A stretch of DNA of 64,000 nt. Source: an uncultured Candidatus Micrarchaeota archaeon. Its GTDB lineage: Archaea > Micrarchaeota > Micrarchaeia > Anstonellales > Bilamarchaeaceae. The stretch is from contig OY970229.1 in NCBI GenBank assembly GCA_963714085.1, forward strand, positions 128,001-192,000, written 5' to 3'. This document shows positions 1 to 64,000 of the stretch, piece by piece. Made by a program: the position numbers and the translations under genes. The notes beneath the pieces are model-generated. The model was given only the letters and a program-made list of their open reading frames with translations. It did no database searches and was not told the origin of the DNA. Positions within the stretch are counted from its first letter, which is position 1; every line of letters begins with the position of its first letter.

Positions 1-13
1 CTGGCCCGAGCCA

Positions 14-556
14 ATGCGCTCCCGCGGGGAATACGCCATCGAAGAGGCCAGGGCCGTGCTCGGTCATGGGCAATCGAAAGCGATCTTCGGCAGCCGGGAA
101 TTCGCCGGGGTGTTTTACCCCAGCTACGCCAAGGTCCTGGGCATCCTGGAAGAGTTTACCACGCCCGGGGAAGAAGCGAATGATGAAATAACGAGGATGA
201 TCAACTTCGACTCGTTCTGCATCTCCACGCACCCCGGAAGGACCGACGCTGGCAAGAACTGGGAGCTCGCGCAGGAGAAGATGGCCGCGAGGGTCATCTG
301 GTACATGAAAAACAATCCTTTCGCGAACAGCGGCTTTGACCGCTGGCTGGACATAGTGGGGCCGCTGGAGATGCCAGACGGCTTCCATTCCATCGATGAG
401 CTGGGCAAGCTGGATGGGGCCGACAGGTTCCACCTCCTCGTCTCAGTGCTGAGCATGCTGAAGGGGGACGACAGGCTGCACCTAGTCAGGACAGGGATAC
501 CGGTGGAGCTCTACCTCAACGGCGTGATAACCAGGCACAGGCCGGGCGACGACTGA
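14..556 (+). CDS. Hypothetical protein, possibly 5'-truncated by the window edge
   Basis: 180-aa ORF; the frame is open back to the window start; no motif recognised. Confidence 0.55.
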   Translation: MRSRGEYAIEEARAVLGHGQSKAIFGSREFAGVFYPSYAKVLGILEEFTTPGEEANDEITRMINFDSFCISTHPGRTDAGKNWELAQEKMAARVIWYMKNNPFANSGFDRWLDIVGPLEMPDGFHSIDELGKLDGADRFHLLVSVLSMLKGDDRLHLVRTGIPVELYLNGVITRHRPGDD

Positions 557-599
557 TCCTGCGTGGAGGATCAGGCCCGAAGTGAATGTGTCAAAAGAA

Positions 600-626
600 G
601 GTAAGACATAATTTTATAAAAGGTTT
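600..626 (+). promoter_or_regulatory. TATA-containing promoter block, copy 1
   Basis: GGTAAGACATAATTTTATAAAAGGTTT, identical to 1935-1961; TTTATAAA lies about 25-30 bp upstream of the ATG. Confidence 0.7.
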
Positions 627-642
627 TCAGCAATAGATAACG

Positions 643-1884
643 ATGGCAGAAGGACCAGTTCATTCACCTCCAATCGCAAGGCCGGCTGCGCCCAGGACGC
701 TGTTGGATGTCGTCAAACGCCACGCGCCAGAGATCCACGAGCGCATCGCAGGGCCGAGAAATCCGGAACTTGATGCGCTCTCCTATATCGTGAAACGGGC
801 CATGGCCTCCCAAAGCGAGGACGACCCCGCGCTGAGGTCGCAGATACACTCGCTGCCGCCGGAATCCATCGCGACGATACTGCTCAAAGCATACCGGCCC
901 AAAGAGAGCTACGCCATAATGATGAGCGGCCCGGAGATCATCGAGTTCATCGCCCGCTGGAAAGGGGACGCGGAGAGCATCCCATCGCCCTGGCCCGCGT
1001 GGTTTATCCCGAGCCGGCCAGCTTGCGGGGAAACAAGACCCGGTTCTTTGCAGTCATTCGCGGAATTTGTGGAGAGATGGCATGCTGAACCGAAGCCCGG
1101 ATGCGACGCGGACCCCGAGGTGGCGTCCTCCGAGTTTTCGGCTGTTTTCGCCAATGTCCTGAAAGGCGTGGAAAGCCTGGCCGCCAGGAACTCCGGACTG
1201 CTCGCGGGGCTGGCCGCGGACGCGTGCGAGTTCATCGCCTGCCTCCTGGCCACGCAGCCGGAAGCCGCGGCCGCACGTTTCGTGATTACGGACATGTTGA
1301 TCGCGGATAAGCGCACCATCTCGGATATGCAGCCCGAGGGAACGTATGCCGACATCGGTTGCGGAATGAGCGGCGTCGCCTGCATGCATGCGCTGGACAG
1401 GCGGCTTGTGCTGGTCGACAATGACGCGCTGATGACCGGGATCCTCGCGTCATACGCGCGGAGGACGGGCAGGGGGAATGCGGAGGTCAGGAACACGGAC
1501 ATCACCTCGGGCACCTGCGATGAGGGCTCGTTGGGATTGGCGAACGTGGAATACGTGCTCCATTACCTGTCCGAGGGGCAGATAGTCGATGCGATACGCA
1601 ATCTGGCCCCTGCGCTCGCGGACAACGGGCTGATGCACATATGGGAACCCGAGGAAGGATGCTGCAGATTCGAGAGCCCGGAGAAGATAAACGCGATAAG
1701 AATGGGGCTGGCGGGGAGCGGCCTTTTTTTCTTTGAGAGGAGGATAGAACTGCGTTCCATCTGGTCGCCCTTGGTCAGGTCGAAATGGGACGTCGAGTTC
1801 GTCGCCGCGAGGAGAAGGGAGGAGCTTGAGAGGGCGATGGCTGTGCGGGATTCGGCGTTGCAGTCGCAGGATCCGGATCCTTAG
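643..1884 (+). CDS. Class I SAM-dependent methyltransferase with long N-terminal extension
   Basis: Motif I ADIGCG, LVDND, YVLHYL, LADNG. Confidence 0.8.
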   Translation: MAEGPVHSPPIARPAAPRTLLDVVKRHAPEIHERIAGPRNPELDALSYIVKRAMASQSEDDPALRSQIHSLPPESIATILLKAYRPKESYAIMMSGPEIIEFIARWKGDAESIPSPWPAWFIPSRPACGETRPGSLQSFAEFVERWHAEPKPGCDADPEVASSEFSAVFANVLKGVESLAARNSGLLAGLAADACEFIACLLATQPEAAAARFVITDMLIADKRTISDMQPEGTYADIGCGMSGVACMHALDRRLVLVDNDALMTGILASYARRTGRGNAEVRNTDITSGTCDEGSLGLANVEYVLHYLSEGQIVDAIRNLAPALADNGLMHIWEPEEGCCRFESPEKINAIRMGLAGSGLFFFERRIELRSIWSPLVRSKWDVEFVAARRREELERAMAVRDSALQSQDPDP

Positions 1885-1934
1885 CCGCGCGCCGGAGAAT
1901 TCAAAACCAACCCGGACGATATGTGTCCAAAAAC

Positions 1935-1961
1935 GGTAAGACATAATTTTATAAAAGGTTT
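1935..1961 (+). promoter_or_regulatory. TATA-containing promoter block, copy 2
   Basis: 27/27 identical to 600-626. Confidence 0.7.
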
Positions 1962-1977
1962 CCGCCAATAGATGATA

Positions 1978-3135
1978 ATGGCGATCATACGCACTGCCCA
2001 TTCCACTCCAGGCCCAGCGCAATCCAAGCCGGAAGCCGTCCGCGCACCGGGGATACTCGAGCCCATCATCGGGCAGAGGAGGCGGGGGCTGGACGAACTC
2101 TCCAGCGCGGTGAAGAGCGCCATCGCTTCCCAGCGCGGGGTGGATTCCACACTGAGGGAGCAGATAGACTCGCTGTCTCCGGCATGCGTCGCAATGATCC
2201 TGCTCGGCACATACCGGCCCAGGGAGACTCATGAGCTTGGCATCAAAGACCCGGAAGTCATGGCGTTCGTGGCTCGCTGGAAATGGGGCGGGGAGAGCGT
2301 CCAGCTGCCTCTGCCCCGGCTCGATGAGACTTCCGGTGAAGGGGACATAGGAAAAGTTTTGGATTTCATCAAGGTCATGGCGGCAAAATCGGCTTTTTTC
2401 AACGAGGTCGTGGAAAGGATCGGAAAGCTGACCGCGAGGAACACCGGACTCCTGAGGAGGATAGCCGCGGACGCTGGCGAGTTCCTCTCCTGTTTCCTGA
2501 CAGAGCAGCCCGAAGCCGCTGGCTCGCAGTTCAGTTTCGAGGAGGTGTCGTTCGTGAACAAGCTGCGGATATCCTCCATACAGCCGGAAGGGGTTTTCGC
2601 GGACATCGGCTGCGGCGAGGACGGCCTCATCTGCGTGGACGTATTGGACAGGCCGCTCCTGCTCACGGACAAGAACGCGCTGGTGACCGGGATGCTCGCG
2701 TCCTATTCGTCGAGACAGGGCAGGGAGGACGTGGACGTCAGGACCGACGACATCGTTTCAACGTCGTACGAACCCGGCTCCCTGGGACTGATCAACATGC
2801 AGCTCGTGCTGCATTACCTTTCCGAAAGGCGGATAGCGCGTGCGATAGGCAACCTGGCCCCCGCGCTCGCGTACAACGGGCTGATGCACATAGTGGAACC
2901 GGAAGCGGGATGCTGCGGCTTTGACAGCCCTGGGAAGATAAGCGTGATAAGGAGGGAGCTCAGAAGGCACGGCCTTTTCGTGGCTGAGGGGCTGATGGAA
3001 GAGAGGAACCACCCTTCGTGCCGGTTGGAAAAGCGGTCCATCGTGGAGATCGTCGCCGCGAGGAGGGAGGAGGACTTCGGGAGAACCTCGGCCACCAGGG
3101 ATCCGGACGGGTCCTGGAAGCTTGGCGAAAGTTAA
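1978..3135 (+). CDS. Class I SAM-dependent methyltransferase, paralogue of 643-1884
   Basis: ADIGCG, VLHYL, NLAPALAYNG; start chosen by alignment with the duplicated promoter. Confidence 0.8.
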   Translation: MAIIRTAHSTPGPAQSKPEAVRAPGILEPIIGQRRRGLDELSSAVKSAIASQRGVDSTLREQIDSLSPACVAMILLGTYRPRETHELGIKDPEVMAFVARWKWGGESVQLPLPRLDETSGEGDIGKVLDFIKVMAAKSAFFNEVVERIGKLTARNTGLLRRIAADAGEFLSCFLTEQPEAAGSQFSFEEVSFVNKLRISSIQPEGVFADIGCGEDGLICVDVLDRPLLLTDKNALVTGMLASYSSRQGREDVDVRTDDIVSTSYEPGSLGLINMQLVLHYLSERRIARAIGNLAPALAYNGLMHIVEPEAGCCGFDSPGKISVIRRELRRHGLFVAEGLMEERNHPSCRLEKRSIVEIVAARREEDFGRTSATRDPDGSWKLGES

Positions 3136-3169
3136 AAAAGCATGACGGGGTTAGGTGAGCAGTGGTGAA

Positions 3170-4084
3170 ATGCCCCCTGCCAAAAAAATCTGGATGAACG
3201 GTAAGTTTGTGAACTGGAAGGACGCTCATGTCCACGTGCTCACCCACGCGCTCAACTACGGGACCGCGATATTCGAGGGCATACGATGCTACGACACGCC
3301 CGACGGACCGGCCGTGTTCAGGCTGAAAGACCATCTTCATCGGCTGCACGACGGCATAAAGTCGTACGAGTTCGAGTTCGACTTATCGATAGATAAGATG
3401 TCCGCCAACGTGAAGAAGCTGATACGCATCAACAAGCTCAGGTCCTGCTACATCAGGCCGATATGCTATGTGTCCAGGGTCGGCATCGGGCTCGACACTA
3501 GGGGCTCGTCCTACGGATTCGCGGTCACCGCGATCCCCTTCGGCAAGTACTACGGAACCAAGTCCGACAATGGCATCACAGCAATGGTCTCGAGCTGGAG
3601 GAGGATAAAGGCCACGATACTCTCCCCGCACGTGAAGGCGAGCGCGAACTACATGAACTCCGTGCTCGCGAAAAAAGAGGCCATGGAAGAAGGTTTCGAC
3701 GAGGCGGTGATGCTCAGCGACGAGGGCCACGTGTCCGAGGGCACGGGCGAGAACATCTTCGTGGTCAAGGACGGCGCGCTCTACACCCCGCCGCTCTACG
3801 ACGCGGTCCTGGCCGGCATAACCAGGGACTCGCTGATGAAGGTCGCGAGGGACATGGGGATAGCGGTCTACGAGCAGTCCATGCTCAGGGACGAGCTTTA
3901 CACCGCGGACGAGGTCTTCCTGAGCGGCACCGCGGCGGAGATAACCCCGGTCAACCAGGTGGACCACCGGAGGATATCCAAGGGCCCGGGCCCCATGACG
4001 AAAAAGCTCAAGGACACGTTCTTCAATATAGTGAACGGCAAGGACGAGAGATACATGAACTGGCTGGACTACGTGGGGAAGTAG
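3170..4084 (+). CDS. ilvE: Branched-chain amino acid aminotransferase
   Basis: HALNYGTAIFEGIR, KASANY (PLP lysine), EGTGENIF, LAGITRDS, GTAAEI; GGTGA upstream of ATG 3170. Confidence 0.95.
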   Translation: MPPAKKIWMNGKFVNWKDAHVHVLTHALNYGTAIFEGIRCYDTPDGPAVFRLKDHLHRLHDGIKSYEFEFDLSIDKMSANVKKLIRINKLRSCYIRPICYVSRVGIGLDTRGSSYGFAVTAIPFGKYYGTKSDNGITAMVSSWRRIKATILSPHVKASANYMNSVLAKKEAMEEGFDEAVMLSDEGHVSEGTGENIFVVKDGALYTPPLYDAVLAGITRDSLMKVARDMGIAVYEQSMLRDELYTADEVFLSGTAAEITPVNQVDHRRISKGPGPMTKKLKDTFFNIVNGKDERYMNWLDYVGK

Positions 4085-4113
4085 GCCGGTTCCAAGCCAG
4101 AATGATCCGCGAG

Positions 4114-5112
4114 TCAGTCCGGCTGTGTGTTATTCAATGTGACCAGTATCGTCCTGACCGCCGTGACGTTGTTGGCGTTGTCATTGATATACAGGGTCAC
4201 TTCCGAAGGCATCTGTGCGGCCCCCAGGTCGAATAGGGCAGTGCCCTTGACCTCGGCTTCGGGTTCGATGATTCCGCTCTGGAAAGTGCCGCCGTCGACA
4301 GCGTACTGGTTGTTGTTATAGTCCACTATCCTCATGTCGGAATCGAAGAGGTACGTCGGCTGGCTTCCGCGGTTCGTGACCTGCAGGTCGAGCCGGATGT
4401 ACCGCTCGGTGGCCGCGGGCTGCACCTCCTGGTAATACCCTGCCCGGACGACCGTGAAATCCAGGCCGAGGTTGGTCAGCTCCACATACCTGTTCTGGAG
4501 GACCGAGGCGTTCAGGTAGGTGTCCTCGGGCGTCAGCACATAGACCGCGCAGGCGGAGCCGTTGAGCACGTATCCGCTCGGGCAGCCGCAGGCCCCTGGG
4601 TTGTCCGTCAGCGTGCCGTTGTGGCATTGCTCGGGCTTGGTGATGCTGCACTGGCCGGAGAGCGTGCCGTCGGAGCACCTGAGCAGGCACGTGTCCTCGT
4701 AGGCATCAGAATTCGCCGGGCATCCGCACCTGCTGGCCTTCTCCACGAGATTGAGGTTGAGATCGCAGAACATGGGCTTGTCCGTGGCGCACGCGAGCTG
4801 CTTGGTCCCGTCGCTGCACGTACCGCTGGATACGTTGGCTGCCTTCACCGGGGGGCATTCGGACGGGTTGTCCACGGTCGAATTGTCCGGGCACACGTAT
4901 TTAGTCACGCTGGCGTTCTGCGCTGGCGCCTGCGGAGGACAGTTGGCCAGGTTCGTGACGATCGTCCCGTCCGGGCACGCATACGTCTGCACCGGCGCCT
5001 GGGGCTGGACCGTCTGGTTAGCCGGAGCCTGGCTTTGCATCGTGCAGCCAGAGACGAGGATCCCCATAAGGAGCAATACGCACACCACGAGGTTCGATGT
5101 TGTCGGTTTCAT
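4114..5112 (-). CDS. Cys-rich surface lipoprotein with C-terminal Ig-like (DUF4352-like) domain
   Basis: Hydrophobic signal plus lipobox VSGC; repeated CPDG/CSDGT and CGCP units; beta-rich C-terminus (LQVTNRGS). Confidence 0.7.
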   Translation of the reverse strand: MKPTTSNLVVCVLLLMGILVSGCTMQSQAPANQTVQPQAPVQTYACPDGTIVTNLANCPPQAPAQNASVTKYVCPDNSTVDNPSECPPVKAANVSSGTCSDGTKQLACATDKPMFCDLNLNLVEKASRCGCPANSDAYEDTCLLRCSDGTLSGQCSITKPEQCHNGTLTDNPGACGCPSGYVLNGSACAVYVLTPEDTYLNASVLQNRYVELTNLGLDFTVVRAGYYQEVQPAATERYIRLDLQVTNRGSQPTYLFDSDMRIVDYNNNQYAVDGGTFQSGIIEPEAEVKGTALFDLGAAQMPSEVTLYINDNANNVTAVRTILVTLNNTQPD

Positions 5113-5219
5113 GATACCATAAAGAAGTCAAGCGATTTAAATGTAACGTACGCCCTTTCCGGGCCCGCAGCACCGCCACTTTTTAAAACCCAACTAACCT
5201 AACCCCATAACTTAGCGAT

Positions 5220-5333
5220 GGGGTCATGGGCTAACCTGGTAGACTGAAGCCTTCGGGTGGAGCTTCTGACTTGCAAAAAAAGTCCGAGCTTCAGTAAAAG
5301 GCTTTGATCTGTGTTCAAATCACAGTGACCCCA
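5220..5333 (+). tRNA. tRNA-Pro(CGG) with ~41-nt intron (about 5258-5298) at position 37/38
   Basis: Acceptor GGGGTCA/TGACCCC, anticodon stem AAGCC/GGCTT, anticodon CGG 5254-5256, T-loop TTCAAAT, TTTTAAAA upstream; intron has a GGAGCT/AGCTTC stem. Confidence 0.8.
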
Positions 5334-5390
5334 ATTCCTATTTCTCTCCGTCCGCACCCAAAAGCTATTTTAACCAGTTTCAAGCCTAAT

Positions 5391-6614
5391 ATGCGCATGC
5401 AGCTCACCCCGAAGATATCGAAACTGAGCCCCGAGCTCATGGAAAGCTTCATCGAACTGGGCAGGAAGCTCGGCATGGAAGTCACCACCAATACGTCGAT
5501 CGCGTTCTTCGAGCTGGAGGACATAGAGAACGCGAAGGTCCGCAAGCACGCGGAGAAGCTGCTCAAGAAGGCCGAGGAGGAGGTCAACGCGCTCTCGGCC
5601 TCGAGGCTGTCCGGGATGCAGGAGGAGCGCGTGCCGGCCATGCGGCAGGACAAGCTGCGGCGGGTCCTTCCGGGAGTGCGCGAGGAGCCGGCCAGGCCGT
5701 CCAGGCAGGCCGAGATCGTGGAGGAGTCGAGGATGCGCCTGCTGCAGGGGAACAGAAAATTCGTCTCCGAGTCCGGCGCGTTCCGCGCAGCCCCGGAGCC
5801 CACGGAATACAACGCCATAGTAATAACATGCAGCGATGCGAGGTGCGAGATAACCAGGGTCGAGGACTACGGCAGCGGCATGCTGGTGCTCCAGGTCGCT
5901 GGGAACGTGGTTTGCGACGAGGTCAAGGACGCGCTCTCGAAACTCGCCAAGGGGGGCGAGATCATAGTGTGCGGCCATGAGGACTGCGGCGCGTGCAAGG
6001 CCAAGAAGGACAAGCCTGCTGCGAGCGACGGGCTGCTCGGCAGCGTGAGGATAGAGCGCAAGGGCACGGACGACATATTCGGTGCCAACGCGCTCAACCA
6101 GGCGGACATCATCGCGGCACTTCCGGAGGTCCGGGCGAAGAACGCCAAGGTCAGCACCGTCCTTCTGGACAGCAGGAGGCTCTCGCTCCTCTCCGGGGAC
6201 CCCCACGGTTTCGTGGAGCAGCTGCAGACCAGCTCCATGGCGCTCATGCGCGAGGACAGGGCGGCCGGCAAGAAGCTCTCGCACCAGAGAGCGCACACGA
6301 TAGTCATCGCGGACCCGCTGGACCTTGGCAGGTTCACCAATCCGCGCAGGATATTCGGCGCGGGCAAGAACGAAATCTTCGTAGTGAGCGCGGTGAATGG
6401 GAAGTTCAGCCCCGAGGCCATCGGCAGCATAGAATACGCGCTCTCCCACGTGGAGGGCCTGAAGGATACGCCGCACATCGTGATACTGCACACGAACAAG
6501 GAGATAGCGGACGAGATGGAGAGGGTGCTCAGGAGGAAGCTAGGCACCAGGTGGCTGGGCATGACCATCATGGTGTACAATCCGAAGAGCGGCGAGGCCA
6601 ACATAGCGATTTAA
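5391..6614 (+). CDS. Beta-carbonic anhydrase-like protein with N-terminal extension and a degenerate second CA-like domain
   Basis: Zn ligands CSDAR and GHEDCG, VAGNV; C-terminal half has IFGAGKNEIFVV and GSIEYAL without the Cys ligands. Confidence 0.75.
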   Translation: MRMQLTPKISKLSPELMESFIELGRKLGMEVTTNTSIAFFELEDIENAKVRKHAEKLLKKAEEEVNALSASRLSGMQEERVPAMRQDKLRRVLPGVREEPARPSRQAEIVEESRMRLLQGNRKFVSESGAFRAAPEPTEYNAIVITCSDARCEITRVEDYGSGMLVLQVAGNVVCDEVKDALSKLAKGGEIIVCGHEDCGACKAKKDKPAASDGLLGSVRIERKGTDDIFGANALNQADIIAALPEVRAKNAKVSTVLLDSRRLSLLSGDPHGFVEQLQTSSMALMREDRAAGKKLSHQRAHTIVIADPLDLGRFTNPRRIFGAGKNEIFVVSAVNGKFSPEAIGSIEYALSHVEGLKDTPHIVILHTNKEIADEMERVLRRKLGTRWLGMTIMVYNPKSGEANIAI

Positions 6615-6656
6615 ATACAGTTCGCCACGTAATATAACTATATACAAGTGATTCTT

Positions 6657-7394
6657 ATGGTCCCAAACCCGAATAGCGGACGCGCTTACGCGTTCATCAA
6701 CTGCACGAAGCCCAAGAGCGACGTCGAGTGGATAGCGAACGACATAAGGGGAATGTTCGCGCAGGAGATACCGCTGCTAGAGCGCATGACCCTGAAAGTG
6801 AACCGGGGCCTCACGTTCCTGAGCGCCAGGGGGCGGATGGTCGAGGCGAAGTCCGAGCTGCTCAAGGTCGTGCGCGATGCCGAGGCCAGGTGCGCGCTGT
6901 TCACGAAGAGGGAAGAGGACGAGCTGATAAAACCCGTGCGCGCCTGTGACCCTGCGATGGCATTGGTCGAACCCCAGGGCCCCATGGCGATAGACGCGAG
7001 GGTCTTCGCAAGCATCCGTCGCCGTGCCGCCTCAGACCTCTACGCGATCCGCGCCTCGCTGCCGAACACGCCGAACAAGACCGTGGCCGACGAGCTAGCG
7101 GCGATAGTGAACCAGATGTACCAATCCCCGTTATACTCGGAAGGCGAGAGGTTCTGGGGGATAATAGCGTATCTCGATGAGGGATCGTTCACAGTTCCTA
7201 TCAAGTCATTGATCGACGGGCCGGTGTCTGAATTCGATTCCCTCCTTCTCCGCGCCATTAACGCCGGGAAGGGAGCTGCAAACGTGGAGGAGAGGGGCGC
7301 ATTCGCTGGTAAGGATGGCAGGGAGTACTCGTTCGAAAAACAAGGCGACGATCTGATCATCTGCAAGAAGAGGGCGTACGTGCTCCGCGAGTGA
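6657..7394 (+). CDS. Hypothetical protein
   Basis: ORF with AT-rich upstream promoter-like sequence. Confidence 0.6.
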   Translation: MVPNPNSGRAYAFINCTKPKSDVEWIANDIRGMFAQEIPLLERMTLKVNRGLTFLSARGRMVEAKSELLKVVRDAEARCALFTKREEDELIKPVRACDPAMALVEPQGPMAIDARVFASIRRRAASDLYAIRASLPNTPNKTVADELAAIVNQMYQSPLYSEGERFWGIIAYLDEGSFTVPIKSLIDGPVSEFDSLLLRAINAGKGAANVEERGAFAGKDGREYSFEKQGDDLIICKKRAYVLRE

Positions 7395-7426
7395 AGATTT
7401 TTAATCGCCAGCGCTGATTCTTGACC

Positions 7427-7639
7427 ATGGACAGGCCAATCCTCGGTCCCGGGACGCAGATGCGCATGGTCGGCAGGACCAACAGCATCGAAGAAGCCAA
7501 TTTAATCGCCGAGCGCTACGAGGCCGAGGGCTACGAGACGCAGATAGTGAAGAAAAAGCAGGCCTCGCTTACGATATACGAGGTCTGGGCCGGGAAGAAG
7601 CCGGACGTTTTCACGGGCGCGCCGAATCAGCGTATGTAG
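7427..7639 (+). CDS. Small hypothetical protein
   Basis: 70-aa ORF with host-like codon usage; TTTTAA upstream. Confidence 0.6.
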   Translation: MDRPILGPGTQMRMVGRTNSIEEANLIAERYEAEGYETQIVKKKQASLTIYEVWAGKKPDVFTGAPNQRM

Positions 7640-7974
7640 GGCATCGGCATGGGCGCCAGCTGCGGCGCGGATTCCGCCTTGCTCTTCCTCTTGCTGTATT
7701 CCTTGCCGAATTCGTCCCATATCTGTTTGCCCAGTTCCCCGCGCACGATCTTGGTCACCACCATGCGCCTCTGGGGCGAGTTGGGCGCCAGGGGCGAATA
7801 GTCCGCGATGATGTAGTCCTTCTCCCGGATGTCCTTGGCTATCCTCCTGTCCACTTCGAGGAGGAGCAGGTTCTCGTCCCACATCTTCACCATGGCCTGG
7901 ACGGACTTGTCCGCGCTGATTATGCCCTTGCCCTTGGGCAGCACTATTTTCATGACCTTGCCTATATGGAACAT
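7627..7974 (-). CDS. Hypothetical protein
   Basis: Starts MFHIGKVMKI; GAGGTG Shine-Dalgarno-like motif and TTTAAATA upstream. Confidence 0.7.
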   Translation of the reverse strand: MFHIGKVMKIVLPKGKGIISADKSVQAMVKMWDENLLLLEVDRRIAKDIREKDYIIADYSPLAPNSPQRRMVVTKIVRGELGKQIWDEFGKEYSKRKSKAESAPQLAPMPMPYIR

Positions 7975-8102
7975 TCTCGCACCTCGTAGAAGAAACGGAG
8001 ATAGGGTATTTAAACAAATGTCTTGCAGGAAAGAAGCTCCCCTTCTCCTCCAGCCGAAGCATTCCGCAAGCAATTTAAACCTGAAGAGGGCTAGCCATAG
8101 CG

Positions 8103-8756
8103 ATGGACCAGGACAGGATCGTGCTCGACAAGAAGGCGTTCGGCGCCCTGGCGGTCGACTCAAGGGTGAAGCTGCTCAAGGCGCTCACCTTGCGCAGGAA
8201 GATGCTGACGGAACTCGCGGCAGAGCTCAAGCTCTCCGCATCGGCCACCAAGGAGCACCTGGACACGCTGGTGGAGGCCGGCCTGATCGAGAAATTCGAC
8301 GAGGGCCACAAGTGGAAGTACTACGCGCTCACAAGGAAAGGCGCGGGCATAGTCACGCCTGACAGGGAGATAAAGGTCTGGGTGATACTCGGCATCTCCA
8401 TAATCGGGCTCATCCTCTCGTCCTTGCTCATGCTCAACTCGCTGCCCGCCAGCGCGACGATGCAAGCGCCGCAGGTCGCGACGGCAGCGGTGCCGGCTCC
8501 CGCGGCCGTAGAGGCGCCCGGGACCAATGCGCAGGCCGGGCCGAGCCTTGGGACCACTGCCATAGAGATCACCAACACGAGCGTCGGGGCGGCCGAGGCA
8601 GCTGCGAACAACGTGTCCGCGGAGGTCGTCCCAGAGGGCCTCGCGGCGCCGCTCGAAGGCAATCCGCCGTTTTCGCCCTACATGGCGCTGTCCGCGCTCT
8701 GCGCGCTCGTCGCGGCCGTGTGCGTGGTCTACCTCGTCATAGACAGGATGCGCTGA
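8103..8756 (+). CDS. Membrane-anchored ArsR-like winged-helix regulator
   Basis: ALAVDSRVKLLKAL...HLDTLVEAGLI...YYALT followed by two hydrophobic segments. Confidence 0.8.
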   Translation: MDQDRIVLDKKAFGALAVDSRVKLLKALTLRRKMLTELAAELKLSASATKEHLDTLVEAGLIEKFDEGHKWKYYALTRKGAGIVTPDREIKVWVILGISIIGLILSSLLMLNSLPASATMQAPQVATAAVPAPAAVEAPGTNAQAGPSLGTTAIEITNTSVGAAEAAANNVSAEVVPEGLAAPLEGNPPFSPYMALSALCALVAAVCVVYLVIDRMR

Positions 8757-8795
8757 AACGAATATTTTTATATGTGCGCTGCGTTAGCCCTGATT

Positions 8796-9584
8796 ATGGC
8801 GGGCGAAGATCTCTGTTGCATGGGCATATTCCTGGCAGGCATAGTGGTCTTCGTGATCATCCCCGCGTTCGTGCGGATAATCTACGACTACCAGAAGGGC
8901 CTCGTGCTGACATTGGGCAAATTCTCCGGCATGCGCAACAGCGGGGTCCAGATCATAATCCCGCTGCTCCAGAGCCTGCGCGTCGTGGACCTGCGGATAC
9001 AGACCATAGACATCCCCAAGCAGGAGGTCCTCTCCAAGGACAACGTGAGCGCGTTCATAAACGCGGTCGTCTATTTCAAGATAGTGAACCCCGAGGTCGC
9101 GGTCTTCAACGTCCAGGACTACCGGGCCGCGGTGTACCAGCACAGCCAGACCGCGATAAGGGACGTGGTCGGGAGCAGGACGCTGGACCAGCTCCTCATG
9201 GACCGCAAGTCCATATCAGACTCCATCTCGACCGCGGTGGACAAGGACGCCCAGGGCTGGGGTGTGGACATAACCGGCATCAAGATACAGGACATCGTGC
9301 TCCCTGACACCATGAAGCGCGCAATGGCCAGGCAGGCGCAGGCTGAGAGGGAGAAGCGCGCGTCCATCATAGTGGCCGAGGGAGAGAACATGGCCGCCGA
9401 GAAGCTGGCTCTCGCGGCGAAGATACTGAGCGAATCGCCGGGCGCCATGCACCTGCGCACGCTGCAGATGGTGTCCAGCATCTCCGCGGACAAGACCAAT
9501 GTGATGAACTTCGTGCTACCGATAGAAGGGGTGCAGATCCCGGACCGGCCCGAGCCGAAGGTGGAGGCCAAGCCCAAGAAGTGA
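8796..9584 (+). CDS. SPFH/stomatin family protein
   Basis: VDLRIQTIDIPKQEVLSKDNV, MARQAQAEREKRA, LRTLQ. Confidence 0.92.
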   Translation: MAGEDLCCMGIFLAGIVVFVIIPAFVRIIYDYQKGLVLTLGKFSGMRNSGVQIIIPLLQSLRVVDLRIQTIDIPKQEVLSKDNVSAFINAVVYFKIVNPEVAVFNVQDYRAAVYQHSQTAIRDVVGSRTLDQLLMDRKSISDSISTAVDKDAQGWGVDITGIKIQDIVLPDTMKRAMARQAQAEREKRASIIVAEGENMAAEKLALAAKILSESPGAMHLRTLQMVSSISADKTNVMNFVLPIEGVQIPDRPEPKVEAKPKK

Positions 9585-9588
9585 TGCT

Positions 9589-10290
9589 ATGGTATTCACG
9601 ATCATAAACCAGTACGAGAAGGGCGTCCGGTTCATGCTGGGCAAGTACGACAAGGTGCTCGAGCCGGGATTCGCCTGGAACATCCCGTTCTTCCACAGCG
9701 TCCGCACGCTGGACATGCGCGTGAAAACCATTCCCATACAGCCGCAGGAGGCCATGACCAAGGACAACGTGCCGGTCAAGATCGCCGCCGTGGTCTACTA
9801 CAAGATAGTGGACCCGCTCAAAGTCGTCATGGCCATCTACGACTACAACTTCGCGATCGCGCAGTACGCCCAGACCGCGGTCCGGGACGTCATAGGCAAC
9901 AACGAGCTGGACTTCGTCCTGGCCGACCGCGACAAGATAGCCGACGAGATAGAGAAGCTCGTGGACGTGGAGACCACTGCCTGGGGGGTGGACGTGTCCG
10001 CGATAAAGCTCCAGGACATAGAGCTCCCTGAGGACATGAAGCGCGCCATGGCCAAGCAGGCCGAAGCGGAAAGGGAGAAGCGCGCGACCATAATCCTGAG
10101 CGAGGGGGAGTTCCAGTCCGCGAACAACTACGCCGAGGCGGCGAGGAAGCTCTCCTCCATACACGGGGCGCTCCACCTGAGGACGCTCCAGACGCTCGCG
10201 ACCAACGTGTCGTCCGAGGATTCGCCCACGCACCTGTGGCTGCTGCCCACCCAGATAATGAAGTTCTTCGAGAGCTGGGGAAGGAAGTAG
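9589..10290 (+). CDS. SPFH/stomatin family protein, paralogue without N-terminal TM
   Basis: QEAMTKDNV, MAKQAEAEREKRA, LRTLQ. Confidence 0.92.
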   Translation: MVFTIINQYEKGVRFMLGKYDKVLEPGFAWNIPFFHSVRTLDMRVKTIPIQPQEAMTKDNVPVKIAAVVYYKIVDPLKVVMAIYDYNFAIAQYAQTAVRDVIGNNELDFVLADRDKIADEIEKLVDVETTAWGVDVSAIKLQDIELPEDMKRAMAKQAEAEREKRATIILSEGEFQSANNYAEAARKLSSIHGALHLRTLQTLATNVSSEDSPTHLWLLPTQIMKFFESWGRK

Positions 10291-10392
10291 GTTCCTGGTT
10301 CTTCCAATTTTTTCTTCTATCCAGTCCGTTCCAATCCGGATATTGTCGCTATTTACGGTAAAAAGGTAAGGTTTAAATAGATGGAATGAGTA

Positions 10393-10821
10393 ATGAATCC
10401 GGTAATGCTCATGGCAAAAAAGACTTTAGAATACCAAAACCAGAGGACCCGGAGGGACGGCGCGACCGTGCATTCAAGCCTGACCGGGCGGTTTTTCAAG
10501 ACTGCAGACGTCCGGGTCGACTACCCCCGGAACCTTTCGGTCCATGCGGTATTGACGAAAAGCCCTCTTCACCGCGAAATGATCGCGGCCGTCGCCACGG
10601 TATCGGGCAAATCCGCGGCCAATGGAACTGCTGTGGTGGGCGAGATACAAAAAACCAAGTGGCCGCGTTCACCAGACGGCTATCATGCTCTAGCGTATGA
10701 GATCGCCATCCCCGATATAGCCGGTAAAAAAATCAACGGCCAGGCGGTGAGACGGGCGATAATGACGGCGGTCAGCGAATTGATAGAAGCGTATCTGGAA
10801 TTCGAAACGCACGCTGAATGA
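10393..10821 (+). CDS. Hypothetical protein
   Basis: 142-aa ORF; TTTAAATA upstream. Confidence 0.55.
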   Translation: MNPVMLMAKKTLEYQNQRTRRDGATVHSSLTGRFFKTADVRVDYPRNLSVHAVLTKSPLHREMIAAVATVSGKSAANGTAVVGEIQKTKWPRSPDGYHALAYEIAIPDIAGKKINGQAVRRAIMTAVSELIEAYLEFETHAE

Positions 10822-10882
10822 ATCATTCAGAAAACCCCATTCTTTCATCGGGATTAAATTGTTTTTGCATCATCATACCTAC

Positions 10883-11500
10883 ATGGATCAAGTGCGGGTC
10901 CGGCTCGTCTATCCGGGTTTCCTCTCAGAGAGGTACGTGAGGGCCGCCCAGGAGGGGCTCCGGTCATTCGAGAAATTCGGCGCCCTGGTGGAAAACAGGT
11001 GCGCGATGGATGGGGCCGCGTTCAGGGGGCTCAGATACCCGGGCCTGGTGCGCAGGATAGCACTGGCGGAGCACGACATACATTTCAGCCGCCTGAAGAG
11101 GCCGCATGACCATCCCTGGAACGCCTTCGGTATCGCGATCACGCCCCATTTCCTGTTACTGTCAGACGACACCATGGACAGGTTCTCCGGATTCGCAGGA
11201 TACCAGACGCTGGGGGTCGTTTCGCTCGCAGTGCCGCTGCGGCTCGAGGAGCCGGGCCCTGCCATCACCGCCATGGTCAAGTGCCAGGCGGGCAGGCTGC
11301 TGATCCCGTTGCCGGACGAAAAAGAACCTCCTGGGCCCGACAACAAACCTGCGGGCTGCCATGATGATTGCCTGATGCAGCCAATCGGCGGTTTTTTCGA
11401 TTTCGTAGACCGGGTCGTGGCCCGCGACCTGGATTTCTGCGAAGCGTGCAAAGGCGCCATAAGCAGGACGATAGTGCGGCTGAGCCATGGCATGAACTGA
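10883..11500 (+). CDS. Archaemetzincin-like protein lacking the HExxH motif
   Basis: GFA...GVVSL, CHDDCLM...FCEAC Cys pattern; CQAGR at the expected HELGH position. Confidence 0.55.
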   Translation: MDQVRVRLVYPGFLSERYVRAAQEGLRSFEKFGALVENRCAMDGAAFRGLRYPGLVRRIALAEHDIHFSRLKRPHDHPWNAFGIAITPHFLLLSDDTMDRFSGFAGYQTLGVVSLAVPLRLEEPGPAITAMVKCQAGRLLIPLPDEKEPPGPDNKPAGCHDDCLMQPIGGFFDFVDRVVARDLDFCEACKGAISRTIVRLSHGMN

Positions 11501-11506
11501 TTTCCG

Positions 11507-12481
11507 CTAGGCCCTCAGGTACATCGCGAGCATCACTACGGCGACGAGCGCCTCGAGCCCCATGAAGAAGAACACCAGGTTGCGCTCGGTTATGCCGTTG
11601 AACGCCTTCATGACGAGCTGGCAGAAGCCGCGGACCTTGCCTTCGAGCGGGTAGAGCTTCCCGTCACGGTATTCGCCCCACCACTTGCTCGAGGGGAACC
11701 GGTTGTACGCCTTGATGAAGAAGTCGATGACATACGGGATCATGAGTATGGCGCCCGCGGTGTCGAAGTTCCCGATTATCACGGCGGCCGCGAGCGCCGC
11801 GCCTATCGTGAGGTTGCCCACGTCGCCTGGGAACACGCTGGAGGGGTTCTTGTTGAACACCATGAACGCGGCCAGGGCCGCCATCATGGATATTGATATG
11901 AGCGCCATGTCGGTCGAGCCGTGCGCCACTGCGAGTATGGTCATTGCCCCGAATACCACGATGCCCATGCCGGCCTCCAGGCCGTTGAAACCTGCGAGCA
12001 TGTTCGTGAGGTTGGACGCGACCGCCACGCCGACCGGTATGAGCACCAGGATGTAGAAGACGCCGAAATTCACCACCCCGATGAGCGGGATGAGCAGCGT
12101 GGTCTTTCCCGTGGCCTTTACCGCGACCAGCGGGATGGCGGCGAACAGCGGGAGGAACGCCTTGTACTTCTGGGGTATGTCTATGAGGTCGTCCACCACG
12201 CCTATGAACGCGACCGAGTGTATCGTTATGAGAGCGGCGAGGAGCTTGATAAGGTCGAACTGGAAACCGAGGAAGGTGTTGAAGCATATGGCGAGCAGGA
12301 TGCCGCCCGTGAACCCGGCGACTATCGATATGCCGCCCATCTCAGCCACTTCCGGCCTGTCAGGCTTGTTCACGTCCCTGCCAGTGATGCCGAAGCGTTT
12401 CAGGCGCGGTATCAGGAAGTGCGAGAGCACGAGCGTGGCGAGGAAGGATACGACGGCGATGGCGAGGTAGTATAGGAGCAT
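11507..12481 (-). CDS. Glycosyltransferase family 4 (GPT/MraY-like, AglH-like) polyprenyl-phosphate GlcNAc-1-P transferase
   Basis: DVNK..RPEVAEMGG, IGVVDD, NMLAGFNGLE, VFPGDVG; many TM helices. Confidence 0.9.
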   Translation of the reverse strand: MLLYYLAIAVVSFLATLVLSHFLIPRLKRFGITGRDVNKPDRPEVAEMGGISIVAGFTGGILLAICFNTFLGFQFDLIKLLAALITIHSVAFIGVVDDLIDIPQKYKAFLPLFAAIPLVAVKATGKTTLLIPLIGVVNFGVFYILVLIPVGVAVASNLTNMLAGFNGLEAGMGIVVFGAMTILAVAHGSTDMALISISMMAALAAFMVFNKNPSSVFPGDVGNLTIGAALAAAVIIGNFDTAGAILMIPYVIDFFIKAYNRFPSSKWWGEYRDGKLYPLEGKVRGFCQLVMKAFNGITERNLVFFFMGLEALVAVVMLAMYLRA

Positions 12482-12485
12482 CGGA

Positions 12486-13742
12486 TCACTTCTTCGAGCG
12501 TATCCCCTCAAGGACCTCCTTGGCGAAGTCCGAGCCGAAGTTCTTCTTCTCAGCGAGCTCCGCGGCGACCGCGTCTATCTCCTGGGGGGTCTGCGCCCCG
12601 GCTATCACCGCGACGTTCTTCGCATGGAGCTTCATGTGGCCGGCCTGTATGCCGACGCTGCTCAATGCGGCCAGCGCGGCGAAGTTGTTCGCGAGGCCGA
12701 CGCACGCGCACGCCATGGCCAGTTCCTTGGACGTCTTTATCCCGGCTATCTTGAGCGCGATCCTGGCTGTCGGGCTGGAGTTCACCGCGCCTCCGACCGT
12801 GGCGACCGCCATCGGCAATTCGATGCTTCCGAGCAGGTCGCCCTTCTCCGTCGCCTCGTAGCGCGTCAGCGGATGGTACTCGCCCATGGACGCGTAGGCG
12901 TGCGCCCCGGCCTCCACGGCGCGCCAGTCGTTGCCGGTCGCGAGCACGACCGCGTCTATCCCGTTCATCACGCCCTTGTTGTGGGTCGCGCAGCGGTAGA
13001 TGTCGGCTTTCGCGAGCTCGTAGCCGTCCAGGATGCCCTCGACGACCTTGTCGCCGATGACGCCCTTCTTCCAGACCGCGGACGCGCGGACCTTGCGCTT
13101 CACCGCGAGGTTCGTGATTATGCGCAGGCACACCCTGCCGTTCGTGAGCGTCGCGAGGGTCGGGGCCACGCCCTCGAGAGTGGTGTTCACCATGTTCGCG
13201 CCCATCGCGTCGCTCACGTTTATGTCGAACTCCACGAGCAGCATCTTCCCCCTCCGGGTCTCGAGCGCCCTCTCGCGGAAGCCGAGCACCTTGCCTCCCC
13301 ACCTCTCGTGGGGCTTCATGTACTCGGCGGCTATCTTGATTATCTCGTGCCTGTTCGTGTCCAGGTTCCTGATCGCCAGGTCCATGTCAGGCACGTCCAT
13401 GAGCTGCACCTGGCCTGTCATCACCGGCTCCTCGGCCTCTGCCTTGAACCCCTCGGGCAGGCAGAGCTTGGCCGCCCTGCACGCCGCTGCTATCACCGAG
13501 GGCTCCTCCAGAGCCATGGGGATGACCAAAGACTTGCCGTTTATCTTGAAATTAGTAGCCATGCCGAGCGGCAGGTGGACCGCGCCTATCACGTTCTCCA
13601 CCATCCGGTCCGCTAATTCCGGCTTGAGCGCGCCCATGTCGCTGAGCGCTGCCATCTCCTCGTCCGAGACGCCGGAATTCTCCTTTATCAGCTTCCGCCT
13701 CTCCGGAATAGTGAGCTTGTAAAAGCCTGAAAAGTCAGCCAT
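12486..13742 (-). CDS. mvaA: HMG-CoA reductase, class II
   Basis: ENVIG, EEPSVIAA, DAMGANMVN, THNKGVMNG, GNDWRAVEAG, GHMKLH. Confidence 0.93.
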   Translation of the reverse strand: MADFSGFYKLTIPERRKLIKENSGVSDEEMAALSDMGALKPELADRMVENVIGAVHLPLGMATNFKINGKSLVIPMALEEPSVIAAACRAAKLCLPEGFKAEAEEPVMTGQVQLMDVPDMDLAIRNLDTNRHEIIKIAAEYMKPHERWGGKVLGFRERALETRRGKMLLVEFDINVSDAMGANMVNTTLEGVAPTLATLTNGRVCLRIITNLAVKRKVRASAVWKKGVIGDKVVEGILDGYELAKADIYRCATHNKGVMNGIDAVVLATGNDWRAVEAGAHAYASMGEYHPLTRYEATEKGDLLGSIELPMAVATVGGAVNSSPTARIALKIAGIKTSKELAMACACVGLANNFAALAALSSVGIQAGHMKLHAKNVAVIAGAQTPQEIDAVAAELAEKKNFGSDFAKEVLEGIRSKK

Positions 13743-13765
13743 GGTGCGATTCATCTCCAAAGAAG

Positions 13766-14221
13766 TTATAAACTGTAGCTGTCCTCGAGTTTTTTCAGCG
13801 CTGCGTCTATGTTCCCGAACGCGGAATCCGCCTTGCGGAAGTAGAAATCGCGGAACAGGGAGTTGAGGCTCTTGCCCTCGTCCTCCGAAAGCGCGTAGCG
13901 CCCCTTCTTCCTTGTGAGCATGCCCGCGTTCTTGAGCCTCAGCAGGTGGTAGTACACCGCCTTGGCGTTCGGCTTGGCGCGCGTCTCTGCCTCCAGCCGG
14001 TCGAGTATGTCCTTGGTGGTCGGCGACTCCTTCCTCACGTGGAAATACAGCAACGCGTCGAACACGTCGAGGAGCAGCGTCCTGGACTCGTTTGGCAGTA
14101 TGAGCCCCAGCGAGAGCGCGACCCAGCGCACCAGCGACTTCCGCGCGAGCAGCACGTCCTGGGGGAGCGCCATGTCCCGCAGCACGAGCTCCGACCTTAT
14201 GAGCCTTGATTCTGGAATCAT
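13766..14221 (-). CDS. Winged-helix protein, putative regulator
   Basis: KAVYYHLLRLKNAGML...GRYAL; directly upstream of HMG-CoA reductase. Confidence 0.7.
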   Translation of the reverse strand: MIPESRLIRSELVLRDMALPQDVLLARKSLVRWVALSLGLILPNESRTLLLDVFDALLYFHVRKESPTTKDILDRLEAETRAKPNAKAVYYHLLRLKNAGMLTRKKGRYALSEDEGKSLNSLFRDFYFRKADSAFGNIDAALKKLEDSYSL

Positions 14222-14297
14222 GTTTGAATCTCCATGCCATACAATAAAAACCTTATCAATCACGTTAGTAACCAGATGGAAGGCGGGTTTTGAGAAA

Positions 14298-14669
14298 ATG
14301 GTCAACTTCGACGTTGTGACGCATCCGGACGTGGTGTTCGCCTATTCCCCTAATTATGTCGAGAGCACGATAAAGGTGAGCAACCCGGTCGGCGAGGCGT
14401 CCTGGGCAGAGGCCGACGTCTACGTCCCGAGCAAATTGTCCCTCAGCCCTGACAGCATGCTCAGGAAGGGGAGGATACGCGTCGGCGTGGTGGAGAAGAG
14501 CGAGACCAGGGAGAAGGCCGTGCGCATATACGCGAACCCGTATACCAGCCCCCAGGTCTACAGGTGCAAGATCGTGCTCTACATCTACAGCAAGGACGGC
14601 GTCATCGCCTCGCGGCTGGAGAAGGCGATGGACATACGGTGCGAGATGAAGAAGGCCGACACGATCTGA
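14298..14669 (+). CDS. Hypothetical protein, beta-rich
   Basis: 123-aa ORF from ATG 14298 with host-like codon usage. Confidence 0.65.
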   Translation: MVNFDVVTHPDVVFAYSPNYVESTIKVSNPVGEASWAEADVYVPSKLSLSPDSMLRKGRIRVGVVEKSETREKAVRIYANPYTSPQVYRCKIVLYIYSKDGVIASRLEKAMDIRCEMKKADTI

Positions 14670-14672
14670 TCC

Positions 14673-15176
14673 TCACTTAGCCGGGCGCCTGGAGCGGCGT
14701 GCGTAGCTCTTCGCGTAATCCTTCTTCGTGTTGAACTGTATCAATGATTCCGTCTGGGCCACGGTGTCGAACGTCCTCAGGTATCCGAATATGAAGTCGC
14801 TCAGCTCGTCGTTGTCCCGCACGCGCACCTTTATCAGGAAGTCGAACTGGCCCCCGGTCACGGCCATGTCCTCCACTGCCTCCTGCTTCGGCGCGTCCTC
14901 GAGCAGCTCGTTGTAGTCGGTGCCCGCCTTGCACCGGATCAGGATGTATGCGATCGTCTTCTTCCCCAGTTTCTCGTAGTCCAGGACCGTGACGAACTTC
15001 TTGATTATGCCCTCCTTGATGAGCTTCTTGAGGCGCCGGTTCACGGTCGCGACGGGTATGCCGGTCTTGCGCCCGATCTGCCTGCTGGATAATCTCGCGT
15101 TGTCCTTTATCGCATCTATTATCTCCAGGTCTATCCGGTCGGGTTCCATAATTTGATTCATTTGTACCATACGCAT
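14673..15176 (-). CDS. Lrp/AsnC family transcriptional regulator
   Basis: DRIDLEII...NARLS...TVNRRLKKL..EGIIK, VTGGQFDFLIKV. Confidence 0.9.
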   Translation of the reverse strand: MRMVQMNQIMEPDRIDLEIIDAIKDNARLSSRQIGRKTGIPVATVNRRLKKLIKEGIIKKFVTVLDYEKLGKKTIAYILIRCKAGTDYNELLEDAPKQEAVEDMAVTGGQFDFLIKVRVRDNDELSDFIFGYLRTFDTVAQTESLIQFNTKKDYAKSYARRSRRPAK

Positions 15177-15279
15177 TATAAAATATGCTGCTTTTGCGCC
15201 TTTTGAGCCATTTTCGTGAGGAATAATTTATATAACTCATCCAAAGCATGAGTTGGATTATGAAAAAGGAGGTGGGGAT

Positions 15280-16833
15280 ATGGTTTTGCTGAGCGAACTG
15301 AAAAAAAAGCGGGGATCCAACGATACGGGATCGCAGAGCCGGGTTCCGCCGGGAAACTCCCTGGAGCGCGATCGGAATTATGTTAGATTCGTCAAATTGC
15401 CCACGAGCCTGCTCAACGAACCTGCGACTGGAAGCGCTGCGAAACCGACGAAGGAGACGCTTAACGCAGAGCTCCTGGATGCCGTCGAGGCGAGGAATCT
15501 CAATGCCGTGAAAAGGGCGCTGGACGGCGGGGCGGATCCCAACACGAAGGGCTTCATGGGGCGTTCGGTATGGAATATCGCCGATGGCAACGGCTACGGA
15601 GAGATCGCAGACGAATTGAAGAGCCGCGGGGCCATCACCGCTCCAGACGAGCCAGGACGTGAGATCCCGGACTCCACGGTCCAGCAGCTTTGCATAAAGA
15701 GCCTGTTGCAAACGCCGCAACCTCCGGCTGCACCGTCCCTTGCTGCGGAACCGCCGATGTGCCTGACTCCTGCGCCGGTGGGCGCGGTGAGCGAGGACGG
15801 GGACGACGAAGCCGGCATATACAGGTTCGGGGCGCTCCGCAGAACGCTCAGAGAACTGGCATCGAGCAGGATGACGGCACTTTATACTGGACTGATGGCT
15901 GGGATACTCGGCTTGGCTGCCGCCCATGGAATCTCGAACAAGATCGACGAACACCGCTCCGCGAAAGCCGAGATGGTGGGCCGGAAGGCCCCGGAAGCGT
16001 CTGCCCGGGCCGAGAAACCAAAGGCTCCGATAACTGAGCAGGAACTGAGGGCGAACAACAAAAAGCTCATCGATGCGGTGCGGGGAGGCGATGAGGGTTC
16101 CGCATGGGGCGCTTACCAAGACGGGGTGAGCAGGGAAGCGGTGAACGAAGCACGGCGGCTCGCTGCGTTGGGTAAGAACGAGAAGATGCTGAAATTAACA
16201 TATGATATACGCGAGCGTATGCGCGTCCTGGATCCGGACCAGGCCAAACCGCAGTACGATGGGAAAAATGAGAACAACGCAGACCTCATCAGGGCCGCGC
16301 ATCCGGTGCTAATCCCCAGGGATACCTACTGGGACTGGAAGACCGGCCCCATAAAGCGCGCTCTGAGTAAGGGAACGAGCAAGGAAGCGTTGTCCGACGC
16401 ACTGCTGACGGTTACGGCGTACAATCCACCAGACAGGTTGAAGCCCGCCAGGATGGAGATCGCGTACCTGATCGCGCAGCGCATGGAGCCGATGGCCGAA
16501 CCCGGAGCCAAGGCGGAAGGGAAACCGAAGGACCCGCAGCAGGCTGAGCCGAAGGAGGCTTCTCGTGCCCAGCCGGTTCCAAAAACCCCAGGGGCATCGC
16601 TCGCGCCCGGAGAGAAACAGGAGCTGCGCGGATCTTACGGCATCAACATGCCCGGGGGGAAGGCAGCCGAGAGCCAGCATGCGGCGACGGCCCGGGGCAG
16701 GGCGCTCACGCCCGGAGAGAAGCAGAAGCTGCGCGAAGAGCTCGGCGATGCCATGAAACGGGACGATGGGGAGGCAGTTAATAGGATACTGAAAAAAGCC
16801 GGTTTGGGTTCCCGGATACCTACGGCTGAGTAG
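15280..16833 (+). CDS. Membrane-anchored protein with ankyrin-like repeats and low-complexity linkers
   Basis: LLDAVEARNLNAVKRALDGGADPN; central TM segment; GGAGGTG upstream. Confidence 0.7.
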   Translation: MVLLSELKKKRGSNDTGSQSRVPPGNSLERDRNYVRFVKLPTSLLNEPATGSAAKPTKETLNAELLDAVEARNLNAVKRALDGGADPNTKGFMGRSVWNIADGNGYGEIADELKSRGAITAPDEPGREIPDSTVQQLCIKSLLQTPQPPAAPSLAAEPPMCLTPAPVGAVSEDGDDEAGIYRFGALRRTLRELASSRMTALYTGLMAGILGLAAAHGISNKIDEHRSAKAEMVGRKAPEASARAEKPKAPITEQELRANNKKLIDAVRGGDEGSAWGAYQDGVSREAVNEARRLAALGKNEKMLKLTYDIRERMRVLDPDQAKPQYDGKNENNADLIRAAHPVLIPRDTYWDWKTGPIKRALSKGTSKEALSDALLTVTAYNPPDRLKPARMEIAYLIAQRMEPMAEPGAKAEGKPKDPQQAEPKEASRAQPVPKTPGASLAPGEKQELRGSYGINMPGGKAAESQHAATARGRALTPGEKQKLREELGDAMKRDDGEAVNRILKKAGLGSRIPTAE

Positions 16834-16852
16834 CCGCGCGGGGTTTACGGAT

Positions 16853-18457
16853 ATGGCCAGGCATAAGGCCGGAAGGCTCGGCTTCCAGCAATCACGCATG
16901 GTTACGCCCCCTGCAGGCGCTTTCAGTCCGTATCTGGCAGGGCCGGACACGGGGATGCGGACCGGCGCGCCTCACGGATCCGTGCCGGCGAAGCGCTTGT
17001 GGAGGCGCCGCATGCTCGGCCCGGTCGCCGGCCTCATGCTGGGCGCGCTTTTTGTTTGCGGGATACAGGGCGGGGCGCAGGGGCGCACGCACCATGGGAT
17101 GCGCGCGGACGGCCTGCTTTCCGAGGCTCTTGTCATGGCGGTAATGGACAAACATGCCGCCATAGCGGAGATGCTCCTCAAGCGCGGGGCGGATGCGAAC
17201 GCAACCGGTCCTTTCAACAAGACCGTCCTGATGTGGGCTGCGGAAAACGGGGATGTAGAGACGGTGAACCTGCTCTTGGACCGCAATGTCGACGTGAACC
17301 TCAAGGACACCTGGTTCAGCGGCACCGCGCTGATGCGGGCCGCGGAGAGGGGCCACGGCGAGATCGTGGACCTGCTGCTGAGCAACTATGCGGATGTCAA
17401 TGCCAGGAACAAGAACGGCGATACCGCGCTGACCTTGGCGGTCAGAAGCGGGAGTCCGAGGGTGGTGAACAGCCTGATCGTCGGAGGGGCAGAGATAGAC
17501 GCCAAGAACGCCAACTGGGACACCGCACTGGGCCTGGCGGTGAAGAAGCCGGACGAGGCCCTCGTAGACCTGCTGCTGAGGAAGGGGGCAGACCCCAACG
17601 TGAGGGACAGATCCGGCGTCAGCCTGCTTGAGATCGCCTCTGCGACCGGGGACAGGAGGGATGTCACGCTGCTGATACGGAACGGGGCCCGCGTAGATCC
17701 GAATCTGAAGGACACGGTCACCATGTGGAACGCCTACCAGAAGAGGAGGACGGCGATAGAGCGGTCCGAGAAGCCTGGACTGGGCGAGAAAGACGACGGG
17801 GAGACCGCGCTCAAGCGCGCGTACGGAGAGCTGGTCATAGGCGAGAAAGAGGCGCTGGAATTGCACGAGAGGTTCGGGATAGAGGAGTTCGACAGGTATC
17901 CCAAAGGGGTGCTCGAGAGCATGTACGCTAACCTCGGCAGGCAGGCCGCCAGGCCGCCCATCCTCCACGTAGTCGCGAGATCGGATTACAGCGGCGCGGT
18001 CTATGACTACATCGGCTGGGTGTTCAAGCTGGACCATTACAAGGCGTTCATAGCCGAAGCGGAAAGCGTGGTGGACCTACGGTCCCGGGTGAGGTATACC
18101 GCAGAGACCTACGGCAGGATCGAGTCGATGGTGCTTGGGGGCCATGGCGAGAAGGACAGGATACAGCTCGGATACAAGGAGAATGGAGGAATCCTCACGC
18201 TGCGCGATGAGAACGACATCGCGCAGCTGAAGCCGTATTTCGTGAGCAATCCGACCATCGTGATCGACGCGTGTTCGACCGGGGAAGACGAGATGGCCAT
18301 AGCCGCCATGTTCTCGAGGGCGCTCGATGCGACCGCGTTCGCACCGGTCGCGGTCGCGGAGTTCCGTGGATGCGAAGTGGACGACCAGGGAAGGATAACC
18401 GGGGCGCGCTTCGACGTGCCGACCGCCAAGTTCGTGAGCGGCAAGCTGGTGAAGTGA
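16853..18457 (+). CDS. Exported ankyrin-repeat protein with C-terminal His-Gly/Ala-Cys (clan CD peptidase-like) domain
   Basis: About 6 ANK repeats (GTALMRAA, GDTALTLA); N-terminal hydrophobic segment; MVLGGHG...IVIDACSTG. Confidence 0.8.
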   Translation: MARHKAGRLGFQQSRMVTPPAGAFSPYLAGPDTGMRTGAPHGSVPAKRLWRRRMLGPVAGLMLGALFVCGIQGGAQGRTHHGMRADGLLSEALVMAVMDKHAAIAEMLLKRGADANATGPFNKTVLMWAAENGDVETVNLLLDRNVDVNLKDTWFSGTALMRAAERGHGEIVDLLLSNYADVNARNKNGDTALTLAVRSGSPRVVNSLIVGGAEIDAKNANWDTALGLAVKKPDEALVDLLLRKGADPNVRDRSGVSLLEIASATGDRRDVTLLIRNGARVDPNLKDTVTMWNAYQKRRTAIERSEKPGLGEKDDGETALKRAYGELVIGEKEALELHERFGIEEFDRYPKGVLESMYANLGRQAARPPILHVVARSDYSGAVYDYIGWVFKLDHYKAFIAEAESVVDLRSRVRYTAETYGRIESMVLGGHGEKDRIQLGYKENGGILTLRDENDIAQLKPYFVSNPTIVIDACSTGEDEMAIAAMFSRALDATAFAPVAVAEFRGCEVDDQGRITGARFDVPTAKFVSGKLVK

Positions 18458-18499
18458 TTCTTCGGATATCCGAACGTTGATGCCACGGAAGTGACCATC

Positions 18500-18742
18500 A
18501 TGGGAACTGGGGCGGGTGGACGGCGGGGCAGGTACATCGGGATAATGCGGCGGCTGGAAGAGGGATACGGCGCCGTGAAAACCATGGAGGGCTACGAGGC
18601 GGTCTTCAGGGAGCAGCTGGGTGCGGTGAGGCGCATGAGGGACAGGAAGGCGCTGAGAAGGCTGGATGCCTGCATCAATTCCGTCCTGAACGCCAGGAAG
18701 GAGGCGCTGGACAGGGTGTCGCAGAGGGCCAAAAAACCGTGA
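18500..18742 (+). CDS. Small basic hypothetical protein
   Basis: 80-aa ORF directly after the ankyrin gene. Confidence 0.45.
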   Translation: MGTGAGGRRGRYIGIMRRLEEGYGAVKTMEGYEAVFREQLGAVRRMRDRKALRRLDACINSVLNARKEALDRVSQRAKKP

Positions 18743-18848
18743 CCCGGACCGGTTTTTTCGGCGTTGGAAGTGTCCCTGATACAAACATTTATATATTTCG
18801 CGTTTGTTACCAACCATCCCCATGTGAAAAGTTGTGCAGGTGACCAGT

Positions 18849-18932
18849 ATGTTCGGTTGGATATTGAAGACGAATTGGGATATAGGAAGGATAATGAGGT
18901 ACTACAGGCAGCACAGGCGCATGCGCTCCTGA
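18849..18932 (+). CDS. Putative 27-aa microprotein MFGWILKTNWDIGRIMRYYRQHRRMRS
   Basis: Not in the ORF track; TTTATATA at about 18788 and AGGTGA just upstream of the ATG. Confidence 0.35.
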   Translation: MFGWILKTNWDIGRIMRYYRQHRRMRS

Positions 18933-18987
18933 ATCTGCCGATCTTCATTCTTTTTTCCGTTCTTCCAGCCTTGCCCTTACGCGATTT

Positions 18988-19728
18988 TCACGCCGTGGTC
19001 CTGCGGTCTCCGGTGAGCCTCAGTTTCTCCGCCAGCAGCGGGACGCGGAGCGTCTTCACGCCCCTCGGATGGCTGCGGCAATTGGTGTCCGTATCCACGA
19101 TTGCGCCGTGCTGTATATGGTCCAGCGCATCGAGAAGCTTCGCTTTCGCGGGCTTGTCGTGCCCCAGCCTCTCCATATTCCTCTGCAGCGCAGGGACCGC
19201 GATGGCATCGAACCTCTCCTCGCGGGAATCGAGCTCGGAGCGGGGCCAGTCCAGACGCACGGCCCTCACCAGCTCGGCGCATCTCTGCGCGATGATCGGC
19301 TCGTCCGAGAGGCCGTTTATGACCACTTCCATCTCGCCATCGGTCCTGCGCAATCCCCTCTGCAACGCGGTCTCCAGCGCGCCCAGCGCCGCCAGCCTCA
19401 ATCCCGCTTCATCCGGAGCCGTCTTTTCCCCGGCGTAGCGCACGACCGTCCGCATCACCCCGGCGGATTCAAGGAGGCTCATCGCCGGCAGGTAGTCCCG
19501 GGCGGAATCGATGCTTTCCATCTCTCCGGTCGGCGCGTCCATCTGCCCGATCCGCGTGTCCATCTCCCTGAGGACGAAGGCCTTGCCGGAAGCGTCCAGG
19601 GCCAGCTCGGACAGCGCCTTGAGGAGCTGCGTGGCCGAAGCGCTGCGGACCGCGAGCTCGAAATCGCCCTCGAAATAGGGTCTGACCGTTTCCCATGGAT
19701 GTTTGTAAAAATTCTTCAGATATTCCAT
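18988..19728 (-). CDS. Hypothetical protein
   Basis: 246-aa ORF; GAGGT and AT-rich upstream region. Confidence 0.6.
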   Translation of the reverse strand: MEYLKNFYKHPWETVRPYFEGDFELAVRSASATQLLKALSELALDASGKAFVLREMDTRIGQMDAPTGEMESIDSARDYLPAMSLLESAGVMRTVVRYAGEKTAPDEAGLRLAALGALETALQRGLRRTDGEMEVVINGLSDEPIIAQRCAELVRAVRLDWPRSELDSREERFDAIAVPALQRNMERLGHDKPAKAKLLDALDHIQHGAIVDTDTNCRSHPRGVKTLRVPLLAEKLRLTGDRRTTA

Positions 19729-19815
19729 AATCTGACCTCGTTGAAATAATCATTATAACGATGGTATTAAAAATGCAATCTTGTGACGAGCTGCGGCGGA
19801 TTTCAACCCGGGTTT

Positions 19816-20211
19816 TCACGCTTCTATCCTTCCCTTGTCGGCGTCCACTTCGACCCGCATCCCGTCCTTGAGTTCCTTGAAGACGTCCTTCTCGGGCTTG
19901 TCCACCATGGGTATCTTCGAGATTATGGCGCCCACCGCGATTATCGGCTCGGCCGAGACGTTTATTATGGCCGCCGGAGCCTTGCCGTTCTTCGCGAGCT
20001 GGAGCATGACGTACGAGCCGACCGTGGAGCCCTTGCCGTTCGGGAAGACCAGCACCTTGCCTGCGACGTTCTTCCCTTCCAGGGGATGGCCCTTCTCGAT
20101 GATGACGCCGGTCTCCGGGTCCACGCCGCCGAGGAATCCTATCGGCGCGTGGCTGATGAGCGCCTCGCCCGAGGCCTTGCCGCGCGATATGCTCCTGGCC
20201 TTGATGTCCAT
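19816..20211 (-). CDS. Phosphomevalonate dehydratase small subunit (AcnX swivel domain, DUF126)
   Basis: FLGGVDPETG, GKVLVFPNGKGSTVGSY; clustered with AcnX large subunit, UbiD and UbiX. Confidence 0.9.
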   Translation of the reverse strand: MDIKARSISRGKASGEALISHAPIGFLGGVDPETGVIIEKGHPLEGKNVAGKVLVFPNGKGSTVGSYVMLQLAKNGKAPAAIINVSAEPIIAVGAIISKIPMVDKPEKDVFKELKDGMRVEVDADKGRIEA

Positions 20212-20771
20212 CAGTATCCCCTTAGCGCCTTCAGCGCCATCAGGAGCGGGTTGATGGCGAAGATTATGTTGAGCACGACCCATATCGCCGCCACGTCGTG
20301 CTTGTCGTAGTAGTAATCCACGAACGAATACAATGCGATGACCAGACTGCCCACGCCGAGTAACAGCCCGAAGTACAACGGATGCGCGGTGGCATCCGTC
20401 GCGAAACCGGCCCCTACGAGGAGCAGCCCCGCGCTGGACACGATGCCCCATGCGCCGCTATCATATTTTTTGGTCAATCGCAGATAGATTATCCCCACCA
20501 GGGCCGCGCCCAGGAGCACGGCGTATTTGACCACGTCGCTGATCGCCAGGAAGGCGAACATGGAGCCGAGGCTGATGACGATCTCCAGGACGAACAGGGT
20601 CCCCTGCCTGCCCAGGTACGCGCATAGGGTCAGCATGAGCGCCCCGATGACGAACAGTGACCGCTGCAGCAGCGATGCCGGCTCGGAGACCACCCCGATC
20701 AGCAGCAGTATCATCGCGCTTATCCCGATATAAAGAACCAGGATGTCCGTCCCTTTTGGTGTTGGCCTCAT
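20211..20771 (-). CDS. Multi-pass membrane protein inside the mevalonate operon
   Basis: About 6 hydrophobic helices; stop overlaps the next start (TGATG). Confidence 0.8.
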   Translation of the reverse strand: MRPTPKGTDILVLYIGISAMILLLIGVVSEPASLLQRSLFVIGALMLTLCAYLGRQGTLFVLEIVISLGSMFAFLAISDVVKYAVLLGAALVGIIYLRLTKKYDSGAWGIVSSAGLLLVGAGFATDATAHPLYFGLLLGVGSLVIALYSFVDYYYDKHDVAAIWVVLNIIFAINPLLMALKALRGY

Positions 20772-20775
20772 AGAA

Positions 20776-21957
20776 TCACCTGAACAGTATGTCTTCCAGA
20801 TCGCCGAACGCGACCTTCTGCTTGCAGAGGTTCGGGAGGTAGGCGGCCGCCTTGCCGGAGTTCGTGCCGGTCACGACGTGGCCCATCTCCTCCAGCGGGC
20901 AGACCACCATGCAGGTGTCCGCGACTATCAGGCCGCCCGCGCCTTCTATCGCCTTCCTGTAGCCGAGCCTGTCAGCCTCCTTCCTGAGCTTCCCGGACGT
21001 GCACACCCAGAACTCGCAGGTGGGCTTCCTTTCGGAGACGAGCTCCGCGACCTCTTTGATCTCTTCGAGCGATGCGTGCGGGCATCCTATGGTCACCAGA
21101 TCCGGCTTGAGGCCGCTGTCCAGCCCCTTCCTGGAAGCGGACAGGTCCGCCTCCGTGAATTCGATGCGCTGCGCGTCCTGCGCAACGCTCCATTCAGGAG
21201 TGATGCCTTCCATGAAGAACAGCGGCACGGAGCCCGTGGCTGCCATGGACGCGCCCAGGACTTTCAGCATGTGCTCGCCCGCTCTCTTTATCCCGCGGAA
21301 CGCGGGATACTTGTTCTTCGCCATCTTGCCCACTGCGGAACCTATGGCGCCGAAATCCGCCATGGACTTGAGCTCGCAGCGCACGTCAATGAGTACGTCC
21401 GCCACGCGGTTCTCCTCCATATGGAGGCCGTAATACGGCGTCACTCCGCATATGGCCGCAGCCAATGCGCTCGGCCCGCCCTCGCGGTTCGTCCTCGCCC
21501 CGAGCACGGAGTTCGCGAACGCTATGGCGCTGGATTCTGACCATGCCACGTGCTCGCCCTTCCCCGGGCGTATGCCTATGAAATACGGCGCGCAGGTGCA
21601 GGTCTTCATTATGCCCATGCTGGAGTACGCGTCCAGTATGGCTATCTGTTTTTTCGCGAAATCCTCCGGTATCTTCATCTCCCTCCACTGCTCCCTGTCC
21701 ATTCCGGCGGGATTCAGGAACGATGGAACAACGGTCTTCGCGCCCTTGGAGGAGAGATCCTGGAGGTATTCCAATCCAGCGTCTCCGATCGTCTTGTACG
21801 ATACTCCGGCTATCTGGGCGCTGGTGACCGGGATCATTTTTTGCGCGCCGTATATGTTGCCCAGTGCGACGAGGATCTCCATGGACTGCCGTGCGGCCTC
21901 GCCCAGTTCACCGTCATACATCTTCTGCTCTTGCTTCTTTAGGAGCATCGGGTCCAC
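20776..21957 (-). CDS. Phosphomevalonate dehydratase large subunit (AcnX, DUF521)
   Basis: GVSYKTIGDAG, TCTCAPY, WSESSA, GARTNREGGP, GCPHAS, DTCMVV, TNSGKAA. Confidence 0.92.
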   Translation of the reverse strand: MDPMLLKKQEQKMYDGELGEAARQSMEILVALGNIYGAQKMIPVTSAQIAGVSYKTIGDAGLEYLQDLSSKGAKTVVPSFLNPAGMDREQWREMKIPEDFAKKQIAILDAYSSMGIMKTCTCAPYFIGIRPGKGEHVAWSESSAIAFANSVLGARTNREGGPSALAAAICGVTPYYGLHMEENRVADVLIDVRCELKSMADFGAIGSAVGKMAKNKYPAFRGIKRAGEHMLKVLGASMAATGSVPLFFMEGITPEWSVAQDAQRIEFTEADLSASRKGLDSGLKPDLVTIGCPHASLEEIKEVAELVSERKPTCEFWVCTSGKLRKEADRLGYRKAIEGAGGLIVADTCMVVCPLEEMGHVVTGTNSGKAAAYLPNLCKQKVAFGDLEDILFR

Positions 21958-21958
21958 A

Positions 21959-23257
21959 TCAGATATAGCGGCTGGGGTCGACGGCCATCCACCCCGCCTT
22001 GTCGAAGTTCTTGCCGTGCGCCACCAGCGGCTTCGTGGCGTCCACGCCCATCTTCGTGGTCGCGTAGGTGTGCGGGTCCGCGCTCGGGTCCAGCGACGAG
22101 CCCTTCTCGTTCCTCTTTATGAGCAGGGACTTGTCCGCTTGCACCCTTGTCGCGATCGCCCATTCCACGGACGAGGGGTCGTAGATGTCTATGTCTTCGT
22201 CCACTATCACCACGTGCTTGAGGGACTTGTGGCCGTGGAACGCGGCCTCTATGGCCTTCCTGCCGTCGTCGTCGCCCCTCTTCCTTATGGAGACCACAGC
22301 GTGGAGCCAGGAGCACCCGCCCGGGGTGATGTTGACGCCCCTGCAGTCGCAGACCTTGCCCACTTCGTTGAATATCGTCGGCTCCCTCGGCATGCCCATG
22401 AGGAGCTTGTGCTCCAGGGCGCCGGGAAGCAATGCGTGGAATATCGGGTCCTTGCGGTGATGCATCTTCGTTATCTTCATGACCTGCTGCTTGCGCACTA
22501 TGTCATAGGTCTCCGTGAGGTCTATGAACGGCCCCTCGTCCGCCAGCTCGTTCGTTATCCTCCCCTCGAACGCGAACTCCGCATCGGCCGGGACCTCTAT
22601 GCCGTTGCCCAGGCGCACTGTGCTCACCGGCGCGAGCGAGTTTGCGACCTGGAGCTCGTCCTTCCCCAGCTCCGTGGACGTCGCCCCTGCGAGGAGCACG
22701 TTTATCGGAGCGCCCACCACGAACGCGACGTCGAGCTCGCCGCCCGACCTTTTCAGGTATTCAGCCAGGTGCCTGGGCAGTATCCTCATGACGACCCTGT
22801 CCTTCCCTATCACCATCATCCTGTGGAAGGAGCAGTTCCTGCCCAGCCCGCTGTCGTTGGCGATCACGACCGCGGACGCGAAATACGGGCCGCCGTCCTT
22901 TTCGGCATGGAACGGAATCGGGAGCTTGCCCAGATCGACCTCTTTCTCGGTCACTTCGAGCACCGGGCCGGTGGAGACGACTTTCGGATTCGTCGGATTT
23001 TTTATCGCTTCCGCGAGCCTTGGCATGAGCTCCTTCTCCTTTATGCCCAGGTATCTGCACACCAGCGCGCGCGTGGAGAATAAATTCCCCGCGACCCTCG
23101 CGCCGGGATTCTCGGCTATCTTGTCGGTGTAGACCGGCCTTCCGTCCAGGGCCTTGAGCACGCCTGCGAGCTCCAGCCGCTTCGACACCGGTTTTTTTAG
23201 CTCCACGAGCGTCTTCTCCTTCCTCAGGAGGTCTATGAAATCGCGGAACGACATCAT
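21959..23257 (-). CDS. ubiD: UbiD-family decarboxylase, likely anhydromevalonate phosphate decarboxylase
   Basis: KDGGPY, EGPFIDLTETYD, VDEDID, VEWAIATR, SSLDPS, KMGVDAT. Confidence 0.92.
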   Translation of the reverse strand: MMSFRDFIDLLRKEKTLVELKKPVSKRLELAGVLKALDGRPVYTDKIAENPGARVAGNLFSTRALVCRYLGIKEKELMPRLAEAIKNPTNPKVVSTGPVLEVTEKEVDLGKLPIPFHAEKDGGPYFASAVVIANDSGLGRNCSFHRMMVIGKDRVVMRILPRHLAEYLKRSGGELDVAFVVGAPINVLLAGATSTELGKDELQVANSLAPVSTVRLGNGIEVPADAEFAFEGRITNELADEGPFIDLTETYDIVRKQQVMKITKMHHRKDPIFHALLPGALEHKLLMGMPREPTIFNEVGKVCDCRGVNITPGGCSWLHAVVSIRKRGDDDGRKAIEAAFHGHKSLKHVVIVDEDIDIYDPSSVEWAIATRVQADKSLLIKRNEKGSSLDPSADPHTYATTKMGVDATKPLVAHGKNFDKAGWMAVDPSRYI

Positions 23258-23787
23258 GCTTTCCACCTCTTTCCGATGCTGTGCTTGATACCGAGCTGGT
23301 CCAGCACGCGCGCCACCATGAAATCGAGCAGGTCATCTACATCCTTCGGCTTGCCGTAGAAGCCCGGCGACGCGGGCATTATGACCCCGCCTGCGAGCGT
23401 GACTGTCTCCATGTTCCTTATGGTTATGAGCGAATAAGGCGTGTCCCTCACCACGAGTATGAGCTTCCTCCGCTCCTTGAGGCAGACCTCGGCCGCGCGG
23501 GTTATCAGCGAGTTGCCCACTCCGTTCGCGATCTCGCCCAGGGTCTTGAGCGAGCACGGGCAGACCACCATGGCGTCCGGCGGGTTGGAGCCGGAGGCGT
23601 AGGGGCAGCTGAAATCCCTTTCCCCATAATCCGCCCTGGGGAGGGCCACGCCTTCGGCCTTGGCGACCTCCTTCGCCCCTGAGCTGACCACGACCGAAAC
23701 GTCCTGCTTCAGGGCTTTCAACGACCCGAGCAGCGACACCCCGTAAGGAAGGCCTGACGCTCCCGTGATTGCGAGAAGTATCTTCAT
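23254..23787 (-). CDS. ubiX: Flavin prenyltransferase
   Basis: ITGASG, ASGS, PCSLKTL, RAAEVCLKERR, PASPGFY. Confidence 0.95.
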   Translation of the reverse strand: MKILLAITGASGLPYGVSLLGSLKALKQDVSVVVSSGAKEVAKAEGVALPRADYGERDFSCPYASGSNPPDAMVVCPCSLKTLGEIANGVGNSLITRAAEVCLKERRKLILVVRDTPYSLITIRNMETVTLAGGVIMPASPGFYGKPKDVDDLLDFMVARVLDQLGIKHSIGKRWKA

Positions 23788-23840
23788 GACTGTTTTCTGC
23801 CTCAGAAGGCTTAAAAAAACCCCTTTTGCATGCTTATTCC

Positions 23841-24596
23841 ATGAAACTGCTCAAACTGGGGGGCTCTGTGATAACCCGGAAGTCGGGATGGCGCGAGGCG
23901 GACCTCAAGGCGATAGAGGCGCTGGCGGACGTCGTGGCCTCGGCATGGAAGAAGTCCGAGCGCGACTGGGTGCTCGTGCACGGGGCAGGCTCGTTCGGCC
24001 ACCCGCTGGTCGTCAAGTACGGCATCAACGACGGCGTGAAGAACGCTGCGCAGAAGCTCGGGTTCGCGATGACGCACGAGGCATGCTCGGAATTGTCCGT
24101 GCTCGTCGTCGGAACGCTCAACAGCGCCGGAATGCCCGCGGTGCCGGTTCCGCCCGCCATGGTGATAACCTCCAAGAACAGGCGCATACACTCATTCAAC
24201 ACGAAAGTGGTCGACGATTACCTGAAATCCGGGTACGTGCCAGTGCTTTTCGGGGACATGGTCCCCGACATAGAGCTCGGCGGCTCGGTGTGCTCCGGGG
24301 ACCAGATAATATCCTACCTGGGCAAGGCTGCGGAGCGCATACTCCTAGCCACGAACGTGGACGGGGTGCTCGACGACAAGGGAAAGGTCATTGAGCAGAT
24401 AACGGGCAGGAACTTCGCGGACGTCTCGCGGCATTTCAAGTCCGCGGAAGGCGACGTCACCGGGGCAATGGCAGGCAAGATAAAGGAATTGCTCGAGCTT
24501 GATACTCCTTCTTACGTGGTCAACGGGCTGAAGCCTGAGCGCGTGGAGGCGCTCATGCTCGGGAAGAGGGCGGTCTGCACCGAGATAAGGAAATGA
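23841..24596 (+). CDS. ipk: Isopentenyl phosphate kinase
   Basis: KLGGSVIT.K, VHGAGSFGH, PVLFGD, SGD, DVTGAM.GK. Confidence 0.92.
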   Translation: MKLLKLGGSVITRKSGWREADLKAIEALADVVASAWKKSERDWVLVHGAGSFGHPLVVKYGINDGVKNAAQKLGFAMTHEACSELSVLVVGTLNSAGMPAVPVPPAMVITSKNRRIHSFNTKVVDDYLKSGYVPVLFGDMVPDIELGGSVCSGDQIISYLGKAAERILLATNVDGVLDDKGKVIEQITGRNFADVSRHFKSAEGDVTGAMAGKIKELLELDTPSYVVNGLKPERVEALMLGKRAVCTEIRK

Positions 24597-24635
24597 TGAA
24601 CACAAAATGTAATCATTTATAAGATAATCCCATCA
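24553..24635 (+). repeat. 83-bp direct repeat, copy 1 (IPK 3' end plus TATA promoter)
   Basis: 79/83 identical to 25989-26071. Confidence 0.95.
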
Positions 24636-24646
24636 TAACTTTTTTC

Positions 24647-25981
24647 ATGCCAGAGACAGCAACCGCCAGGGTTATTTTTGCGCCTAAGGCCAGCCGCGCT
24701 GTCCCGCCCAGGCGCTGCAAGCCGCATTTCTTCGCATGCCAGACAGAGGGCATACGCAAGCAGCCAAGGGGCGCCGGCAAAACCCGCAGGAAAGCCCTTC
24801 TGAACAGCGAGCTGGCAGGCCTCTGGGAGTTCGCTAAGAAGAGAAAGGCGACCATCTCGAAGAAAGAGGAGGCGGAGATGTTCGGGATATACCTGCGCGT
24901 GGTCAGGCGCATGCAGGAGCTGAAGCATCTGCGGGAAAGGTGGAACGGACCCGTGAAACAGGAGCTCGTGCGCCTTTCCGAGGCGAAGGAGCTTGCGGAG
25001 AGGGTGGTCGCGAGCAGAGGGGACATGAGATACCTCAGGGAACTCGCTGCAGAGAAGAGGCGGTCGCTCGAGAAAGAGGAGGAATACGCCGTCTTCCGGA
25101 TTTATAGGCGGGTGCTCCCCCGCATGATGAACCTCGGGAAGGGAGGCATTGCAGCGAACGCGGAACACGGACTCGTGGCTCAGGAGATGGAGCGGCTTTC
25201 CGAGGCGAAAAGGCTTGCCGAGACCATAATCATCCAGACCATGGAAAAGCAGTTCTGGATGACAGCCAAATACGTGATCCACCCCTCGGTCATAGAAAAA
25301 TCAGACCTCGTTCAGGAGGCCTGCATGGCTGTAGTAAGAAGAGCTATGCGCACCTTTGACCCTGACCAGGACTGCAGAATCTCCACGTACTGCCAGTTAG
25401 GGATAACGCGGGCCATGAAACGCGCGGTTCAGAATCAGGGGAAGACCATCAGGATCCCGTGCAATACGTACACCATAAGCGCCAAGGTCAACAGAGCTTA
25501 CATGGAATGCCGCAAATCTGGCTACGAGCCGACCGCGCAGGAGATAGCTGATCTTGCCGGACTCGACCTGAAGAAGGTCGTGAGATGCCTCGAAATGCCG
25601 GATACGCTCAGCATGGACGTTAGGCCAGAGGACAGGCTTGCATTAATCGATACGATTCCGGACAATGGCATGGATCCGCTGGAGACGCTTGTCAACGCTG
25701 AGGTGGGAAGCGTGGTGGAGACGCTCCTTGGGAAACTGAGGCCCGACCAGCGCAGGATATTGTGCATGAGGCAGGGCCTGGGCTGCAAAGAGCACACGTT
25801 GAAGGAGATCGCAGAAGTAGATGGATGCAGCGGCGAGAACATAAGGCAGAAGCTGTTCAAGATAGCGAGAAGGATACGCAATGCGAACAAGGCGCTGCTG
25901 CGCGAGTACCAGGGCTATGGCCCCGATGACGAAGCGCCATCCCATGAACCCGGAGAGCAGGCCAGCGCCGGGCAGCGGTAG
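24647..25981 (+). CDS. Sigma-70 family (RpoD/RpoS-like) protein
   Basis: DLVQEA, FDPDQDCRISTY, QGKTIRIP, EPTAQEIA, HTLKEIA...ENIRQ (regions 2-4). Confidence 0.88.
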   Translation: MPETATARVIFAPKASRAVPPRRCKPHFFACQTEGIRKQPRGAGKTRRKALLNSELAGLWEFAKKRKATISKKEEAEMFGIYLRVVRRMQELKHLRERWNGPVKQELVRLSEAKELAERVVASRGDMRYLRELAAEKRRSLEKEEEYAVFRIYRRVLPRMMNLGKGGIAANAEHGLVAQEMERLSEAKRLAETIIIQTMEKQFWMTAKYVIHPSVIEKSDLVQEACMAVVRRAMRTFDPDQDCRISTYCQLGITRAMKRAVQNQGKTIRIPCNTYTISAKVNRAYMECRKSGYEPTAQEIADLAGLDLKKVVRCLEMPDTLSMDVRPEDRLALIDTIPDNGMDPLETLVNAEVGSVVETLLGKLRPDQRRILCMRQGLGCKEHTLKEIAEVDGCSGENIRQKLFKIARRIRNANKALLREYQGYGPDDEAPSHEPGEQASAGQR

Positions 25982-25988
25982 CCTGCCA

Positions 25989-26071
25989 TCATGCCCGGGA
26001 AGAAGGCGGTCTGCACCGGGATAAGGAAATGACGAACACAAAATGTAATCATTTATAAGATAATCCCATCA
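25989..26071 (+). repeat. 83-bp direct repeat, copy 2
   Basis: Copy of the IPK 3' end plus promoter, located between the two sigma genes. Confidence 0.95.
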
Positions 26072-26082
26072 AATGAATTCTC

Positions 26083-27426
26083 ATGCTCGCAGCAGAAACG
26101 GCCAGGCGCACTCATATCCAATCAGCCGGCACGGCCCGTCCTGGACGCAAAGCATTGAGGCTCGTCGCGTGCGAGACGGAGACGATCCGCAAGCATCCAG
26201 CCAACATCAACGGGGCCCGCGGGAAGCCGCTGTCTGCGAAGGAGATGAGATACCTCGAAAGGCTCGCTGCAGAAAGGAAGGAGGTCATCGGGAAAAAGGA
26301 TGAGGCCGAGGTATCCGCGATATACCTGCGCGTGGTCTGGCGCATGGAGGAGCTGCAGGCGAAGCGGGCCACCAGGGCCGTGAGACTCGAACTCGAGCAG
26401 CTCTCCAATGCCAAGGGGCTTGCCGAGGGAATGGTCGTGAACGAGGCCGAGCTGCGGCAGCTCCGGGAAATCGCGGCGGAGAGGGCCAAGACGCTCGAGC
26501 CAGGAGTGGAACGGTACATCTGCACCATCTATCGGCGCGTGCACCCCCGCCTCATGAGTCTCAAGGAGGTCAACGAGGCGCAGAAAAAGATACCCGGGCA
26601 GCAGGGCTGCAAGGCCGAAAAGGAGCCCGGGCTCATCGAACGGGAGATCAAACGGCTCGCAGAGCCGAAGAGGCTTGTCGAGGATATAGTCACCACCGGG
26701 TTGAACGCGTTATTCTATGACAGGGCCCGGCGCATCTTAAGGTACCCTGATTCCATAGAGCGGTGCGATCTCGTCAATGAAACCAAGATTGCTGTCATAA
26801 ATAACGTCATGCCCCGTTTTGATCCGACCCTCGGTTACAGGCTGTCCACGTACTGCAACTTGCCGATGAACCGGGTCATGGTACGCTACGTACAGACTCA
26901 TAAGAGGGATATCAGGTGGCCGGTCTACATATGCGAGGCGATAGGCAGGTTGAGCAAGGCTTCGCAACTGCGCCGGAACCTGGAAGGCAGGGAACAGAGC
27001 ATCGAAGAAATAAGGAAAACCACGGATCTCCCCCCGAGCGTGATCGCAGCGTGCATGAGAGCGCCGCAAACGGTCAGCCTGAGCGAAAAGCTGCGCCACG
27101 GTGAAGGGAAGAAGCGGATCGACCGTATCGAGGATACAAGCAGCGTGAATCCGCTGGACGCGGTTTTCGATAGCAAAGCGAAGGATCTGGTGAACGAGTG
27201 CCTCGACGTACTCAGCCCGAGGTATGCGAGGATAATGCGCATGAGATACGGCCAGGACCAGACGCTCGACGCGATCGCTGACCGGGAGGGCATATCAAGA
27301 GAGAGGGTGAGGCAGATACTGGCCAAAGCCTTGAGGACGCTGCGCAGGAAGAATAGGATGAAGCTGTGCGATTTCTACGGGGGCAAACCGCCCTGTTACG
27401 ACCAGCAGGCTAATCTTGAGATGTAG
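26083..27426 (+). CDS. Sigma-70 family (RpoD/RpoS-like) protein, diverged paralogue
   Basis: DLVNE, FDPTLGYRLSTY, DIRWP, LSPR...MRYG..QTLDAIA..EGISRERVRQI..KAL..LR. Confidence 0.88.
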   Translation: MLAAETARRTHIQSAGTARPGRKALRLVACETETIRKHPANINGARGKPLSAKEMRYLERLAAERKEVIGKKDEAEVSAIYLRVVWRMEELQAKRATRAVRLELEQLSNAKGLAEGMVVNEAELRQLREIAAERAKTLEPGVERYICTIYRRVHPRLMSLKEVNEAQKKIPGQQGCKAEKEPGLIEREIKRLAEPKRLVEDIVTTGLNALFYDRARRILRYPDSIERCDLVNETKIAVINNVMPRFDPTLGYRLSTYCNLPMNRVMVRYVQTHKRDIRWPVYICEAIGRLSKASQLRRNLEGREQSIEEIRKTTDLPPSVIAACMRAPQTVSLSEKLRHGEGKKRIDRIEDTSSVNPLDAVFDSKAKDLVNECLDVLSPRYARIMRMRYGQDQTLDAIADREGISRERVRQILAKALRTLRRKNRMKLCDFYGGKPPCYDQQANLEM

Positions 27427-27488
27427 GCGGGCGCTGGAGAGCAGGGCCTGAACCAAAACCATAAATATCACCAGCCAGATAACCGCTC

Positions 27489-28154
27489 ATGAACAAAAAG
27501 GCGCTCGCGTCCATGGGCTGGATAATCCGGACCATGAGCACCGAAGCCGGAAAAAGAAATCCTCCGGTCAACAAGGTGGACAGGATAACCCGCAGCAGCC
27601 CGTTCCGCGCGCTCGTCTTCACGATCCTTTCAGCGAGGACGAAGGACGCGAACACCATCGCCGCGGCGGGAAGGCTGCTCGAAAAAGCACCGACCCCGAA
27701 AGCGCTCGCGCGCATGCAGATAAAGAAAATAGAAAAACTCGTGCATTCTTCCGGATTCTACAGGATGAAGGCCAGGAACCTCTCCGCCATGGCGAAGATG
27801 CTTCTGACGGATTTCAACGGCAAGGTCCCGTCCGATATCGAGAGCCTGGTGCGCCTGCCGGGCGTAGGAAGGAAGACCGCTAACATCTTATTGGTCTATT
27901 CCTTCGGCAAGGACGCCATTCCGGTGGACACCCACGTGCACAGGATAAGCAATAGGCTGGGCATAGTGAGAACGAAGACGCCGGAGAAAACGGAGAAGGC
28001 GCTCATGTCCGCGGTCCCGAAGAGGCTCTGGAAACCGCTAAACCACGCGTTCGTGTCCTACGGCCAGACCATATGCCTGCCCAGGAACCCGAAGTGCAGG
28101 GAGTGCAAACTGAACAGGGTATGCTGGAGAATCGGCGTGCGCTCCGGTATATAA
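27489..28154 (+). CDS. nth: Endonuclease III
   Basis: HhH LPGVGRKTAN, PVDTHVHR, CLPRNPKCRECKLNRVC 4Fe-4S motif. Confidence 0.95.
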   Translation: MNKKALASMGWIIRTMSTEAGKRNPPVNKVDRITRSSPFRALVFTILSARTKDANTIAAAGRLLEKAPTPKALARMQIKKIEKLVHSSGFYRMKARNLSAMAKMLLTDFNGKVPSDIESLVRLPGVGRKTANILLVYSFGKDAIPVDTHVHRISNRLGIVRTKTPEKTEKALMSAVPKRLWKPLNHAFVSYGQTICLPRNPKCRECKLNRVCWRIGVRSGI

Positions 28155-28187
28155 CGGTTTATGCTGAAATCAGACCAGGTGTATAAG

Positions 28188-28304
28188 ATGAAAGTGCCTG
28201 CCAGCCACATAAAGCACATGAAAGACAAAAGGAAGTTCAACGAGAGCAAGGCTTATCTTGAGACGAAGAGGGACATGAACAAGCGCAGGAAGCGCAGGGA
28301 CTGA
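28188..28304 (+). CDS. Putative 38-aa highly basic microprotein
   Basis: MKVPASHIKHMKDKRKFNESKAYLETKRDMNKRRKRRD; AGGTG upstream; not in the ORF track. Confidence 0.5.
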   Translation: MKVPASHIKHMKDKRKFNESKAYLETKRDMNKRRKRRD

Positions 28305-28308
28305 GCAG

Positions 28309-29418
28309 TCACGGAAGGCAGTTTATCGGCGGCATCTTTCGCGCCGGCTCGAACGAGTCCCCGATCAAGCCTGCGAACACCCGGGCACCTTTGATTTCGA
28401 CGCTACGGAGAACCGAAACCAATGGCGCATCGGCCGGGTTCTTCGGATTCTCCGCGATCCGCTCTATGCCGCGGGCGAAGAGCTCGTTCTCGTATATCCC
28501 GTTCAGCTGGGCCCGCAGGGACGCGAGCTCCTCCAGAGGCAGCTCAGGCACGGAGACCTCGGAGCCGAGGGAGCCGATCAGCCGCTTGAATTCCCGGAGG
28601 CCGCCCAGGACGCCATCGATATTCCCCATGGTGGAATCGACGTATCCCTTGAAATCCACCGAAGGGTCCGGCTTGTCGATCTCGGCGTCGAGGGCCTTGG
28701 TGGATTCGTTCCAGGCCATCAGAAGGTTGCCGGTCCGGACCAGGACCACGGCGCAGGATCGCAATGTTCTGGCATCCATGGACTCGCCACCGGAGTCGTC
28801 TATGGCGTCCATGCGCTCTTTTACCTTATCGTGCGAATCGAAGAAGGCGCGGATCAGCCGGCCTTCGATTTCCATGGAGCTCTTCATGAACACGGAGAAC
28901 GTGTCGAACAGATACCCTTCGAAGACCAGCTCAGACGTGGCGCTGGGCGTGGTCCTGTCCAGGGCTTGGGCAGCACGCTTCCGGTCGTCGCATCCCATGC
29001 GCTCCCAGAGGTAGTGACCCACCTCATGGTCCACGGCGCTGTTTAAGATGCGTTGGTCGTAGGTTATCTCGAAAGACGCGACCCGGCCGTCATCCTTGAA
29101 GCTGATCCGTCCCTCTAAAGACTGGAGCTTTCTGAGGTAAGCGGCCTCGGGCTCAGGCATGCGTCTCAAAATGGAGTCCGAAACCGCCCTCGGGACCAGG
29201 GAGACGGCGGGTATGGCGTCCGCCACCGGCTGGGGCCATCGCCCAAGCTCGCGCTCCACCGAGCCGCCGCGGCGTATGCCCTCGCACCGGGCATGCAGGG
29301 TCCCGAGCTCCTCCCTGATGGACCTTCTCTCCGCCATTATCGAAAGGCATTCGCGGGTCGCGGTAGCGGTAAGCGCCGTGATGGCGACTGCTGCGATGAT
29401 GCGATTGCGCGGCTTCAT
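28309..29418 (-). CDS. Signal-anchored protein with zincin HExxH motif
   Basis: N-terminal hydrophobic segment; HEVGH; distal NELFAR as a possible third ligand. Confidence 0.6.
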   Translation of the reverse strand: MKPRNRIIAAVAITALTATATRECLSIMAERRSIREELGTLHARCEGIRRGGSVERELGRWPQPVADAIPAVSLVPRAVSDSILRRMPEPEAAYLRKLQSLEGRISFKDDGRVASFEITYDQRILNSAVDHEVGHYLWERMGCDDRKRAAQALDRTTPSATSELVFEGYLFDTFSVFMKSSMEIEGRLIRAFFDSHDKVKERMDAIDDSGGESMDARTLRSCAVVLVRTGNLLMAWNESTKALDAEIDKPDPSVDFKGYVDSTMGNIDGVLGGLREFKRLIGSLGSEVSVPELPLEELASLRAQLNGIYENELFARGIERIAENPKNPADAPLVSVLRSVEIKGARVFAGLIGDSFEPARKMPPINCLP

Positions 29419-29456
29419 GCGCTTATATTAATCACGACTATTTATAACTCACGCGG

Positions 29457-30365
29457 CTAGACCACGGTTGTGTAGAACGCATCGTAGCCGATCTTCTTTA
29501 TCGCCCGGATTATCTGCTCCGCGTGCTCCTGGTCCTTGGCCAGCGCGATGCAGCATCCACCGCCGCCCCCGCCCGTCAGTTTGGCGCCGAGCGCGCCGGC
29601 GTCCAGCGCGGCCCTGTTTATCCTGTCGTTGTCCTCGATGGAGACGCCCAGCTCCGAGAGGAGCGACTGGTTCTGGTTCATTATCTTGCCGAACGCCTCG
29701 AGCTTCCCCCTCTCCAGGTCCGCCTTGGCGTTGTGGCAGAGCTCGCGCGCCTCGTCGAGAAGCTGCTGGAACCCGTCCTCGTCCTTCTCCTTGAACTCGT
29801 TGACAAACGCGACCATCTTCGCGGTCGCGCCGAACTTGCCCGTCATGCCCACGGCCAGGTGCAGGGGCAGGCCGAGCTGGAAGCGGTCCAGCACGTTGTC
29901 CGAGTAGGACTTGCCCTTCGTGAACATGATCACTCCCCCGTAGGTCGCCATGGCGTTGTCTATGCCGCTCGGGTTCCCGTGGAACACCTTCTCGCCCTCG
30001 TACGCGAAGCGGTTGACCTGCGCGTCGTTAAGGTCCAGGTGGTGGACATAGGACATGTAGCGGACCAGCGCAACGGAGAACGCCGCGGACGAGCCCAGGC
30101 CCCCGTAGGTCGGCAGGTCGCTCTCCATGAAGACCTTGTACTTCTGCTTTATCCCCATGGCGTCGAGGATCGCGGCTATGGCGCGCCTGCTGATCTCCGG
30201 TACAACGTGGACGTCCGTGGATATGTCGTTGACCTGCGCCTCCTCGGCCCAGACGATCGCGCTGTTGGATATGCCCGCGGCTATCGCCGGGCTTCCGTGC
30301 ACCACGAAGTGCTCCCCGCAGAGTATGATCTTCCCGTAGCCTATGCCTTTGACCATTGTAATCAC
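29457..30365 (-). CDS. mvk: Mevalonate kinase
   Basis: GKIILCGEHFVVHG, GLGSSAA, HGNPSGID, GAKLTGGGGGG. Confidence 0.93.
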   Translation of the reverse strand: MITMVKGIGYGKIILCGEHFVVHGSPAIAAGISNSAIVWAEEAQVNDISTDVHVVPEISRRAIAAILDAMGIKQKYKVFMESDLPTYGGLGSSAAFSVALVRYMSYVHHLDLNDAQVNRFAYEGEKVFHGNPSGIDNAMATYGGVIMFTKGKSYSDNVLDRFQLGLPLHLAVGMTGKFGATAKMVAFVNEFKEKDEDGFQQLLDEARELCHNAKADLERGKLEAFGKIMNQNQSLLSELGVSIEDNDRINRAALDAGALGAKLTGGGGGGCCIALAKDQEHAEQIIRAIKKIGYDAFYTTVV

Positions 30366-31222
30366 GCCTTCGCTTTCCTTCCCCTCACCTTCGGGGGCTT
30401 TATGTCCGGATACGCGGACGAGAGCATCTCCGGGCTCGCGTAGGGCTTGAACCCCACTGTTTCGAACGTCTTGCAGATAACGTACGCGTCTGAGAGCCGC
30501 TCGCCCTTGAGCTCGGGCAGTATCACGCCCAAAGCTTCCACGAGGTTGCCGTAGGCCCTCCTTTTGCCGGACGCGGCCTTCGCGACCAGTGCGTCGTCCT
30601 TGACGGTCCCGCTCAGATCGAACGCCTTGTTCGCGGCGGTGTGGACCGCGCTCGCGAGCAGCGCGGAGACCTCGTAGTCCTTCACGTTATCCAGCCCGAG
30701 CTTCTTGATGCTTATCCAGCTCTTGTACTTGCCTACGAACATGATGACGTCCCCGGCCTCCTCCTTGCTCGGGACGATGGACGTCTTGGCTATGGAATCG
30801 CCCATGCGGAAGCTCACCTTCGCCTCCGTGAGCAGCAGGTTGAAGAAGCAGGATTCGGCTGCAGGGAGTAATTGGATACGACCGGCATAAGCATTAAAAC
30901 TCTTATCCTGGGCGATATTTATCGTCCCCCCATAGACAGGGCCTTGGCAGAATTTTTTCAGTTCCTCCTTGATTTGGCTCTGCGGACGGGATTTCAGGAA
31001 CGCGATGACCGCCTTCAATCCTGTGCCGGACGGCTTGGCGTACGCCCTTATCCCCGCGACGTCTATGCCCGAGAGCGCGAACGCGTAAGGTTCGGCCGCG
31101 TCGCACACCGCGCCCAGCACCTTCGCGACCTCCGAGTCGTCAGCGGACGCGAGCCCGTAGCGCAGCTCCTTCCGAAAATCCTTGTACGCCCCGGAGAGTA
31201 TTATCTCGTCTTCGCCTTCCAT
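30362..31222 (-). CDS. Archaeal hypothetical protein (DUF2666-like)
   Basis: Two similar halves; FVGKYKSWISIKK...EVSALLAS; family name from recall, unverified. Confidence 0.55.
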   Translation of the reverse strand: MEGEDEIILSGAYKDFRKELRYGLASADDSEVAKVLGAVCDAAEPYAFALSGIDVAGIRAYAKPSGTGLKAVIAFLKSRPQSQIKEELKKFCQGPVYGGTINIAQDKSFNAYAGRIQLLPAAESCFFNLLLTEAKVSFRMGDSIAKTSIVPSKEEAGDVIMFVGKYKSWISIKKLGLDNVKDYEVSALLASAVHTAANKAFDLSGTVKDDALVAKAASGKRRAYGNLVEALGVILPELKGERLSDAYVICKTFETVGFKPYASPEMLSSAYPDIKPPKVRGRKAKA

Positions 31223-31331
31223 CTTCCTGCCTCCGAATATGGATAGGAAGATGCCACGCACAATAATAAAAATCTACCCTTATAACAAAGACTGAAACAG
31301 CAGTCCACAGCGAGTGATGGGTTTTATTCAG

Positions 31332-31403
31332 GCCCTCGTAGCGCAGTGGTAGCGCGCGTCCTTGGTAAGGACGAGGTCACGAGTTCAAATCTCGTCGAGG
31401 GCT
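31332..31403 (+). tRNA. tRNA-Thr(GGT)
   Basis: GCCCTCG/CGAGGGC acceptor, CGTCC-TTGGTAA-GGACG anticodon arm, TTCAAAT T-loop. Confidence 0.97.
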
Positions 31404-31479
31404 TACTCCAGAACCAAACATGGGATGTTTTTGTTGGACGGCAGAGAGAAATTAAATATCTTTAGCAAGTAAGGAAAGT

Positions 31480-31839
31480 GTGGAAGAAAAAATTGAAGTG
31501 GCTGCGTTTCTGAAGTTACTCAAGCAGAAAACGAGAGATATAGTGTATACCAGGCACTCAATAGTCCAGGCCAGAAAAAGGAATCTGATCGGGGCAGAAT
31601 TGGATAAGATAGATACGTTTGAATCAGACATCCAGAACACCCCGTATCTTGTTGTTGAGCAAGTCTCTGAACATCCCGATGAGCGCAAGTTTAAGGTCTT
31701 CTATCGGTCGCCAGTCGGGGGATTCTTATGCTATGTGTTTGCGTTGGACGGGCAGATACGCGTTATAACTGCGCGCAGGGAAACGAAAAGCCTGCAAAAG
31801 AAGATTTTTAAAATAGAAAAGGAGAAAGGATATAGATGA
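31480..31839 (+). CDS. Putative toxin (DUF4258/BrnT-like RNase fold)
   Basis: YTRHS...R, IRVITAR; AT-rich; overlaps the DUF2283-like gene. Confidence 0.6.
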   Translation: MEEKIEVAAFLKLLKQKTRDIVYTRHSIVQARKRNLIGAELDKIDTFESDIQNTPYLVVEQVSEHPDERKFKVFYRSPVGGFLCYVFALDGQIRVITARRETKSLQKKIFKIEKEKGYR

Positions 31840-32165
31840 TGAAAAACATAGAGTATGATTCCGATGCTGATGCGATCGCAGTACACGTAAGAAGGGAAAA
31901 ATCAGACATAACCGCAGAGCTAACTGAGCACATCTCAATAGATATGACTAACGGCGGGAAGGTTGTTGGTCTTGAGATACTGGATGCAAGTGAAGAGATT
32001 TCAAAACTGTTCGGCAGGATTGTCGGTAAAAAGGAAATCCAGCACCTATTGTGCCAGGTAATCCAAAAACCCAACGACCAGTATCTGGTACAGTTCAAAT
32101 CGCCCCAAAACAACCAGCTCGCTAATTTGTTGATTCCATTATACCGGAGCCCTTTAATCGCATAG
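31836..32165 (+). CDS. DUF2283 family protein, putative antitoxin
   Basis: YDSDADAIAV...ID...GKVVGLEILDAS. Confidence 0.85.
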   Translation: MMKNIEYDSDADAIAVHVRREKSDITAELTEHISIDMTNGGKVVGLEILDASEEISKLFGRIVGKKEIQHLLCQVIQKPNDQYLVQFKSPQNNQLANLLIPLYRSPLIA

Positions 32166-32198
32166 ATTTCCATCGCACGAACAAGGAACTTGAACCCG

Positions 32199-32228
32199 GA
32201 GTACATATTCCGTCGAGGGCTTTTTCCA
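32199..32228 (+). repeat. Degenerate copy of the tRNA-Thr 3' end (att-like)
   Basis: 24/30 identical to 31381-31410, with a 12-bp exact core CGTCGAGGGCTT. Confidence 0.75.
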
Positions 32229-32301
32229 TTCAAACCCCGTATTTTCCGGCATGACGAACCATTTTAAACACTAAAAGCCATAATGGCATACGTGAACTTG
32301 A

Positions 32302-32859
32302 ATGAAAACACTGGCCATAAAGCGTGATCCGTTCAAAGCGCCCAAGGGGATGGAGAGCGTATACGCGATCGTGCGCCAGCAGCAGAAGCGCGAGATGCTG
32401 CGCCTCGAGCCCGAGGCGCGCCTCGAATGCGCGCTGGCGGAGAGGCAGCTTGGAGACGCGGCGGCGGCAGAGCGGAAAAGCGCCGCGAAGACCCTCGGGA
32501 AGCTGCGTTATCTGCATTCTTTCGAGCCGCTCCTGCATGCCCTCGCAAGAGAAAACGCGCCGGGCGACGAAGGCCGGGCGGTGAAGGCCGCCATGCTCAA
32601 GGCCCTCCGGAACATCGGTTCCGACCATTGCTGCCATATTGCGCTGGAGGTCGGGCGCGTGCCGCTCAGGGACTTCGCCATGGCGCACCTGGACGACCAC
32701 GTGCTCGTGGGAAGCGCCCTCAATGCACTGGCATCGACCTGCTTGAGGTGCGAATCGCTCGCGGACATGGAAAAAGTCATGAAGGCCGCGGATGAGAAAG
32801 GATATAGAGAGACCGGTATCGCGGCGGGCAGCATCTGGCTCGATACTTTGAGAGACTGA
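32302..32859 (+). CDS. HEAT-like repeat protein
   Basis: RKSAAKTLGKLR...EPLLHALARE...VKAAMLKAL..IG. Confidence 0.75.
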   Translation: MKTLAIKRDPFKAPKGMESVYAIVRQQQKREMLRLEPEARLECALAERQLGDAAAAERKSAAKTLGKLRYLHSFEPLLHALARENAPGDEGRAVKAAMLKALRNIGSDHCCHIALEVGRVPLRDFAMAHLDDHVLVGSALNALASTCLRCESLADMEKVMKAADEKGYRETGIAAGSIWLDTLRD

Positions 32860-32864
32860 TACCT

Positions 32865-33905
32865 ATGCCAACTTCATCCTTCAGACATCCCGGGCCCAAA
32901 TCCCCTCCACCGATCGGATTGGAGCGCGAGCGCGCGATCCTGCGCTATGCGCACGAGCGGGAGATGTGCCGGCTCCAGGGCCGGAACGGGATCTTGCAGG
33001 TCCGGGCGCAGAACAGGCTGTGGAGCGGAGTGGCGGCAGCGCGGAAGAGCGCCGCCAGGATCCTCGGGCGCCTGCGTTTCATCTATTCCTACGAGCCGCT
33101 CGTACAAGCCCTCGCCCGCGAATGCAAGTCCGGCGACGAAGGCAGCGCAGTGAAGGCCGCGATGCTGAAAAGCCTTGACAAGATCGGCTCCGAGCACTGC
33201 GGCCAGAAGACGCTCACTACCGGGCGCGAGCCGCTCAACGAGTTCATCATGGCGCACCTGGACGACCACGTGCTCGTGAGAGCCGCCCTCAAGGCGTTGA
33301 GATGGACCGGCTCATTCGACGATACGATCCAGGACACGCGCAGTATCGAGGAGGCGGCCAGGGCTGCAGGATACGAAAAGAGCGCCGGTGTCGCGAGCAA
33401 GATCTATCTCGGCCGGATAGAGGCTGGGGCTGAGCTCACCCGGGCAGAGGCGGAGGTTTTACTTAGAAGCGCCGTGGCGGCAGAACGGAAGCGCGCCGCG
33501 AACAACCTCGGGCGACTGCATGATCTCCGTTCCTACCAACCGCTGCTCAATGCCCTTGCCCAGGAAAGCGGGCCCGCCTTCGGAAACCGGGAGGTGAAGG
33601 CCGCCATACTGGAAGCGCTTGAGAGCATCGGCGGAGAGCACGCCGGCCAGGCGGCGCTCGGTGCAGGGCGTGAGCCGCTCAAGAGGTTCAGCATGGCGCA
33701 CCTGGACGACGCCGGACTGGTGAGGGCCGCCTTGGAAGCGTCGGGATGGACGGTTTCCATCACGGGGGACGCGATCCACGACCTGGACGAGGTCAAGGAA
33801 GCGGCGAGAAGCGCTGCAGCCAAAGGTGGCCCAGATGCGGAAAAATACAGGGCGACTGCCACTGAGGCAACAGATATCTATTTCGACTGGATAAGATCCC
33901 GCTGA
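32865..33905 (+). CDS. HEAT-like repeat protein carrying two copies of the module
   Basis: Same module twice (AHLDD motif in each). Confidence 0.75.
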   Translation: MPTSSFRHPGPKSPPPIGLERERAILRYAHEREMCRLQGRNGILQVRAQNRLWSGVAAARKSAARILGRLRFIYSYEPLVQALARECKSGDEGSAVKAAMLKSLDKIGSEHCGQKTLTTGREPLNEFIMAHLDDHVLVRAALKALRWTGSFDDTIQDTRSIEEAARAAGYEKSAGVASKIYLGRIEAGAELTRAEAEVLLRSAVAAERKRAANNLGRLHDLRSYQPLLNALAQESGPAFGNREVKAAILEALESIGGEHAGQAALGAGREPLKRFSMAHLDDAGLVRAALEASGWTVSITGDAIHDLDEVKEAARSAAAKGGPDAEKYRATATEATDIYFDWIRSR

Positions 33906-33981
33906 GACGCCCCGGGGCTTGGCCCGTCAAGAACGCAAGGTATTTAAACACCAAAAGCCATAATAACATACGTGATAATGA

Positions 33982-34533
33982 ATGGGACAGGTAGCCGTCA
34001 AACGTCGTGAATCCAGAACGCCGCCTCCTGAAGGATTGGCGCGCGCGATTCTGCGCGCACAACAAGAGCGGCAGCTGCGGCGCCTGGAGCCCGATGCGGG
34101 AGTTCAACGTGCCGGGGCCGAGAGCCTGCTGAAAGAAGGCACGACTGCGCAAAGGATAAGCGCCGCGGCCAGCCTCGGGAATCTGCGTTTTCTCTGCTCT
34201 TTCGAGCCCCTGCTCAATGCCCTCGCACGCGAAAGCGAACCTGGCTTCGGAGACCGGAGGGTGAAAACCGCCATACTCCAGGCTCTTGATAATGTCGGTT
34301 CCGAGCACGCCGGCCAGACGGCGCTCAGGACAGGGCATGAGCAGCTCAGGGGATTCATCAATGCGCATCTGTCCGACCCTGAACTCGTGGGAAAGGCCAT
34401 GAAGGCGTTGGCATGGACTGGCAACAGGGCGGAGTCTATCCACGACGCGGACGACATCAAAAAGGCGGCTAGGAAGGCCGGATATAAAAGTACCGCCAGT
34501 GCGGCGAGCGCCGCCTATTTCAGCAGGATATGA
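33982..34533 (+). CDS. HEAT-like repeat protein
   Basis: Same module; upstream 33943-33984 is 36/42 identical to 32263-32304. Confidence 0.75.
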   Translation: MGQVAVKRRESRTPPPEGLARAILRAQQERQLRRLEPDAGVQRAGAESLLKEGTTAQRISAAASLGNLRFLCSFEPLLNALARESEPGFGDRRVKTAILQALDNVGSEHAGQTALRTGHEQLRGFINAHLSDPELVGKAMKALAWTGNRAESIHDADDIKKAARKAGYKSTASAASAAYFSRI

Positions 34534-35474
34534 GCCGATTCCGGCTTGCCGCCTGCGCTCCGCATGATATCGAATATCCTTTTCTTCACTTCGTCATAGC
34601 CCACGGCAAGGAGGAATCTGTCGACTACTTCTGCCTTGAATTGCGCGCCGCGCTCACTCCGCGCGTCTTCCATGGCATCATCGAAAGATTTCACGCCGTG
34701 GTCGTATATCCTGTCGGACGTCATGGTGTCCAGGGCATCGCAAAAGCAGGTGATTGACGCACCGATGGATATGCCGCCTCTCTTGATCTTGCCCGGATAC
34801 CCTTCACCATCATCCCTCTCATGATGGTGTAAAACGATGTCGGCTATCGTGTCACGGTGCGCGGGATCGATGCCGGCAAGCGAAGCGAAGACCGCGAGCA
34901 GGATGGCCCCGCCATAAATCGGATGCATGTTGATGATGCTGATTTGCGGTTTTGTCAGCGTTTCATCCTCGCGCAGGATGTGCCCCGGCACCGCAGCCTT
35001 CCCGATGTCGTGCATCAGAGCCCCGAGCAGCTGCAAGGCGCGTTCCGACTCGTTCACAGACATCTGGTCCAGCAGCATCTCGGCGTATTGCATGGTGCGG
35101 TGCTGATGGCCGTAATAGCCGAAGCACGTCCTTTCAGCGATGTCTAGAAGCGGGATCAGCAGTTTGGCTGCCGCATCGACCGTCCTTTCGTCCCAGATGG
35201 TATCGCCCAGTGCGCGGAAATCATGGTCCATGGCTCCGAGAATGGGCAGCCTGCTGCTCATGGCCTTGGAGATGAACCCGCTGTTCCTGCCCCTGTCGCC
35301 CCTCTTGGTGAGCCAGGTCGTGTCATCTGCGTTCTCCCTGACACCCGGGATCTGTTTAGCCTGGACGATGCGGATGACGGGCTCGACCAGACCAGCGAAG
35401 TCCGTCGAGATCTTCTGTCCCATGGTTTCCATGGTTTTAAGATTCGGACGGGAGGGCTTCTGTGAAACGCGCAT
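34515..35474 (-). CDS. HD-GYP domain protein
   Basis: HDIGK, HPIYG, HHERDDGEGYP, CDALDTMTSDRIY, GAQF. Confidence 0.88.
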   Translation of the reverse strand: MRVSQKPSRPNLKTMETMGQKISTDFAGLVEPVIRIVQAKQIPGVRENADDTTWLTKRGDRGRNSGFISKAMSSRLPILGAMDHDFRALGDTIWDERTVDAAAKLLIPLLDIAERTCFGYYGHQHRTMQYAEMLLDQMSVNESERALQLLGALMHDIGKAAVPGHILREDETLTKPQISIINMHPIYGGAILLAVFASLAGIDPAHRDTIADIVLHHHERDDGEGYPGKIKRGGISIGASITCFCDALDTMTSDRIYDHGVKSFDDAMEDARSERGAQFKAEVVDRFLLAVGYDEVKKRIFDIMRSAGGKPESAHILLK

Positions 35475-35577
35475 CTGTCTGCACCTGGGCCATATGGTGT
35501 TTTATAGTAAATAAATGTGTAATAGTATTTTTAAAGTAGTGGGGTGATGCATGCCTGGGAGGCGTGCCGCGCCGAGC

Positions 35578-36549
35578 TCACTGCACGAGCTCGTACACCA
35601 CGGTGATGGAGCTGCTCATCTGCGTGGTGGTCGGGAAGATCTCGGTCGGCACTGCGGGAGGCGCTGCGGTCCCTGCGGACTGATACGCGTAGACCGGATA
35701 TACCGGGTAGTAGTTCGGGTTCACGGAGATTATCTTGCCGAGGCTCGCGCCCAGCCCGCTGGCGATGTCCTCCCCCTTGGTCTTGGCGTTCGCCGCGGCC
35801 TCTGCCTGGAGCTCGGAATCCACCGTATTGCTCATCGCGTCGCTCACGGAGAAGTAAACGTAATCCACGGATGTCGAGTTCGAGGCTTTCAGCGCGGCGT
35901 CCACATATGCGCCGCCATCGCTCGTATTCGCGCTCTGGACCTCTATGGACTGGACGGTCTCGTATCCGACTATCGCGCAGCTGCCCAGGGTCTGGCATGG
36001 AACTGGCGGAGACGGTACTGGATAACCCGGGGAGACTATCACTCCGGAAGATGTCGTGCCTGAGGCTCCGGAAGAGGTGCCGGTTCCAGAGACGGCTTCG
36101 GGCACCGGAGCGGAACCTTCGCTCGCGCCGTTCGACGGGACAGCCACTCCGCTGCCGTACGAGTAGTATTGCTGGGTGTAGCAGGAGGAGCAGGACTGGT
36201 TGTAGACCGGGGACGTGTAATACGAGACGGTCTGTATCTCCGACTCGTTCAATCCGGCAGCGAGCAGGGTCGCCTTCACCGCCGCGGTCTGCGCGGCGTT
36301 GTCCGACTGCGAGCTCGATGTGTCGTTATCGATAGTGGTTATCGTCAGCCCGACGTCGATGACGTCCGGGGACACGGTCTGCGACGCCTCGCCGGTGACG
36401 GTTATCGTCGCCGGCTGCGCGCTCAGGTTCGTCTGGTTGGCTGGCGGGACAACAATTGTGGCCGGAGCCTTGGCCAGGTAATAAGTGAGCCCTGCGGTCA
36501 GCAGGACGACAATTATGATCCCCACGACAAGCATCGAGTTTTCAGCCAT
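35578..36549 (-). CDS. SIMPL (DUF541) domain protein
   Basis: N-terminal TM, TITVTGEA...PD, IQT...P.Y, AKTK...IA..LG..LG. Confidence 0.85.
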   Translation of the reverse strand: MAENSMLVVGIIIVVLLTAGLTYYLAKAPATIVVPPANQTNLSAQPATITVTGEASQTVSPDVIDVGLTITTIDNDTSSSQSDNAAQTAAVKATLLAAGLNESEIQTVSYYTSPVYNQSCSSCYTQQYYSYGSGVAVPSNGASEGSAPVPEAVSGTGTSSGASGTTSSGVIVSPGYPVPSPPVPCQTLGSCAIVGYETVQSIEVQSANTSDGGAYVDAALKASNSTSVDYVYFSVSDAMSNTVDSELQAEAAANAKTKGEDIASGLGASLGKIISVNPNYYPVYPVYAYQSAGTAAPPAVPTEIFPTTTQMSSSITVVYELVQ

Positions 36550-36620
36550 TTTTATCTCCGCATGGCTAACGCAGCGGATATTTAAATGATGAAGGAATTG
36601 CTTCGGCCGGCGCCGAAAGC

Positions 36621-37589
36621 CTAGTCCGCGATGGAGATGTACCCGTCTTCGGCCAGCTTCTTAAGCTCGACGCGGATCGCGTGCATGAGGAACGCGTGCT
36701 TCGTTCCGAGCTCGTCCGCTGGCGCGTTGTCGAGGGAGCGGTTGTCGCTCAGCATGCTGTACGCGCTTGCGAGATGGCCCAGCGCATCGACGCATACGAC
36801 CAGTTGCGGAATCGGCGTGCTCAGGTGCTCAGCCAGGATCGCATGGATCTCGCCCTGCGCGGCCGAATCGACCTTGTCGGGGTCCTTGTGAAGCGCTTCG
36901 ATTCTCGCTAACGCGCTCGCCATCCTCGGGTCGTCCAGCTCGTCGATCGCCGCCCAGAGCTCGCGCATCTTGGCTGTGGTCCTTGCCACGGCGTGCCGCG
37001 CGGTCAGTTCCCGCAGCTCCACGAGCGCGGCCCGGTACTCGTCCGGGACCAGCTCAGGCGCGATGCGGAGCGACTTGTGAAAGAGGTACTCAAGTACCGC
37101 GGCTGCATCCCTCGCCAGCGGCTCTATATCCGGATAGGGCTGCGGCGCCTCTCTCCTCGCCTGTGCTTCCAGCACCTGCAGGGGGATCGGGAACACCCGC
37201 TCTTCGCCCATCTCATGGTCGTGCCAGCTTATTATCTCCTCCTCGAGGTGCCTGAGCAGGCCGTCGCCTTTCAGTTCCGAGGGGACCGTGAACGTGTGGC
37301 CGATGGAATCGTGGAGGTAAACGAACTTGTGGATCCCGGCGCCTTCCTGGGCATCGGATACGATGCCCTGGTCGTGAAGGATGCCGACGCTCCCCGGGCC
37401 ATCGAATACTATGCTCCGGTCGTGAAGCTCCTTCACACAGACGCCGAGCCTGCCTTTCAGCGGGTCCTCGCCGATGCGCTCTTTTATGACGCTCACGGCG
37501 TCTCCCACTGGATCAGGATGCTGGAGCATGGACTCGGGCAGCCGTATCAATACGAGTTCGCCCCTGACTGTGACCGGGAATGAGACCAT
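36621..37589 (-). CDS. Hypothetical protein
   Basis: 322-aa ORF. Confidence 0.6.
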   Translation of the reverse strand: MVSFPVTVRGELVLIRLPESMLQHPDPVGDAVSVIKERIGEDPLKGRLGVCVKELHDRSIVFDGPGSVGILHDQGIVSDAQEGAGIHKFVYLHDSIGHTFTVPSELKGDGLLRHLEEEIISWHDHEMGEERVFPIPLQVLEAQARREAPQPYPDIEPLARDAAAVLEYLFHKSLRIAPELVPDEYRAALVELRELTARHAVARTTAKMRELWAAIDELDDPRMASALARIEALHKDPDKVDSAAQGEIHAILAEHLSTPIPQLVVCVDALGHLASAYSMLSDNRSLDNAPADELGTKHAFLMHAIRVELKKLAEDGYISIAD

Positions 37590-37993
37590 GGGCTCAGTGT
37601 CTTCGGGCCGGTTGCTCTGGAAGGGCTCTTTGTCCAGGCGGTGATGTCCAGCCTGCGGAACGCCAGGCCCAGCGCCTCCTTTATGGTCGTGGGCTGCGGC
37701 TCGGGCTCCGCCGGCTTCTGTGTTTGGGCCAGTCCGCCCGCCAGCCGGACGAGCGCGTCCATATGCTTGGCCCTGGCCTCGGAGGCCTCGGCTGCGAAAT
37801 CGCGAATTATCAGGCTTTTCACCACCTGGTTCTCGTCCGGCCTGAGCTTCTGCGGCTCGCCGGGCTGCGGCTCCTGCCCTGCGAACGGCGACCTGCCGTT
37901 GGATTCCGGGGCAGTGACCACTATGCCGATTATCGTGCTCTTTTTTACATATGGTCCCGATGGTACGTCTGGGGATTTTCTTTGTTCTGCCAT
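37547..37993 (-). CDS. Hypothetical Pro-rich protein
   Basis: 148-aa ORF; TTTAAATA upstream; overlaps the next ORF by 43 bp. Confidence 0.45.
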   Translation of the reverse strand: MAEQRKSPDVPSGPYVKKSTIIGIVVTAPESNGRSPFAGQEPQPGEPQKLRPDENQVVKSLIIRDFAAEASEARAKHMDALVRLAGGLAQTQKPAEPEPQPTTIKEALGLAFRRLDITAWTKSPSRATGPKTLSPWSHSRSQSGANSY

Positions 37994-38057
37994 GTTCTCG
38001 CTTCGGCCCTGGGCGGGCCGTATGCTAAGATATGGCAGTTCATGTATTTAAATGTAT

Positions 38058-38339
38058 CTATTCCAGGGCCCTTTTCACCACGCGCGCTATGTCCGATGCG
38101 GTCGCGCCCTCAAGCACGGCGTGGTGCTCAAGAAGAGTCTCTAAAATCAGGTCCGCGATTCCTTGTTCGGCGCTGTCCGCCTCCACGCCCACGAGGTTCC
38201 TCTCCACCTCGCGCATCGCCTCTGGCGGGCGGAGCGAGAAGTCGCCGCTTATCTCTATCTTCTCTATGAAGTCGTGGTGCTCAACCTTCACGCGCACGAG
38301 CCTTCCGCTATGCAGCATCTCCTCTGCCCTGCCCCTCAT
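38058..38339 (-). CDS. Lipoate-protein ligase C-terminal domain-like protein (LplB-like)
   Basis: GRLVRV...IEKIEISGDF...P.E..E.E..L.G; ATGA overlap with the hydrogenase gene. Confidence 0.7.
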   Translation of the reverse strand: MRGRAEEMLHSGRLVRVKVEHHDFIEKIEISGDFSLRPPEAMREVERNLVGVEADSAEQGIADLILETLLEHHAVLEGATASDIARVVKRALE

Positions 38340-39634
38340 CTCCATTTCACCTTCAGGAAATGCGTGGCGCAGGACATGCACGGGTCGAACGCCCGGATGA
38401 GGGTCTCGACCTCTTTCTGTATGCCGTCCGGTGTTTCGCCCTCGGTGACCCTCTGCTGGACCAGCCTGCCCACGGCCTTTTCCATGAGCACCTGGTTCTG
38501 GGCGGTCGGTATGACGAGGTTGGCGTACGTGAAGTTACCGGCCTTGTCCAGCCTGCCGTGGTAGTACAGGGTCCCCCTGGGCGCCTCCATGACCCCCACG
38601 CCCTCGGACTCCTTGGGCGTTATGCTCATGACAGGCTCCTGCCTGAAGTCGCAGCTTTCCAGCAGCTCTATGGAGGAGTCTATGCAGTGGACGATCTCGA
38701 TCGCCTGGGCGAGGTTGTTATGGTAGATATTGAAGGAGGGGAAGAGCTTGTGCTCGGAGAGGTCCTTGCGCGTCTTTTTGTTCATGGCCGTGCCGTTGAT
38801 GTTCATCCTCGCGAGCGCGCCGACCATGTAGGGCGTGCCCTGGAACCTGAAGCCGGAAGCCTGGGAGTACGGGATCACGCTCTCCTTGAAGAACCTCTCG
38901 AACCCGTGCTCCGGGATGCAGAAGCCCTTGGAGTGCGTGCATATCCCGTCGCCCATGTAGCTGTAGGTCTCGTTGACGTTCGCCACGAAGTCTATGTCCG
39001 GCATCCCGAAGCTGAAGTCCTTCTCCGCGAAGAGATGCACGAACTCCACCGCGCCCTCCCTCACCGCCTTGAGCTCGGACACTATGCCCTTCGCCTTATC
39101 CTTGGACGGGACGTGGAGGAAATGGCCCACGGCGGGGAACGGGGGGTGCACGGTCCTGCCCCCTATCTCGGACGAGAGCGAGTTGCCCGCCTGCTTTATC
39201 GCGAGCGCGCTATGGAGCAGCTCGTGCTCGGGCCCGGAGTCCGCGAATTCCAGCACGGAGTCCTTCCCGAACAGGTCCGGGAGCACGAAGAGGAAGAGGT
39301 GCATCGCATGGTCCCGGATGTTCACGCCGTGGAGCGTGAGGTCGCGCAGCATCCTGGTCTGCTCGGTCGGCTCGAATCCGAACGCGTGCTCTATGCATTT
39401 TATCGAGCACAGAAGATGCGCGGCCGAGCAGGTGCCGCATATCCTCGAGACGAGCTGGGGCACAGCGGCGTAGTTCTTGCCGCGGACCGCGAGCTCGAAG
39501 AAGCGCCTGTTCTCGAATATCTCGAGCTTGACGTCCTTGACCTCGCCCTTCCTCACCTTGAGCTCCAATGAAGCGTGGCCCTCTATCTTGCTCATGTCCG
39601 CGATGTTTATGTCGAAATCCTCCTGGTGCATCAT
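38336..39634 (-). CDS. hydA: [NiFe] hydrogenase large subunit, group 3b-like
   Basis: KIEGH, L1 RICGTC, EAPRGTLY, PTAQN, L2 DPCMSCATH plus short C-terminal extension. Confidence 0.92.
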   Translation of the reverse strand: MMHQEDFDINIADMSKIEGHASLELKVRKGEVKDVKLEIFENRRFFELAVRGKNYAAVPQLVSRICGTCSAAHLLCSIKCIEHAFGFEPTEQTRMLRDLTLHGVNIRDHAMHLFLFVLPDLFGKDSVLEFADSGPEHELLHSALAIKQAGNSLSSEIGGRTVHPPFPAVGHFLHVPSKDKAKGIVSELKAVREGAVEFVHLFAEKDFSFGMPDIDFVANVNETYSYMGDGICTHSKGFCIPEHGFERFFKESVIPYSQASGFRFQGTPYMVGALARMNINGTAMNKKTRKDLSEHKLFPSFNIYHNNLAQAIEIVHCIDSSIELLESCDFRQEPVMSITPKESEGVGVMEAPRGTLYYHGRLDKAGNFTYANLVIPTAQNQVLMEKAVGRLVQQRVTEGETPDGIQKEVETLIRAFDPCMSCATHFLKVKWR

Positions 39635-40113
39635 CCCACTCCGAATTCAGCGATGTATCGCTCCAATAGCGCTACGAACTGCGTCGGAGCCATGGGGCAG
39701 CCGGGCAGGGAGTCGTCCACCTTCACTATCGCGCTCAGCGGGACTATCTTGTCGCGCAGATGGTGCTTCTCGAGGAACGGCCTTATCGTGCCGAGCATCA
39801 GCGGGGTGAAGGAGTTGCGCTGCCCTGCCGGGAGCCCGGTGCACGCGCACGCTCCCATCGCGACCAGCTTCTTCGACCGCTTGCGTATGTCTTTGAGCTC
39901 GTCCTCCTCCTTTTCCGTGGATATCGCGCCCTCTATGAACGCGACGTCGAACTCGCCGTGCTTGTTGTCGGTCTTGAGCTGGCGGCAGTGCTTGAACTCG
40001 ATCTTATCCTTCCACTCGAAATAGTACTGGTTCAGGAGCTCCACGAAGAGTATGGTGTTGTCCTCGGAGCAGGTGAACGTGAACCAGCCCACGGCCAGCT
40101 TCCTCTTTGCCAT
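39631..40113 (-). CDS. [NiFe] hydrogenase small subunit, proximal-cluster domain only
   Basis: TCSED, FIEGAI, AMGACAC, LPGCP; 160 aa. Confidence 0.88.
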   Translation of the reverse strand: MAKRKLAVGWFTFTCSEDNTILFVELLNQYYFEWKDKIEFKHCRQLKTDNKHGEFDVAFIEGAISTEKEEDELKDIRKRSKKLVAMGACACTGLPAGQRNSFTPLMLGTIRPFLEKHHLRDKIVPLSAIVKVDDSLPGCPMAPTQFVALLERYIAEFGVG

Positions 40114-40165
40114 GCGTCCTTATTCCATATCAGGTTAAAATAGATTACCTAATACGAACCCTTTG

Positions 40166-40558
40166 ATGGAAAAAATCCTGGTGTTCGGGAACCCGCTCGT
40201 GGAGGGGGATTCGCTCCCGCTCCGGCTGCTGCCCAGCTTGAAAAAGGCCTTTCCGGGGATAGAGTTCGTGGAGTTCGACGCTGTGGAGGACCTGGAGAAG
40301 GCCGGTGAGGAGATAACCCTGCTGGACACCGTGCAGGGGATAGGAGAGGTGACGGTCTTCCACGGGATGGATTCCTTCTCCCAGAGCCCGCGCTTCAGCA
40401 TGCACGATTTCGACCTGCCGGTCTATCTCAGGCTGCTCACGAAGATGGGCATGGTGAAGAAGGTCACTATAATAGGAGTACCGGAAACAGGGAAAGAGGA
40501 CACGCTGAGACAAGCCGAGGAAGCGATATCGGGGCTGTTGGATGGAGAAGCTGATTGA
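40166..40558 (+). CDS. Hydrogenase maturation protease
   Basis: VFGNPLVEGD, LLDTV, SMHD. Confidence 0.85.
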   Translation: MEKILVFGNPLVEGDSLPLRLLPSLKKAFPGIEFVEFDAVEDLEKAGEEITLLDTVQGIGEVTVFHGMDSFSQSPRFSMHDFDLPVYLRLLTKMGMVKKVTIIGVPETGKEDTLRQAEEAISGLLDGEAD

Positions 40559-41189
40559 AATAAACGGCCGGATATACTCCGTCATACGGGTCACGTCCAC
40601 GAACAGGAACGCGATAGCCAGGCTCAAGGACGACAGGATAATCATCAGCGTCCCGCGCAGGTGGCCCCAGGGCGAGGCGGACGCGGTGGCTGGAAGGCTG
40701 GAGGCCCGCGCGATAAAGAGCATCTCCAAAGGGAGATGGGGCAGCCGCAGTATGAGGGGGCTGGAGTTCCAGCCTGGCCAGGAGCTGGAGATCCTCGGGA
40801 GAAGATTCAGGATAACTGGGAATTCCAAGCCGGAGAGGATACGCAAGGGAATAGCCAGGCGCGTGCTTCCGGACCTGGAAGCCAGGATAAGGATGATAAA
40901 CGAGGCGCATTTCAGGGCCGAGATAAGGCGCGTGTCGCTCCGGGACAACAGCAGCCGATGGGGCAGCTACTCCACCAAGGGCACGGTGAACCTGAATTTC
41001 AGGCTGCTCTTCGCGCCTCCGGAAATATTGGAATATGTGATAGTCCACGAGCTGGCGCACAGCAGATACCGCGGCCACGGGCCCAGGTTCTGGGGCGTGG
41101 TGGAGAAGCTGGTCCCGGATTACAAGGAGAAACGGAAGTGGCTCAGGGAGAACGGGCACACGCTGGGAACCGGACCATCTTTCCAGTGA
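40542..41189 (+). CDS. YgjP/DUF45 (M48-like) metal-dependent hydrolase
   Basis: SRWGSYS, EYVIVHELAH, HGPRFW. Confidence 0.9.
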   Translation: MEKLIEINGRIYSVIRVTSTNRNAIARLKDDRIIISVPRRWPQGEADAVAGRLEARAIKSISKGRWGSRSMRGLEFQPGQELEILGRRFRITGNSKPERIRKGIARRVLPDLEARIRMINEAHFRAEIRRVSLRDNSSRWGSYSTKGTVNLNFRLLFAPPEILEYVIVHELAHSRYRGHGPRFWGVVEKLVPDYKEKRKWLRENGHTLGTGPSFQ

Positions 41190-41204
41190 TTGGGGATTTG
41201 AACC
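41172..41204 (+). repeat. 33-bp perfect direct repeat, copy 1 (contains the stop codon of the M48-like gene)
   Basis: GGACCATCTTTCCAGTGATTGGGGATTTGAACC, identical to 42310-42342. Confidence 0.97.
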
Positions 41205-41332
41205 TCCATAAATATCCAGTGTCTGCATTCAGCATTTGTGATATTCAAAGTTATTCTTCGTCAAATGTCATATTTGTCGCTTGAAATGGATAAAAACGAT
41301 AAATTTAAATACTGTTTTTATGTAATATATTT

Positions 41333-42247
41333 ATGGAGCATGCGCAGCCCAAAAACCGTAAACTTGAATTACGGCTTAAAGAAGGATTTCTTTCACCTAA
41401 TGTAAGAAGAGAACTCAAAGGACCCATTTCATGCATTACTACTATGAAGCCTATTGTTGAAGTTACATTTAATAGAAAGCCACCTGTTTTTGGAGCGATT
41501 GATAATACTAGACCCCGGCAGATTGTCGGTCCTAGCCAAAAACTTGAAACTCTTAAAACAATGGCAATGGCATTGAGGACATTTGGTGAAAAAGTTCGCA
41601 TAGCTGAATTAGTTGATATGGTAAGAAAAAACCTGGTCTATCCGTACCCTGGTTCTGGCTTAGAGGCCCGATTTGATGCTTTGGAAAATGATGCCAAACA
41701 AGATGATGATAAACGACTTTCATTGGGGAAAGGAGTGCGATCTGAAAATCTGTCCGTTTTTGTAGATGCTGGAATTGGCAAATGCAGGCATTTTGCTGCA
41801 CTTTATGGGATTCTTGGCGCTTCGGCTAATTTAGACGTAGAACTTTTAGGCGGAATTGTAAGAAATTTCAATAGACCTGACACTAAATTACCTGCTTTCA
41901 AATCAATCCCCTTGGGCGTACAAGTTGAGCATGCTTTCAATGAAGTTCATTTAAATGGCGAAAGGATTCCTGTTGATCCTACGGCAAACATGGTTTGTTT
42001 TGACGATTCATCAAAAGCAGTGCACTACGAAAATTATGGTGTATGCCAGTTCAAAGACGACGAGGTCTCAATCCATGCATCAGATAGAGTTTTGAGCATG
42101 ACACAGCAATTTAATCTTACACGAAGTGGTTTGATAGTAAGGATTAGTGTAGCTGGGGAACCCAAAGCCCCATTGACTGCTTCTTTTGATATGGAAATTC
42201 AAAGCGCTAAACCTATAGTTGAAGGAGTCGAAATCCAAGTTTCATGA
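41333..42247 (+). CDS. Transglutaminase-like (Cys-His-Asp) protein on an AT-rich insert
   Basis: GKCRHFA, EHAFNEV, PVDPT; visibly much lower GC than the flanks. Confidence 0.8.
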   Translation: MEHAQPKNRKLELRLKEGFLSPNVRRELKGPISCITTMKPIVEVTFNRKPPVFGAIDNTRPRQIVGPSQKLETLKTMAMALRTFGEKVRIAELVDMVRKNLVYPYPGSGLEARFDALENDAKQDDDKRLSLGKGVRSENLSVFVDAGIGKCRHFAALYGILGASANLDVELLGGIVRNFNRPDTKLPAFKSIPLGVQVEHAFNEVHLNGERIPVDPTANMVCFDDSSKAVHYENYGVCQFKDDEVSIHASDRVLSMTQQFNLTRSGLIVRISVAGEPKAPLTASFDMEIQSAKPIVEGVEIQVS

Positions 42248-42309
42248 TTCATTCTTTCGCTCCGTTTCAGCTGCCTAGTAGCCTAATCCGTATAAAGACT
42301 GTTTCGGGT

Positions 42310-42342
42310 GGACCATCTTTCCAGTGATTGGGGATTTGAACC
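42310..42342 (+). repeat. 33-bp perfect direct repeat, copy 2
   Basis: Identical to 41172-41204. Confidence 0.97.
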
Positions 42343-42398
42343 CGAATTCGGTATAATGTCGCTTTTTAAGTATTAATGCGAAGGTTTAAATAAAGCGA

Positions 42399-43052
42399 AT
42401 GGGCAATGATATCATGGGAACGCCATCACTTAGGATGAAAAGCCTTGAGGATACCTGTAGAGATAGGCCCAGGGACAGGCTAACGGTGTATAAGCTGCCT
42501 GCTGAAAAATTGAATCTGCTAGGGACCGAGCTTAGATGCAGACTTGGCCCTACCGAAGCCGGAAATCTCCTTCGCGCTCTTTGCGAGGAAGACGATGCTA
42601 CGTTGGGGATGATCGGCGTCTCTCATGAAACGTTATCTGAACGATTGAAATCCCGGATACTGAATCCGAAAGCTACGGATAGAATCGATTTAAGCAGAGG
42701 CATCGAACACTGCCCATTCGGCAATGCGGGCTCATGCGACGTTCCTGAGCTATCTTCTGCAACGATCGCCCTCGTCAAAGTAGAATTGGATGCCGCACTG
42801 CGGTTTTCGCATCTGTTGGTCCATTTGGTCGCTGGGCACGGTTTTTTCGGATTTCCGGAACCGTCCTACACCGGCGTACCGGTCAGTACGTCCCGTGCGT
42901 GGCCCTTGGATCTCGCGCTCATGCTGGATTTGATTGACTCGGAGAAGCATGCGAGGGTAATTTCACAAGTCTATGGAGACGCGCTTACATGGAAAAGCCG
43001 ATTTTGGCCGGTTCGCGAGCTGGGACCAGGTCCTACTAGCGACTATAGATAG
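42399..43052 (+). CDS. Hypothetical protein
   Basis: 217-aa ORF; CPF and H-rich HLLVHLVAGHGFF segment; intermediate GC. Confidence 0.6.
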   Translation: MGNDIMGTPSLRMKSLEDTCRDRPRDRLTVYKLPAEKLNLLGTELRCRLGPTEAGNLLRALCEEDDATLGMIGVSHETLSERLKSRILNPKATDRIDLSRGIEHCPFGNAGSCDVPELSSATIALVKVELDAALRFSHLLVHLVAGHGFFGFPEPSYTGVPVSTSRAWPLDLALMLDLIDSEKHARVISQVYGDALTWKSRFWPVRELGPGPTSDYR

Positions 43053-43231
43053 AGTTGATTACTCCATCCGATCCATGCGAACAGAAGACATCGCATTTCA
43101 ATTCTTTTTAGGCCGATCCAAGCATTCTCTTCCTGGAACTGCTTTTCCTAGCCCTTGACGGAAATGGATTGGCGCCGATGCGCCCGCCCTATTGAAAAAG
43201 TTTTTTAAACGTTAACTAGGAAATCCGCTAT

Positions 43232-43290
43232 GGCGATGAAGCTCACCAGGCACTAGACCGAACCGCCCTCACCGGGCTGATGGCTTCTAC
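43232..43290 (+). promoter_or_regulatory. Fluoride (crcB-motif) riboswitch aptamer
   Basis: GGCGATGAAGCTCACC...AACCGC...GCTGATGGCTTCTAC follows the consensus GGCGAUGnnGUUCGCC...AACCGC...GCUGAUGnCnnCUAC; GAAGC/GCTTC pseudoknot; BRE/TATA GAAAAAG-TTTTTTAAA about 25-30 bp upstream; one C-A mismatch in P1. Confidence 0.82.
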
Positions 43291-43309
43291 TTCCAGAGGG
43301 ACAGATGCT

Positions 43310-43462
43310 ATGAACGTTGAAGACGCAAGGGTATGCACGACATGCCTCATGAACACCGGAATGAACATTTTGTTGGCCAAGAAAGACGACGTGTTCGTAT
43401 GCCCCAAGAATCCTGCGCACAGGTTCAGGCTGGGAAAAGACGGCTACCTGAGATCGATTTAG
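43310..43462 (+). CDS. 50-aa putative zinc-ribbon microprotein
   Basis: CTTC...CPKNPAH; ATG 19 nt after the aptamer. Confidence 0.7.
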   Translation: MNVEDARVCTTCLMNTGMNILLAKKDDVFVCPKNPAHRFRLGKDGYLRSI

Positions 43463-43479
43463 CATTCGTATTCGAAGAC

Positions 43480-43908
43480 GGTTTCCATGGACGCGGCTTG
43501 AGCCTCGGCGCGTCAATCGCTCTGGACGACCGGAAAACAAAAGATTAGCGTCTTTCACTCGTCGTCCTTAACCGGAGCAAGCTGCGGCTTGCAATTAAGC
43601 CTAAGGAAAGATTCGTCATACCCTGAGACGAGCGAAAAAAGAGATGCCTTGATTCCGTCAAACAATCGGATCCGCATGACTCCCTTTAGCCGGACCTTGT
43701 ATATAATGCCGCGTTTTCACGTCGGAGAGTTCCGGAAGGCCTGAAACGATGGCTTTGCACAGGAAAAACCGCGAAACGTGTCCCCAAACCATAGGAAACC
43801 CCGGCCTGCGGATGACGCTGACCCTAATCGCCGGTTTTTGGGTTAGGGCGCGCGCAGCGGAAAGAACGGTGTCAGAAAGAGGACTGACACGCTGAAGCAA
43901 AGCGTTTT
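43480..43908 (+). ncRNA. Candidate large structured non-coding RNA, family not recognised
   Basis: No credible ORF; long-range pairing 43480-43490 with 43789-43800 plus several local hairpins with A-rich linkers. Confidence 0.5.
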
Positions 43909-43918
43909 ATAACCTAGT

Positions 43919-44785
43919 ATGGAAAATCAGCTCATGCGGACTCTCATCCTATTGTGCGTACTTGGAATCTTCGCGGTTTTCCTGGCCGGCTGCACGCAGG
44001 CCCCGACCACGTCCCCGCCGCCACAGACGCAGCACCTGTGCAGCGACGGCACCACGATAGTCACGGATATGAGCCAGTGCCCGCAGGTGGACAGCGAGAT
44101 GCTCCAATGCCAGAAGGAGTCCACGGCCGAGGATTCCAACGGCGACAGCCCGCACAGCACGTGCCTCTTCAACCTCGCAGTGGAGCGCAACAACGTCTCT
44201 CTCTGCAAGGAGATATACACCAGCCAGCCGGACTACGCGCAGTACAGCCCGGCCAAATGCGGTGCGCATATCGCGGACAGCATGAACGACCCGACCGTCT
44301 GCGACCAGCTCGGCCTCACGTCGAGCTCGGAATGCTACAGCCAGCTGGCCACCTCGGCCCAGGACCCGACCATCTGCGAGTCCATAAAAACCAGCACGCT
44401 GAGGGACAACTGCATCTACAGCTATGTGCTCGACAATTCGTATGAGATAAGCGACTGGAGCGTCTGCGACAAGCTGACCCCGGCCAGCTCTGACGCGGAC
44501 TACTGCTATTACACCGCGGCGACGAGCAGCGAGAACTCGAAGTACTGCGACAAGATGTCAGGGAGCTCGATCGCGTATACGACCGCGGACTGCTACGGGG
44601 ACGTGGCCTACGGCACGAGCACCCCGACTCTGTGCGGCTCGCTTTCCAAACAGAGCGACAAGGACGAATGCTACTATGACTACGCAACCAGCGCGTACAA
44701 TACGAGCATGTGCAACTACATCTCGAGCCCGACGAAGAAGACCGACTGCATGATGTACGCCAATTATACCGATAGCTACTATTGA
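43919..44785 (+). CDS. Cys-rich repeat lipoprotein
   Basis: Lipobox LAGC; about 7 repeats of CY..(A)....(D)...C..L/I. Confidence 0.8.
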   Translation: MENQLMRTLILLCVLGIFAVFLAGCTQAPTTSPPPQTQHLCSDGTTIVTDMSQCPQVDSEMLQCQKESTAEDSNGDSPHSTCLFNLAVERNNVSLCKEIYTSQPDYAQYSPAKCGAHIADSMNDPTVCDQLGLTSSSECYSQLATSAQDPTICESIKTSTLRDNCIYSYVLDNSYEISDWSVCDKLTPASSDADYCYYTAATSSENSKYCDKMSGSSIAYTTADCYGDVAYGTSTPTLCGSLSKQSDKDECYYDYATSAYNTSMCNYISSPTKKTDCMMYANYTDSYY

Positions 44786-44787
44786 GG

Positions 44788-45477
44788 CTACCAGACGTAG
44801 GGGACCAGCCGGTACCTGGTCCTCTGGCAATACTCTTCGTATCCTTTTAGCTCCTTCTGCAGCGTCCCATCCTCCATGTAAGTGCGGACTACGAACAATG
44901 CGGACGCGCACAGCGCGGGGATGATTCCATAGAGCGAGCCGAACGCAAGCGGGATGCATATGTAGAAGACGATCGCGCCCACGTACATCGGATGCCGCAC
45001 GAACCCGTAGGGGCCTGTGGACACCACGGTCTGGCCCTTCGTGACCTGGACCATCCTCCGGGCGAACGCGTTCTCCCTCATCACGAAGGACGCGAGCACG
45101 AACGCGAGCGCCAGGCCCGCGAAGCCGAGCGCCTCGATTTGAAGCGGCAGCCTGGGCCAGTGGAAGCGCAGCCCGAGCCCGGAGATTACGAATATGGCTA
45201 TGAAAAGCGCTCCTATGAGGGACATTACCGCCATGTCCCAGCCCCTGGCGGACCACCCTTTCATGCCGACGCGTTCCTCGAGAAGGCCAGGATTATTTTT
45301 CAGCAGCCATGCCCCTATCACGAGCGAGAAGACGGCGTACAATCCGAGGAACGCCCATCCCTCGGGCCAGTTCAGGGTGCCTGCGGGCGCGAACACGAGG
45401 ATTGCGAAAAAGAGGAGGAAAAGCACCCAGCGGGCCAGGATGCCGGCAATCGGAACCTTCTTCGGCGATATGTCCAT
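44788..45477 (-). CDS. Isoprenylcysteine carboxyl methyltransferase (ICMT/PEMT) family membrane protein
   Basis: VVSTGPYGFVRHPMY, EDGTLQKEL.GY.EY, YRLVP. Confidence 0.9.
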   Translation of the reverse strand: MDISPKKVPIAGILARWVLFLLFFAILVFAPAGTLNWPEGWAFLGLYAVFSLVIGAWLLKNNPGLLEERVGMKGWSARGWDMAVMSLIGALFIAIFVISGLGLRFHWPRLPLQIEALGFAGLALAFVLASFVMRENAFARRMVQVTKGQTVVSTGPYGFVRHPMYVGAIVFYICIPLAFGSLYGIIPALCASALFVVRTYMEDGTLQKELKGYEEYCQRTRYRLVPYVW

Positions 45478-45545
45478 GTGGTTAGAATGCCAGCGAAGAA
45501 TAAAAATAGCGCGGACGCGCGGAGCCGTCCGCCATTAATACGATA

Positions 45546-45638
45546 AGCCAGGTGGAGGAGTTGAACCACCCTATGCCGCTTTGTGCCGCCCGGATGGGGC
45601 GACTGCAGGCGGCCGCATAGCCGATCTGCCAACCTGGC
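45546..45638 (-). tRNA. tRNA-Cys(GCA) with 22-nt intron (45581-45602)
   Basis: GCCAGGT/ACCTGGC acceptor, GCCGC/GCGGC anticodon stem, CT-GCA-G then intron with CGCCC/GGGCG hairpin (BHB-like), TTCAACT T-loop, U discriminator. Confidence 0.92.
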
Positions 45639-45699
45639 TTGTTGGGATGATTAGAAGGCATGAAAAGATTTAAATTGCATGGGCACGGGGGCCGGAAGC

Positions 45700-46173
45700 T
45701 CATGCCAGTTTGAGCGAGTTGTCCGCTGCCAGGTGGGAGAAGAAGCCGATGAAGCCGGCCAGCGCGTAGTACCTGCCGATGAAGACGTAGAGCAGGACCG
45801 TGAACCCGATGCACATCGCCAGGGAATGGACGACGCCCCTGTGCCTGGGCATCACGAAAACGACGAAGAGGAGGTACGCGCCGAGCAGGGCGAGGGCTAT
45901 CATGGCGATTGCGCCCAGCTGCCCCAGGCCCGGGATGCAGATGGTTCCGCTGCAGGAGGACGAATACGACAGGAAGAAGGCGGCGGCGACTGCGACCACG
46001 TCCATGACCTTCCTCCCCTTGCTCTGGCCGGTGTCGATGTCCGGAATCAGGGCAGAGAGCCCGGCGATTGCGGCCAGGGGCAGCAGCTGCAGAGGGCTGG
46101 TCACGCCTATGAGGAGATAGAAGAGCGCCAGGGACGCGACGATCCCGATGACCAGGTGGGATTTCCAGTCCAT
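45700..46173 (-). CDS. Membrane-bound metal-dependent hydrolase (YdjM/DUF457)
   Basis: SH..., PDID, HRGVVHS, SHLAAD. Confidence 0.88.
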   Translation of the reverse strand: MDWKSHLVIGIVASLALFYLLIGVTSPLQLLPLAAIAGLSALIPDIDTGQSKGRKVMDVVAVAAAFFLSYSSSCSGTICIPGLGQLGAIAMIALALLGAYLLFVVFVMPRHRGVVHSLAMCIGFTVLLYVFIGRYYALAGFIGFFSHLAADNSLKLA

Positions 46174-46212
46174 GATAAGGGATTGGAAAAGAAAGAATAA
46201 AAGAGAGGCGGG

Positions 46213-47070
46213 TCAGTGGACCTCGAAGCTCACTGAGACCGTGGTGCTTACCTCCACCTGGCCCGATGAGAGCTGGGTGGACACCGCGGCTCCCGGCGCC
46301 ATCGCGGACAGCATCGCCCCGCTGTTGTATACCGGCTGCGGGACGTAGTACGACTCGCTTGCCGAGCTCACGTTGCCCAGCGACACGCCGAGGCCCGTGG
46401 CTATGTTCTGCGCCTTGGCCTTGGCCTCCGCGGAGGCGTTCTCGAGCAGCGACTGCTCCACAGCCGCGCGGGTCGAGTCCTGGAGCGTGAACGACACCGA
46501 GTTCACAAGCGTCTGGTTCACTCCGGCGGTCGATGCCGCATCTATTATCTGGCCTCCCTTGTCAAGATGCTTCACGCTCAGGAGGAGCTCCTGGGTCGTG
46601 GTGTACCCGATCACAGTGGACTGGTACTGGCAGTTGCCGCTGGTCTTGTCGCACACGTAGCTGCTGTTGTAGTCCGGCTCCACGTTGTAGTACGTGGTCT
46701 GGATGTCCGAGCTCGTGAGGCCCTGGGCCTCCAGCTTGGTCATCAGGTCAGCCACCACTGCCGCGTTGTCCGACTGGGACTTCGCCGCGGTCGTGCCGTC
46801 CGTCTTGACGCTCATGTCTATGAGGAGCAGGTCCGGAGCTACGTTCTGCGTCGCCTCCGCGGACACGCTTATGGTGTGGTCCTCAGGGGTGCTCGACACG
46901 TATACGTTCGGGCTCGCGGGGTTCACGGTCACCTTGGGCGCGTAATCGCCCAAAGAGAGCAGATATGCTCCCCCAAGCATGCCTATCATCAGCAGGAACG
47001 CGCCGGCGATCATCATGCCGCGCCTAGGCGGGCCGCGCATCGGTGGTTCATCCTCATCATTCTTTGCCAT
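46213..47070 (-). CDS. SIMPL (DUF541) domain protein, second paralogue
   Basis: TISVSAEA...PD, DIQT...V.P.Y, AKAKAQNIA..LGV.LG. Confidence 0.88.
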   Translation of the reverse strand: MAKNDEDEPPMRGPPRRGMMIAGAFLLMIGMLGGAYLLSLGDYAPKVTVNPASPNVYVSSTPEDHTISVSAEATQNVAPDLLLIDMSVKTDGTTAAKSQSDNAAVVADLMTKLEAQGLTSSDIQTTYYNVEPDYNSSYVCDKTSGNCQYQSTVIGYTTTQELLLSVKHLDKGGQIIDAASTAGVNQTLVNSVSFTLQDSTRAAVEQSLLENASAEAKAKAQNIATGLGVSLGNVSSASESYYVPQPVYNSGAMLSAMAPGAAVSTQLSSGQVEVSTTVSVSFEVH

Positions 47071-47141
47071 ATTATCACCTGAGATGATAAAACAGGCAAA
47101 TAATAAGTAGTTTCGGTTTTGCTTCGGTGTAGACCGCGGGG

Positions 47142-47822
47142 CTATGGCGAGGTCGGAATGGGCGGGCCTGTTGTGCCAGGCCCTTGAGGAACGCTCTTGG
47201 CCCCTTTGGGGAGCAGGCTCTCCAGGAGGCGGACTATCCTCTGGAAGAAACGCTCGGTGACATAATGCAATAGCGTGATTTCGCGGGCGTATTCTACGCC
47301 GGAGGACGCTTCGAAGGCAGCGGCCGCGTGTTTGGCTATCGCAGCGTAGTCCCGGTCAGAAAGCGATACGATATGGAGCGACTCCAGTTTGTGCGCGGAG
47401 AATAAACCTCTGCTGTTGTGATGATACGCATTGGCCAGCATGACCGGAAGCTCGCCAGCAGGGCCGAATGACGTATGCCCGCCCGCATTGTACGCCTTTA
47501 GCGCGAAGCGGAATGCGAATTGGAGGGATGAGGAAACCGAATCTGCGCCCAATCCAAGGGAGCTGAGGAACTCATTGACCGTGCATGGCTTGGCCGGGTC
47601 TGGCATCTTGCTGGCATGGCCGAAGAAACCGTGCTTCTCGATGTGCCATAATTCCGAGCGCCTGGTGCAGTGGAAGGAGAGGCGCGGGAGCCTGGGCAAA
47701 TCGCTCTCCGTGAGTGAGGTCCGCACAATCACCTCGTCCAGCGCCGCGTGGATGCGGAAGCGCCTTTGCACGCGCCCTTTGTCAGGAGCGGTCTTGTCAG
47801 TGGCTGTGCGTAACGTGGTCAT
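47142..47822 (-). CDS. Hypothetical protein
   Basis: 226-aa ORF with AT-rich promoter; FHCT...L..I...GF weakly resembles an ADP-ribosyltransferase first motif. Confidence 0.55.
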   Translation of the reverse strand: MTTLRTATDKTAPDKGRVQRRFRIHAALDEVIVRTSLTESDLPRLPRLSFHCTRRSELWHIEKHGFFGHASKMPDPAKPCTVNEFLSSLGLGADSVSSSLQFAFRFALKAYNAGGHTSFGPAGELPVMLANAYHHNSRGLFSAHKLESLHIVSLSDRDYAAIAKHAAAAFEASSGVEYAREITLLHYVTERFFQRIVRLLESLLPKGAKSVPQGPGTTGPPIPTSP

Positions 47823-47910
47823 ATAGTTATTATATATGTATAATAGTGTTTATAAATAGTCGCATGTCGCGATTCTGGAGAACGCGGGCGGCCCGGCTTT
47901 GGCTTTAATG

Positions 47911-47934
47911 CGTCGTATTGGCCGGCTTCACGTG
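47911..47934 (+). repeat. 24-bp perfect direct repeat, copy 1
   Basis: CGTCGTATTGGCCGGCTTCACGTG, identical to 48528-48551. Confidence 0.95.
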
Positions 47935-47970
47935 CAGAATTATAAAACTAATCGTTGCAATACACGTATT

Positions 47971-48504
47971 ATGAAAAGACTCGTGGCAAAACAACTTGCA
48001 ATAGGCGCACTCGCAGGGGTGTTGGCGTTTACCGGAGTTCCGGCTTGCGGCAACAGAGCAGGGCAGGAAGCGAAGCAGCGGGAGAACCTGGCTCTCAGGC
48101 AGGAACTGCTGAGATTCAAGAATGAGCGCATCGAAGGCGCGTGCCGGCTCTCTACCAGCGAAGTTTTGCTCACGCTGAAAAACGGCAAAGGCGTGGTCCT
48201 CCAGTCAATCGAGCCGCTCCACCGCATGTCTTTTGATGCAAGGATCGAACTCACGAAAGATAAGACGCTATTCTTCAGATTGCCGGGCGAAATCAGCCCG
48301 GATACCCAGCAAGGCGAGTTGACGCTGACCACCTGGGACGGCAGGAACCAATACTCCAGCGGACCCCTTATCCTCGAGGTTCCGATGTGCGAAAAAGGCC
48401 AGGCAAGGATGCGCAATCCGAACATCTCCGCGATTGCAGCCCATGGCAACGCCAGCGGAGATAGCGGGATATTGCTGCTCGGAACGCTCTTTCTCCTGAT
48501 GTGA
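47971..48504 (+). CDS. Putative exported or lipoprotein, hypothetical
   Basis: Basic N-terminus, hydrophobic stretch, VPACG; hydrophobic C-terminus. Confidence 0.6.
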   Translation: MKRLVAKQLAIGALAGVLAFTGVPACGNRAGQEAKQRENLALRQELLRFKNERIEGACRLSTSEVLLTLKNGKGVVLQSIEPLHRMSFDARIELTKDKTLFFRLPGEISPDTQQGELTLTTWDGRNQYSSGPLILEVPMCEKGQARMRNPNISAIAAHGNASGDSGILLLGTLFLLM

Positions 48505-48527
48505 CGAACAGGCCTTGCGATTCAATC

Positions 48528-48551
48528 CGTCGTATTGGCCGGCTTCACGTG
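48528..48551 (+). repeat. 24-bp perfect direct repeat, copy 2
   Basis: Identical to 47911-47934. Confidence 0.95.
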
Positions 48552-48615
48552 TGACTTTGGGTGCAAAGCTTCCCGGACCCAAGGCATTTAAAATCACGCG
48601 ACGCTAGAGTCAGGC

Positions 48616-49017
48616 ATGGAACCCGTGACTTCGCTGCTGGAGGCGTTCGCGCTGTTGGTCGGCCTGGGGATGGCCGGCCGCATCGTGGCGGTGATATGGC
48701 CAGCCCGCACCAAGGAACTGGTCAGACAGAAAGTCGGGATGGTCAGCGACGGCCAACTGAGGATGATCGGCGCCGCGCTCGTCGTCCTCGGCGTCCTCTC
48801 AGGCGTCGTGGTCTTCAGCGCGCTCTCGGTGACGCAAGTCGCGGCGGTGTTGTTCGCTTTCAGCTTTCTTGCAGGGGGCTGCGTGCTCCTCGTCCCCAGG
48901 CTCGCCAGGTCGTTCTGGAGGGAGGATGCCGAGATGTCCGACGCGAACATGCGCATGCTCGCGGCCCTAACGACGCTCATCGGCCTGATCATAATCTATC
49001 TGGTGCTGCGATCCTAA
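48616..49017 (+). CDS. Small four-TM membrane protein
   Basis: Four hydrophobic helices; TTTAAAA upstream. Confidence 0.7.
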   Translation: MEPVTSLLEAFALLVGLGMAGRIVAVIWPARTKELVRQKVGMVSDGQLRMIGAALVVLGVLSGVVVFSALSVTQVAAVLFAFSFLAGGCVLLVPRLARSFWREDAEMSDANMRMLAALTTLIGLIIIYLVLRS

Positions 49018-50623
49018 CTTCCAGCCCCTCGAATTCCTTCAAGGGCGCTTTCCGATATCTCCCCTTTTTGTCCATACTGACAAGCCCTTCGTCCAGGACC
49101 TGCCTGTCTATGAACAGGCGCGTCGGCTTCATCCCGGAGTCTATCCTCTGGTTTATCCCTTCCATGGCGTATTCCATGCACCGGTCGACCCGGTCTGGTG
49201 TGAGGATGGTGGACATCGGCTGGTTCGAGCCCGCGGATTCCAGCAGGCGGTATATGCCGTGGTTCTCCTGCGCATGGTAGCCGAGCTTCTTTGCGACGCG
49301 GGGGAGGAACCAGCCGGCGCTGATCGGACGGACGCCGGAAGGCCGGACTTGGCTGTAGGCCGGATGGCCGGGCACGTCGGCCGCTTCGCTCCCTGGCATG
49401 AACCGCAGCCCGTTGAAGTTCAGGTAATCCGGCCCGCACGAGAGCGCGAACCGTATCGCCTCCAGATCGTCCTCCAGCGTGGAATGCGCGTATCCGCTTA
49501 TCCTCGCCCCGCCGGAACCGACGACCGCCTTGGGAAGCCCGAGTATCATGAAATAGGAGCTGGGCATGCCTGCCAGCCCGAGGCTCCTGAAGAACGCCCT
49601 GACTTTGTCAGGATACAGGAAGGATTCCCGTATCTGGCATCCCTCTTTCCCGTTGAACTTCCGCTGGGCCAGTATTACCTCTGGTTTGGAATGCTCCACG
49701 CCCGCGAACAGGTAGACGCAGCCGTTCTTCGAGAAGAAGCTGGCGTCCGCTTCGCTGAGCATGTCTATGCGCGTGTTCGTGCCCCAGACGAATCCCGCCT
49801 CCTTTAGCGCCAGCGCCTCCTTGCGCGCCAGCTCTGGGTTTATGGTGAACGTGTCCACGTCTATGTACGCTGCCTCGAAACCATCGGCTCTGGCTCTCGC
49901 CAAGTGCTCCTTGAACCTCTCCAGGTCCAGCCGGACGATCCCTCTCTGCTCCGCGCTCTTGTTGCAGAAGGAGCAGGAGTAGGCGCAGCCGCGCTGGGTG
50001 AAGAGCTCGACGGTCTTGAGCTGCCTCCCGTTCCGGACGAAGATGTCCATGTCGTGCTTGTCCGGGACGTGGGTGAAACCGAAATCCTGGTCTATCGCAT
50101 CGAAGTTTTGTACCCGCTCTGCCCTTGAGAAGTGGAATGCGCCCTGCCTGTCCACGAAACATAATCCCTGTATGGAACCGAGCTCGTTCTCCAGTCTCCC
50201 CCTGGACACGGATCGGGCGATGCGCACGATCCCCTCCTCGCCTTCCCCGTTGAAGAACGCGGTGATCTGCGGCATCTCGGCGATCACGTCGCCTATGCCC
50301 TTGGACACGTAGCCGCCGGCTATGATAGGGACGTTGAGGCCTTTTTGCTTCAGGTGCGAGCGGAGCTCCATGGACGCGGAATCCAGTTCAGGCAGCTGGG
50401 GCGACTGCACGCCTGCGAATGCGACCAGGTCCGCGCCTTCGGCTGCCTTGCAGATATTTTCTATTTTCACATCCGGCCGTTCCATGTCCAGCTGCTTCAC
50501 TCTGGCGAATCCCGCGTTACGCAGCGCGGACGCTAGCACCGGCAGTGCCTTGTTCGCCCCGTTGAACGTGCGATGGCGCAGCGGAGGGGCGGTGAGCAGG
50601 ATCATCGGGTCATTTGCCATCAT
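48989..50623 (-). CDS. B12-binding-domain radical SAM protein
   Basis: LPVLASALR, IIAGG, GEGE, TQRGCAYSCSFC, DTFT, GVE. Confidence 0.88.
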   Translation of the reverse strand: MMANDPMILLTAPPLRHRTFNGANKALPVLASALRNAGFARVKQLDMERPDVKIENICKAAEGADLVAFAGVQSPQLPELDSASMELRSHLKQKGLNVPIIAGGYVSKGIGDVIAEMPQITAFFNGEGEEGIVRIARSVSRGRLENELGSIQGLCFVDRQGAFHFSRAERVQNFDAIDQDFGFTHVPDKHDMDIFVRNGRQLKTVELFTQRGCAYSCSFCNKSAEQRGIVRLDLERFKEHLARARADGFEAAYIDVDTFTINPELARKEALALKEAGFVWGTNTRIDMLSEADASFFSKNGCVYLFAGVEHSKPEVILAQRKFNGKEGCQIRESFLYPDKVRAFFRSLGLAGMPSSYFMILGLPKAVVGSGGARISGYAHSTLEDDLEAIRFALSCGPDYLNFNGLRFMPGSEAADVPGHPAYSQVRPSGVRPISAGWFLPRVAKKLGYHAQENHGIYRLLESAGSNQPMSTILTPDRVDRCMEYAMEGINQRIDSGMKPTRLFIDRQVLDEGLVSMDKKGRYRKAPLKEFEGLEVRIAAPDRL

Positions 50624-51668
50624 GATCCCCGCGTATGTTATAAAGCTCAATATCGTCAGCTGCCTTGAACGGGCATGTGGATTGGTTCGTATCGAGCCAC
50701 AGACCCATCCGATCAGCCAATTTGTGATTGACCTGCTTCAGCATCTCCGTCCGCTCGCGTACCGCGACGCGCTCGGCTACCCTGACGAGTTCCACCGCCT
50801 TCTCCAGCCCTAGGTCGGAGATGTTTCCGATGGTATCTCTGATATCCTGCATCGTGCAGTAGGAGACGAAGCCGTCCTGGTTTATGCGTATCCCGTAGCT
50901 GGCGAAGATGCAGGTGATCCCGACATACCCAGACTCCCACGAACCCAGCCTGTACTTCGCCTCTTTTATCCTCTCTTTGCCGACCCGGAGCTGGTCCCGG
51001 TTCTCGTATGCCCTTCCCACCAGGCCCAGCTGGTCCACCATGAGCAAAATCCCCTTGCTCTCGCAGAACTCCTGCAGGCTGGCCAGGCCGTCGATGTTCA
51101 TGGCCGTATAGACGGCTGCGACTCCGATCCTCGTCAAGCCGTCCTGGACGCTCCCGTAACCCGCATCTATGAGTTTCCCTATGGCGTCGTACGCCTTCGC
51201 GAACGATCCTTCTTTTCTGGTGATGGCGTCATGGATTTTCGCATCGAGCGATTCGAGCTTCACTAGCGGGGAGACGTTGTTCTCGAAAAGGAATTTGGCC
51301 ATCGGCCCGTCGATGTCCTGCGCCGCGGTGTATATCACGCTCGTCATGCCGAGCGAATGCGCGTGGGACACCACTTCGGTGAAACCAGGATCCAACAAGG
51401 GCTCGCCAGCGCCGGTCGCGACGAACGTGCTGGCGCCGAGCCTTTTCGCATCATCCAGGATGGCTTTCCTGTCCTGGGTGGTGAGCTTGCCCTCCCGGTG
51501 ATCCGTGAAGCAGTATAGGCAATTCAGCATGCAGTGGCCGCTGAAATAGAGGTCAATGAAATGGAGGCCTTTCGGATTTTTCGAGAAATCCACATCGTGC
51601 AGCCCGACCAGGCGCTTAGGTGCGGAGCTGTCCGTGTATTTCCCGGTCAACAGATGCAATTGCTTCAT
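50610..51668 (-). CDS. Radical SAM protein (PqqE/SkfB-like, possible Twitch C-terminus)
   Basis: CMLNCLYC, GEPLL, C...GI.I..DG.V.YC...IGN. Confidence 0.88.
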   Translation of the reverse strand: MKQLHLLTGKYTDSSAPKRLVGLHDVDFSKNPKGLHFIDLYFSGHCMLNCLYCFTDHREGKLTTQDRKAILDDAKRLGASTFVATGAGEPLLDPGFTEVVSHAHSLGMTSVIYTAAQDIDGPMAKFLFENNVSPLVKLESLDAKIHDAITRKEGSFAKAYDAIGKLIDAGYGSVQDGLTRIGVAAVYTAMNIDGLASLQEFCESKGILLMVDQLGLVGRAYENRDQLRVGKERIKEAKYRLGSWESGYVGITCIFASYGIRINQDGFVSYCTMQDIRDTIGNISDLGLEKAVELVRVAERVAVRERTEMLKQVNHKLADRMGLWLDTNQSTCPFKAADDIELYNIRGDHDGK

Positions 51669-51773
51669 ATAACATCACCAATAATAACTACTATTCCATG
51701 TTAAATATAATTATCTAAAAATTATTCTCACAAAATGACAATGCTTATATATTTACTGTTACAATAGTAAAAT

Positions 51774-52787
51774 ATGGACAATGTCTATATTCTTGATACC
51801 AAGGACAGGAAGATACTCGCTGAGCTTGACAGCGACGCCAGACAGTCCAACAGCGAGATAGGGAAGAAGGTCGGCCTCAGCAAGGAGGTCGTGAAATACC
51901 GGATAGACAAGCTCATGGAGAGGGGCGTCATACTCCGGTTCCATACGATAGTGAACTATTTCCGCATCGGCATCATGAAGTACAAGCTCTACCTCAAGCT
52001 GAAGAACGTCAACAGGAAAAAGCGGGAGGAGATAGGGCGGCATTTCTCCAGCCACCCCAGGAGCGAGTGGGTCGTGCTCACCAGCGGCAAATGGGACATG
52101 ATAGTAGGGTTCTACGCGAGGAACGTGAACGAGTTCGACGACGACGTCCTCGCGGCGATGAACCGCTTCACGGACTGCATCCAGGACAAGGCCGTGACGA
52201 CCACGCTCTATCTGGCGCACCAGATGCGCGGCTTCGTAGAAGGCCGCGAGGAGAAGGAGCCCTCGACTGTCGTCTATTACACCACCAAGGACAGGCTGGA
52301 GAAAATAGACCGGCTGGACGAGGAGCTTCTACGGACGATCGCAAACAACGCCCGCATGCCCACCACCATGATCGCCAAAAGGCTGAAGACCACTCCCAGG
52401 GTGGTGCAGTACCGCATCAGGGAGCTGGAGCGGAAGAAGGTCATACTCGGATACAGGTCGCACCTCGAGCCGAAGGCCATGGGGAACCTGTTCTGCAAGG
52501 CGATAATCTACCTGACCAACGCGAACGAGGAGAGGATAAACTCGTTCATCGGCTTCGTGTCGTCAATGAAGGGCGTTGTCTGGCCCCAGAGGGTGCTCGG
52601 CTCGTGGGATTTCGAGATAGACTTCGAGCTCCCCAGCTACGACGAGTTCCAGGAGAGCATAATGAGGCTGAAGGAGAGGTTCCCGGACATAATGAAGGAC
52701 CAGGACTTCACGATAACGTACAAGGAGTTCAAGCTCGACCTGTTCCCAGGAGCGATTCCGTCGGTCAAGGAGGATGCGAAGGCGTGA
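51774..52787 (+). CDS. Tandem-domain Lrp/AsnC regulator
   Basis: Two HTH+RAM units (LDTKDRKIL...DARQS; IDRLDEELL...NARMP). Confidence 0.9.
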   Translation: MDNVYILDTKDRKILAELDSDARQSNSEIGKKVGLSKEVVKYRIDKLMERGVILRFHTIVNYFRIGIMKYKLYLKLKNVNRKKREEIGRHFSSHPRSEWVVLTSGKWDMIVGFYARNVNEFDDDVLAAMNRFTDCIQDKAVTTTLYLAHQMRGFVEGREEKEPSTVVYYTTKDRLEKIDRLDEELLRTIANNARMPTTMIAKRLKTTPRVVQYRIRELERKKVILGYRSHLEPKAMGNLFCKAIIYLTNANEERINSFIGFVSSMKGVVWPQRVLGSWDFEIDFELPSYDEFQESIMRLKERFPDIMKDQDFTITYKEFKLDLFPGAIPSVKEDAKA

Positions 52788-52855
52788 ACAGGCGCTTCGT
52801 GGTCGCTTAGCGTACCGTGGGAGAACGGTGCGCCGATGGGCCTGTGCCGCTCCCC

Positions 52856-53464
52856 TCAGTCAGGCCCCTGGTAGAGGACCACGCAGGAACCGTCGTCGAG
52901 CCCGCATGAGACGTTTCCTGCGAGGAGGAACTCCGGGCACATCCCGGGTTTGGAGTATATGGCGCCGTATTGCGAAGAGACGTTCGCGGCGTATCGCTGG
53001 TTCACGCAGACGAACTGGCTCGGCACGTTGTTGTCGCACTGGCTTATCAGCTCCTTGGCGCAGTCGGAGGAGGAGTTCGCATGGAACATGCCCTCGTCCA
53101 GGCTGAATCCGGCTCCGGCCGAATTGTTCAGTTCCTGCGCGAGGTTCACCTCTTTGGATCCGGACGCGTTGATTGGCGGGACCGGCTCGTTGGGGCAGTT
53201 GTACACCGCGCCTGGAACCGCGCATCCGTCGGACGCTATGCCGCAGACGTAGCCGTCAGGGCACGTGGCCGGGGGTTCGGTCCCGTTCACGGATGTGTTG
53301 TTGGCGGGCGTCGGTATCGGAGGCACGCACGGAGGTATGTTGTTCGGAGCGCGGCAGGACGTCACTCCGTTGCAGGTCACGTTGATGCAGCTCACAGGCG
53401 GCGTCGTGGCGCAGCCGAAAAGGAATACCAGGATTATCAAACCCGCGAAGCCAATAAGTCTCAT
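52856..53464 (-). CDS. Cys/Pro-rich lipoprotein
   Basis: Lipobox LFGC; many Cys; several N-x-S/T sequons. Confidence 0.7.
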   Translation of the reverse strand: MRLIGFAGLIILVFLFGCATTPPVSCINVTCNGVTSCRAPNNIPPCVPPIPTPANNTSVNGTEPPATCPDGYVCGIASDGCAVPGAVYNCPNEPVPPINASGSKEVNLAQELNNSAGAGFSLDEGMFHANSSSDCAKELISQCDNNVPSQFVCVNQRYAANVSSQYGAIYSKPGMCPEFLLAGNVSCGLDDGSCVVLYQGPD

Positions 53465-53522
53465 GCCATCACCGGATATATGGGTTCGCGTGATGGCAAT
53501 AAAAGGGTATGCGCCGCCGCGC

Positions 53523-53858
53523 TCATTTCCCGGACTTCTTCGCGGACTCTATCTCCCTGGTGAGGGACCAGCTCAGGACGGTCCGTATGGCGACCGTGAG
53601 CGCCACGGTCAGGATGTCGTTTATGCCGGTTGCCAGGACCAGGCGCACCAACCCTGAGGCGACGAAGAGATCCAGGGATATGATTATCTTCTGGATGAAC
53701 CAGAGCTTGGCGTCCTCGTAATCGCCGAACAGGTTCTTGCGCGAGAGCTCGGCCCTGACCATCTTCACGACCGCGACGATCACTCCGTAGATGAGCAGGA
53801 TTATGCCCAGCGCGTCTATGGCGAGCGCGACGTAGTTCAGGAGGTCGGTGACGTCCAT
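53523..53858 (-). CDS. DUF1622 family membrane protein
   Basis: LDLFVA..LVR...V.IRTVLSWSL.REI. Confidence 0.85.
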   Translation of the reverse strand: MDVTDLLNYVALAIDALGIILLIYGVIVAVVKMVRAELSRKNLFGDYEDAKLWFIQKIIISLDLFVASGLVRLVLATGINDILTVALTVAIRTVLSWSLTREIESAKKSGK

Positions 53859-53972
53859 GGTGGGGTTAGCGAAGTCATGGCTTAAGAAACTTGCGCCCGC
53901 GCCACAGGACAGAGACCGCCCCCAGCAATTTAAAACATTTCTCTCCATAAGAAGCGAATCAGCTCAGGAGGG

Positions 53973-54656
53973 ATGATGATGCAGACAGGACTGGCTCGTT
54001 CAAGATCCGGCTATTCGATAAAGAGGGCTCTCGCGTTCGCAGCGCTCGGCTTCCAGGTGCTCACAAGCCAGATGATGGTGTCCTGCACCGAAAAGGACCA
54101 GGCTCCGATCGTAGCTCCGAAGAAGGACAGAAAGCAGCTGAACCAGGAACTCCTGCAGGCCGCGGAAAAAGCGGATTGGAGAGCGCTGGTCGATGCGCTC
54201 AACGGCGGGGCGGACGTGAACGCGAGGAACAAGGACAATAGGACGGCGCTGATGGGGATCGCCGGGCTGGAGAGCTGGGGACGCACGACGGCTACGACGA
54301 GCGATGGAAGCGGCATGGATGCCGCCAGGTTTCTGCTCGCGAAGGGAGCGAAGGTGGATGCGAAGGACAACCGTGACCAAACGGCGCTGATGGTTGCTGC
54401 CGGGATGGGGAACAGGGATATCGCAGAGCTCCTGATGGCGAACGGCGCAGATGTGAATCTAAAGGATATCGATCGCGAGACGGCGCTGACCAGGACCGCC
54501 GTCACGGGCGATGCCGAACTCGCGAGGGCCCTCATGGAGAGAGGGGCGGACGCGGATGTGAAGAACGTCAAGGAGGGCAGGACCGCGCTGTCGATCGCAG
54601 TCAGGAACGGATGCACGGCCACCGAGCAGTTCCTCAGGAAGCGCGGGGCCGATTAG
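53973..54656 (+). CDS. Ankyrin-repeat lipoprotein-like protein
   Basis: Signal ending MVSC; about 5 ANK repeats. Confidence 0.85.
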   Translation: MMMQTGLARSRSGYSIKRALAFAALGFQVLTSQMMVSCTEKDQAPIVAPKKDRKQLNQELLQAAEKADWRALVDALNGGADVNARNKDNRTALMGIAGLESWGRTTATTSDGSGMDAARFLLAKGAKVDAKDNRDQTALMVAAGMGNRDIAELLMANGADVNLKDIDRETALTRTAVTGDAELARALMERGADADVKNVKEGRTALSIAVRNGCTATEQFLRKRGAD

Positions 54657-54980
54657 GGACCGATTAATTCCGTGGATGCTCCAAGGCGCAGATCCCGCCG
54701 CCGAGACACTGTTTTCGGCCTGGATGCCCCTCGCGCATGCTTGTTAATCGAGGACCGTCCCGTTGCTCACCTCACTGAGCACGTACTTGTTGCCGGAGCC
54801 GCAGCGAAACGCGGGTTGTTCCCGACCTGGTCCGTGGCGATCACGGAGAGCGGGCTGTCGGCCGGGACTCCACCGCCCCCGAAGCCTCGCCCCATCGGGA
54901 TCATGCATCTGCAGTTCTGGCTACACACGGAATTGCAACGAGCATAACTGTTAAAAGACATCCCCTGTAACATAAGTCCC

Positions 54981-56327
54981 ATGTTCAACTCAAAACAGCT
55001 CTATAGGACGTGCAAGGCTGCTCTCGTCGGCATCGCCCTCTCGCACGCAGTCTCGGGATGCGCTCCGCTGGTCGAAGCCAGGCGGCCGAGCACGACGGTA
55101 GCAGCGCAGCCGAGCGTAGCTGTCTCGGATGACACCGGAAAGGGCCAGATCAAGCAGCCGAACGCGATTGGATCTGGCAACACGAATAATCCGGTTGGAA
55201 AGGACTCGGAACAGAAATGCGTTCTTTGCTCGCCGGGTGTGAAGGATTTTGAATCGGAGCGGCTGCTTTCGTTCGCTCGCACGAAGGATGCGAAGCTTGT
55301 CGAACGGCTAATCGCAAGTGGAGCGGATGTGAATACGCACGATATGAATGGTTTTACGGTACTGATGTTGGCCGTCATGGAAGGGCATAAGGAGATCGTA
55401 GAGCTGCTGATCGCGCATGGAGCGGATGTGGATGCTAAGGACATGGATGGTCAGACGGTGCTGGGGTGGGCCGCTTTCAAAAGGCAAAAAGACATCGTCG
55501 AGCTGTTGATTGCACATGGAGCGGACGTGAATGCAACGGCTATGGGGGGGCGTACAGCGCTGTCAGGGGTAGCTTTCGACGGGTGCAAGGAGATTGCCGA
55601 GCTGCTGGTCGCGCATGGGGCGGATGTGGATGCTAAGGATGTGTTGTCTGGTTCCACGCCACTGAAGACCGCTGCTATAGAGGGGCATAAGGAGATCGTA
55701 GAGCTGCTGATCGCGCATGGGGCGGATGTGGATGCGAGGGATGGGTATGGCATGACTGCGCTGATGTGGGCTGCCATGAAGAGCCAAACAGAGGTTGCAG
55801 AGCTGCTGGTCGCGAAAGGAGCGAATGCGAATACGAAGGACTACTACGGCATGACCGCGCTCATGTATGCTGCAGAGGAGGGGCACACAGAAACAGCCAG
55901 GCTGCTACTGGAAAAGGGTGCCCGGGTGGATGCAAGGAACAGGATTGTCGGTAAGACAGCGCTCGTGTATGCCGCAGAGAGGGGGCATACAGAAACGGTC
56001 AGGCTGCTCCGGGAGAAGGGTGCGGATGTGAACGCAAAGGATTACACCAGCGAGACCGCGCTCATGCAGGCTGCAGTTAATGGGCAAACAGAAACAGCCA
56101 AGTTGCTCCTGGAAAAGGATGCCGATGTGGATGCAAAAACCACCACTGGCGCGACCGCGCTCATGTTCGCTGCAGATAAGGGGCAAACAGAAACAGTCAG
56201 GCTGCTCTTGAAAAAAGGCGCTGATGCGAACGCAAAAACCAACAATGGCAAGACCGCGTTCGATTGCGCAGTAGAACATGGCCACACGGAAACCGCCGCT
56301 CTCCTGCGCGCGAAGATGGCCAAATGA
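54981..56327 (+). CDS. Ankyrin-repeat lipoprotein, array member 1
   Basis: Lipobox VSGC; about 10 ANK repeats; ends LLRAKMAK. Confidence 0.92.
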   Translation: MFNSKQLYRTCKAALVGIALSHAVSGCAPLVEARRPSTTVAAQPSVAVSDDTGKGQIKQPNAIGSGNTNNPVGKDSEQKCVLCSPGVKDFESERLLSFARTKDAKLVERLIASGADVNTHDMNGFTVLMLAVMEGHKEIVELLIAHGADVDAKDMDGQTVLGWAAFKRQKDIVELLIAHGADVNATAMGGRTALSGVAFDGCKEIAELLVAHGADVDAKDVLSGSTPLKTAAIEGHKEIVELLIAHGADVDARDGYGMTALMWAAMKSQTEVAELLVAKGANANTKDYYGMTALMYAAEEGHTETARLLLEKGARVDARNRIVGKTALVYAAERGHTETVRLLREKGADVNAKDYTSETALMQAAVNGQTETAKLLLEKDADVDAKTTTGATALMFAADKGQTETVRLLLKKGADANAKTNNGKTAFDCAVEHGHTETAALLRAKMAK

Positions 56328-56454
56328 ACTCGCCCGTCGGACCTGCGAAAGGATCCTGAAGCTTCGCGCCATCGTGCAGCGGCGGTCCTGGCTTCACACG
56401 AAATCGCAAAGGGCACAACTCTTAAAAAACATCCCCAGCAACATAAGTGCCATG
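56304..56454 (+). repeat. ~150-bp ankyrin-array junction repeat (gene 3' end, spacer, promoter, next ATG)
   Basis: Nearly identical at 57529-57679, similar at 58628-58778; partial copies at 54917-54983 and about 59430-59465. Confidence 0.93.
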
Positions 56455-57552
56455 CTCAACACAAAACAGCTCGGTAGGACGTGCAAGGCGACCATCTTCG
56501 GCTTTTCTCTTTCGCTCATGGTCGCGGGATACCATCCGATGGCGGAGGCCAGGCAGCCGGACGCGGCGGCCGCAGAGCGGCCGGGCAAGGCTGTTTCAGA
56601 CAGCGCGCTGCGACGTGGCATTGAATCACTCGAACGTCAGCGGCGTCAGCGAGCTAGGAATAGGGCTTCAGACAGCGCGCTGCTCCATGCCATTGAATCA
56701 CAGGATATGGAAGGAGCCAGATCCGCGATCACGGCCGGGGCGGATGTGAACGCAAAACACAAAAACGGCTGGACCGCGCTCATGGTTGCTGCATTGAAAG
56801 CGGGCACAGAGATGGTCAGGCTGCTGGTGGATAAGGGCGCTGATGTGAATGCAAAGGACAGCGGCAACAATGGCTGGACCGCGCTCATGATTGCTGCATC
56901 GAAAGGGGACACAGAGACGGTCAGGCTGCTACTGAAGAAGGACGCTGATGCGAATGCAGAGGATAACGACAGCGGCTGGACCGCGCTCATGTATGCTGCA
57001 TCGCATGGGCACACAGGAACGGTCAGGCTGCTCCTGGAGAAGGGCGCTGATGTGAATGAATCGGTCCACGGCGGCGTGACCCCGCTCATGTATGCTGCAT
57101 GGCATGGGCGAACAGAGATAGCCAGGTTGCTCCTGGAGAAGGGCGCTGATGTGAATGCGAGGGACAACGACGAGTCAACCGCGCTCGTATGGGCTGCACG
57201 GTTTGGGAGAACGGAAATAGCCAAACTGATCCTAGATAAGGGCGCTGATGTGAATGCGAAGGACAAAGACGGCGAGACCGCGCTCATGCATGCTGCAACA
57301 AATAGGCGAACGGAAACAGCCAAACTGCTTCTAGATAGGAGCGCTGATGTGGATGCGAAGGACAAAGACGGCGGGTGGACCGCGCTCATGCATGCTGCAT
57401 CGGCAGGAGCCACAGAAATAGCCAAGCTGCTCCTGAAGAAGGGCGCTGATGTGAACGCGAAGGGCGACCACGGCAATACCGCGCTTGATATGGCCATAGA
57501 AAACAATCACACGGAAACCGCCAACCTTCTGCGCGCGAAGATGGCCAAGTGA
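56452..57552 (+). CDS. Exported ankyrin-repeat protein, array member 2
   Basis: Signal ...VAGYHPMAEA; about 8-9 ANK repeats; ends LLRAKMAK. Confidence 0.92.
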   Translation: MLNTKQLGRTCKATIFGFSLSLMVAGYHPMAEARQPDAAAAERPGKAVSDSALRRGIESLERQRRQRARNRASDSALLHAIESQDMEGARSAITAGADVNAKHKNGWTALMVAALKAGTEMVRLLVDKGADVNAKDSGNNGWTALMIAASKGDTETVRLLLKKDADANAEDNDSGWTALMYAASHGHTGTVRLLLEKGADVNESVHGGVTPLMYAAWHGRTEIARLLLEKGADVNARDNDESTALVWAARFGRTEIAKLILDKGADVNAKDKDGETALMHAATNRRTETAKLLLDRSADVDAKDKDGGWTALMHAASAGATEIAKLLLKKGADVNAKGDHGNTALDMAIENNHTETANLLRAKMAK

Positions 57553-57676
57553 ACTCGCCCGTCAGACCTGCGAAAGGCTCCTGAAGCTTCGCGCCATCGT
57601 GCAGCGGCGGTCCTGGCTACACACGAAATCGCAAAGGGCACAACTCTTAAAAAACATCCCCAGCAACATAAGTGCC

Positions 57677-58651
57677 ATGCTCAACACAAAACAGCTCGGT
57701 AGGACGTGCAAGGCGACCATCGTCGGGGTTTCTCTTTCGCTCATGGTCGCGGGATACCATCCGATGGCGGAGGCCAGGCAGCCAGACGCGGTGGCCGTAG
57801 TGCAGCCGGACAAGGCCGTTTCAAACAGCGCGCTGTTCCGTGCCATTGAATCACGGGATGTTGAACAAGTCAGATCCGCGATCGCGGCCGGGACGGATGT
57901 GAACGCAAAAAGACATGGCACGACCGCGCTTGAGAGTGCTGCATGGGACGGGCAAACAGAAACGGTCAGGGTGCTGCTGGAGAATGGCGCAAAAGTGAAT
58001 GCTGACTCAGGCGGCGCGCTCAGGGGCGCTGCAGGGAATGGGCACACAGAAACGGTCAGGCTGCTGCTGGAGAATGGCGCAAAAGATGCTAGCTCAGGCG
58101 GGACCGCGCTCATGGAAGCTGCATATGATGGGCGAAAAGAAGCCAGGCTGATATCTTTTCGTCCGCTTTTTCCTCTATTACGGAATTACCACCGGGCATA
58201 TAATGGGCGAACAGAGATAGCCAAGCTGTTACTGGAAAATGGCGCAAAAGTGAATGCAAAGAATGGCTCAGGCGCGACCGCGCTCATGATTGCTGCGCAT
58301 GAAGGGCAAACAGAAATGGCCAGGCTGCTACTGAAAAAGGGCGCTGATGCGATTGCAAAGGACAACACATACGGCTGGACCGCGCTCATGTTTGCTGCAG
58401 ATGAAGGGCAGACAGAAACAGCCAAACTGCTTCTAGGGAAGGGCTCCGATGTGGATGCAAAGGACGAACACGGCGAAACCGCGCTCATGATTGCTGCATC
58501 GAAGGGGTACACAGAAACAGTCAAGCTGCTACTGGAGAAGGGTGCCGATGTGGATGCAAAGAACGAACACGGCGAAACCGCGTTCGGTAATGCCACAAGA
58601 ATGGACCACCCTGACATCGCCGCTCTCCTGCGCGCGAAGATGGCCAAGTGA
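57677..58651 (+). CDS. Exported ankyrin-repeat protein, array member 3
   Basis: Nearly the same signal as member 2; about 7-8 ANK repeats, one interrupted; ends LLRAKMAK. Confidence 0.92.
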   Translation: MLNTKQLGRTCKATIVGVSLSLMVAGYHPMAEARQPDAVAVVQPDKAVSNSALFRAIESRDVEQVRSAIAAGTDVNAKRHGTTALESAAWDGQTETVRVLLENGAKVNADSGGALRGAAGNGHTETVRLLLENGAKDASSGGTALMEAAYDGRKEARLISFRPLFPLLRNYHRAYNGRTEIAKLLLENGAKVNAKNGSGATALMIAAHEGQTEMARLLLKKGADAIAKDNTYGWTALMFAADEGQTETAKLLLGKGSDVDAKDEHGETALMIAASKGYTETVKLLLEKGADVDAKNEHGETAFGNATRMDHPDIAALLRAKMAK

Positions 58652-58775
58652 ACTCGCCCGTCAGACCTGCGAAAGGCTCCTGAAGCTTCGCGCCATCGTG
58701 CAGCGGCGGTCCTGGCTACACACGAAATTACAACGAGCATAACTGTTAAAAGATATTCTCCGCAACATAAGTGCC

Positions 58776-59450
58776 ATGTTCAACACAAGAAGGCTAACAA
58801 TGACGTGCAAGGCGACTGTTGTCGGGGTTTCAATCGTGGTTGCTTTGTCAGGATGCCACCCGAAAACAGACAAACTGGGTCTGGCCATGGAAAACGCCAT
58901 CACTTCCGGGGATGTGAAGAAGGTCGGATCGCTGATTGCATGTTGCGTGGACGTGAATGCGAAGGACAAAGATAACCACACCGCACTCATGTATGCTGCA
59001 GAGCTTGAGCAAACAGAAACAGCCAGATTGCTCATGGAGAAAGGCGCTGACGTGAATGCGAAGGACAAAAACGGCTATACTGCGCTCATGGTTGCCGCAT
59101 TGAGAGGGCAAACAGAAACAGCCGGGCTGCTCCTGGAAAAGGGCGCTGGTGTGGATGCGAAGACCCACGACGGCTGGACTGCGCTCATGGAGACCGCATG
59201 GTTTGGGCAAACAGAAACAGCCAAACTGCTACTGGAGAAGGGTGCGGATGTGAATGCGAAGGACAACTACGACTGGAACGCACTCATGGTTGCTGCGGAG
59301 TATGGGCGTACAGAAACGGTCAGGCTGCTACTGAAGAAGGGTGCTGATGCGAATGCCAAGGATATCAGTAGCAAAACCGCTCTCGATATCGCCGTAAAAT
59401 ATAGCTACGCTGAGATCGCCGACCTTCTCCGCGCGAAGATGGCCAAGTGA
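58776..59450 (+). CDS. Ankyrin-repeat lipoprotein, array member 4
   Basis: Lipobox LSGC; about 5-6 ANK repeats; ends LLRAKMAK. Confidence 0.92.
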   Translation: MFNTRRLTMTCKATVVGVSIVVALSGCHPKTDKLGLAMENAITSGDVKKVGSLIACCVDVNAKDKDNHTALMYAAELEQTETARLLMEKGADVNAKDKNGYTALMVAALRGQTETAGLLLEKGAGVDAKTHDGWTALMETAWFGQTETAKLLLEKGADVNAKDNYDWNALMVAAEYGRTETVRLLLKKGADANAKDISSKTALDIAVKYSYAEIADLLRAKMAK

Positions 59451-59636
59451 ACTCGCCCGTCGGACTTGTGAAAACCGGCGGTGTTTGGTCGCTGCGTTTC
59501 CCATGCTCGAAACAGCCGGAACCGGGCCCGGAACGGCCTCGCCGGCGCTTCTTTGCCGCTAGTGTTGTCAATAGTAGTAAAATATATATTTATAAAGGAT
59601 TTGATGCTTATTGTATGTCATCCAAGAGGCGCGTTT

Positions 59637-60068
59637 ATGGGGGAATTAGTTCGTAGGCCAACCAAGCTGGGCGTGCGTTCGCCAGGCGCATCCTTGCCCA
59701 AAGTAGATGCGATCCTGACAAGCAGATTGCTGGATAAGAGCGCCAGCTTAGATGAGATGAGGGCCCGCATAGGAAGGAGCTTCGGGCAAGCGTTGGAGGC
59801 GGTCCCGGACGGGTACAGGCCTGCGGTCGTCGATGCCTTGGCGAACAGGCTCGCGGGCATGGCACGCGAATACGAACGCGCGCCTCAGCCGCAGAAACAG
59901 CACGCGCTGGGGACCGTTCTCATCGCGGTATGCGGTTTTTTTGATGTGGCACACCTTGCAGGGCCCCGGGATATGCCTGAATTGGTGGAGACGGTCTGCG
60001 CCACCATCCAGAATATGGTGGTGGACTTCGGCTATTTCAAGCCGCGATACGAAGGCATCAGGCACTGA
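59637..60068 (+). CDS. Hypothetical protein
   Basis: ORF from ATG 59637; TTTATAAA upstream. Confidence 0.55.
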   Translation: MGELVRRPTKLGVRSPGASLPKVDAILTSRLLDKSASLDEMRARIGRSFGQALEAVPDGYRPAVVDALANRLAGMAREYERAPQPQKQHALGTVLIAVCGFFDVAHLAGPRDMPELVETVCATIQNMVVDFGYFKPRYEGIRH

Positions 60069-60077
60069 GCCAGAAGA

Positions 60078-60128
60078 TTCTTTTCCTCTCCGTGCCTCTT
60101 GAGGGCTCGGGGGACACGAACGAGTCGC
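60078..60128. repeat. Degenerate copy of the atpD 3' region, most distal
   Basis: 16-bp exact match GACACGAACGAGTCGC (60113-60128 = 62464-62479) plus TTCCTCTC..TGCCTCTT upstream. Confidence 0.75.
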
Positions 60129-60164
60129 ATGCATTCTTAAACACTTTTATATACATTAGAATCC

Positions 60165-61055
60165 ATGAAACAGGACGTGAGGCGGGGGAAGGAAGTGACC
60201 CAGAAGCCGATGAGGCATCTGGATGCTTCGGTGATAACAGGTTTAGGAGAGAAATACCAGCCCAAAGAGACCGTCATCCCCTGCACGGGCAATGCGATAA
60301 GGTTGGGGGTCGGCGACGGAGCCGTGGGGATGACCGATCATGAGATAATGGACATCCTACGGAAAGACCGCGAATCGGCCGGGATCGACAGATTGCCCCT
60401 TAAGCAAAGAAAGACGCTTGTCGAGTTACGCATCAAATTAAGCAAAGACGGGGCCGGATCGTTCACACCGCAGGAAAGAATGTGGTTACAGCGGTCTATC
60501 CGCCCGGTCCAGGAGGCCGTCAACCCGGAAGAGAGGCAGAGGCGGGATACCCGGGTCGCCGCGTTCCTGGCGTTCTATGATGGCAAGCGATGCGATGAAG
60601 GCGTCTTGAACGATTTTTTCACCCGGGAAGCGATTGAAACGCTGGTAAGCGACGCTTCGGAGGTGCTGGGCCCGTATGGCGTCGGTGAAGAGAAGGCGCG
60701 CGGGTTCGCCCATAGGTGCGGAAGATGCTTCCTGGAGAATTGCCGCGCTATCATAGACGAAGGATTCGAAACCGGCCAGATCACGCGTTCAAACCTGGCC
60801 CGCACGTTGTTTGCCAGATATCTGAATCCGAAACACATGCTGTATTTCCTCGATTACATCCATTTCGGCACAGAGGAGCGTTTCGGCTTCAGCGGGATCC
60901 CCGAGCTGCTCGGACGCGAATTGAAAAATATGACGAAGAAAGATCCCGAAGATATCGAGGGGAAGCTGGAGACCGTCCAGTTCCCGACGAGCCTGTACGC
61001 GCTGCATATCACTGCGTTCAATCCCGGGAGGGGCGGCTCTACAGGGAACAGATAG
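60165..61055 (+). CDS. Hypothetical protein
   Basis: 296-aa ORF; TTTTATATA upstream. Confidence 0.6.
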   Translation: MKQDVRRGKEVTQKPMRHLDASVITGLGEKYQPKETVIPCTGNAIRLGVGDGAVGMTDHEIMDILRKDRESAGIDRLPLKQRKTLVELRIKLSKDGAGSFTPQERMWLQRSIRPVQEAVNPEERQRRDTRVAAFLAFYDGKRCDEGVLNDFFTREAIETLVSDASEVLGPYGVGEEKARGFAHRCGRCFLENCRAIIDEGFETGQITRSNLARTLFARYLNPKHMLYFLDYIHFGTEERFGFSGIPELLGRELKNMTKKDPEDIEGKLETVQFPTSLYALHITAFNPGRGGSTGNR

Positions 61056-61063
61056 CGTGAACG

Positions 61064-61087
61064 GCCTTGAGGGAGACGAACGAGTCG
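61064..61087. repeat. Degenerate copy of the atpD 3' region, middle
   Basis: 22/24 identical to 62455-62478. Confidence 0.8.
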
Positions 61088-61145
61088 GCCGCGGCTTGGG
61101 GAATCGTGGAGCTTACCGATCATATTTCTGTTTTTACCCTGGGCA

Positions 61146-61481
61146 TCATTTGCCAAGAATGGCCTTGACTGCGGTTTCGAGGGCAGGGAGCTTGTTCGTC
61201 ACCACATCCCAGACGATCGCCATGTCCACGGCAGCGTATTCGTGGACGAGGACGTCCCTCAGACCGGATATCTTCTTCCATTCGATGTCCGGATGCTGCT
61301 TTTTGATATCGGCTGGCACGCTTTTCGCGGCTTCGCCTATGATGAGAAGGTTTCTTATCACCGCATCAGACGTGAGGCTGTTTCCAGCGAACGCCTCGAA
61401 GTCCATGCCTTTTGAATATCTGCGTATTTTGCCTGCCGCTTCGAGGATATCCTCGAGATAGACATTATAGTCCTTGGACAT
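61146..61481 (-). CDS. HEPN (DUF86, HepT-like) toxin
   Basis: IIGEAAK, IEWKKISGLRDVLVHEY (RxxxxH). Confidence 0.92.
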   Translation of the reverse strand: MSKDYNVYLEDILEAAGKIRRYSKGMDFEAFAGNSLTSDAVIRNLLIIGEAAKSVPADIKKQHPDIEWKKISGLRDVLVHEYAAVDMAIVWDVVTNKLPALETAVKAILGK

Positions 61482-61755
61482 AAAGCGCCTCTTCTTTCAC
61501 GTAGCTGAGAGCGGGCTTCAGACTGCTTTCCATCACCAGGTCCACTTTCCGGTGGAACAGGCGTTCAAGGAAGAATTTAAGCTCCATGTAGTTGTCGAAT
61601 GTCGCGGTCCTGAAGGAGACCAGGAAATCCAGGTCGCTGCCCTTCTTCTCCGTGCCTTTGAGCACCGAGCCGAAGAGCCCTATCTGCTTGACTTCGTATC
61701 TCCTTATCTCCTCTTTGTGCTCTTCGAGCGTCTGCACTATTCGTTTCGGAGTCAT
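61465..61755 (-). CDS. Minimal nucleotidyltransferase (MntA-like) antitoxin
   Basis: GLFGS...SDLDFLV, KVDLV. Confidence 0.92.
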   Translation of the reverse strand: MTPKRIVQTLEEHKEEIRRYEVKQIGLFGSVLKGTEKKGSDLDFLVSFRTATFDNYMELKFFLERLFHRKVDLVMESSLKPALSYVKEEALYVQGL

Positions 61756-61849
61756 TGCTCGCACGCGTTTCATGGATAAAGATTGCACTTCAAGCATTAA
61801 AAAGGACTCCGGTTTCCGCTCCCGCAAGCGGGCCTTGCTTTTGCGGCGT

Positions 61850-61907
61850 TCAGCCGGCCTTCTTCTCGAGTTGCCTCTTTATTGACTTGAGGGAGACGAA
61901 CGAGCCG
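61850..61907. repeat. Degenerate copy of the atpD 3' end, proximal
   Basis: 61864-61907 is 39/44 identical to 62435-62478; TCAGCCG (stop context) also retained at 61850. Confidence 0.9.
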
Positions 61908-61994
61908 GCCGAGCATCGCTCTCGCCTTAAAGGCCAGGCCCTCGTTCACGCGCAGTGGCAACCGTTTATAATAATTCGATTCGTACTACCCTCC

Positions 61995-62405
61995 ATGAGG
62001 ATCTACATCTGCTGCAGCAAGCACTTCTACCACCTGATAGCTCCGATAAAGGGAAAGCTCGAAGAGCGGGGCCATGCGGTGACCCTTCCCAACAGCTACG
62101 ACGAGCCGTTCAAGGAGGAGGAGATGAAGAAGCAGGGGAAAGCGGCGCACGTGGCGTGGAAGGCGGGCATGATAAGGATGCAGGACCCGAAGGTGCGGGC
62201 GAATGACGCGGTGCTGGTGCTGAACTTCGAGAAAAACGGGGTCAAGAACTATATCGGCGGGGCAACTTTCCTGGAAATCTTCATGGCGTTCCAGCTCGGG
62301 AAGAGGATATTCCTCTACAACCCGGTGCCGGACAATATTTTCCGGGACGAGCTGGTCGCGATGGACCCCGTCCTGATAGAGGGGGACCTGTCGCGGATAA
62401 GATAG
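61995..62405 (+). CDS. Nucleoside 2-deoxyribosyltransferase-like small Rossmannoid protein
   Basis: IYICCS, DAVLVLN...YIG..TFLEI.MA..LGKRIF. Confidence 0.65.
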   Translation: MRIYICCSKHFYHLIAPIKGKLEERGHAVTLPNSYDEPFKEEEMKKQGKAAHVAWKAGMIRMQDPKVRANDAVLVLNFEKNGVKNYIGGATFLEIFMAFQLGKRIFLYNPVPDNIFRDELVAMDPVLIEGDLSRIR

Positions 62406-62408
62406 CCC

Positions 62409-63062
62409 TCAGCCGTTCTTCTCCTTCTTCTTCCTCTCGAGCTGCCTCTTTATTGCCTTGAGCGACACGAACGAGTCGCGCTCCATCTCGTCCAGCCTGA
62501 AGGATATCATGAGCCTGGTCTCGTCCAGCTGGGGTATGAGCACGAACTCGAGCGCATTGACTCTTCTCTTTGTCTTCTCGATCTCCACGATGAGCTTCTT
62601 CATCGCGGTCTCGCTCTCGGCCAGCTTGATGACGAGTTTGAGGACGTCGTCGAACTTCTCCACGCCCTGGTCTATCTTGGCAGAGGTCGATGCGACGGAG
62701 TAGGTCGGCAGCTCTATGAAGCGCGTGGATGCCATCTGGGTCGTCAGGTACGGTATCTTCACGCCCATGACGTTCTTGACCTCGATGTCTATGTCGATGT
62801 CCTTCCTGAGGTTGAGCGACACCGAGCCCAGCTCCCACGACGGATGATAGGTGCCGGCCAGCGATACCGCTGCGTAGCCCTCTTTCATCTTGACCCCGAG
62901 CTCGCCGCGCAGGTCCTGGGCCTTCTTGAGTATCTTGAAGAACTCCAGGATGAGCGCGTCCCTCTTCTGCTTGAGCAATTTATGCCCCTTCTTGGCCAGG
63001 GCTATGCGCTCCTTGATCTTTATGAGCTCCATGCGCGTCGGGTTGACGTCGAGTACCGCCAT
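62409..63062 (-). CDS. atpD: A/V-type ATP synthase subunit D
   Basis: VNPTRMELI, GHKLLKQKRDAL, EIEKTKRRVNALE. Confidence 0.97.
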   Translation of the reverse strand: MAVLDVNPTRMELIKIKERIALAKKGHKLLKQKRDALILEFFKILKKAQDLRGELGVKMKEGYAAVSLAGTYHPSWELGSVSLNLRKDIDIDIEVKNVMGVKIPYLTTQMASTRFIELPTYSVASTSAKIDQGVEKFDDVLKLVIKLAESETAMKKLIVEIEKTKRRVNALEFVLIPQLDETRLMISFRLDEMERDSFVSLKAIKRQLERKKKEKNG

Positions 63063-64000
63063 TATTTCTTCTCCTCCGATGGCTCGCCTTTCCGCTTCAT
63101 GTACTTGGCGATGTGCTCCTTCTTCACCCTCTTGAGCTCGCTGTCAGGCATTATGGACAGCAGGTCCCATGAGATGTCGAGCGTCTTCTCTATGTCCCTG
63201 TCCTCGTACGGCCCCTGCTGGACGAACCTCTTCTCGAAATCGTCGGCCAGGCGCAGGAACTTCCTGTCGGTTTCAGTGAGCGCCTCCTCGCCGACCACGG
63301 CCGAGAGCGACCGCAGGTCACGGCCCGCGGCGTATCCTGCGTAGAGCTGGTCGGCCACTCCCTTGTGGTCCTCGCGGGTCTTGCCCGCGCCGATGCCCAG
63401 GTTCATGAGCCTGGACAATGAGGGCAATACATCAACAGGCGGATAGATGTTCTTCCTGTGCAGGTCCCTTGAGAGGATTATCTGCCCCTCGGTGATGTAA
63501 CCCGTGAGGTCGGGGATCGGGTGCGTCTTGTCGTCCCCGGGCATGGTCAGGATGGGCAGTTGCGTCACCGAGCCCTTGCTTCCGCGCACACGCCCCGCCC
63601 TTTCATAGATGGTGGAGAGGTCCGTGTACATGTAGCCCGGATAGCCCCGCCTTCCCGGCACCTCCTGCCTCGCCGAGGATATCTCACGCAGAGCCTCGCA
63701 GTAGTTCGTGAGGTCCGTGAGCAGCACCAGCGTGTGCATCCCCATCTCGTAAGCCAGGTATTCGGCTGTGGTCAATGCGAGCCTTGGCGTGATGATGCGC
63801 TCCACAGAAGGGTCGTCGGCCAGGTTCAAAAACAGCACCGCGTTCTCCAGCGCTCCGGTCTTCTCGAAATCCCTGATGAAGAACGAGGCCTCCTCGTGCG
63901 TGATGCCTATGGCGGCGAAGATCACCGCGAACTTCTCGCCCGAACCGCGCACCTTGGCCTGCCGCGCTATCTGCACCGCCAGCTGGTTGTGCGGAAGCCC
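63062..64000 (-). CDS. atpB: A/V-type ATP synthase subunit B, 5' part outside the window
   Basis: [45 protein letters not shown]. Confidence 0.97.

Follow-up and report, generated by a model that had tools for sequence, protein, structure and literature searches.

We find that accessory DNA has been inserted as small cassettes of 0.4-1.9 kb at the ends of core genes in the genome of an uncultured Candidatus Micrarchaeota archaeon (DPANN; OY970229.1, a single contig of 1.57 Mb with a GC of 0.573), and that these accessory blocks lie behind core genes together with a spare copy of the gene end, which points to a scar of short-homology recombination and not to the action of an integrase of their own. 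An earlier note on a 64,000-nt stretch of this contig (hereafter the window) had described cassettes bounded by a duplicate of the neighbouring gene's 3' end, and had proposed one general route of gene acquisition for five loci. All five repeats exist at or near their described places (Table 1), but they do not form a single class: the ipk/sigma locus is a paralog array, the pair at 47.9 kb is promoter-side, and the tRNA repeat is weak. The interpretation likewise stands in part, with enrichment at stop codons, empty sites and the lack of a shared motif in its favour, but not as one route for all five loci.

Table 1. Features of the five repeat loci in the window (window coordinates; G001 is a same-genus relative)
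Feature	Position	Strand	Details
Amino-acid-kinase-family gene (labelled ipk, putative)	23826..24596	+	Pfam AA_kinase, 5.4e-31; last 44 nt open repeat copy 1
ipk/sigma repeat copy 1	24553..24670	+	ipk 3' end, TATA-like-box spacer, first 24 nt of sigma-like gene 1
Sigma-70-like gene 1, between copies	24647..25981	+	Pfam Sigma70 r2/r3/r4
ipk/sigma repeat copy 2 (pseudo ipk end)	25989..26106	+	before sigma-like gene 2 (26083-27426)
tRNA-Thr (GGT), target flank of small island	31331..31404	+	ARAGORN; Rfam tRNA, 72.4 bits
tRNA-Thr cassette	31405..32198	+	genes 31480-31839 and 31836-32165; GC 0.43 vs genome 0.573
Degenerate tRNA-Thr 3' end copy	about 32199..32228	+	12 exact bases plus scattered matches
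YgjP-like metallopeptidase gene, insertion target	40542..41189	+	Pfam PF01863, 4.6e-37
33-nt repeat copy 1, across stop codon	41172..41204	+	100% identical to 42310-42342
Cassette 1	41205..42309	+	one ORF, 41333-42247 (304 aa); GC 0.39, GC3 0.29; absent from G001
33-nt repeat copy 2	42310..42342	+	100% identical to 41172-41204
Cassette 2 (older)	42343..43505	+	ORF 42399-43052, fluoride riboswitch, 60-aa ORF; GC 0.50; absent from G001
Fluoride riboswitch in cassette 2	43223-43296		Rfam RF01734, 42.2 bits
60-aa ORF in cassette 2	43280-43462		
Relic of ancestral YgjP-like 3' end, displaced beyond island	43505..43551	+	aligns with G001 gene tail and downstream sequence
Promoter-side repeat copy 1	47897..47934	+	75 nt upstream of start of minus-strand gene 47142-47822
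Gene between promoter-side pair	47983..48504	+	173 aa; 201 aa if read from 47899
Promoter-side repeat copy 2	48514..48551	+	65 nt upstream of DUF2065 gene 48616-49017
Native convergent neighbour of atpD	59661..60068	+	ortholog present in G001
atpD end copy c3, outermost, most decayed	about 60078..60131	-	atpD positions -70 to -16, frameshifting gaps
Cassette C	60132..61065	+	one ORF, 60165-61055 (296 aa)
atpD end copy c2	61066..61091	-	26-nt core only; 25/26 identical to c1 core
Cassette B	61092..61849	-	MNT antitoxin 61465-61827, HepT toxin 61146-61481
atpD end copy c1	61850..61911	-	core plus in-frame atpD-like tail SIKRQLEKKAG, then stop
Cassette A	61912..62408	+	one ORF, 61995-62405 (136 aa), convergent on atpD
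V/A-type ATPase subunit D gene (atpD)	62409..63062	-	Pfam ATP-synt_D, 5.6e-56

Insertions with an empty site in a relative are seen at two loci, the YgjP-like metallopeptidase gene with its two cassettes and atpD with three in series. Because G001 does not contain the cassette DNA at either locus, we read both as insertions and not as deletions; empty sites of the kind looked for thus exist, in this single relative (contig L011 is the same contig as G001:C17). At the first locus, the gene that had been taken for M48-like is YgjP-like, and its perfect repeat does run across the stop codon as described. The G001 gene is joined to the sequence at window position 43534, without 41169-43533. The C-terminal tail of the YgjP-like protein departs from that of G001 after HTLG, and alignment with G001 showed that in the older insertion the gene tail was swapped for unrelated sequence with no detectable duplication. 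The ORF of cassette 1 has no Pfam, NCBIfam or PADLOC match, and its Atlas results, which we treat as a lead only, point to DUF553 and transglutaminase-like clusters. Logan contigs of the metagenome run X1 cover the cassette interior and flanks, and one 886-nt contig of the same run joins 41171 to 42310 over the repeat; this sole cassette-free form in the read-derived data may be a graph shortcut because the 33-nt repeat is longer than the assembler word, which we take to be 31.

At atpD, the reported multiplication of the gene's 3' end is borne out by three extra copies (c1, c2 and c3). The functional core (62457-62482) codes for DSFVSLK, the part of the gene end with the highest conservation and a motif conserved in the atpD tails of relatives. 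In G001 the atpD stop codon is 86 nt from the ortholog of 59543-60058, and all three cassettes are therefore absent there. Copy c3 is probably the displaced ancestral end. In c1, the in-frame atpD-like tail adjoins the core where it faces the cassette, from which we conclude that the MNT-HepT cassette arrived with a foreign atpD end; this pair is supported by Pfam HepT-like (9.5e-32) and NTP_transf_2 (3.5e-14) and by PADLOC PDC-S09. Profile searches of the cargo, including Pfam, NCBIfam and PADLOC scans, found no family for the ORF of cassette A, and that of cassette C has neither a family match nor close relatives among the genome contigs searched.

The 83-bp repeat of the ipk 3' end is present, with the stop codon inside copy 1 (79/83 identical over the first 83 nt; 101/118, or 86%, overall), but its supposed cargo is a paralog of the next gene. 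The repeat sits between two old sigma-like paralogs that share 36% amino acid identity, and is far younger than this gene pair given the two identities. Three differences of the pseudo-copy fall in the ipk frame, all at second codon positions (0/3/0), and look neutral. The flank of tRNA-Thr is variable and has a weak repeat: 12 exact bases recur (CGTCGAGGGCTT; chance expectation of a 12-mer in 1.5 kb, 9e-5), but not a clean 30 bp as had been described, and in G001 the site is occupied by about 4.3 kb of different low-GC DNA. The genes of the tRNA-Thr cassette match Pfam DUF2283 (2.6e-10) and, weakly and below the cut-off, BrnT_toxin (1.3e-3). The last pair, described as an intergenic repeat of 24 bp, exists as 38 nt at 87% identity with a 28-nt core at 96%, but lies upstream of gene starts, i.e., in promoter regions, and not at a 3' end. 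No family was found for the gene between these copies in profile searches, including Pfam, NCBIfam and PADLOC scans, and no matching sequence was found in G001 or G002.

Searching the whole genome for direct 16-mers 200-3000 nt apart identified 78 loci, compared with 6 loci for inverted 16-mers and with 2 and 6 for two shuffled versions of the genome, so the anticipated enrichment over shuffled controls is observed. Enrichment at stop codons is observed as well: using gene calls from a custom rough caller, 6 of 20 isolated loci contain a native stop codon inside the proximal copy, in the orientation of the model, where 1.02 were expected (1 of 5000 random placements reached six, 0.0002, i.e., P about 2e-4), and the opposite orientation gave 2 where 1.0 was expected. 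The atpD locus, a would-be seventh, was missed because the seed pair found there was c1-c2. The repeats run as far as the stop codon or 0-15 nt past it, which is where the similarity of a donor gene and a recipient gene would cease.

The new result of our analysis is an excess of third-position differences between functional and spare gene ends, together with in-frame stops that the spare copies have kept. The 22 differences, drawn from five cassette loci (the 200-kb gene, uvrC, RNase P p29, the MacB-like permease and atpD c1), are distributed over codon positions 1/2/3 as 3/2/17 (binomial P = 3e-5), and the stop remains in frame at the same place, once as TGA for TAG. Such coding-type divergence is expected if both copies were gene ends in separate lineages, and not after decay in place, so that the incoming DNA probably brought the gene end of a relative. 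Judged from these sequences, the synonymous pattern favours, short of proof, homology-driven insertion of the Campbell type over a duplication that arises at insertion; in this respect Campbell-type integration at short homologies, as the earlier note suggested, fits better than duplication, but no circular junctions of cassettes were seen. A “tandem duplication” on the RtcB side has the same pattern (1/1/8, with the stop kept), which suggests that some paralog pairs were added by the same route as the cassettes.

Our best explanation, which we hold tentatively and with somewhat less than even confidence, is that integrase-less cassettes enter as small circles carrying a donor gene end, by Campbell-type short-homology recombination. 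Each cassette, having no recombinase of its own, would most likely arrive from a related archaeon in the form of a small circle or a circularised piece of DNA, with the final 25-130 nt of the same core gene beside its cargo, and would recombine with the recipient gene end over this short homology; the circular intermediate, the donors and the dependence on homologous recombination are what we infer here. The core gene would remain intact with a hybrid or donor-derived end, and the second repeat copy would be the displaced recipient end, left beyond the cargo. Cassettes that arrive later would recombine in the functional end and shift older cassettes outward, which would build the arrays of three cassettes at atpD and two at the YgjP-like gene, and recombination between the copies could free a cassette as a one-copy circle for the next host. 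We know of no demonstration in DPANN archaea of recombination on 26-33 nt of homology. The cargo consists of toxin-antitoxin pairs, candidate single-gene defence ATPases, uncharacterised genes and one gene fragment, a truncated argC. A RelE-like pair is present at the end of the 200-kb gene in G000 and beside another locus in G001, where it has no flanking repeat of at least 12 nt, and a homologue of the MNT-HepT pair at atpD is found at the end of an XPD-like helicase gene in metagenome contig L088, with homologous pairs in other contexts in metagenome contigs. Since a purely homology-tied cassette would keep to one locus, the presence of one family at different targets calls for a further step that joins gene ends to new cargo.

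The repeats could instead be made at insertion, by foreign DNA entering a staggered break or by template switching at a stalled fork, with 20-130 nt of the recipient's own sequence doubled as a long, variable target duplication that flanks the insert; the coding-type differences would then have arisen afterwards, when the core-gene allele was replaced through recombination with relatives, which could run up to the cassette border. Although we consider this unlikely, it agrees with repeats of varied length and unrelated sequence, with inserts that lack mobility genes, with the perfect repeats of the freshest cases (33, 49 and 62 nt) and with a truncated argC that suggests capture of arbitrary DNA; cassette families found at different targets with different repeats are also easily explained if the repeat is made anew each time, and restriction-modification insertions in bacteria offer a match in the excerpts of Furuta et al. 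(2010, PMC2853133) used here. A spare copy made in place should, however, decay without regard to frame, as the ipk pseudo-copy has, whereas 17 of 22 differences are at third positions and the in-frame stops are kept. Nor can target duplication yield the foreign atpD-like tail that c1 has next to its core, facing the cassette, and three insertions at the same 26-nt core require extra assumptions.

Site-specific integration, in which the cassettes are satellites mobilised in trans or stumps of elements that lost their integrase, with attL and attR as the repeats and an element-borne att that includes the target's 3' end, seems to us rather improbable. The use of tRNA genes and of the 3' ends of protein genes as targets, regenerated ends, arrays at one site and element-borne ends under coding constraint are standard in archaeal integrated elements; moreover, two of the genome's three tyrosine recombinases adjoin tRNA-Asn and tRNA-Glu, and at 283-285 kb an integrase-less unit of 1.6 kb between 69-nt repeats lies directly before an integrase gene. 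These three genes (at 285, 1288 and 1309 kb) are all outside the window, which has no Phage_integrase match, in agreement with the earlier note, and none is in or beside the cassettes. Neither a whole integrase nor a fragment occurs in any cassette, the cargo ORFs gave no recombinase match in Pfam, NCBIfam and PADLOC scans, and no terminal inverted repeats bound the cassettes. The freshest, perfect-repeat cassettes (1.1-1.8 kb) already lack an integrase, and are therefore not decayed larger elements. At least ten unrelated repeat sequences with no common core would have to be served by three integrases (13 repeats share no word beyond shuffled sets), no second tRNA-Glu or tRNA-Asn end was found within 30-40 kb of the integrase genes, and the elements in the excerpts of Krupovic et al. 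(2019, PMC6563490) used here carry an integrase by definition and measure 2.6 kb at the smallest. A reading with no special route at all, i.e., junctions of tandem duplications whose second gene diverged or was lost, plus chance matches or assembly errors, suits a genome very rich in tandem arrays (e.g., of ankyrin and giant surface-protein genes), where tandem paralog arrays account for 72 of the 95 repeat pairs that we examined and paralogs flank the spare copy on both sides at the ipk/sigma, RtcB and TYW3 loci. As a general account it is very improbable, and for the foreign cassettes it is largely refuted: in tblastx searches the cassettes at the YgjP-like gene, atpD, uvrC, the MacB-like gene, p29 and the 200-kb gene have no similarity to their neighbours, several cassettes are far below the genome GC (e.g., 0.39 and 0.43), G001 has empty sites, and even at the sigma locus the repeat is much younger than the paralogs. 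Assembly errors are opposed by the single 1.57-Mb contig and by the Logan contigs across cassette and flanks.

In transformable bacteria, circular homologous DNA that integrates additively, in the Campbell manner, produces tandem duplications or merodiploids, and a single crossover there, as in the route that we favour, duplicates the shared segment around the other content of the circle. The homology inferred for our cassettes, in contrast, spans only 25-130 nt with a divergence of 4-16%, and to our knowledge this integration has not been reported as a regular means by which archaea acquire cassettes. Integron gene cassettes, also reported in archaea, hold one or two genes, are promoter-poor and toxin-antitoxin-rich, and have the newest cassette next to the insertion point. 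The cassettes described here are likewise promoter-poor units of one or two genes, rich in toxin-antitoxin pairs and stacked in series with the most recent one nearest the insertion point, but no integron integrase lies beside the arrays, the repeats are copies of the neighbour's coding end without an attC-like imperfect palindrome, and there are many insertion sites in place of a single attI.

Archaeal integrated elements, e.g., those of Thaumarchaeota, resemble our cassettes in target choice, in an end that is regenerated or replaced, in arrays and in the empty sites of relatives. In the excerpts of Krupovic et al. (PMC6563490) used here, 14 of 68 elements are in 3'-distal regions of protein genes, sites are re-used to give arrays, and one element replaced the last 8 nt of its gene. 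Those elements extend from 2.6 to 140 kb and have short att sites, whereas the cassettes here are integrase-less, 0.4-1.9 kb, and have nothing common among their repeats. Bacterial restriction-modification insertions, on the same partial basis (PMC2853133), are also small blocks without transposase or integrase, with an empty site in a related genome and with direct repeats, tens of bp long or longer, that occur nowhere else in the genome and differ by locus, often spanning start or stop codons; they come mostly from naturally competent bacteria, and no archaeal case passed that screen. In contrast to such bacterial insertions with restriction-modification cargo, we have a DPANN archaeon as host and a cargo of toxin-antitoxin pairs, candidate defence ATPases, uncharacterised genes and a gene fragment, the cassettes stack in arrays at one site, and the coding-type differences between copies argue that one copy came with the cargo.

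Using the genome of this DPANN archaeon (G000, a single contig of 1,571,539 bp with 57.3% G+C, of which the window covers bases 128001-192000), we observe direct 16-mers located 200-3000 nt apart at 78 loci, against 6 loci with inverted 16-mers, and 6 and 2 loci with direct 16-mers in two codon-block shuffles. In our selection of pairs, exact seeds of 16 nt or longer located 60-3000 nt apart gave 118 loci. We excluded 21 loci that each comprised more than four pairs, such as ankyrin arrays and giant genes, and retained pairs with a length of 18-160 nt and a spacing of 200 nt or more, giving 95 pairs. Comparison of each interval with the neighbouring intervals using tblastx placed 72 of these pairs in tandem paralog arrays and identified 23 as isolated; one isolated pair inside a giant gene was dropped, and the other 22 represent 20 loci. 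With gene calls from our own, rough codon-usage caller, 6 of the 20 isolated loci contain a native stop codon in the gene-side copy with cargo downstream (1.02 expected), a count reached in 1 of 5000 random placements (0.0002), and 2 loci do so in the opposite orientation (1.0 expected). These findings bear out two checks proposed in an earlier note on this DNA, enrichment over shuffled controls and enrichment at stop codons, for its claim that small accessory gene blocks (cassettes) sit between two copies of the end of a neighbouring gene.

By position and Pfam match, the targets include the genes encoding a YgjP-like metallopeptidase, a 258-aa protein at 200 kb, UvrC, RNase P p29, a MacB-like permease and an 83-aa protein at 1478 kb. 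A seventh stop-codon target is atpD, where the seed pair detected lies between the first and second downstream copies of the gene end (c1 and c2). All target ORFs are intact. Repeats of 33, 48, 53 and 73 nt are present, and of 26-29 nt at atpD and p29, with an overall range of 20-130 nt and with inserts of 0.4-1.9 kb. The RtcB and TYW3 loci, which we first grouped with the cassettes, have paralogous genes on both sides; in a test for tandem duplication, the segment between the copies was homologous to its neighbour at the ipk/sigma, RtcB and TYW3 loci, yet the RtcB copies differ 1/1/8 by codon position. Such homology is absent at the YgjP-like, atpD, uvrC, MacB-like, p29 and 200-kb loci (tblastx). 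The RtcB gene also contains a mini-intein (Pfam Intein_splicing), with ~394 nt missing there in two relatives of the same genus, G001 and G002. In the window, five ankyrin-repeat genes form an array with 99-nt repeat units in common, and this site measures ~0.6 kb between flanking matches in G001 versus ~5 kb in G000.

Empty sites were all identified in one relative, G001 (~1.3 Mb in 70 contigs, 88% complete; its stretch L011 is the same contig as G001:C17); the second relative, G002, is available as ~1.0 Mb in 200 contigs, 73% complete. At the YgjP-like gene, a perfect 33-nt repeat spans the stop codon, with a second copy 1138 nt downstream and with one 304-aa ORF (GC3 0.29) between them. Window 41169-43533 is wholly missing from G001, and the far end of this island aligns with the tail of the YgjP-like gene of G001, which matches this relic and not the 33-mer. 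This alignment indicates that an older insertion (cassette 2) replaced the gene tail and displaced the ancestral one; cassette 1 arrived after cassette 2, duplicating 33 nt of the new YgjP-like tail. The 304-aa protein has no close relatives among the genome contigs searched, with a weak lead in the Atlas. A contig from sequencing run X1 skips 41172-42309, as a cassette-free allele would, and was not counted for or against such an allele since it crosses the perfect 33-nt repeat in a k-mer assembly. Run X2 contains short pieces of a relative only, and the parts of the stretch that it leaves uncovered are uninformative. A 26-nt word taken from the 33-nt repeat had 0 exact matches in the JGI metagenome contigs. 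The island absent from G001 also carries a fluoride riboswitch (RF01734, 40-42 bits) with a Cys-rich ORF of 60 aa behind it, a unit with three genomic copies that are ~76% identical over ~270 nt. This 270-nt segment, common to three cassette neighbourhoods, was considered as a mobile-element signature and rejected once recognized as the riboswitch and small ORF.

Downstream of atpD we identified, in order, cassette A (a 136-aa ORF), copy c1, cassette B (an MNT-HepT pair), copy c2, cassette C (a 296-aa ORF), a decayed copy c3 and the native convergent neighbour. In G001, the atpD stop codon lies 86 nt from the ortholog of this neighbour, with one gene end and no cassettes, so that the empty sites called for in the earlier note are present at both the YgjP-like gene and atpD. 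The core common to the atpD copies encodes DSFVSLK, the best-conserved part of the gene end among relatives. Copy c2 consists of this core only and is identical to the c1 core at 25 of 26 positions, whereas c1 consists of the 26-nt core and an in-frame, atpD-like tail that ends in TGA and encodes SIKRQLEKKAG followed by the stop. This foreign tail sits on the cassette side of the core, and we therefore conclude that the MNT-HepT cassette came with its own atpD end. The 296-aa protein of cassette C has no close relatives among the genome contigs searched, and the Atlas returned nothing.

The observation in the earlier note was largely correct: all five repeats that it had grouped in the window are present, and the genome-wide pattern stands behind three of the five loci; the grouping of all five as one class did not hold. 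The ipk/sigma repeat (79 of 83 positions identical in its first part, 101 of 118 overall) covers the final 44 nt of a gene of the amino-acid-kinase family, crosses a spacer and extends 24 nt into a sigma-70-like ORF, and a second sigma-70-like ORF is preceded by the same arrangement of kinase end, spacer and start. These two ORFs are paralogs with only 36% identity and must therefore be much older than the repeat, which differs at three sites within the kinase frame, each of them the second position of a codon; G001 contains one repeat copy in the parts compared. We provisionally treat this locus as an array of paralogs in which the repeat marks a young junction. Both proteins have bacterial-type sigma-70 region 2/3/4 Pfam matches in an archaeal genome, with diverged counterparts at the same place in G001. 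The tRNA-Thr gene is followed by ~0.8 kb of DNA of 43% GC with two small genes, one encoding a DUF2283 protein and the other with a weak BrnT-like match, and beyond these by a degenerate copy of the tRNA 3′ end with 12 exact bases. At the same site G001 contains ~4.3 kb of different low-GC DNA with an AbiEii-type toxin gene, in which we found no integrase and no detectable tRNA-end copy. This flank is a variable spot, with weak repeat evidence. In G001 the tRNA-Thr gene itself is present as two halves, each 100% identical to the window gene and ~74 nt apart at the anticodon-loop position, probably split by an intron that G000 lacks. A further 95-nt stretch of the window is 92% identical to G001, versus 75-85% for neighbouring genes, and its fold (z = -2.7 to -3.7) resembles that of a tRNA with an intron, including an acceptor stem and a T-loop reading GGTTCAACTCC; ARAGORN made no call for it (45545-45639), and Rfam gave no match even at relaxed threshold. 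At 47.9 kb, a 38-nt repeat (87% identical) flanks one gene of no assigned family, and both copies are upstream of gene starts; no match to this locus was found in G001 or G002.

Positions of the features discussed (L031-L038 are stretches of G000; L057 and L084 are stretches of G001)
Feature	Sequence	Position	Position in whole contig	Strand
ipk/sigma repeat copies	window	24553-24670; 25989-26106		
Sigma-70-like ORFs	window	24647-25981; 26083-27426		
tRNA-Thr	window	31331-31404		
YgjP-like metallopeptidase gene (PF01863)	window	40542-41189		
Region missing from G001	window	41169-43533		
Cassette 2	window	42343-43505		
Fluoride riboswitch and Cys-rich ORF	window	43223-43462		
Fluoride riboswitch and Cys-rich ORF	L033	5270-5341		
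Fluoride riboswitch and Cys-rich ORF	L036	7663-7736		
Relic of YgjP-like tail	window	~43505-43551		
Conserved tRNA-like stretch	window	45545-45640		minus
38-nt repeat copies	window	47897-47934; 48514-48551		
Ankyrin-repeat array	window	53973-59450		
atpD	window	62409-63062		minus
TnpB-like elements	G000		263.4, 683.8, 840.1, 1059.5, 1158.2, 1179.4 kb	
Unit between 69-nt repeats	L031	3960-5697	282960-284697	
Tyrosine recombinase genes (PF00589)	G000		284.7-285.9, 1287.8-1289.1, 1308.4-1309.6 kb	
RtcB gene	L035	4379-6256	1304379-1306256	
argC fragment at uvrC	L036	4133-4927	1322133-1322927	
62-nt repeat copies	L038	3612-3673; 5421-5482	1429612; 1431421	
62-nt repeat counterpart	L057	7126-7187		
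Split tRNA-Thr (G001:C13)	L084	7178-7329		

The cargo includes HepT-MNT, a RelE-like pair (judged by eye from its sequence), several ORFs without a family match and three AAA_14/DUF4143 ATPases, unrelated to one another, with matches to PDC-S01, a candidate defence family. The latter three cassettes have perfect or near-perfect repeats and no nucleotide similarity, and we therefore rejected a single mobile ATPase element. At uvrC the cargo is a gene fragment, argC without its first ~55 codons; G001 has two contigs with 119 identical nt of the uvrC end that then diverge, an assembly fork or a repeat. Restriction-modification systems are not the cargo, with one methylase fragment at 1314 kb only. 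One PDC-S01 ATPase cassette lies within a perfect 62-nt intergenic repeat, for which we found no RNA family (Rfam, relaxed threshold) and no stable fold; its single counterpart in G001 is 90% identical and borders another cassette, the RelE-like pair. The RelE-like pair located between 48-nt copies of the end of the 200-kb gene in G000 is present at another locus in G001 (80% identical), with no flanking repeat of at least 12 nt. Homologs of MNT-HepT in two metagenome contigs (L086 and L087) have other flanks, and in a third (L088) the homolog follows a gene for an XPD-like helicase and is flanked by 41-nt copies of the end of this gene, of which the spare one again keeps the frame and has its own stop. 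These differing locations of the RelE-like and MNT-HepT pairs demonstrate that cassettes change address, which is beyond pure homology and requires a step making new pairings of gene end and cargo.

The inventory of recombinases proposed in the earlier note identified three tyrosine recombinase genes, all outside the window, one of them beside tRNA-Asn (1287.8 kb) and one beside tRNA-Glu (1308.4 kb), and no serine recombinase over cut-off in the genome. No recombinase was found among the cargo ORFs of the window cassettes and 11 other loci (Pfam, NCBIfam, PADLOC). The window has no PF00589 match, no terminal inverted repeats bound the cassettes, with only short internal pairs in an inverted-repeat scan of four cassette regions, and 13 repeats have no common word beyond the level of shuffled sets; the earlier note was thus correct that integrases and terminal inverted repeats are absent from these cassettes and that the repeats are unrelated between loci. 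At the borders, the repeats consist of coding sequence from the neighbouring gene. An integron was rejected, as there are no attC-like inverted repeats and no integrase near the arrays, as was a transposon or insertion sequence, given the lack of terminal inverted repeats and the variable repeat length. Among the transposase families searched by profile, the genome has one DDE_Tnp_1 gene at 973 kb, six diverged TnpB-only copies and no Y1 transposase. The six TnpB-like copies are 1.3-kb elements, 84-91% identical, that encode a protein with a zinc-ribbon end; self-comparison of the genome found no other dispersed repeat of at least 250 nt at 80% identity or more, save those within giant genes. 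Directly upstream of the integrase gene at 284.7 kb, 69-nt repeats (80% identical) enclose a 1.6-kb unit whose single ORF encodes 389 aa, and this may be an integrase-less unit sharing the site of that integrase. Around the integrase genes we found no second tRNA-Glu or tRNA-Asn end within 30-40 kb, and the 69-nt repeat did not occur a third time.

Comparison of the functional and spare gene ends at five cassette loci demonstrated that their 22 differences fall 3/2/17 at codon positions 1/2/3 (P = 3e-5), and at most one residue differs between the encoded tails at uvrC, p29 and the MacB-like gene. The spare copies stop at the same codon (in the 200-kb gene with TGA for TAG, after a synonymous Leu codon), and the repeats end at the stop codon or 0-15 nt beyond it, which is where donor and recipient genes would cease to be alike. 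Third-position bias, kept stops, the c1 tail and the repeat ends therefore argue that the incoming DNA carried a homologous gene end, and such an end would fit either single crossover of a circle at short shared homology (Campbell type) or a classical element-borne att. Both copies may instead stem from the recipient's single target sequence, by insertion with long target duplication, with which the perfect repeats are compatible; however, as the spare copy would then be made from the recipient's own sequence, decay blind to the frame is expected, against which stand the 17 of 22 third-position differences, the kept stops and the foreign atpD tail on c1. The coding-type divergence could also have arisen if the allele of the core gene was replaced later, as far as the edge of the cassette. 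An integrase is a possible but less likely agent than plain homologous recombination, because the freshest cassettes (1.1-1.8 kb) are already integrase-less, the repeats have no common core and the genome has three integrases only.

The homology-based, Campbell-type reading is best supported, and we hold it with slightly less than even confidence. The Campbell-type route suggested in the earlier note is thus preferred, but it does not account for the changes of address, and we saw no circle junction. Candidates for the step that makes new pairings would be illegitimate formation of a circle that takes in a neighbouring gene end, or duplication upon insertion, as described for the bacterial restriction-modification cases (PMC2853133); a homology route and a duplication-at-insertion route may both operate. 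A broader model, which we advance more tentatively and consider doubtful as a whole, is a standing, recombinase-free system of gene capture in DPANN archaea. Circles released between gene-end copies would carry one copy as an “address tag” and re-insert by short homology at the same core gene of related cells, in its conserved final codons, i.e., gene ends would serve as dispersed integron-like docks, and diverged gene copies of relatives would be added likewise, later resembling tandem paralogs.

Genomes of DPANN archaea are very small and contain few recognisable mobile elements, yet their accessory gene content varies strongly between strains; we know of no genetic system for them. If true, recombinase-free docking of one- or two-gene cassettes would explain the turnover of defence and toxin-antitoxin genes in this group and would account for part of its many tandem paralog arrays. 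A spare gene end with coding-type divergence would be a simple bioinformatic marker of recent gene gain, and a circle with 30-70 nt of a gene end would suggest itself as a practical means of gene delivery.

Our limited literature search found no published description of this pattern for DPANN archaea. Like integrative elements, the cassettes have end repeats, an empty site in a relative and a target at a gene 3′ end that is regenerated, but they contain no recombinase gene and share no att core. Archaeal integrated elements, according to PMC6563490, encode an integrase by definition, also target protein genes in their 3′-distal parts, can use a site more than once and may replace the last bases of a gene; their attL and attR resemble the cassette scars, the difference being that the cassettes are without an integrase. 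Bacterial insertion with long target duplication concerns restriction-modification genes, and in PMC2853133 no archaeal case passed the screen and the mechanism is still open. Such insertions are defined there by a direct repeat of >30 bp that is found nowhere else in the genome and changes from locus to locus, and by an insert of <20 kb without a mobility gene. The cassettes that we describe share these repeat and insert properties, and differ from the Nobusato/Furuta-type insertions in their cargo, which is not restriction-modification.

Follow-up and report, generated by a model that had tools for sequence, protein, structure and literature searches.

Two tandem sigma-70-family genes in a Micrarchaeota chromosome that lack the promoter-melting tryptophans

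Two intact genes of the bacterial sigma-70 family (ORF1 and ORF2, Table 1) lie in tandem on the same strand in the window analyzed here, a 64,000-nt stretch of the chromosome of an uncultured Candidatus Micrarchaeota archaeon. Both genes are native to this archaeal genome, as is seen from their synteny, their archaeal leaderless promoters and their unbroken frames, and both have lost the tryptophan (WW) pair of region 2.3. Our tentative reading, held with slightly less than even confidence, is that ORF1 and ORF2 would be accessory DNA-binding regulators, repurposed from a sigma factor, rather than promoter-melting sigmas.

Table 1. Positions of the sigma-70-family genes, their flanks and the elements discussed (coordinates of the window).
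Feature	Position	Strand	Remarks
Isopentenyl phosphate kinase (ipk), upstream flank	23826..24596	+	NCBIfam IPPK_Arch 206.4 bits, cut-off 120; Pfam AA_kinase
Direct-repeat copy 1 (ipk 3' end, promoter, first ORF1 codons)	24553..24670	+	118 nt, 86% identical to copy 2
ORF1, 444-aa sigma-70-family protein	24647..25981	+	Pfam r2/r3/r4; tree placement
ORF1 region 2.3 (ISTYCQLGITRAM), aa 245-257	25379..25417	+	L, G at bacterial WW positions
ORF1 region 4.2 recognition helix, degenerate	25829..25852	+	SGENIRQK vs consensus TRERVRQI
Direct-repeat copy 2 (ipk 3' end remnant, promoter, first ORF2 codons)	25989..26106	+	
ORF2, 447-aa sigma-70-family protein, architecture as ORF1	26083..27426	+	Pfam r4 58.1 bits; RpoD_Cterm 113.5 bits, aa 226-427
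ORF2 region 2.3 (LSTYCNLPMNRVM), aa 254-266	26842..26880	+	L, P at bacterial WW positions
ORF2 region 4.2 recognition helix, intact	27295..27318	+	SRERVRQI
Endonuclease III-like gene (nth), downstream flank	27489..28154	+	TIGR01083 195.9 bits, cut-off 211.7; Pfam HhH-GPD

A preliminary description of this DNA, made from the letters, had placed two tandem sigma-70 genes at 24647..27426, and both same-strand ORFs found there passed sigma models. ORF1 was matched by the Pfam models of regions 2, 3 and 4 (Sigma70_r2, 25.3 bits, cut-off 24; r3, 31.3 bits, cut-off 25.3; r4, 37.7 bits), and ORF2 by r4 and r4_2, so that the cut-off of the region 4 helix-turn-helix model (PF04545, 24.1 bits) was exceeded by both. 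Both also passed the sigma-70 superfamily model TIGR02937 (NCBIfam, cut-off 42.9), with 59.3 bits for ORF1 and 79.2 bits for ORF2. When the whole genome was searched with Sigma70_r2 (PF04542), ORF1 (28.1 bits) and ORF2 were the only matches, the latter at 18.7 bits, i.e., under the cut-off of 24; despite this score, ORF2 aligned without gaps to region 2 of RpoD, and the fold of the protein matched. Phmmer against the PDB retrieved HrdB, SigA and RpoD at 1e-25 to 1e-23, and in the ungapped alignment STYCNLPMNRVM of ORF2 faced STYATWWIRQAI. The AlphaFold2 model of ORF2 (mean pLDDT 85.5, with aa 1-42 disordered) had mycobacterial SigA, HrdB and RpoD as its top Foldseek matches, with probability 1.00. 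The cut-offs of the RpoD and RpoS equivalog models (354-555) were reached by neither ORF, the best scores being 95.8 and 113.5 bits; the RpoD-Cterm, cyano-RpoD and RpoS TIGRFAM models gave 81-114 bits (cut-offs 354-385) and the remaining equivalog models less. ORF1 starts with a basic N-tail, which is followed by two helical modules in tandem (aa ~52-128 and 129-212; BLASTP E 1e-10 for the internal repeat, 28/66 identical) and then by sigma regions 2, 3 and 4. Region 1.2 (PF00140) was not matched by the N-terminal halves at any E value up to 10; HMMER aligned aa ~134-165 of ORF2 with region 1.2 of HrdB.

The host genome consists of one contig of 1.57 Mb, and its archaeal nature, also asserted in the preliminary description, was borne out: TBP is present, TFB scored 443 bits (cut-off 384), a single archaeal-type Rpb1_1 match was found, and the bacterial alpha-CTD gave no match in this genome, the same control being positive in 10 bacterial genomes. 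The flanks are also as described, ipk passing its model and the endonuclease III-like gene falling slightly short. The pair is surrounded by housekeeping genes of a conserved mevalonate-pathway neighborhood; in a same-genus genome the order AcnX-UbiD-UbiX-IPK-sigma-sigma-x-nth-MVK keeps the synteny with this locus, which is also retained in a metagenome contig. Contigs of run X1, possibly the source sample, tiled the region without differences, spanning the junctions and bridging ORF2 to nth, and pieces from run X2, which belongs to a second study, were 97-99% alike to the locus. For an assembly chimera or bacterial contamination no supporting point was found, and this origin is extremely improbable given the single contig, the GC content of the sigma genes (0.57-0.58, near the 0.59-0.61 of the surroundings), the synteny in a second genome and a metagenome contig, the archaeal promoter, the bridging X1 contigs and the similar X2 pieces. 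The adjacent orphan ORFs were considered as conserved partners and rejected: the one at 28309-29418 and its counterpart L018:6137-7150 are not homologous (E 0.74), and neither had a Pfam, PADLOC or PHROG match.

The TATA box that had been proposed ahead of the genes was found 31 nt upstream of each ATG (TTTATAAG at 24616 and 26052), within the range of 31 to 28 nt at which TATA-like hexamers are most frequent ahead of 915 long ORFs of this genome. Both promoters are contained in a direct repeat (Table 1), which takes in the last ~40 nt of ipk, and whose identity is 88-93% over 24558-24647 versus 40-65% within the genes. In addition to the TATA box, copy 1 carries CACAAAATG at 24601 and AATCCCATCA at 24626, and copy 2 carries CACAAAATG at 26037. 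A CACAAAATG-N6-TATA promoter was present in 9/9 genes examined of the clade to which ORF1 and ORF2 belong (see below), with 25 aligned columns conserved in at least 8 of the 9 genes, 17 of them invariant. The ORF1 and ORF2 promoters match this cross-species consensus exactly, and the full motif occurs in this genome at these two sites only, even with up to 3 mismatches allowed. The archaeal machinery would transcribe each copy from its own leaderless TATA-box promoter with a clade-specific flanking motif, and the conserved module might itself be a target of ORF1 and ORF2, i.e., these genes may be autoregulated. A bacterial-type promoter was also sought by inspection upstream of the sigma genes and rejected, with no TTGACA-like hexamer 17-18 nt ahead of TATAAG/GATAAT.

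ORF1 and ORF2 belong to a monophyletic clade that is so far limited to Micrarchaeota-type genomes and metagenome contigs. In the careful tree, which leaves out the long-branch divergent sigma-like genes of six genomes (G007, G018, G029, G006, G038 and G056), 16 archaeal rows split from 10 bacterial rows with support 100/100, and an inner group of 10 had support 100/98. This inner group is marked at the N-terminus by the motif ETI(R/H)K together with the duplicated helical module, and the module repeat is present in both ORFs. The other traits that define the clade, namely a one-residue insertion in region 2.2 (16/16 members vs 2/62 bacterial sigmas) and the promoter, are likewise found in ORF1 and ORF2. 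A profile search of the genome contigs with ORF2 alone retrieved no relative, and with the subclade alignment its matches were limited to the contig of G001 and a single weak one from bacteria; viral contigs, scanned once with the same alignment, yielded no relative. The trees did not resolve the donor phylum of the original transfer. ORF1 and ORF2 would go back to a single sigma-70 gene of bacterial primary type (group 1/2-like), which reached an ancestor of the present Micrarchaeota family and was thereafter inherited, duplicated and reshuffled within these archaea, with ORF1 and ORF2 as intact paralogues.

The absence of the promoter-melting tryptophans, claimed from the start, was confirmed, the pair being replaced by L-G in ORF1 and L-P in ORF2, whereas in bacteria the first W is found in 59/62 rows and the second in 62/62. 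The upstream Tyr/Phe column of region 2.3 is occupied by C in ORF1. The pair is retained in 9/17 clade genes, and therefore its loss in ORF1 and ORF2 is derived and took place at least twice; the clade also contains tandem pairs of WW-bearing with WW-less copies. The core-binding motif of region 2.2, DLIQEGNxGL in bacteria (with the Gly in 62/62 rows and the Asn in 57/62), reads DLVNETKIAV in ORF2 and DLVQEACMAV in ORF1. Of the 39 columns conserved in at least 90% of the bacterial sequences, ORF2 keeps 25 and ORF1 22, the lowest counts, whereas the two outer clade members (G034 and P0102) keep 34-35 and the WW-bearing G034, P0102 and G001a together span 31-35. Judged by these residues, ORF1 and ORF2 are the most eroded copies of their clade and the least sigma-like. 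With the WW pair gone from both copies and the bacterial constraint pattern lost to a large extent, they would not be promoter-melting initiation factors.

The sigma genes evolve far faster than their neighbors (dN/dS 0.37-0.82 vs 0.06-0.14), and ORF2 has diverged from L058, its closest relative, in a seemingly near-neutral way. Here the two copies may be decaying relics, i.e., members of a once functional family that no longer function and whose frames are open for lack of time. The comparison with L058 points in this direction, with a dN/dS of 0.82 (NG86) or 0.66 (YN00) and 109 differences in 1131 ungapped nt that fall on the codon positions as 36/36/37 (36/35/37 on the 377 aligned codons), versus 23/14/72 in ipk; these differences are unrelated to bacterial column conservation (r 0.016, p 0.79), and the simulated probability of ORF2 being free of stop codons was 0.07, so that its open frame is only marginally unexpected. 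The lost WW pair, the degenerate region 4.2 helix of ORF1 and the low counts of near-invariant columns also suit a relic. Against decay, the 1131 nt hold no indel, neither sigma gene has a broken frame, both promoters still fit the consensus exactly, and of the 4 differences listed for run X2 at the strain level, 3 are synonymous and one is K to R. Furthermore, ORF1 and L060b are both WW-less with open frames at dN 0.54 and dS 1.43 (saturated), and therefore the WW-less state has been maintained for long. The dN/dS near 1 that the preliminary description had given as a sign of neutral decay was approached by ORF2 versus L058, but not over the long range, where values of 0.37-0.59 were obtained. 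Decay of both copies is, on balance, somewhat unlikely. The regulator reading includes that the genes are still under selection, and we give this part the same, slightly less than even, confidence; the open frames, the persistence of the WW-less lineage, a dN/dS below 1 in every domain (0.27-0.52 for ORF2 vs G001a) and the retained region 4.2 helix of ORF2 argue for it. The near-neutral divergence from L058 and the marginally unexpected stop-free frame were counted against this reading.

The proteins could also dock on the archaeal RNA polymerase through its clamp coiled-coil, the homologue of the beta-prime clamp helices of bacteria. They would then either provide an alternative initiation factor or modulate, or compete with, TFB/TFE, with the WW-less copies as non-melting competitors. 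This would agree with the start of region 2.2, D-L-V-Q-E, which is kept across the clade (D and L in 15/16, Q and E in 14/16), with an invariant clamp coiled-coil in 13 family genomes, and with the outer clade members, whose high column counts are accompanied by divergence still in the bacterial pattern (r -0.43) in cells where the archaeal polymerase alone is available. However, core-contact positions are altered clade-wide (the Asn of QEGN and the next Gly are each kept in 2/16), and the inner group has lost the NLRLV motif of region 2.1. The clamp is identical in genomes with or without a sigma gene, and therefore there is no sign of co-evolution, and intergenic DNA of this genome carries no bacterial-type -35 signal (TTGACA not enriched, ratio 0.69, rank 1619/2080). 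A complex prediction with aa 1-420 of Rpo1N (13-row alignment) and aa 130-300 of ORF2 (78-row alignment) gave 0.00 in two runs, a value obtained with fragments that speaks neither for nor against docking. We consider such docking unlikely. A broader proposal, which we regard as quite improbable, is that the whole clade, and especially its WW-bearing members, would be a working sigma-type factor in archaeal cells: the WW-bearing members would recognize, and perhaps open, TATA-like or -10-like DNA, either jointly with the archaeal polymerase and TBP/TFB or as their competitors. In this proposal the WW-less tandem paralogues, ORF1 and ORF2 among them, would be non-melting competitors or decoys of the WW-bearing form, and the promoter module common to all members would link them.

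The interpretation given in the preliminary description had two branches, regulators or decoy sigmas aimed at the RNA polymerase of bacteria that serve as host or prey. The primary-sigma fold and the fast protein evolution, as in conflict genes, would suit a decoy. However, the region 2.1/2.2 motifs for core binding, near-invariant in bacteria, are altered clade-wide, the WW pair is lost, no delivery route is evident and the neighbors are housekeeping genes; in addition, the hosts known for cultured Micrarchaeota are archaeal (Thermoplasmatales). This branch found no support, and we hold it to be very improbable. The regulator branch is the one favored, given native genes with archaeal leaderless promoters and open frames in a cell with no bacterial polymerase. 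ORF1 and ORF2 would act as accessory sequence-specific regulators, ORF2 binding DNA through its intact region 4.2 helix-turn-helix and ORF1 serving as a degenerate partner or competitor; that a free sigma-like protein would bind DNA is something we infer solely from the conserved residues of the helix.

DPANN archaea, among them Micrarchaeota, have already been reported to carry sigma-70 genes (family fam00359; Castelle et al. 2021, PMC8204110), and ORF1 and ORF2 are a variant of this known kind of gene. The sections of that paper used here describe a sigma-70 homologue of unknown function alongside TBP and TFB, without an anti-sigma factor, and Table S3 gives the family a frequency of 0.154 in 13 Micrarchaeota genomes and of 0.39 in Woesearchaeota. 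The question raised in 2021, what role bacterial sigma factors play in TBP/TFB-only cells, is not answered by this locus. It does provide a tractable experimental set, i.e., a defined clade with canonical (WW) and eroded (WW-less) members, tandem pairs of both kinds and a conserved 35-nt promoter module as candidate DNA target. Interest in the copies of this particular genome is tempered by their being the least sigma-like and by their nearly neutral recent evolution.

With the bacterial primary and primary-like sigmas (RpoD, SigA, HrdB and RpoS; groups 1-2), ORF1 and ORF2 share the order of a region 1.2-like segment, regions 2.1-2.4, 3 and 4.1-4.2; SigA, HrdB and RpoD are the fold matches, and ORF2 retains the region 4.2 recognition helix. 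They differ in that their host cell has no bacterial core polymerase, the acidic region 1.1 is absent, the N-terminal helical module is duplicated behind a basic N-tail, other residues take the place of the WW pair and of the near-invariant region 2.2 Gly and Asn, and every equivalog score is far under its cut-off. The MZA anti-phage system has a sigma of its own, MzaA, which matched weakly in regions 2-4 (37.8/57.8 bits in PADLOC, 65.6/95.8 bits in NCBIfam), but the NCBIfam scores are far under the 800-bit cut-off and the Mza partner genes are absent nearby; judged by these matches, the resemblance is one that sigma factors share in general. Archaeal TFB/TFIIB, also encoded in this genome, plays the part of sigma in recognizing promoters, but no relation between the sequences was seen at the level tested, the single link being a sub-threshold Sigma70_r4 match of the TFB gene (22.2 bits). 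The rpoS-like auxiliary genes reported in DPANN viruses and prophages (Nat Commun 2025, PMC12647753) are, as far as that account is drawn on here, likewise divergent, sigma-like and DPANN-associated, whereas ORF1 and ORF2 lie in a mevalonate-pathway neighborhood and not in a provirus. There is a likeness in setting with the DPANN sigma-70 homologues (fam00359, K03086-like), compared by description, since here too a sigma gene accompanies TBP and TFB in a DPANN genome; to the presence of the family, as described in the consulted sections of PMC8204110, the present locus adds the N-terminal duplication, the region 2.2 insertion, the promoter, the tandem pairs, the WW loss and the evolutionary rates.

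ORF1 and ORF2 are the sole sensible long frames of their region (see the table). With Pfam, Sigma70_r2, r3 and r4 were all above cut-off in ORF1, and r4 and r4_2 in ORF2; both proteins passed the sigma-70 superfamily model of NCBIfam. Their top NCBIfam matches were the RpoD/SigA/RpoS models, all below cut-off (81-114 bits for both ORFs with the RpoD-Cterm, cyano-RpoD and RpoS TIGRFAM models, cut-offs 354-385, and lower scores with the others). The closest PDB matches in phmmer were HrdB, SigA and RpoD (1e-25 to 1e-23). In the gap-free alignment of region 2, ORF2 has L-P opposite the W-W of these sigmas, i.e., the region 2.3 tryptophan pair linked to promoter melting, and region 1.2 of the PDB sigmas aligns with residues ~134-165 of ORF2. 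The AlphaFold2 model of ORF2, built on a 78-row alignment, had a mean pLDDT of 85.5 with disorder confined to residues 1-42, and every top match of this model in a Foldseek search of the PDB was a primary sigma factor (probability 1.00). The observation of the preliminary description, two sigma-70 genes without W-W between ipk and nth and behind a TATA box, was thus right in every particular.

Coordinates of the features discussed (window positions unless a locus is named)
Feature	Position	Strand	Description
ORF1	24647-25981	+	444 aa, sigma-70 family
ORF2	26083-27426	+	447 aa, sigma-70 family
118-nt direct repeat	24553-24670 and 25989-26106		second copy precedes ORF2 and includes dead ipk end
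CACAAAATG site of AsnC/Lrp-type gene	51729-51776		upstream of ORF 51774-52787
Orphan ORF, host genome (G000)	28309-29418	-	369 aa
Orphan ORF, G001	L018:6137-7150	-	337 aa
Low-GC stretch	40001-44000		GC 0.49-0.50, about 0.59-0.61 elsewhere
Sigma gene of L058	L058:1-1150		90.5% DNA identity to window 26293-27442
nth of L058	L058:3046-3711
Tandem pair of L060	L060:657-1982 and L060:2078-3289		one WW and one WW-less copy
Large protein of genome G018	L021:1261-6246		1661 aa
Sigma-like gene of G018	L021:7411-8643		410 aa
Repeat protein, host genome, outside window	L003:967-2325 (G000:C1 about 1528371-1529729)	-	452 aa
Rpo1N	L025:1480 onward

The host genome is a single contig of 1,571,539 bases, which encodes TBP and TFB (443 bits, cut-off 384) and has one Rpb1_1 match only, with Rpo2 directly ahead of it. 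Rpo1N, the largest polymerase subunit, carries an ~80-aa insertion between the clamp zinc motifs (residues ~110-190), poorly conserved, charged and Pro/Lys-rich. No bacterial alpha-CTD was found in the host genome by a search that was positive in 10/10 bacterial control genomes, and TTGACA was not enriched in its intergenic DNA (ratio 0.69). Action of ORF1 and ORF2 on a bacterial polymerase is very improbable. The pair is flanked by archaeal mevalonate-pathway genes (AcnX, UbiD, UbiX, IPK, MVK) and an nth-like gene; the order IPK-sigma-sigma-orphan-nth-MVK is common to the host genome and the same-genus genome G001, and UbiD-UbiX-IPK-sigma is also found on metagenome contig L059. The GC content of the region is not an outlier. 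Continuity across the gene borders, which the preliminary description had wished to see checked, was observed in contigs of sequencing run X1 (possibly the source sample), which tile the region with zero differences and run from ORF1 into intergenic DNA and from ORF2 into nth; matching pieces from X2, a separate study, had 0-3 differences apiece. The sigma genes are real, native and archaeal, and the chance of an artefact is negligible. The orphan ORFs adjoining the sigma/nth genes in the two genomes are not homologous to each other and lack any Pfam, PADLOC or PHROG match. The low-GC stretch of the window may be a foreign island.

By word-based search P0002 was the sole close relative (53% identity to ORF2), the remaining matches being bacterial sigmas with ≤35% identity over the C-terminal half. 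When 1.84 billion representatives were searched with a profile, 137,599 sigma-like proteins were returned, and ~13 besides the window's own scored higher than the bacterial ones, whose plateau lies near 200 bits. With genome and metagenome loci added, the clade comprised 17 genes, several of them full-length forms of earlier fragments (P0098 = L058; P0002 = L059; P0097 = L060a; P0107 = L060b; P0094 = G001b; P0095 = G034). In an IQ-TREE analysis of 26 rows, the 16 archaeal rows, including both ORFs, were split from the 10 bacterial ones with 100/100 support. Within an inner group of 10 (100/98), ORF2 joins L058 (100/99), then L059 (100/99) and then the G001 gene G001a (91/93), and ORF1 is sister to L060b (86/87). 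ORF2 had matches (E ≤ 0.001) in 12/61 relatives' genomes, and the clade profile (E ≤ 1e-8) in 36/301 genomes of the phylum and 21/65 of the same family, both profile counts including the host. A one-residue insertion in region 2.2 is found in 16/16 clade rows vs 2/62 bacterial sigmas. The Asn of QEGN (57/62 bacteria) is K or R in 10/16 clade rows and N in just 2/16, and the following Gly (61/62 bacteria) is Ala in 9/16. In the inner group a three-helix module, region 1.2-like up to the start of region 2.1, is duplicated in tandem; the duplication is visible as a 57-nt unit in four DNA copies, and the two halves of the ORF1 N-terminus match each other (BLASTP, E 1e-10). In addition, the members with a known and aligned N-terminus (7/10) carry a basic tail with a C-x-x-E-T-I-(R/H)-K-type motif, which reads EGIRK in ORF1.

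Other loci were also observed. The sigma gene of metagenome contig L058 is of the ORF2 type. Its likeness to the window ends at the gene end, and the L058 nth has 53% protein identity vs 81% for that of G001, a pattern that could mean that Micrarchaeota lineages recently exchanged the sigma gene, or that the nth genes are not orthologous. The L060 genes, a third tandem pair, sit between phosphoglucomutase and PRPP-synthetase-like genes, with the promoter module before each copy. The large G018 protein has Sigma70_r2 and r4 mid-protein, and one ORF (358 aa, no family) separates it from the downstream sigma-like gene and GatD. The host's repeat protein consists of two long internal repeats, each starting with a weak region-4-like HTH (27.3 and 25.7 bits).

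W-W is kept in 9/17 clade genes (G001a, L059, L060a, P0096, P0103, P0100, P0102, G034, L061), the second W alone in 4/17 (G001b, P0112, P0108, P0156) and neither in ORF1, ORF2, L058 and L060b (4/17). The latter fall in two separate tree pairs, ORF2 with L058 and ORF1 with L060b, and therefore complete loss occurred at least twice; as judged from these sequences, the absence of W-W here is a derived loss. Elsewhere a WW gene stands together with an eroded one (WW and DW in G001, WW and KA in L060). The host genome is unusual in that W-W is missing from both copies, and no third gene matching Sigma70_r2 or the clade profile was found in the whole genome.

We then compared rates of evolution. Between the host genome and G001, seven neighbour genes had 81-90% protein identity and dN/dS of 0.08-0.14, and ORF2 vs G001a had 46% identity and dN/dS of 0.38 at a dS similar to the neighbours' (0.27-0.52 per domain, none reaching 1). 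Against L059, where dS is unsaturated, dN/dS was 0.59 for ORF2, 0.13 for ipk and 0.07 for ubiX. In the nearest pair, ORF2/L058 (90.4% identity over 1131 ungapped nt), it reached 0.82 (NG86) or 0.66 (YN00). The 109 differences of this pair were spread 36/36/37 over codon positions 1/2/3 (36/35/37 in the 377 aligned codons), with 23/14/72 for ipk, and the differing residues showed no relation (r 0.016, p 0.79) to column conservation in 62 bacterial sigmas. Of 2000 random placements of the same changes, 7% were free of stop codons. ORF1/L060b behaved in the same way (r 0.05), and the outer-clade pair P0102 vs G034 retained the bacterial divergence pattern (r -0.43). Of 39 columns ≥90% conserved in bacteria, 35 were retained in G034, 34 in P0102, 31 in G001a, 25 in ORF2 and 22 in ORF1. 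The retention and divergence patterns therefore indicate a family sliding off sigma-type constraint, with ORF1 and ORF2 at the far end; the host's two copies are the most degenerate in the clade. Neutral decay, with dN/dS near 1, had been named as a refuting sign, and ORF2/L058 approaches it. Even so, no broken frame was found in any clade gene compared, ORF2/L058 had zero indels, and the WW-less ORF1/L060b lineage kept open frames despite saturated divergence. We rate decay of the two genes as rather unlikely.

TATA-like hexamers peak 31 to 28 nt ahead of the ATG in 915 long ORFs of the host genome (25, 57, 66 and 39, vs ≤12 at most other positions), which is a signature of leaderless archaeal transcription, and the TATA box claimed ahead of the sigma genes is present as TTTATA at -31 of both. 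The 90 nt upstream of ORF1 and ORF2 are 88-93% identical, vs 40-65% for the coding regions. The direct repeat ahead of ORF2 includes the final ~40 nt of ipk as a dead copy, and ipk is directly followed by an ORF2-type gene in G001 and L059; ORF1 therefore seems to have been inserted between ipk and ORF2 by recombination via the shared promoter. The same element precedes G001a, G001b, L059, L060a, L060b and the clade gene L061, in a looser form G034, and persists where the upstream gene is other than ipk. Its consensus in nine aligned genes is AaCACAAAaTG..AT..TTTATAAg..AATcc.AtCA (25 columns ≥8/9, 17 invariant), and the full motif is absent elsewhere in the host genome with ≤3 mismatches allowed. 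Since this promoter accompanies every paralogue and has stayed alike where protein identity is down to about 25%, a shared regulatory input is indicated, and the simplest guess would be autoregulation. Of the 8 genomic occurrences of CACAAAATG, 3 lie 6 nt ahead of a TATA box, at both sigma genes and at a gene whose 337-aa product has two HTH domains of the AsnC/Lrp type; the three genes may share it as an upstream regulatory site.

Our tentative preference is that ORF1 and ORF2 serve as accessory DNA-binding regulators. This reading draws on the sigma fold, the archaeal promoter, the lost melting residues, the eroded region 2.1/2.2, a cell without bacterial polymerase, and fast evolution with open frames. 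The region-4.2 recognition helix is intact in ORF2, and is not retained in ORF1 or L060b; ORF2 would bind DNA via region 4, with the conserved promoter module as a candidate target, and ORF1 could be its partner or competitor. A rival reading is docking on the archaeal polymerase clamp; with region 2.1/2.2 eroded, we consider this unlikely.

Full-text searches of the literature returned nothing on function, W-pair loss, the N-terminal duplication or the promoter module. Sigma-70 genes in DPANN archaea were reported by Castelle et al. 2021 (PMC8204110; Micrarchaeota 0.154 of 13 genomes), in the parts consulted with anti-sigma factors lacking and the mechanism described as unknown, and a 2025 paper (PMC12647753) describes, in the part consulted, rpoS-like genes carried by DPANN viruses. 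The sigma genes of the host genome are a variant of the kind already published for DPANN archaea.

Follow-up and report, generated by a model that had tools for sequence, protein, structure and literature searches.

A Probable Fluoride Riboswitch Cassette for a Lineage-Specific CCCH Microprotein in a Micrarchaeota-Like Archaeon

Genomic Context of the Riboswitch Locus

Within a 64,000-nucleotide stretch of genomic DNA from an uncultured Candidatus Micrarchaeota archaeon (hereafter the window), a candidate promoter, a fluoride riboswitch aptamer, and a gene for a 50-amino acid Cys/His microprotein were found to follow one another on the forward strand. The features of this segment, in window coordinates, are as follows.

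43194..43209, + strand: archaeal promoter by sequence, a BRE-like purine-rich GAAAAAG followed by the TATA box TTTTTTAAA
43223..43296, + strand: fluoride riboswitch aptamer (crcB motif), Rfam RF01734
43232-43235 with 43244-43247, + strand: P1 helix, containing a C43234·A43245 mismatch
43238-43242 (GAAGC) with 43283-43287 (GCUUC), + strand: pseudoknot joining the P1 loop to the 3' tail
43249-43251 with 43257-43259, + strand: lineage-specific extra hairpin of 3 bp between P1 and the AACC junction
43265-43268 with 43274-43277, + strand: P3 helix
43278..43313, + strand: predicted expression platform, an imperfect hairpin
43296..43300, + strand: plausible Shine-Dalgarno-like GAGGG, 9 nt before the ATG
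43310..43462, + strand: ORF of the putative CCCH zinc-ribbon microprotein, 50 amino acids, MNVED subtype (MNVEDARVCTTC...CPKNPAH...), with putative metal ligands C9, C12, C31, and H37 (C-x2-C-x18-C-x5-H)
43463..43501, + strand: remnant comprising a spacer and the first four codons of an antiporter gene (ATG GAC GCG GCT TGA), recognized by blastn and sequence comparison

The genome (1.57 Mb, roughly 1,600 proteins) contains three fluoride aptamers (42.2, 41.6, and 40.1 bits), among which the window copy scores highest, and each of them precedes a paralogous microprotein gene with the CxxC...Cx5H pattern. The initial annotation of this DNA had reported no Fluc/CrcB, CLC-F, or enolase gene in the window. 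This proved correct, and for CrcB/Fluc (PF02537) and CLC (PF00654) the absence extends to the whole genome, window included; the sole enolase match (C1:1129809-1130651) is not in the window and has no aptamer anywhere near it. Because the assembly is a single contig that is 87.65% complete by marker genes, the evidence for the absence of these exporters is strong but not absolute. Fluc/CrcB (PF02537; approximately 120 amino acids, four transmembrane helices) was also considered as the gene under control and was rejected, the product encoded here being 50 amino acids long with no Pfam match.

The sequence of the locus is listed for 5 DNA sequencing runs from 3 studies and for no RNA run.

Structure and Covariation of the Aptamer

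The covariance model of the fluoride riboswitch class matched the window RNA over its entire length (model positions 1-64 of 64) with 42.2 bits against a gathering threshold of 34 (E = 2.5e-8). A near-consensus crcB-motif aptamer with an intact pseudoknot had been described previously from the letters alone; P1, P3, and the pseudoknot are all present, and the Rfam search that had been proposed as a check gave a score above rather than below the threshold. When 12 aptamers of the lineage were aligned, 92.2% of the cells were paired and compensatory changes occurred in 8 of the 16 pairs; none of 500 shuffles attained the observed covariation score. P1 and P3 are each 89.6% paired in these copies, with two compensatory pairs in either helix. 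The pseudoknot is paired in all 60 cells and shows one compensatory change from C-G to U-A, in the crcB-linked copy of G050. These patterns suggest that the window RNA is a bona fide fluoride riboswitch whose ligand is presumably fluoride.

The initial annotation had also raised the possibility of a variant aptamer whose behavior is changed by the C·A mismatch in P1. At this position, the 12 lineage aptamers have C·A in five copies (all closely related), C-G in five, and U-A in two, and the three aptamers of this genome, all of which carry the mismatch, exceed the Rfam threshold. Together with the fully paired pseudoknot, these comparisons do not support altered behavior. What does set the lineage apart is a short additional hairpin, overlooked until then, located between P1 and the AACC junction.

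Promoter and Predicted Translational Control

The BRE/TATA element noted ahead of the aptamer is indeed present, with the TATA box approximately 27 nt upstream of P1. Both paralogous loci, and related loci as well, have a similar T/A-rich box at an equal distance from P1. Transcription would probably start near 43228-43232, a few nucleotides before P1. The microprotein ATG is located 14 nt past the end of the Rfam match, and GAGG or GGAG is kept at the Shine-Dalgarno position in the paralogues. An alternative start at ATG 43280 was rejected: it falls within the aptamer and lacks conservation, other copies having GATAGC at that place.

The aptamer is situated in a 5' leader, with the TATA box upstream, the ATG downstream, and an alternative hairpin that overlaps the pseudoknot strand. 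In this predicted hairpin (-10.1 kcal/mol), the 3' pseudoknot strand GGCUUCU is base-paired to the spacer and to the start codon's first base, and the GGA of the Shine-Dalgarno sequence is matched by UCC. Hairpin and pseudoknot share a strand and are mutually exclusive. The predicted stability is only modestly above that of shuffled sequences (z = -2.05, with 6 of 200 shuffles folding as well), and the hairpins of the two paralogues, each taken alone, are indistinguishable from shuffles (z = -1.43 and -0.71). Among 18 distinct related leaders, 16 have at least three Shine-Dalgarno bases paired to the region of the pseudoknot strand; the window leader is one of the two in which this strict pairing is missing.

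These features are consistent with translational ON logic. In the absence of fluoride, GCUUC, the 3' strand of the pseudoknot, would pair with the Shine-Dalgarno/start-codon region and initiation would be blocked. When fluoride is present, presumably as a bound Mg-F cluster like that of other riboswitches of this class, the same strand would form the pseudoknot with GAAGC of the P1 loop, so that the ribosome-binding site would be freed and the 50-amino acid protein made.

The Microprotein Gene and Its Predicted Fold

The Cys/His ORF previously noted behind the aptamer is intact and conserved, and the lack of conservation that could have argued against it was not observed. dN/dS was between 0.07 and 0.30 in 12 of 15 microprotein pairs (the other three pairs being saturated), C9/C12/C31/H37 are invariant in all 41 family sequences, and an AlphaFold2 model of one helix and four short strands has a pLDDT of 88.1. 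On the basis of this purifying selection, the invariant residues, and the confident model, the microprotein is a real gene. The CxxC motif reads CTTC in the window protein and CP[TE]C in its relatives, and the C-terminal half of the protein is basic and conserved (H-[KR]-F-[KR]). The invariant residues suggest that the protein may bind a metal.

The ligand pattern and the modeled strands fit a zinc ribbon, and the generic zinc ribbons (RlmA N-terminal, lunapark, PhnA/YjdM, and TFIIB) would share with it two putative metal-binding knuckles on short beta-hairpins. However, no member of the family reaches a curated threshold of any of them. Pfam and NCBIfam searches with all 41 members at E ≤ 1 gave only sub-threshold, generic zinc-ribbon matches, and none for the window protein; PF10058 was matched by 17 of the 41 members (best E = 0.0024) and PF21302 by 10. 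Against PDB, Foldseek gave no match at E ≤ 0.001 (best 1p91_A, E = 1.3), and VIA-align against 48,161 chains gave a best Z of 3.6 and none of Z ≥ 5. A PDB sequence profile search found only knuckle-level matches to designed C2H2 fingers (1mey and 2i13), which span just the CPEC knuckle with a per-stretch E of 8.5 or worse. The nearest clusters in an ESM Atlas sequence search were hypothetical proteins without names (best score 0.92). None of these searches returned a structural or sequence relative that hints at function.

Two established classes were considered and rejected. The classical C2H2 finger (C-x2-4-C-x12-H-x3-5-H, beta-beta-alpha) has a ligand spacing different from the C-x2-C-x18-C-x5-H found here. 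The haloarchaeal C(P)XCG class, as described in PMC11241148, is defined by two such motifs in fewer than 70 amino acids, whereas the window protein has one CxxC and a second pair of the form C-x5-H. Members of that class such as Haloferax volcanii HVO_0758, as well as Halobacterium Brz, are likewise described as stand-alone proteins of fewer than 70 amino acids with a single predicted metal site, and archaeal zinc-finger micro-proteins of this kind are tied to stress adaptation or regulation in the same accounts (PMC11241148; Brz, PMC2253796). However, these proteins have no detectable sequence relationship to the window microprotein, and none is reported under riboswitch control in the accounts cited here.

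Distribution of the Family and Linkage to the Aptamer

The microprotein family is small, has no match among curated families, and occurs only in Micrarchaeota-like archaea of the class to which the window belongs. In one subtype, which we call type A, the gene is tightly associated with the aptamer. An aptamer is located upstream at eight of nine genome loci (G000 with three loci, G244, G292, G411, G147, and G121), the one in G411 being below threshold at 28.7 bits, and, among 19 metagenome loci, directly upstream at 18, although many of these loci are near-duplicates and their counts therefore overstate independence; at the 19th, the microprotein takes second place in an operon that an aptamer leads. 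One type-A-like homologue (L011/L007, in G104) lacks an aptamer. Among the other family loci, no aptamer was found upstream of the gene (0 of 26).

The co-occurrence that had been suggested as a check thus holds for type A, and comparison gives good support to the proposal of a possible new fluoride-response gene: it is conserved, under purifying selection, and linked to the aptamer, and it belongs to no curated family. This part of the earlier interpretation stands, the altered aptamer does not, and the wording "instead of a fluoride exporter" has to be qualified by the history of the cassette.

The Antiporter and the History of the Cassette

The most common second gene after a type-A microprotein encodes a highly conserved CPA2 cation/proton antiporter. 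At a paralogous locus of this genome, the antiporter matches PF00999 (Na_H_Exchanger) over its full length (130.6 bits, profile positions 2-366 of 375) and is approximately 70% identical to proteins named cation:proton antiporter or KefB. It belongs to a CPA2 subfamily of approximately 385 amino acids that is itself approximately 70% identical across bacterial and archaeal phyla, and an aptamer precedes the gene at 63 of 80 loci in many phyla.

In the window, blastn aligned 43232-43499 at 76% identity to a paralogous locus, the alignment reaching into the start of the antiporter gene, of which only the four-codon remnant is left; tblastn found no further antiporter remnant at the window locus. 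The ancestral operon consisted of aptamer, microprotein, and CPA2 antiporter. The window cassette descends from it by duplication, and the copy, having lost the antiporter, is maintained as a stand-alone unit. Searches indeed found no CrcB or CLC gene in the genome, but the phrase "instead of a fluoride exporter" needs the qualification that the cassette is a duplicate of an antiporter operon and that Na+/H+ antiporters are among the known targets of these riboswitches. Taken together, the locus is probably a translational ON fluoride riboswitch for a lineage-specific CCCH zinc-ribbon microprotein, in a stand-alone cassette from which the antiporter has been lost.

Antiporters are, according to a review (PMC11139923), the second most common class of genes associated with fluoride riboswitches after exporters. 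The loci described here share the aptamer class with such riboswitch-Na+/H+ antiporter loci, and their ancestral operon ends in a PF00999 antiporter. They differ in that aptamer and antiporter are separated by the conserved microprotein gene, that stand-alone cassettes exist, and that in the aptamer P1 is followed by the additional 3-bp hairpin before the junction. A similar gene order is described for Thermococcus kodakarensis, in which the fluoride riboswitch is upstream of TK0513 and not of crcB (TK0514) (PMC4247193), so that here too the first gene downstream of an archaeal riboswitch is not the exporter; however, crcB is next door in that organism and absent from this genome. In our literature searches, fluoride riboswitch, zinc finger, and small protein appeared together only in one metallostasis review, and no paper treating fluoride riboswitches in Micrarchaeota or DPANN was found; Baker et al. 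2012 and Speed et al. 2018 may list a similar small ORF.

Possible Role of the Microprotein

A tentative hypothesis, to which we give somewhat less than even weight, is that the microprotein is a soluble zinc-ribbon binder which acts stoichiometrically to protect or modulate a cytoplasmic partner during fluoride stress, being neither a transporter nor a mere leader peptide.

The protein might alternatively serve the co-transcribed CPA2 antiporter as a dedicated subunit, accessory or regulatory, with stand-alone copies supplying extra subunit. In G000 (L002), G244, and 7 of 19 metagenome loci, only 16-18 nt separate the microprotein from the antiporter start, the window copy retains its antiporter stub, and the antiporter subfamily is itself a frequent riboswitch target. 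On the other hand, this genome has three microprotein cassettes for a single antiporter gene, and the microprotein intervenes at only one of the 63 aptamer-antiporter loci, in this archaeal lineage, and is absent from the other 62. In G180 and L048, the aptamer is directly ahead of the antiporter and there is no microprotein. Microproteins also occur without the antiporter, after RuBisCO in L145, alone in the f14 genomes as in the window, and in sister paralogues with no antiporter nearby. A complex prediction for the two proteins (alignments A6 and A5), run without controls, gave a score of 0.00 and a mark of 0.32 and speaks neither for nor against binding. We regard an accessory subunit as unlikely.

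A similarly low probability is assigned to the idea that the riboswitch-controlled genes act, when induced by fluoride, as a back-up or extra dosage for a housekeeping microprotein (type B/C) whose function is impaired by fluoride, comparable to riboswitch-controlled enolase or pyrophosphatase; overexpression of fluoride-inhibited enzymes is described as a common riboswitch output (review PMC11139923). Type-B/C paralogues without an aptamer are indeed present in the same genome (C1:1065651-1065800 and C1:1347527-1347655), and type B forms a separate clade (support 99/90) that never occurs with an aptamer. However, type B/C has no assigned function, and types A and B are only 40-50% identical and differ at many positions, so that they need not be interchangeable. 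Two further links to type B were rejected: its leader is not a degenerate fluoride aptamer as far as aptamer model R1 finds no match there, and the lipoprotein downstream of the window microprotein aligns with type-B-adjacent lipoproteins in the signal-peptide regions alone (22 residues, best E = 0.017).

Less probable still is a small nucleic acid-binding regulator that relays the fluoride signal in trans. The predicted zinc-ribbon fold with its basic, conserved C-terminal half, the weak similarity of some members to RlmA N-terminal, TFIIB, and other zinc ribbons, and the precedent reported for the small archaeal zinc-finger regulator Brz (PMC2253796) are compatible with such a role, but three copies per genome would be unusual for a regulator and the profile matches are all below significance.

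The microprotein is very improbable as a mere leader or coupling ORF that passes the riboswitch decision downstream through a peptide without function: it is always the first ORF behind the aptamer, with the antiporter following after a very short gap, yet selection acts on its amino acid sequence, the CCCH residues do not vary, the fold is predicted with confidence, stand-alone copies including that of the window exist, and some paralogues have ordinary leaders. Equally remote is a decaying, nonfunctional duplicate, for which the loss of the antiporter down to four codons and the somewhat higher dN/dS of the window copy (0.13-0.30 against relatives, vs. 0.07-0.13 for antiporter-linked copies) could be cited, since the window aptamer is the top-scoring one of the genome, the ORF is intact, the metagenome orthologue L127 is 96% identical and followed by the same lipoprotein gene, and the MNVED subclade occurs in at least four sources, all with the aptamer.

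Implications for Fluoride Response

Fluoride riboswitches are the best guide to the genes that cells use against fluoride, and the response beyond export is poorly understood. In archaea, the fluoride riboswitch of T. kodakarensis was the only one with experimental tests as of a 2021 paper (PMC8241225). The leaders described here are short, promoter-proximal, and predicted to be translational switches, which makes them testable or usable as tools. The narrowly defined CPA2 subfamily, being mostly riboswitch-controlled, may serve as a marker and is worth a direct transport assay, and the microprotein, being small and easy to express, is a concrete candidate for a new role in resistance.

The repeated and tight link between a riboswitch and a protein family without known relatives, in hosts that apparently lack either known exporter, suggests that the microbial response to fluoride stress has a part not yet described. 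One speculative scheme, which as a whole we consider doubtful, is that Micrarchaeota-like archaea without Fluc/CLC-F tolerate fluoride by an undescribed system that would combine the riboswitch-induced microprotein, in up to three cassettes per genome, with the riboswitch-controlled CPA2 subfamily. The microprotein would then be a new kind of stress effector, for example a stoichiometric protector or a transporter switch, and the CPA2 proteins may move fluoride or HF-linked protons.

Aptamer and Cassette Structure

A search of the 64-kb window against Rfam returned one tRNA and one match to the fluoride riboswitch model (RF01734, gathering score 34), located at 43223–43296 on the forward strand (42.2 bits, E = 2.5e-8) and covering 64 of the 64 model positions. 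The crcB-motif aptamer with an intact pseudoknot proposed in the initial annotation was thus recovered in full, including the GAAGC/GCUUC pairing. A longer frame for the downstream 50-aa microprotein would start within the aptamer, at ATG 43280, but is not kept in the paralogues.

Features of the window cassette
43194–43209, +, promoter: purine-rich stretch plus TTTTTTAAA, about 27 nt 5' of P1 (read from sequence)
43232–43235 with 43244–43247, +, P1, GGCG/CACC, with a C43234·A43245 mismatch inside (read from sequence)
43238–43242 with 43283–43287, +, pseudoknot, P1 loop segment GAAGC with GCUUC (by complementarity)
43265–43268 with 43274–43277, +, P3, GCCC/GGGC (read from sequence)
43296–43300, +, Shine–Dalgarno-like GAGGG, 5' of ATG 43310
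43310–43462, +, microprotein ORF, product MNVEDARVCTTCLMNTGMNILLAKKDDVFVCPKNPAHRFRLGKDGYLRSI

Base pairs were counted in twelve distinct aptamers from the archaeal family and class of the window, on a structure that we specified. Pairing was found in 92.2% of 192 cells and fell to 29–53% when partners were slid by 1–3 columns, and 8 of 16 pairs had changed on both sides (shuffled mean 3.0; eight was reached in 0/500 shuffles). All pseudoknot cells were paired (60/60); the copy that precedes crcB in a related genome (G050) has U-A in place of C-G at one pair. Between P1 and the AACC junction, 12/12 copies have an extra hairpin of 3 bp, which the Rfam model takes as a 10-nt insertion, with compensatory changes in all three pairs and 86% of cells paired. 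By this comparison, the aptamer is canonical, plus one lineage-specific addition. The third P1 pair is C·A in five copies (three of the window's genome, G244 and G292), C-G in five and U-A in two, and is therefore a variable position. The suggestion that the C·A mismatch marks a variant with altered behavior was not borne out; it is most simply read as a single inherited, tolerated change.

Paralogous Cassettes and Search for Exporters

The window's genome (G000; a single contig of 1,571,539 bp, 87.65% complete by marker genes) matches RF01734 at three places (42.2, 41.6, and 40.1 bits). Behind each aptamer comes a microprotein paralogue 50–52 aa long, the other two being 66% and 58% identical to that of the window, and a T/A-rich box lies at equal distance 5' of each aptamer. 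Neither the CrcB profile (PF02537; control genomes positive 11/14) nor the CLC profile (PF00654; 12/14) had any match in G000, and tblastn of CrcB proteins from two related genomes gave a best E-value of only 1.8. The reported lack of Fluc/CrcB, CLC-F and enolase genes in the window holds, and for the two exporter profiles it extends to the whole genome; enolase was matched far off, at 1129809–1130651 of the contig (L146). This match is listed with five stop codons within its span, yet with a 417-aa open frame as well; the stops may stem from six-frame read-through or from disruption of the gene.

Two further paralogues in G000 are aptamer-less: 1065651–1065800 (−), of the type-B clade discussed below, and 1347527–1347655 (−), a divergent type C with the motif CPNC...CPSNPVH. 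The 1.57-Mb genome thus has five family members in all.

Conservation of the Microprotein Family

Conservation of the microprotein, which had been set as a test, was evident among six genes of the aptamer-linked subtype (type A), whose dN/dS was 0.07–0.30 in 12 of 15 pairs, the other three being saturated in dS. In a 41-member family alignment M1, C9, C12, C31, and H37 are invariant and N34, P35, F39, G45, L47, and S49 nearly so; AlphaFold2 on this alignment (pLDDT 88.1, pTM 0.65) predicted a helix at 10–16 and four short strands. An exhaustive profile search of 1.84 billion representatives gave 84 matches at E ≤ 0.001, 82 of them 38–69 aa long, and 17 of 18 candidates, all uninformatively named, came from 5.8 billion clusters in a word-indexed search. 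No known family fits; Pfam and NCBIfam gave only sub-threshold, generic zinc-ribbon matches to the family, and PDB sequence and fold searches were uninformative. Of the 401 genomes sampled from the phylum, G000 among them, 57 contain a match, all labelled as the same family or class as the window: 33/75 in the window's family, 25/28 in one genus and 8/9 in a second family, against 0/94 and 0/83 in two other large families. On these comparisons, the microprotein gene is genuine and conserved, and belongs to a small family.

Co-occurrence of Aptamer and Microprotein

An aptamer at or above the Rfam threshold lies directly 5' of the type-A genes of G000 (three loci), G244, G292, G147, and G121; in G411 it is also directly 5' but scores 28.7 bits, and at the type-A-like gene of G104 (L011/L007) none was found. 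Using a lineage-specific model (R1), we detected an aptamer directly 5' at 18 of 19 metagenome type-A loci (one cut by the contig end), several of which are near-identical, so that the 19 are not independent observations; the 19th (L145) has the order aptamer, RuBisCO large-subunit gene, microprotein. None was found 5' of the gene at 26 other family loci. Type-A homologues of the microprotein do co-occur with the aptamer, G104 being the exception. At one of the 26 other loci, L037, R1 gave a 26.8-bit aptamer-like match at 6–61 (−), on the strand opposite to a divergent microprotein gene (179–328, +); this match lies at the contig edge, with its target beyond the end of the sequence.

In a tree of 46 distinct microproteins, based on only 50 columns and with many rows close kin, type B forms a clade of 20 (support 99/90) with aptamers at 0/20, and the aptamer-linked sequences make up the rest, a grade without resolution within the window's family together with two divergent sequences of a second family, f14. 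The aptamer label changes four times, compared with a shuffled mean of 15.6. The tree includes 14 of the 19 metagenome loci (not L130, L136, L138, L143, and L144) and leaves out the P-numbered proteins, for want of genomic context, as well as L011, L017, L021, and L028, absent from alignment A3. Taken together, a conserved, selected protein with an aptamer-linked subtype that fits no known family lends good comparative support to the first proposal of a possible new fluoride-response gene.

Type-B genes (L012–L035) have a different conserved leader (in G000 at 1065801–1065880, outside the window): a TATA box, about 25 nt, [CT]GACCAG, a hairpin, GGAG, and CCCAUG. The 4–8-bp hairpin, present in 17/21 leaders, abuts GGAG with its 3' arm, and its arms covary (GCCGAT/ATCGGC, GCCGG/CCGGC, GCCUG/CAGGC, CCGC/GCGG, GCUGC/GCAGC). 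It is too small for an aptamer and may be a stability, translational or protein-binding element. Most type-B genes (L014–L035) are convergent with a lipoprotein-like gene (~240–280 aa, with a lipobox) located ~120–300 nt downstream on the opposite strand; at least 8 of 16 loci examined have the Cys-rich motif C..YC....C.G.W..SG[TN]YP[DN]C.C, and these proteins are not related to the lipoprotein of the window. A weaker third microprotein paralogue is often found ~1 kb away.

Origin of the Window Cassette

In the paralogous cassette L002 of G000, the microprotein stop codon is followed after 16 nt by a 388-aa cation/proton antiporter (CPA2; PF00999). The order aptamer–microprotein–antiporter was found in L002, G244, and 7 of 19 metagenome loci, an eighth having a distant exchanger homologue. 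The other eleven comprise five stand-alone genes, three running off the contig end, L145, L139 (a second aptamer next downstream), and L127, the window's orthologue, whose downstream neighbour is again the lipoprotein seen in the window. The antiporter directly follows the aptamer in G180 and L048. Comparison of these archaea with Deltaproteobacteria, Nitrospinae, Omnitrophica, Methanoperedens, and others puts identity within this antiporter subfamily (~385 aa) at ~70%. Among 80 subfamily loci (L047–L126) from species-representative genomes of many phyla, R1 matched just 5' of the gene and in its own orientation at 63, with E ≤ 0.001 at 54 of these; on 20 weaker hits, Rfam's own model reached the gathering score in 18 (not L112 and L123). 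The subfamily looks like a dedicated fluoride-response transporter. Since a microprotein intervenes at only 1 of the 63 loci (G244), it is a lineage-specific insertion into a widespread riboswitch–antiporter unit.

The window and L002 align with 76% identity over a stretch that begins at P1 and reaches 37 nt beyond the stop codon, where the antiporter's opening codons lie; the window keeps ATG GAC GCG GCT of this start, followed by TGA, and homology stops there. The window cassette is therefore either a duplicated operon front end or an operon whose back end was lost. It is not decaying: its orthologue L127, at 96% identity, is followed by the same lipoprotein gene. Of the view that the microprotein stands in place of an exporter, one part holds, as G000 has no CrcB or CLC match, but the cassette descends from an aptamer–microprotein–antiporter operon. 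A 288-aa Cys-rich lipoprotein-like ORF (43919–44785, +; no Pfam match) lies 457 nt 3' of the microprotein and has two distant paralogues elsewhere in G000.

Expression Platform

An imperfect hairpin at 43278–43314 of the window (−10.1 kcal/mol, z −2.05; equalled in 6/200 shuffles) pairs the pseudoknot strand with the spacer and the A of AUG, and UCC with GGA of the Shine–Dalgarno sequence. Minimum-energy folds were compared for 18 distinct type-A leaders: three or more Shine–Dalgarno bases are paired to the pseudoknot-strand region in 16, the exceptions being the window itself and L032; taken alone, the hairpins of the paralogues were no better than shuffles (z −1.43 and −0.71). In the absence of ligand, the hairpin would occlude the ribosome-binding site using pseudoknot bases; the fluoride-stabilized pseudoknot would abolish it and free the site. 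Because both structures compete for the same bases, we infer a translational ON switch. No T-run follows the window aptamer, which makes a transcriptional mechanism less likely there.

Other Aptamer Targets in Related Genomes

CrcB was detected in 5/401 sampled genomes of the phylum. Two of the five belong to the window's family (G050 and G224) and show the classical arrangement, in which a fluoride aptamer immediately precedes crcB and a DUF190 gene comes next; G050 also has a type-B microprotein without aptamer. Within this family RF01734 matched 9/99 genomes, seven above threshold, and 2 of its 12 places (L045 and L046), both within coding sequence, seem to be fortuitous.

In L145 the aptamer (97–159) precedes a RuBisCO large-subunit gene (181–1476; PF00016, PF02788), with a microprotein paralogue 13 nt further on (unit 97–1644). 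RuBisCO is an unexpected target, and may be another Mg-dependent enzyme over-produced under fluoride. A second aptamer in L145 (unit 1701–2968) lies 5' of an MFS transporter (PF07690, E = 8.5e-43), and the parent contig has three aptamers within ~4 kb. At two separate loci (L139:305–1254; L039, at C1:375792–375861 of G106 and downstream), an aptamer lies upstream of a ~290-aa protein whose repeats are alpha-alpha toroids of the prenyltransferase type (PF00432, E = 2.6e-19); the unit in L139 directly follows the aptamer–microprotein cassette, placing two riboswitches in tandem.

Possible Role of the Microprotein

We tentatively favor, as a reading that is itself somewhat doubtful, a stoichiometric zinc-ribbon binder which could protect or modulate a cytoplasmic target under fluoride stress, since the presence of three copies, each with its own riboswitch, in a genome of 1.57 Mb argues for a function needed in quantity. 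Alternatively, the microprotein may be a back-up copy of the aptamer-less paralogues or a trans-acting regulator. It may also be a dedicated accessory subunit of the antiporter; however, the three cassettes of G000 face a single antiporter, either gene occurs without the other at many loci, and one microprotein lies behind RuBisCO. A transporter is rejected as the protein is too small and too polar, and both the selection seen at protein level and the stand-alone copies contradict a mere leader peptide.

PMC11139923 describes antiporter genes as fluoride riboswitch targets in general terms, and PMC4247193 offers Thermococcus kodakarensis TK0513 as a precedent for an archaeal riboswitch before a non-exporter gene. 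Our literature search found no riboswitch-controlled zinc-ribbon microprotein (supplements of Baker et al. 2012 and Speed et al. 2018 may list small ORFs), no description of fluoride riboswitches in DPANN archaea, and no substrate test of the aptamer-linked CPA2 subfamily.

Across this lineage, one and the same sensor is coupled to CrcB in some genomes and to the microprotein and antiporter in others. No sampled genome showed both kinds of wiring, although numbers are small. The aptamer class is already known; what we rate as new is the wiring of a standard sensor to a new effector family, together with a small aptamer insertion.
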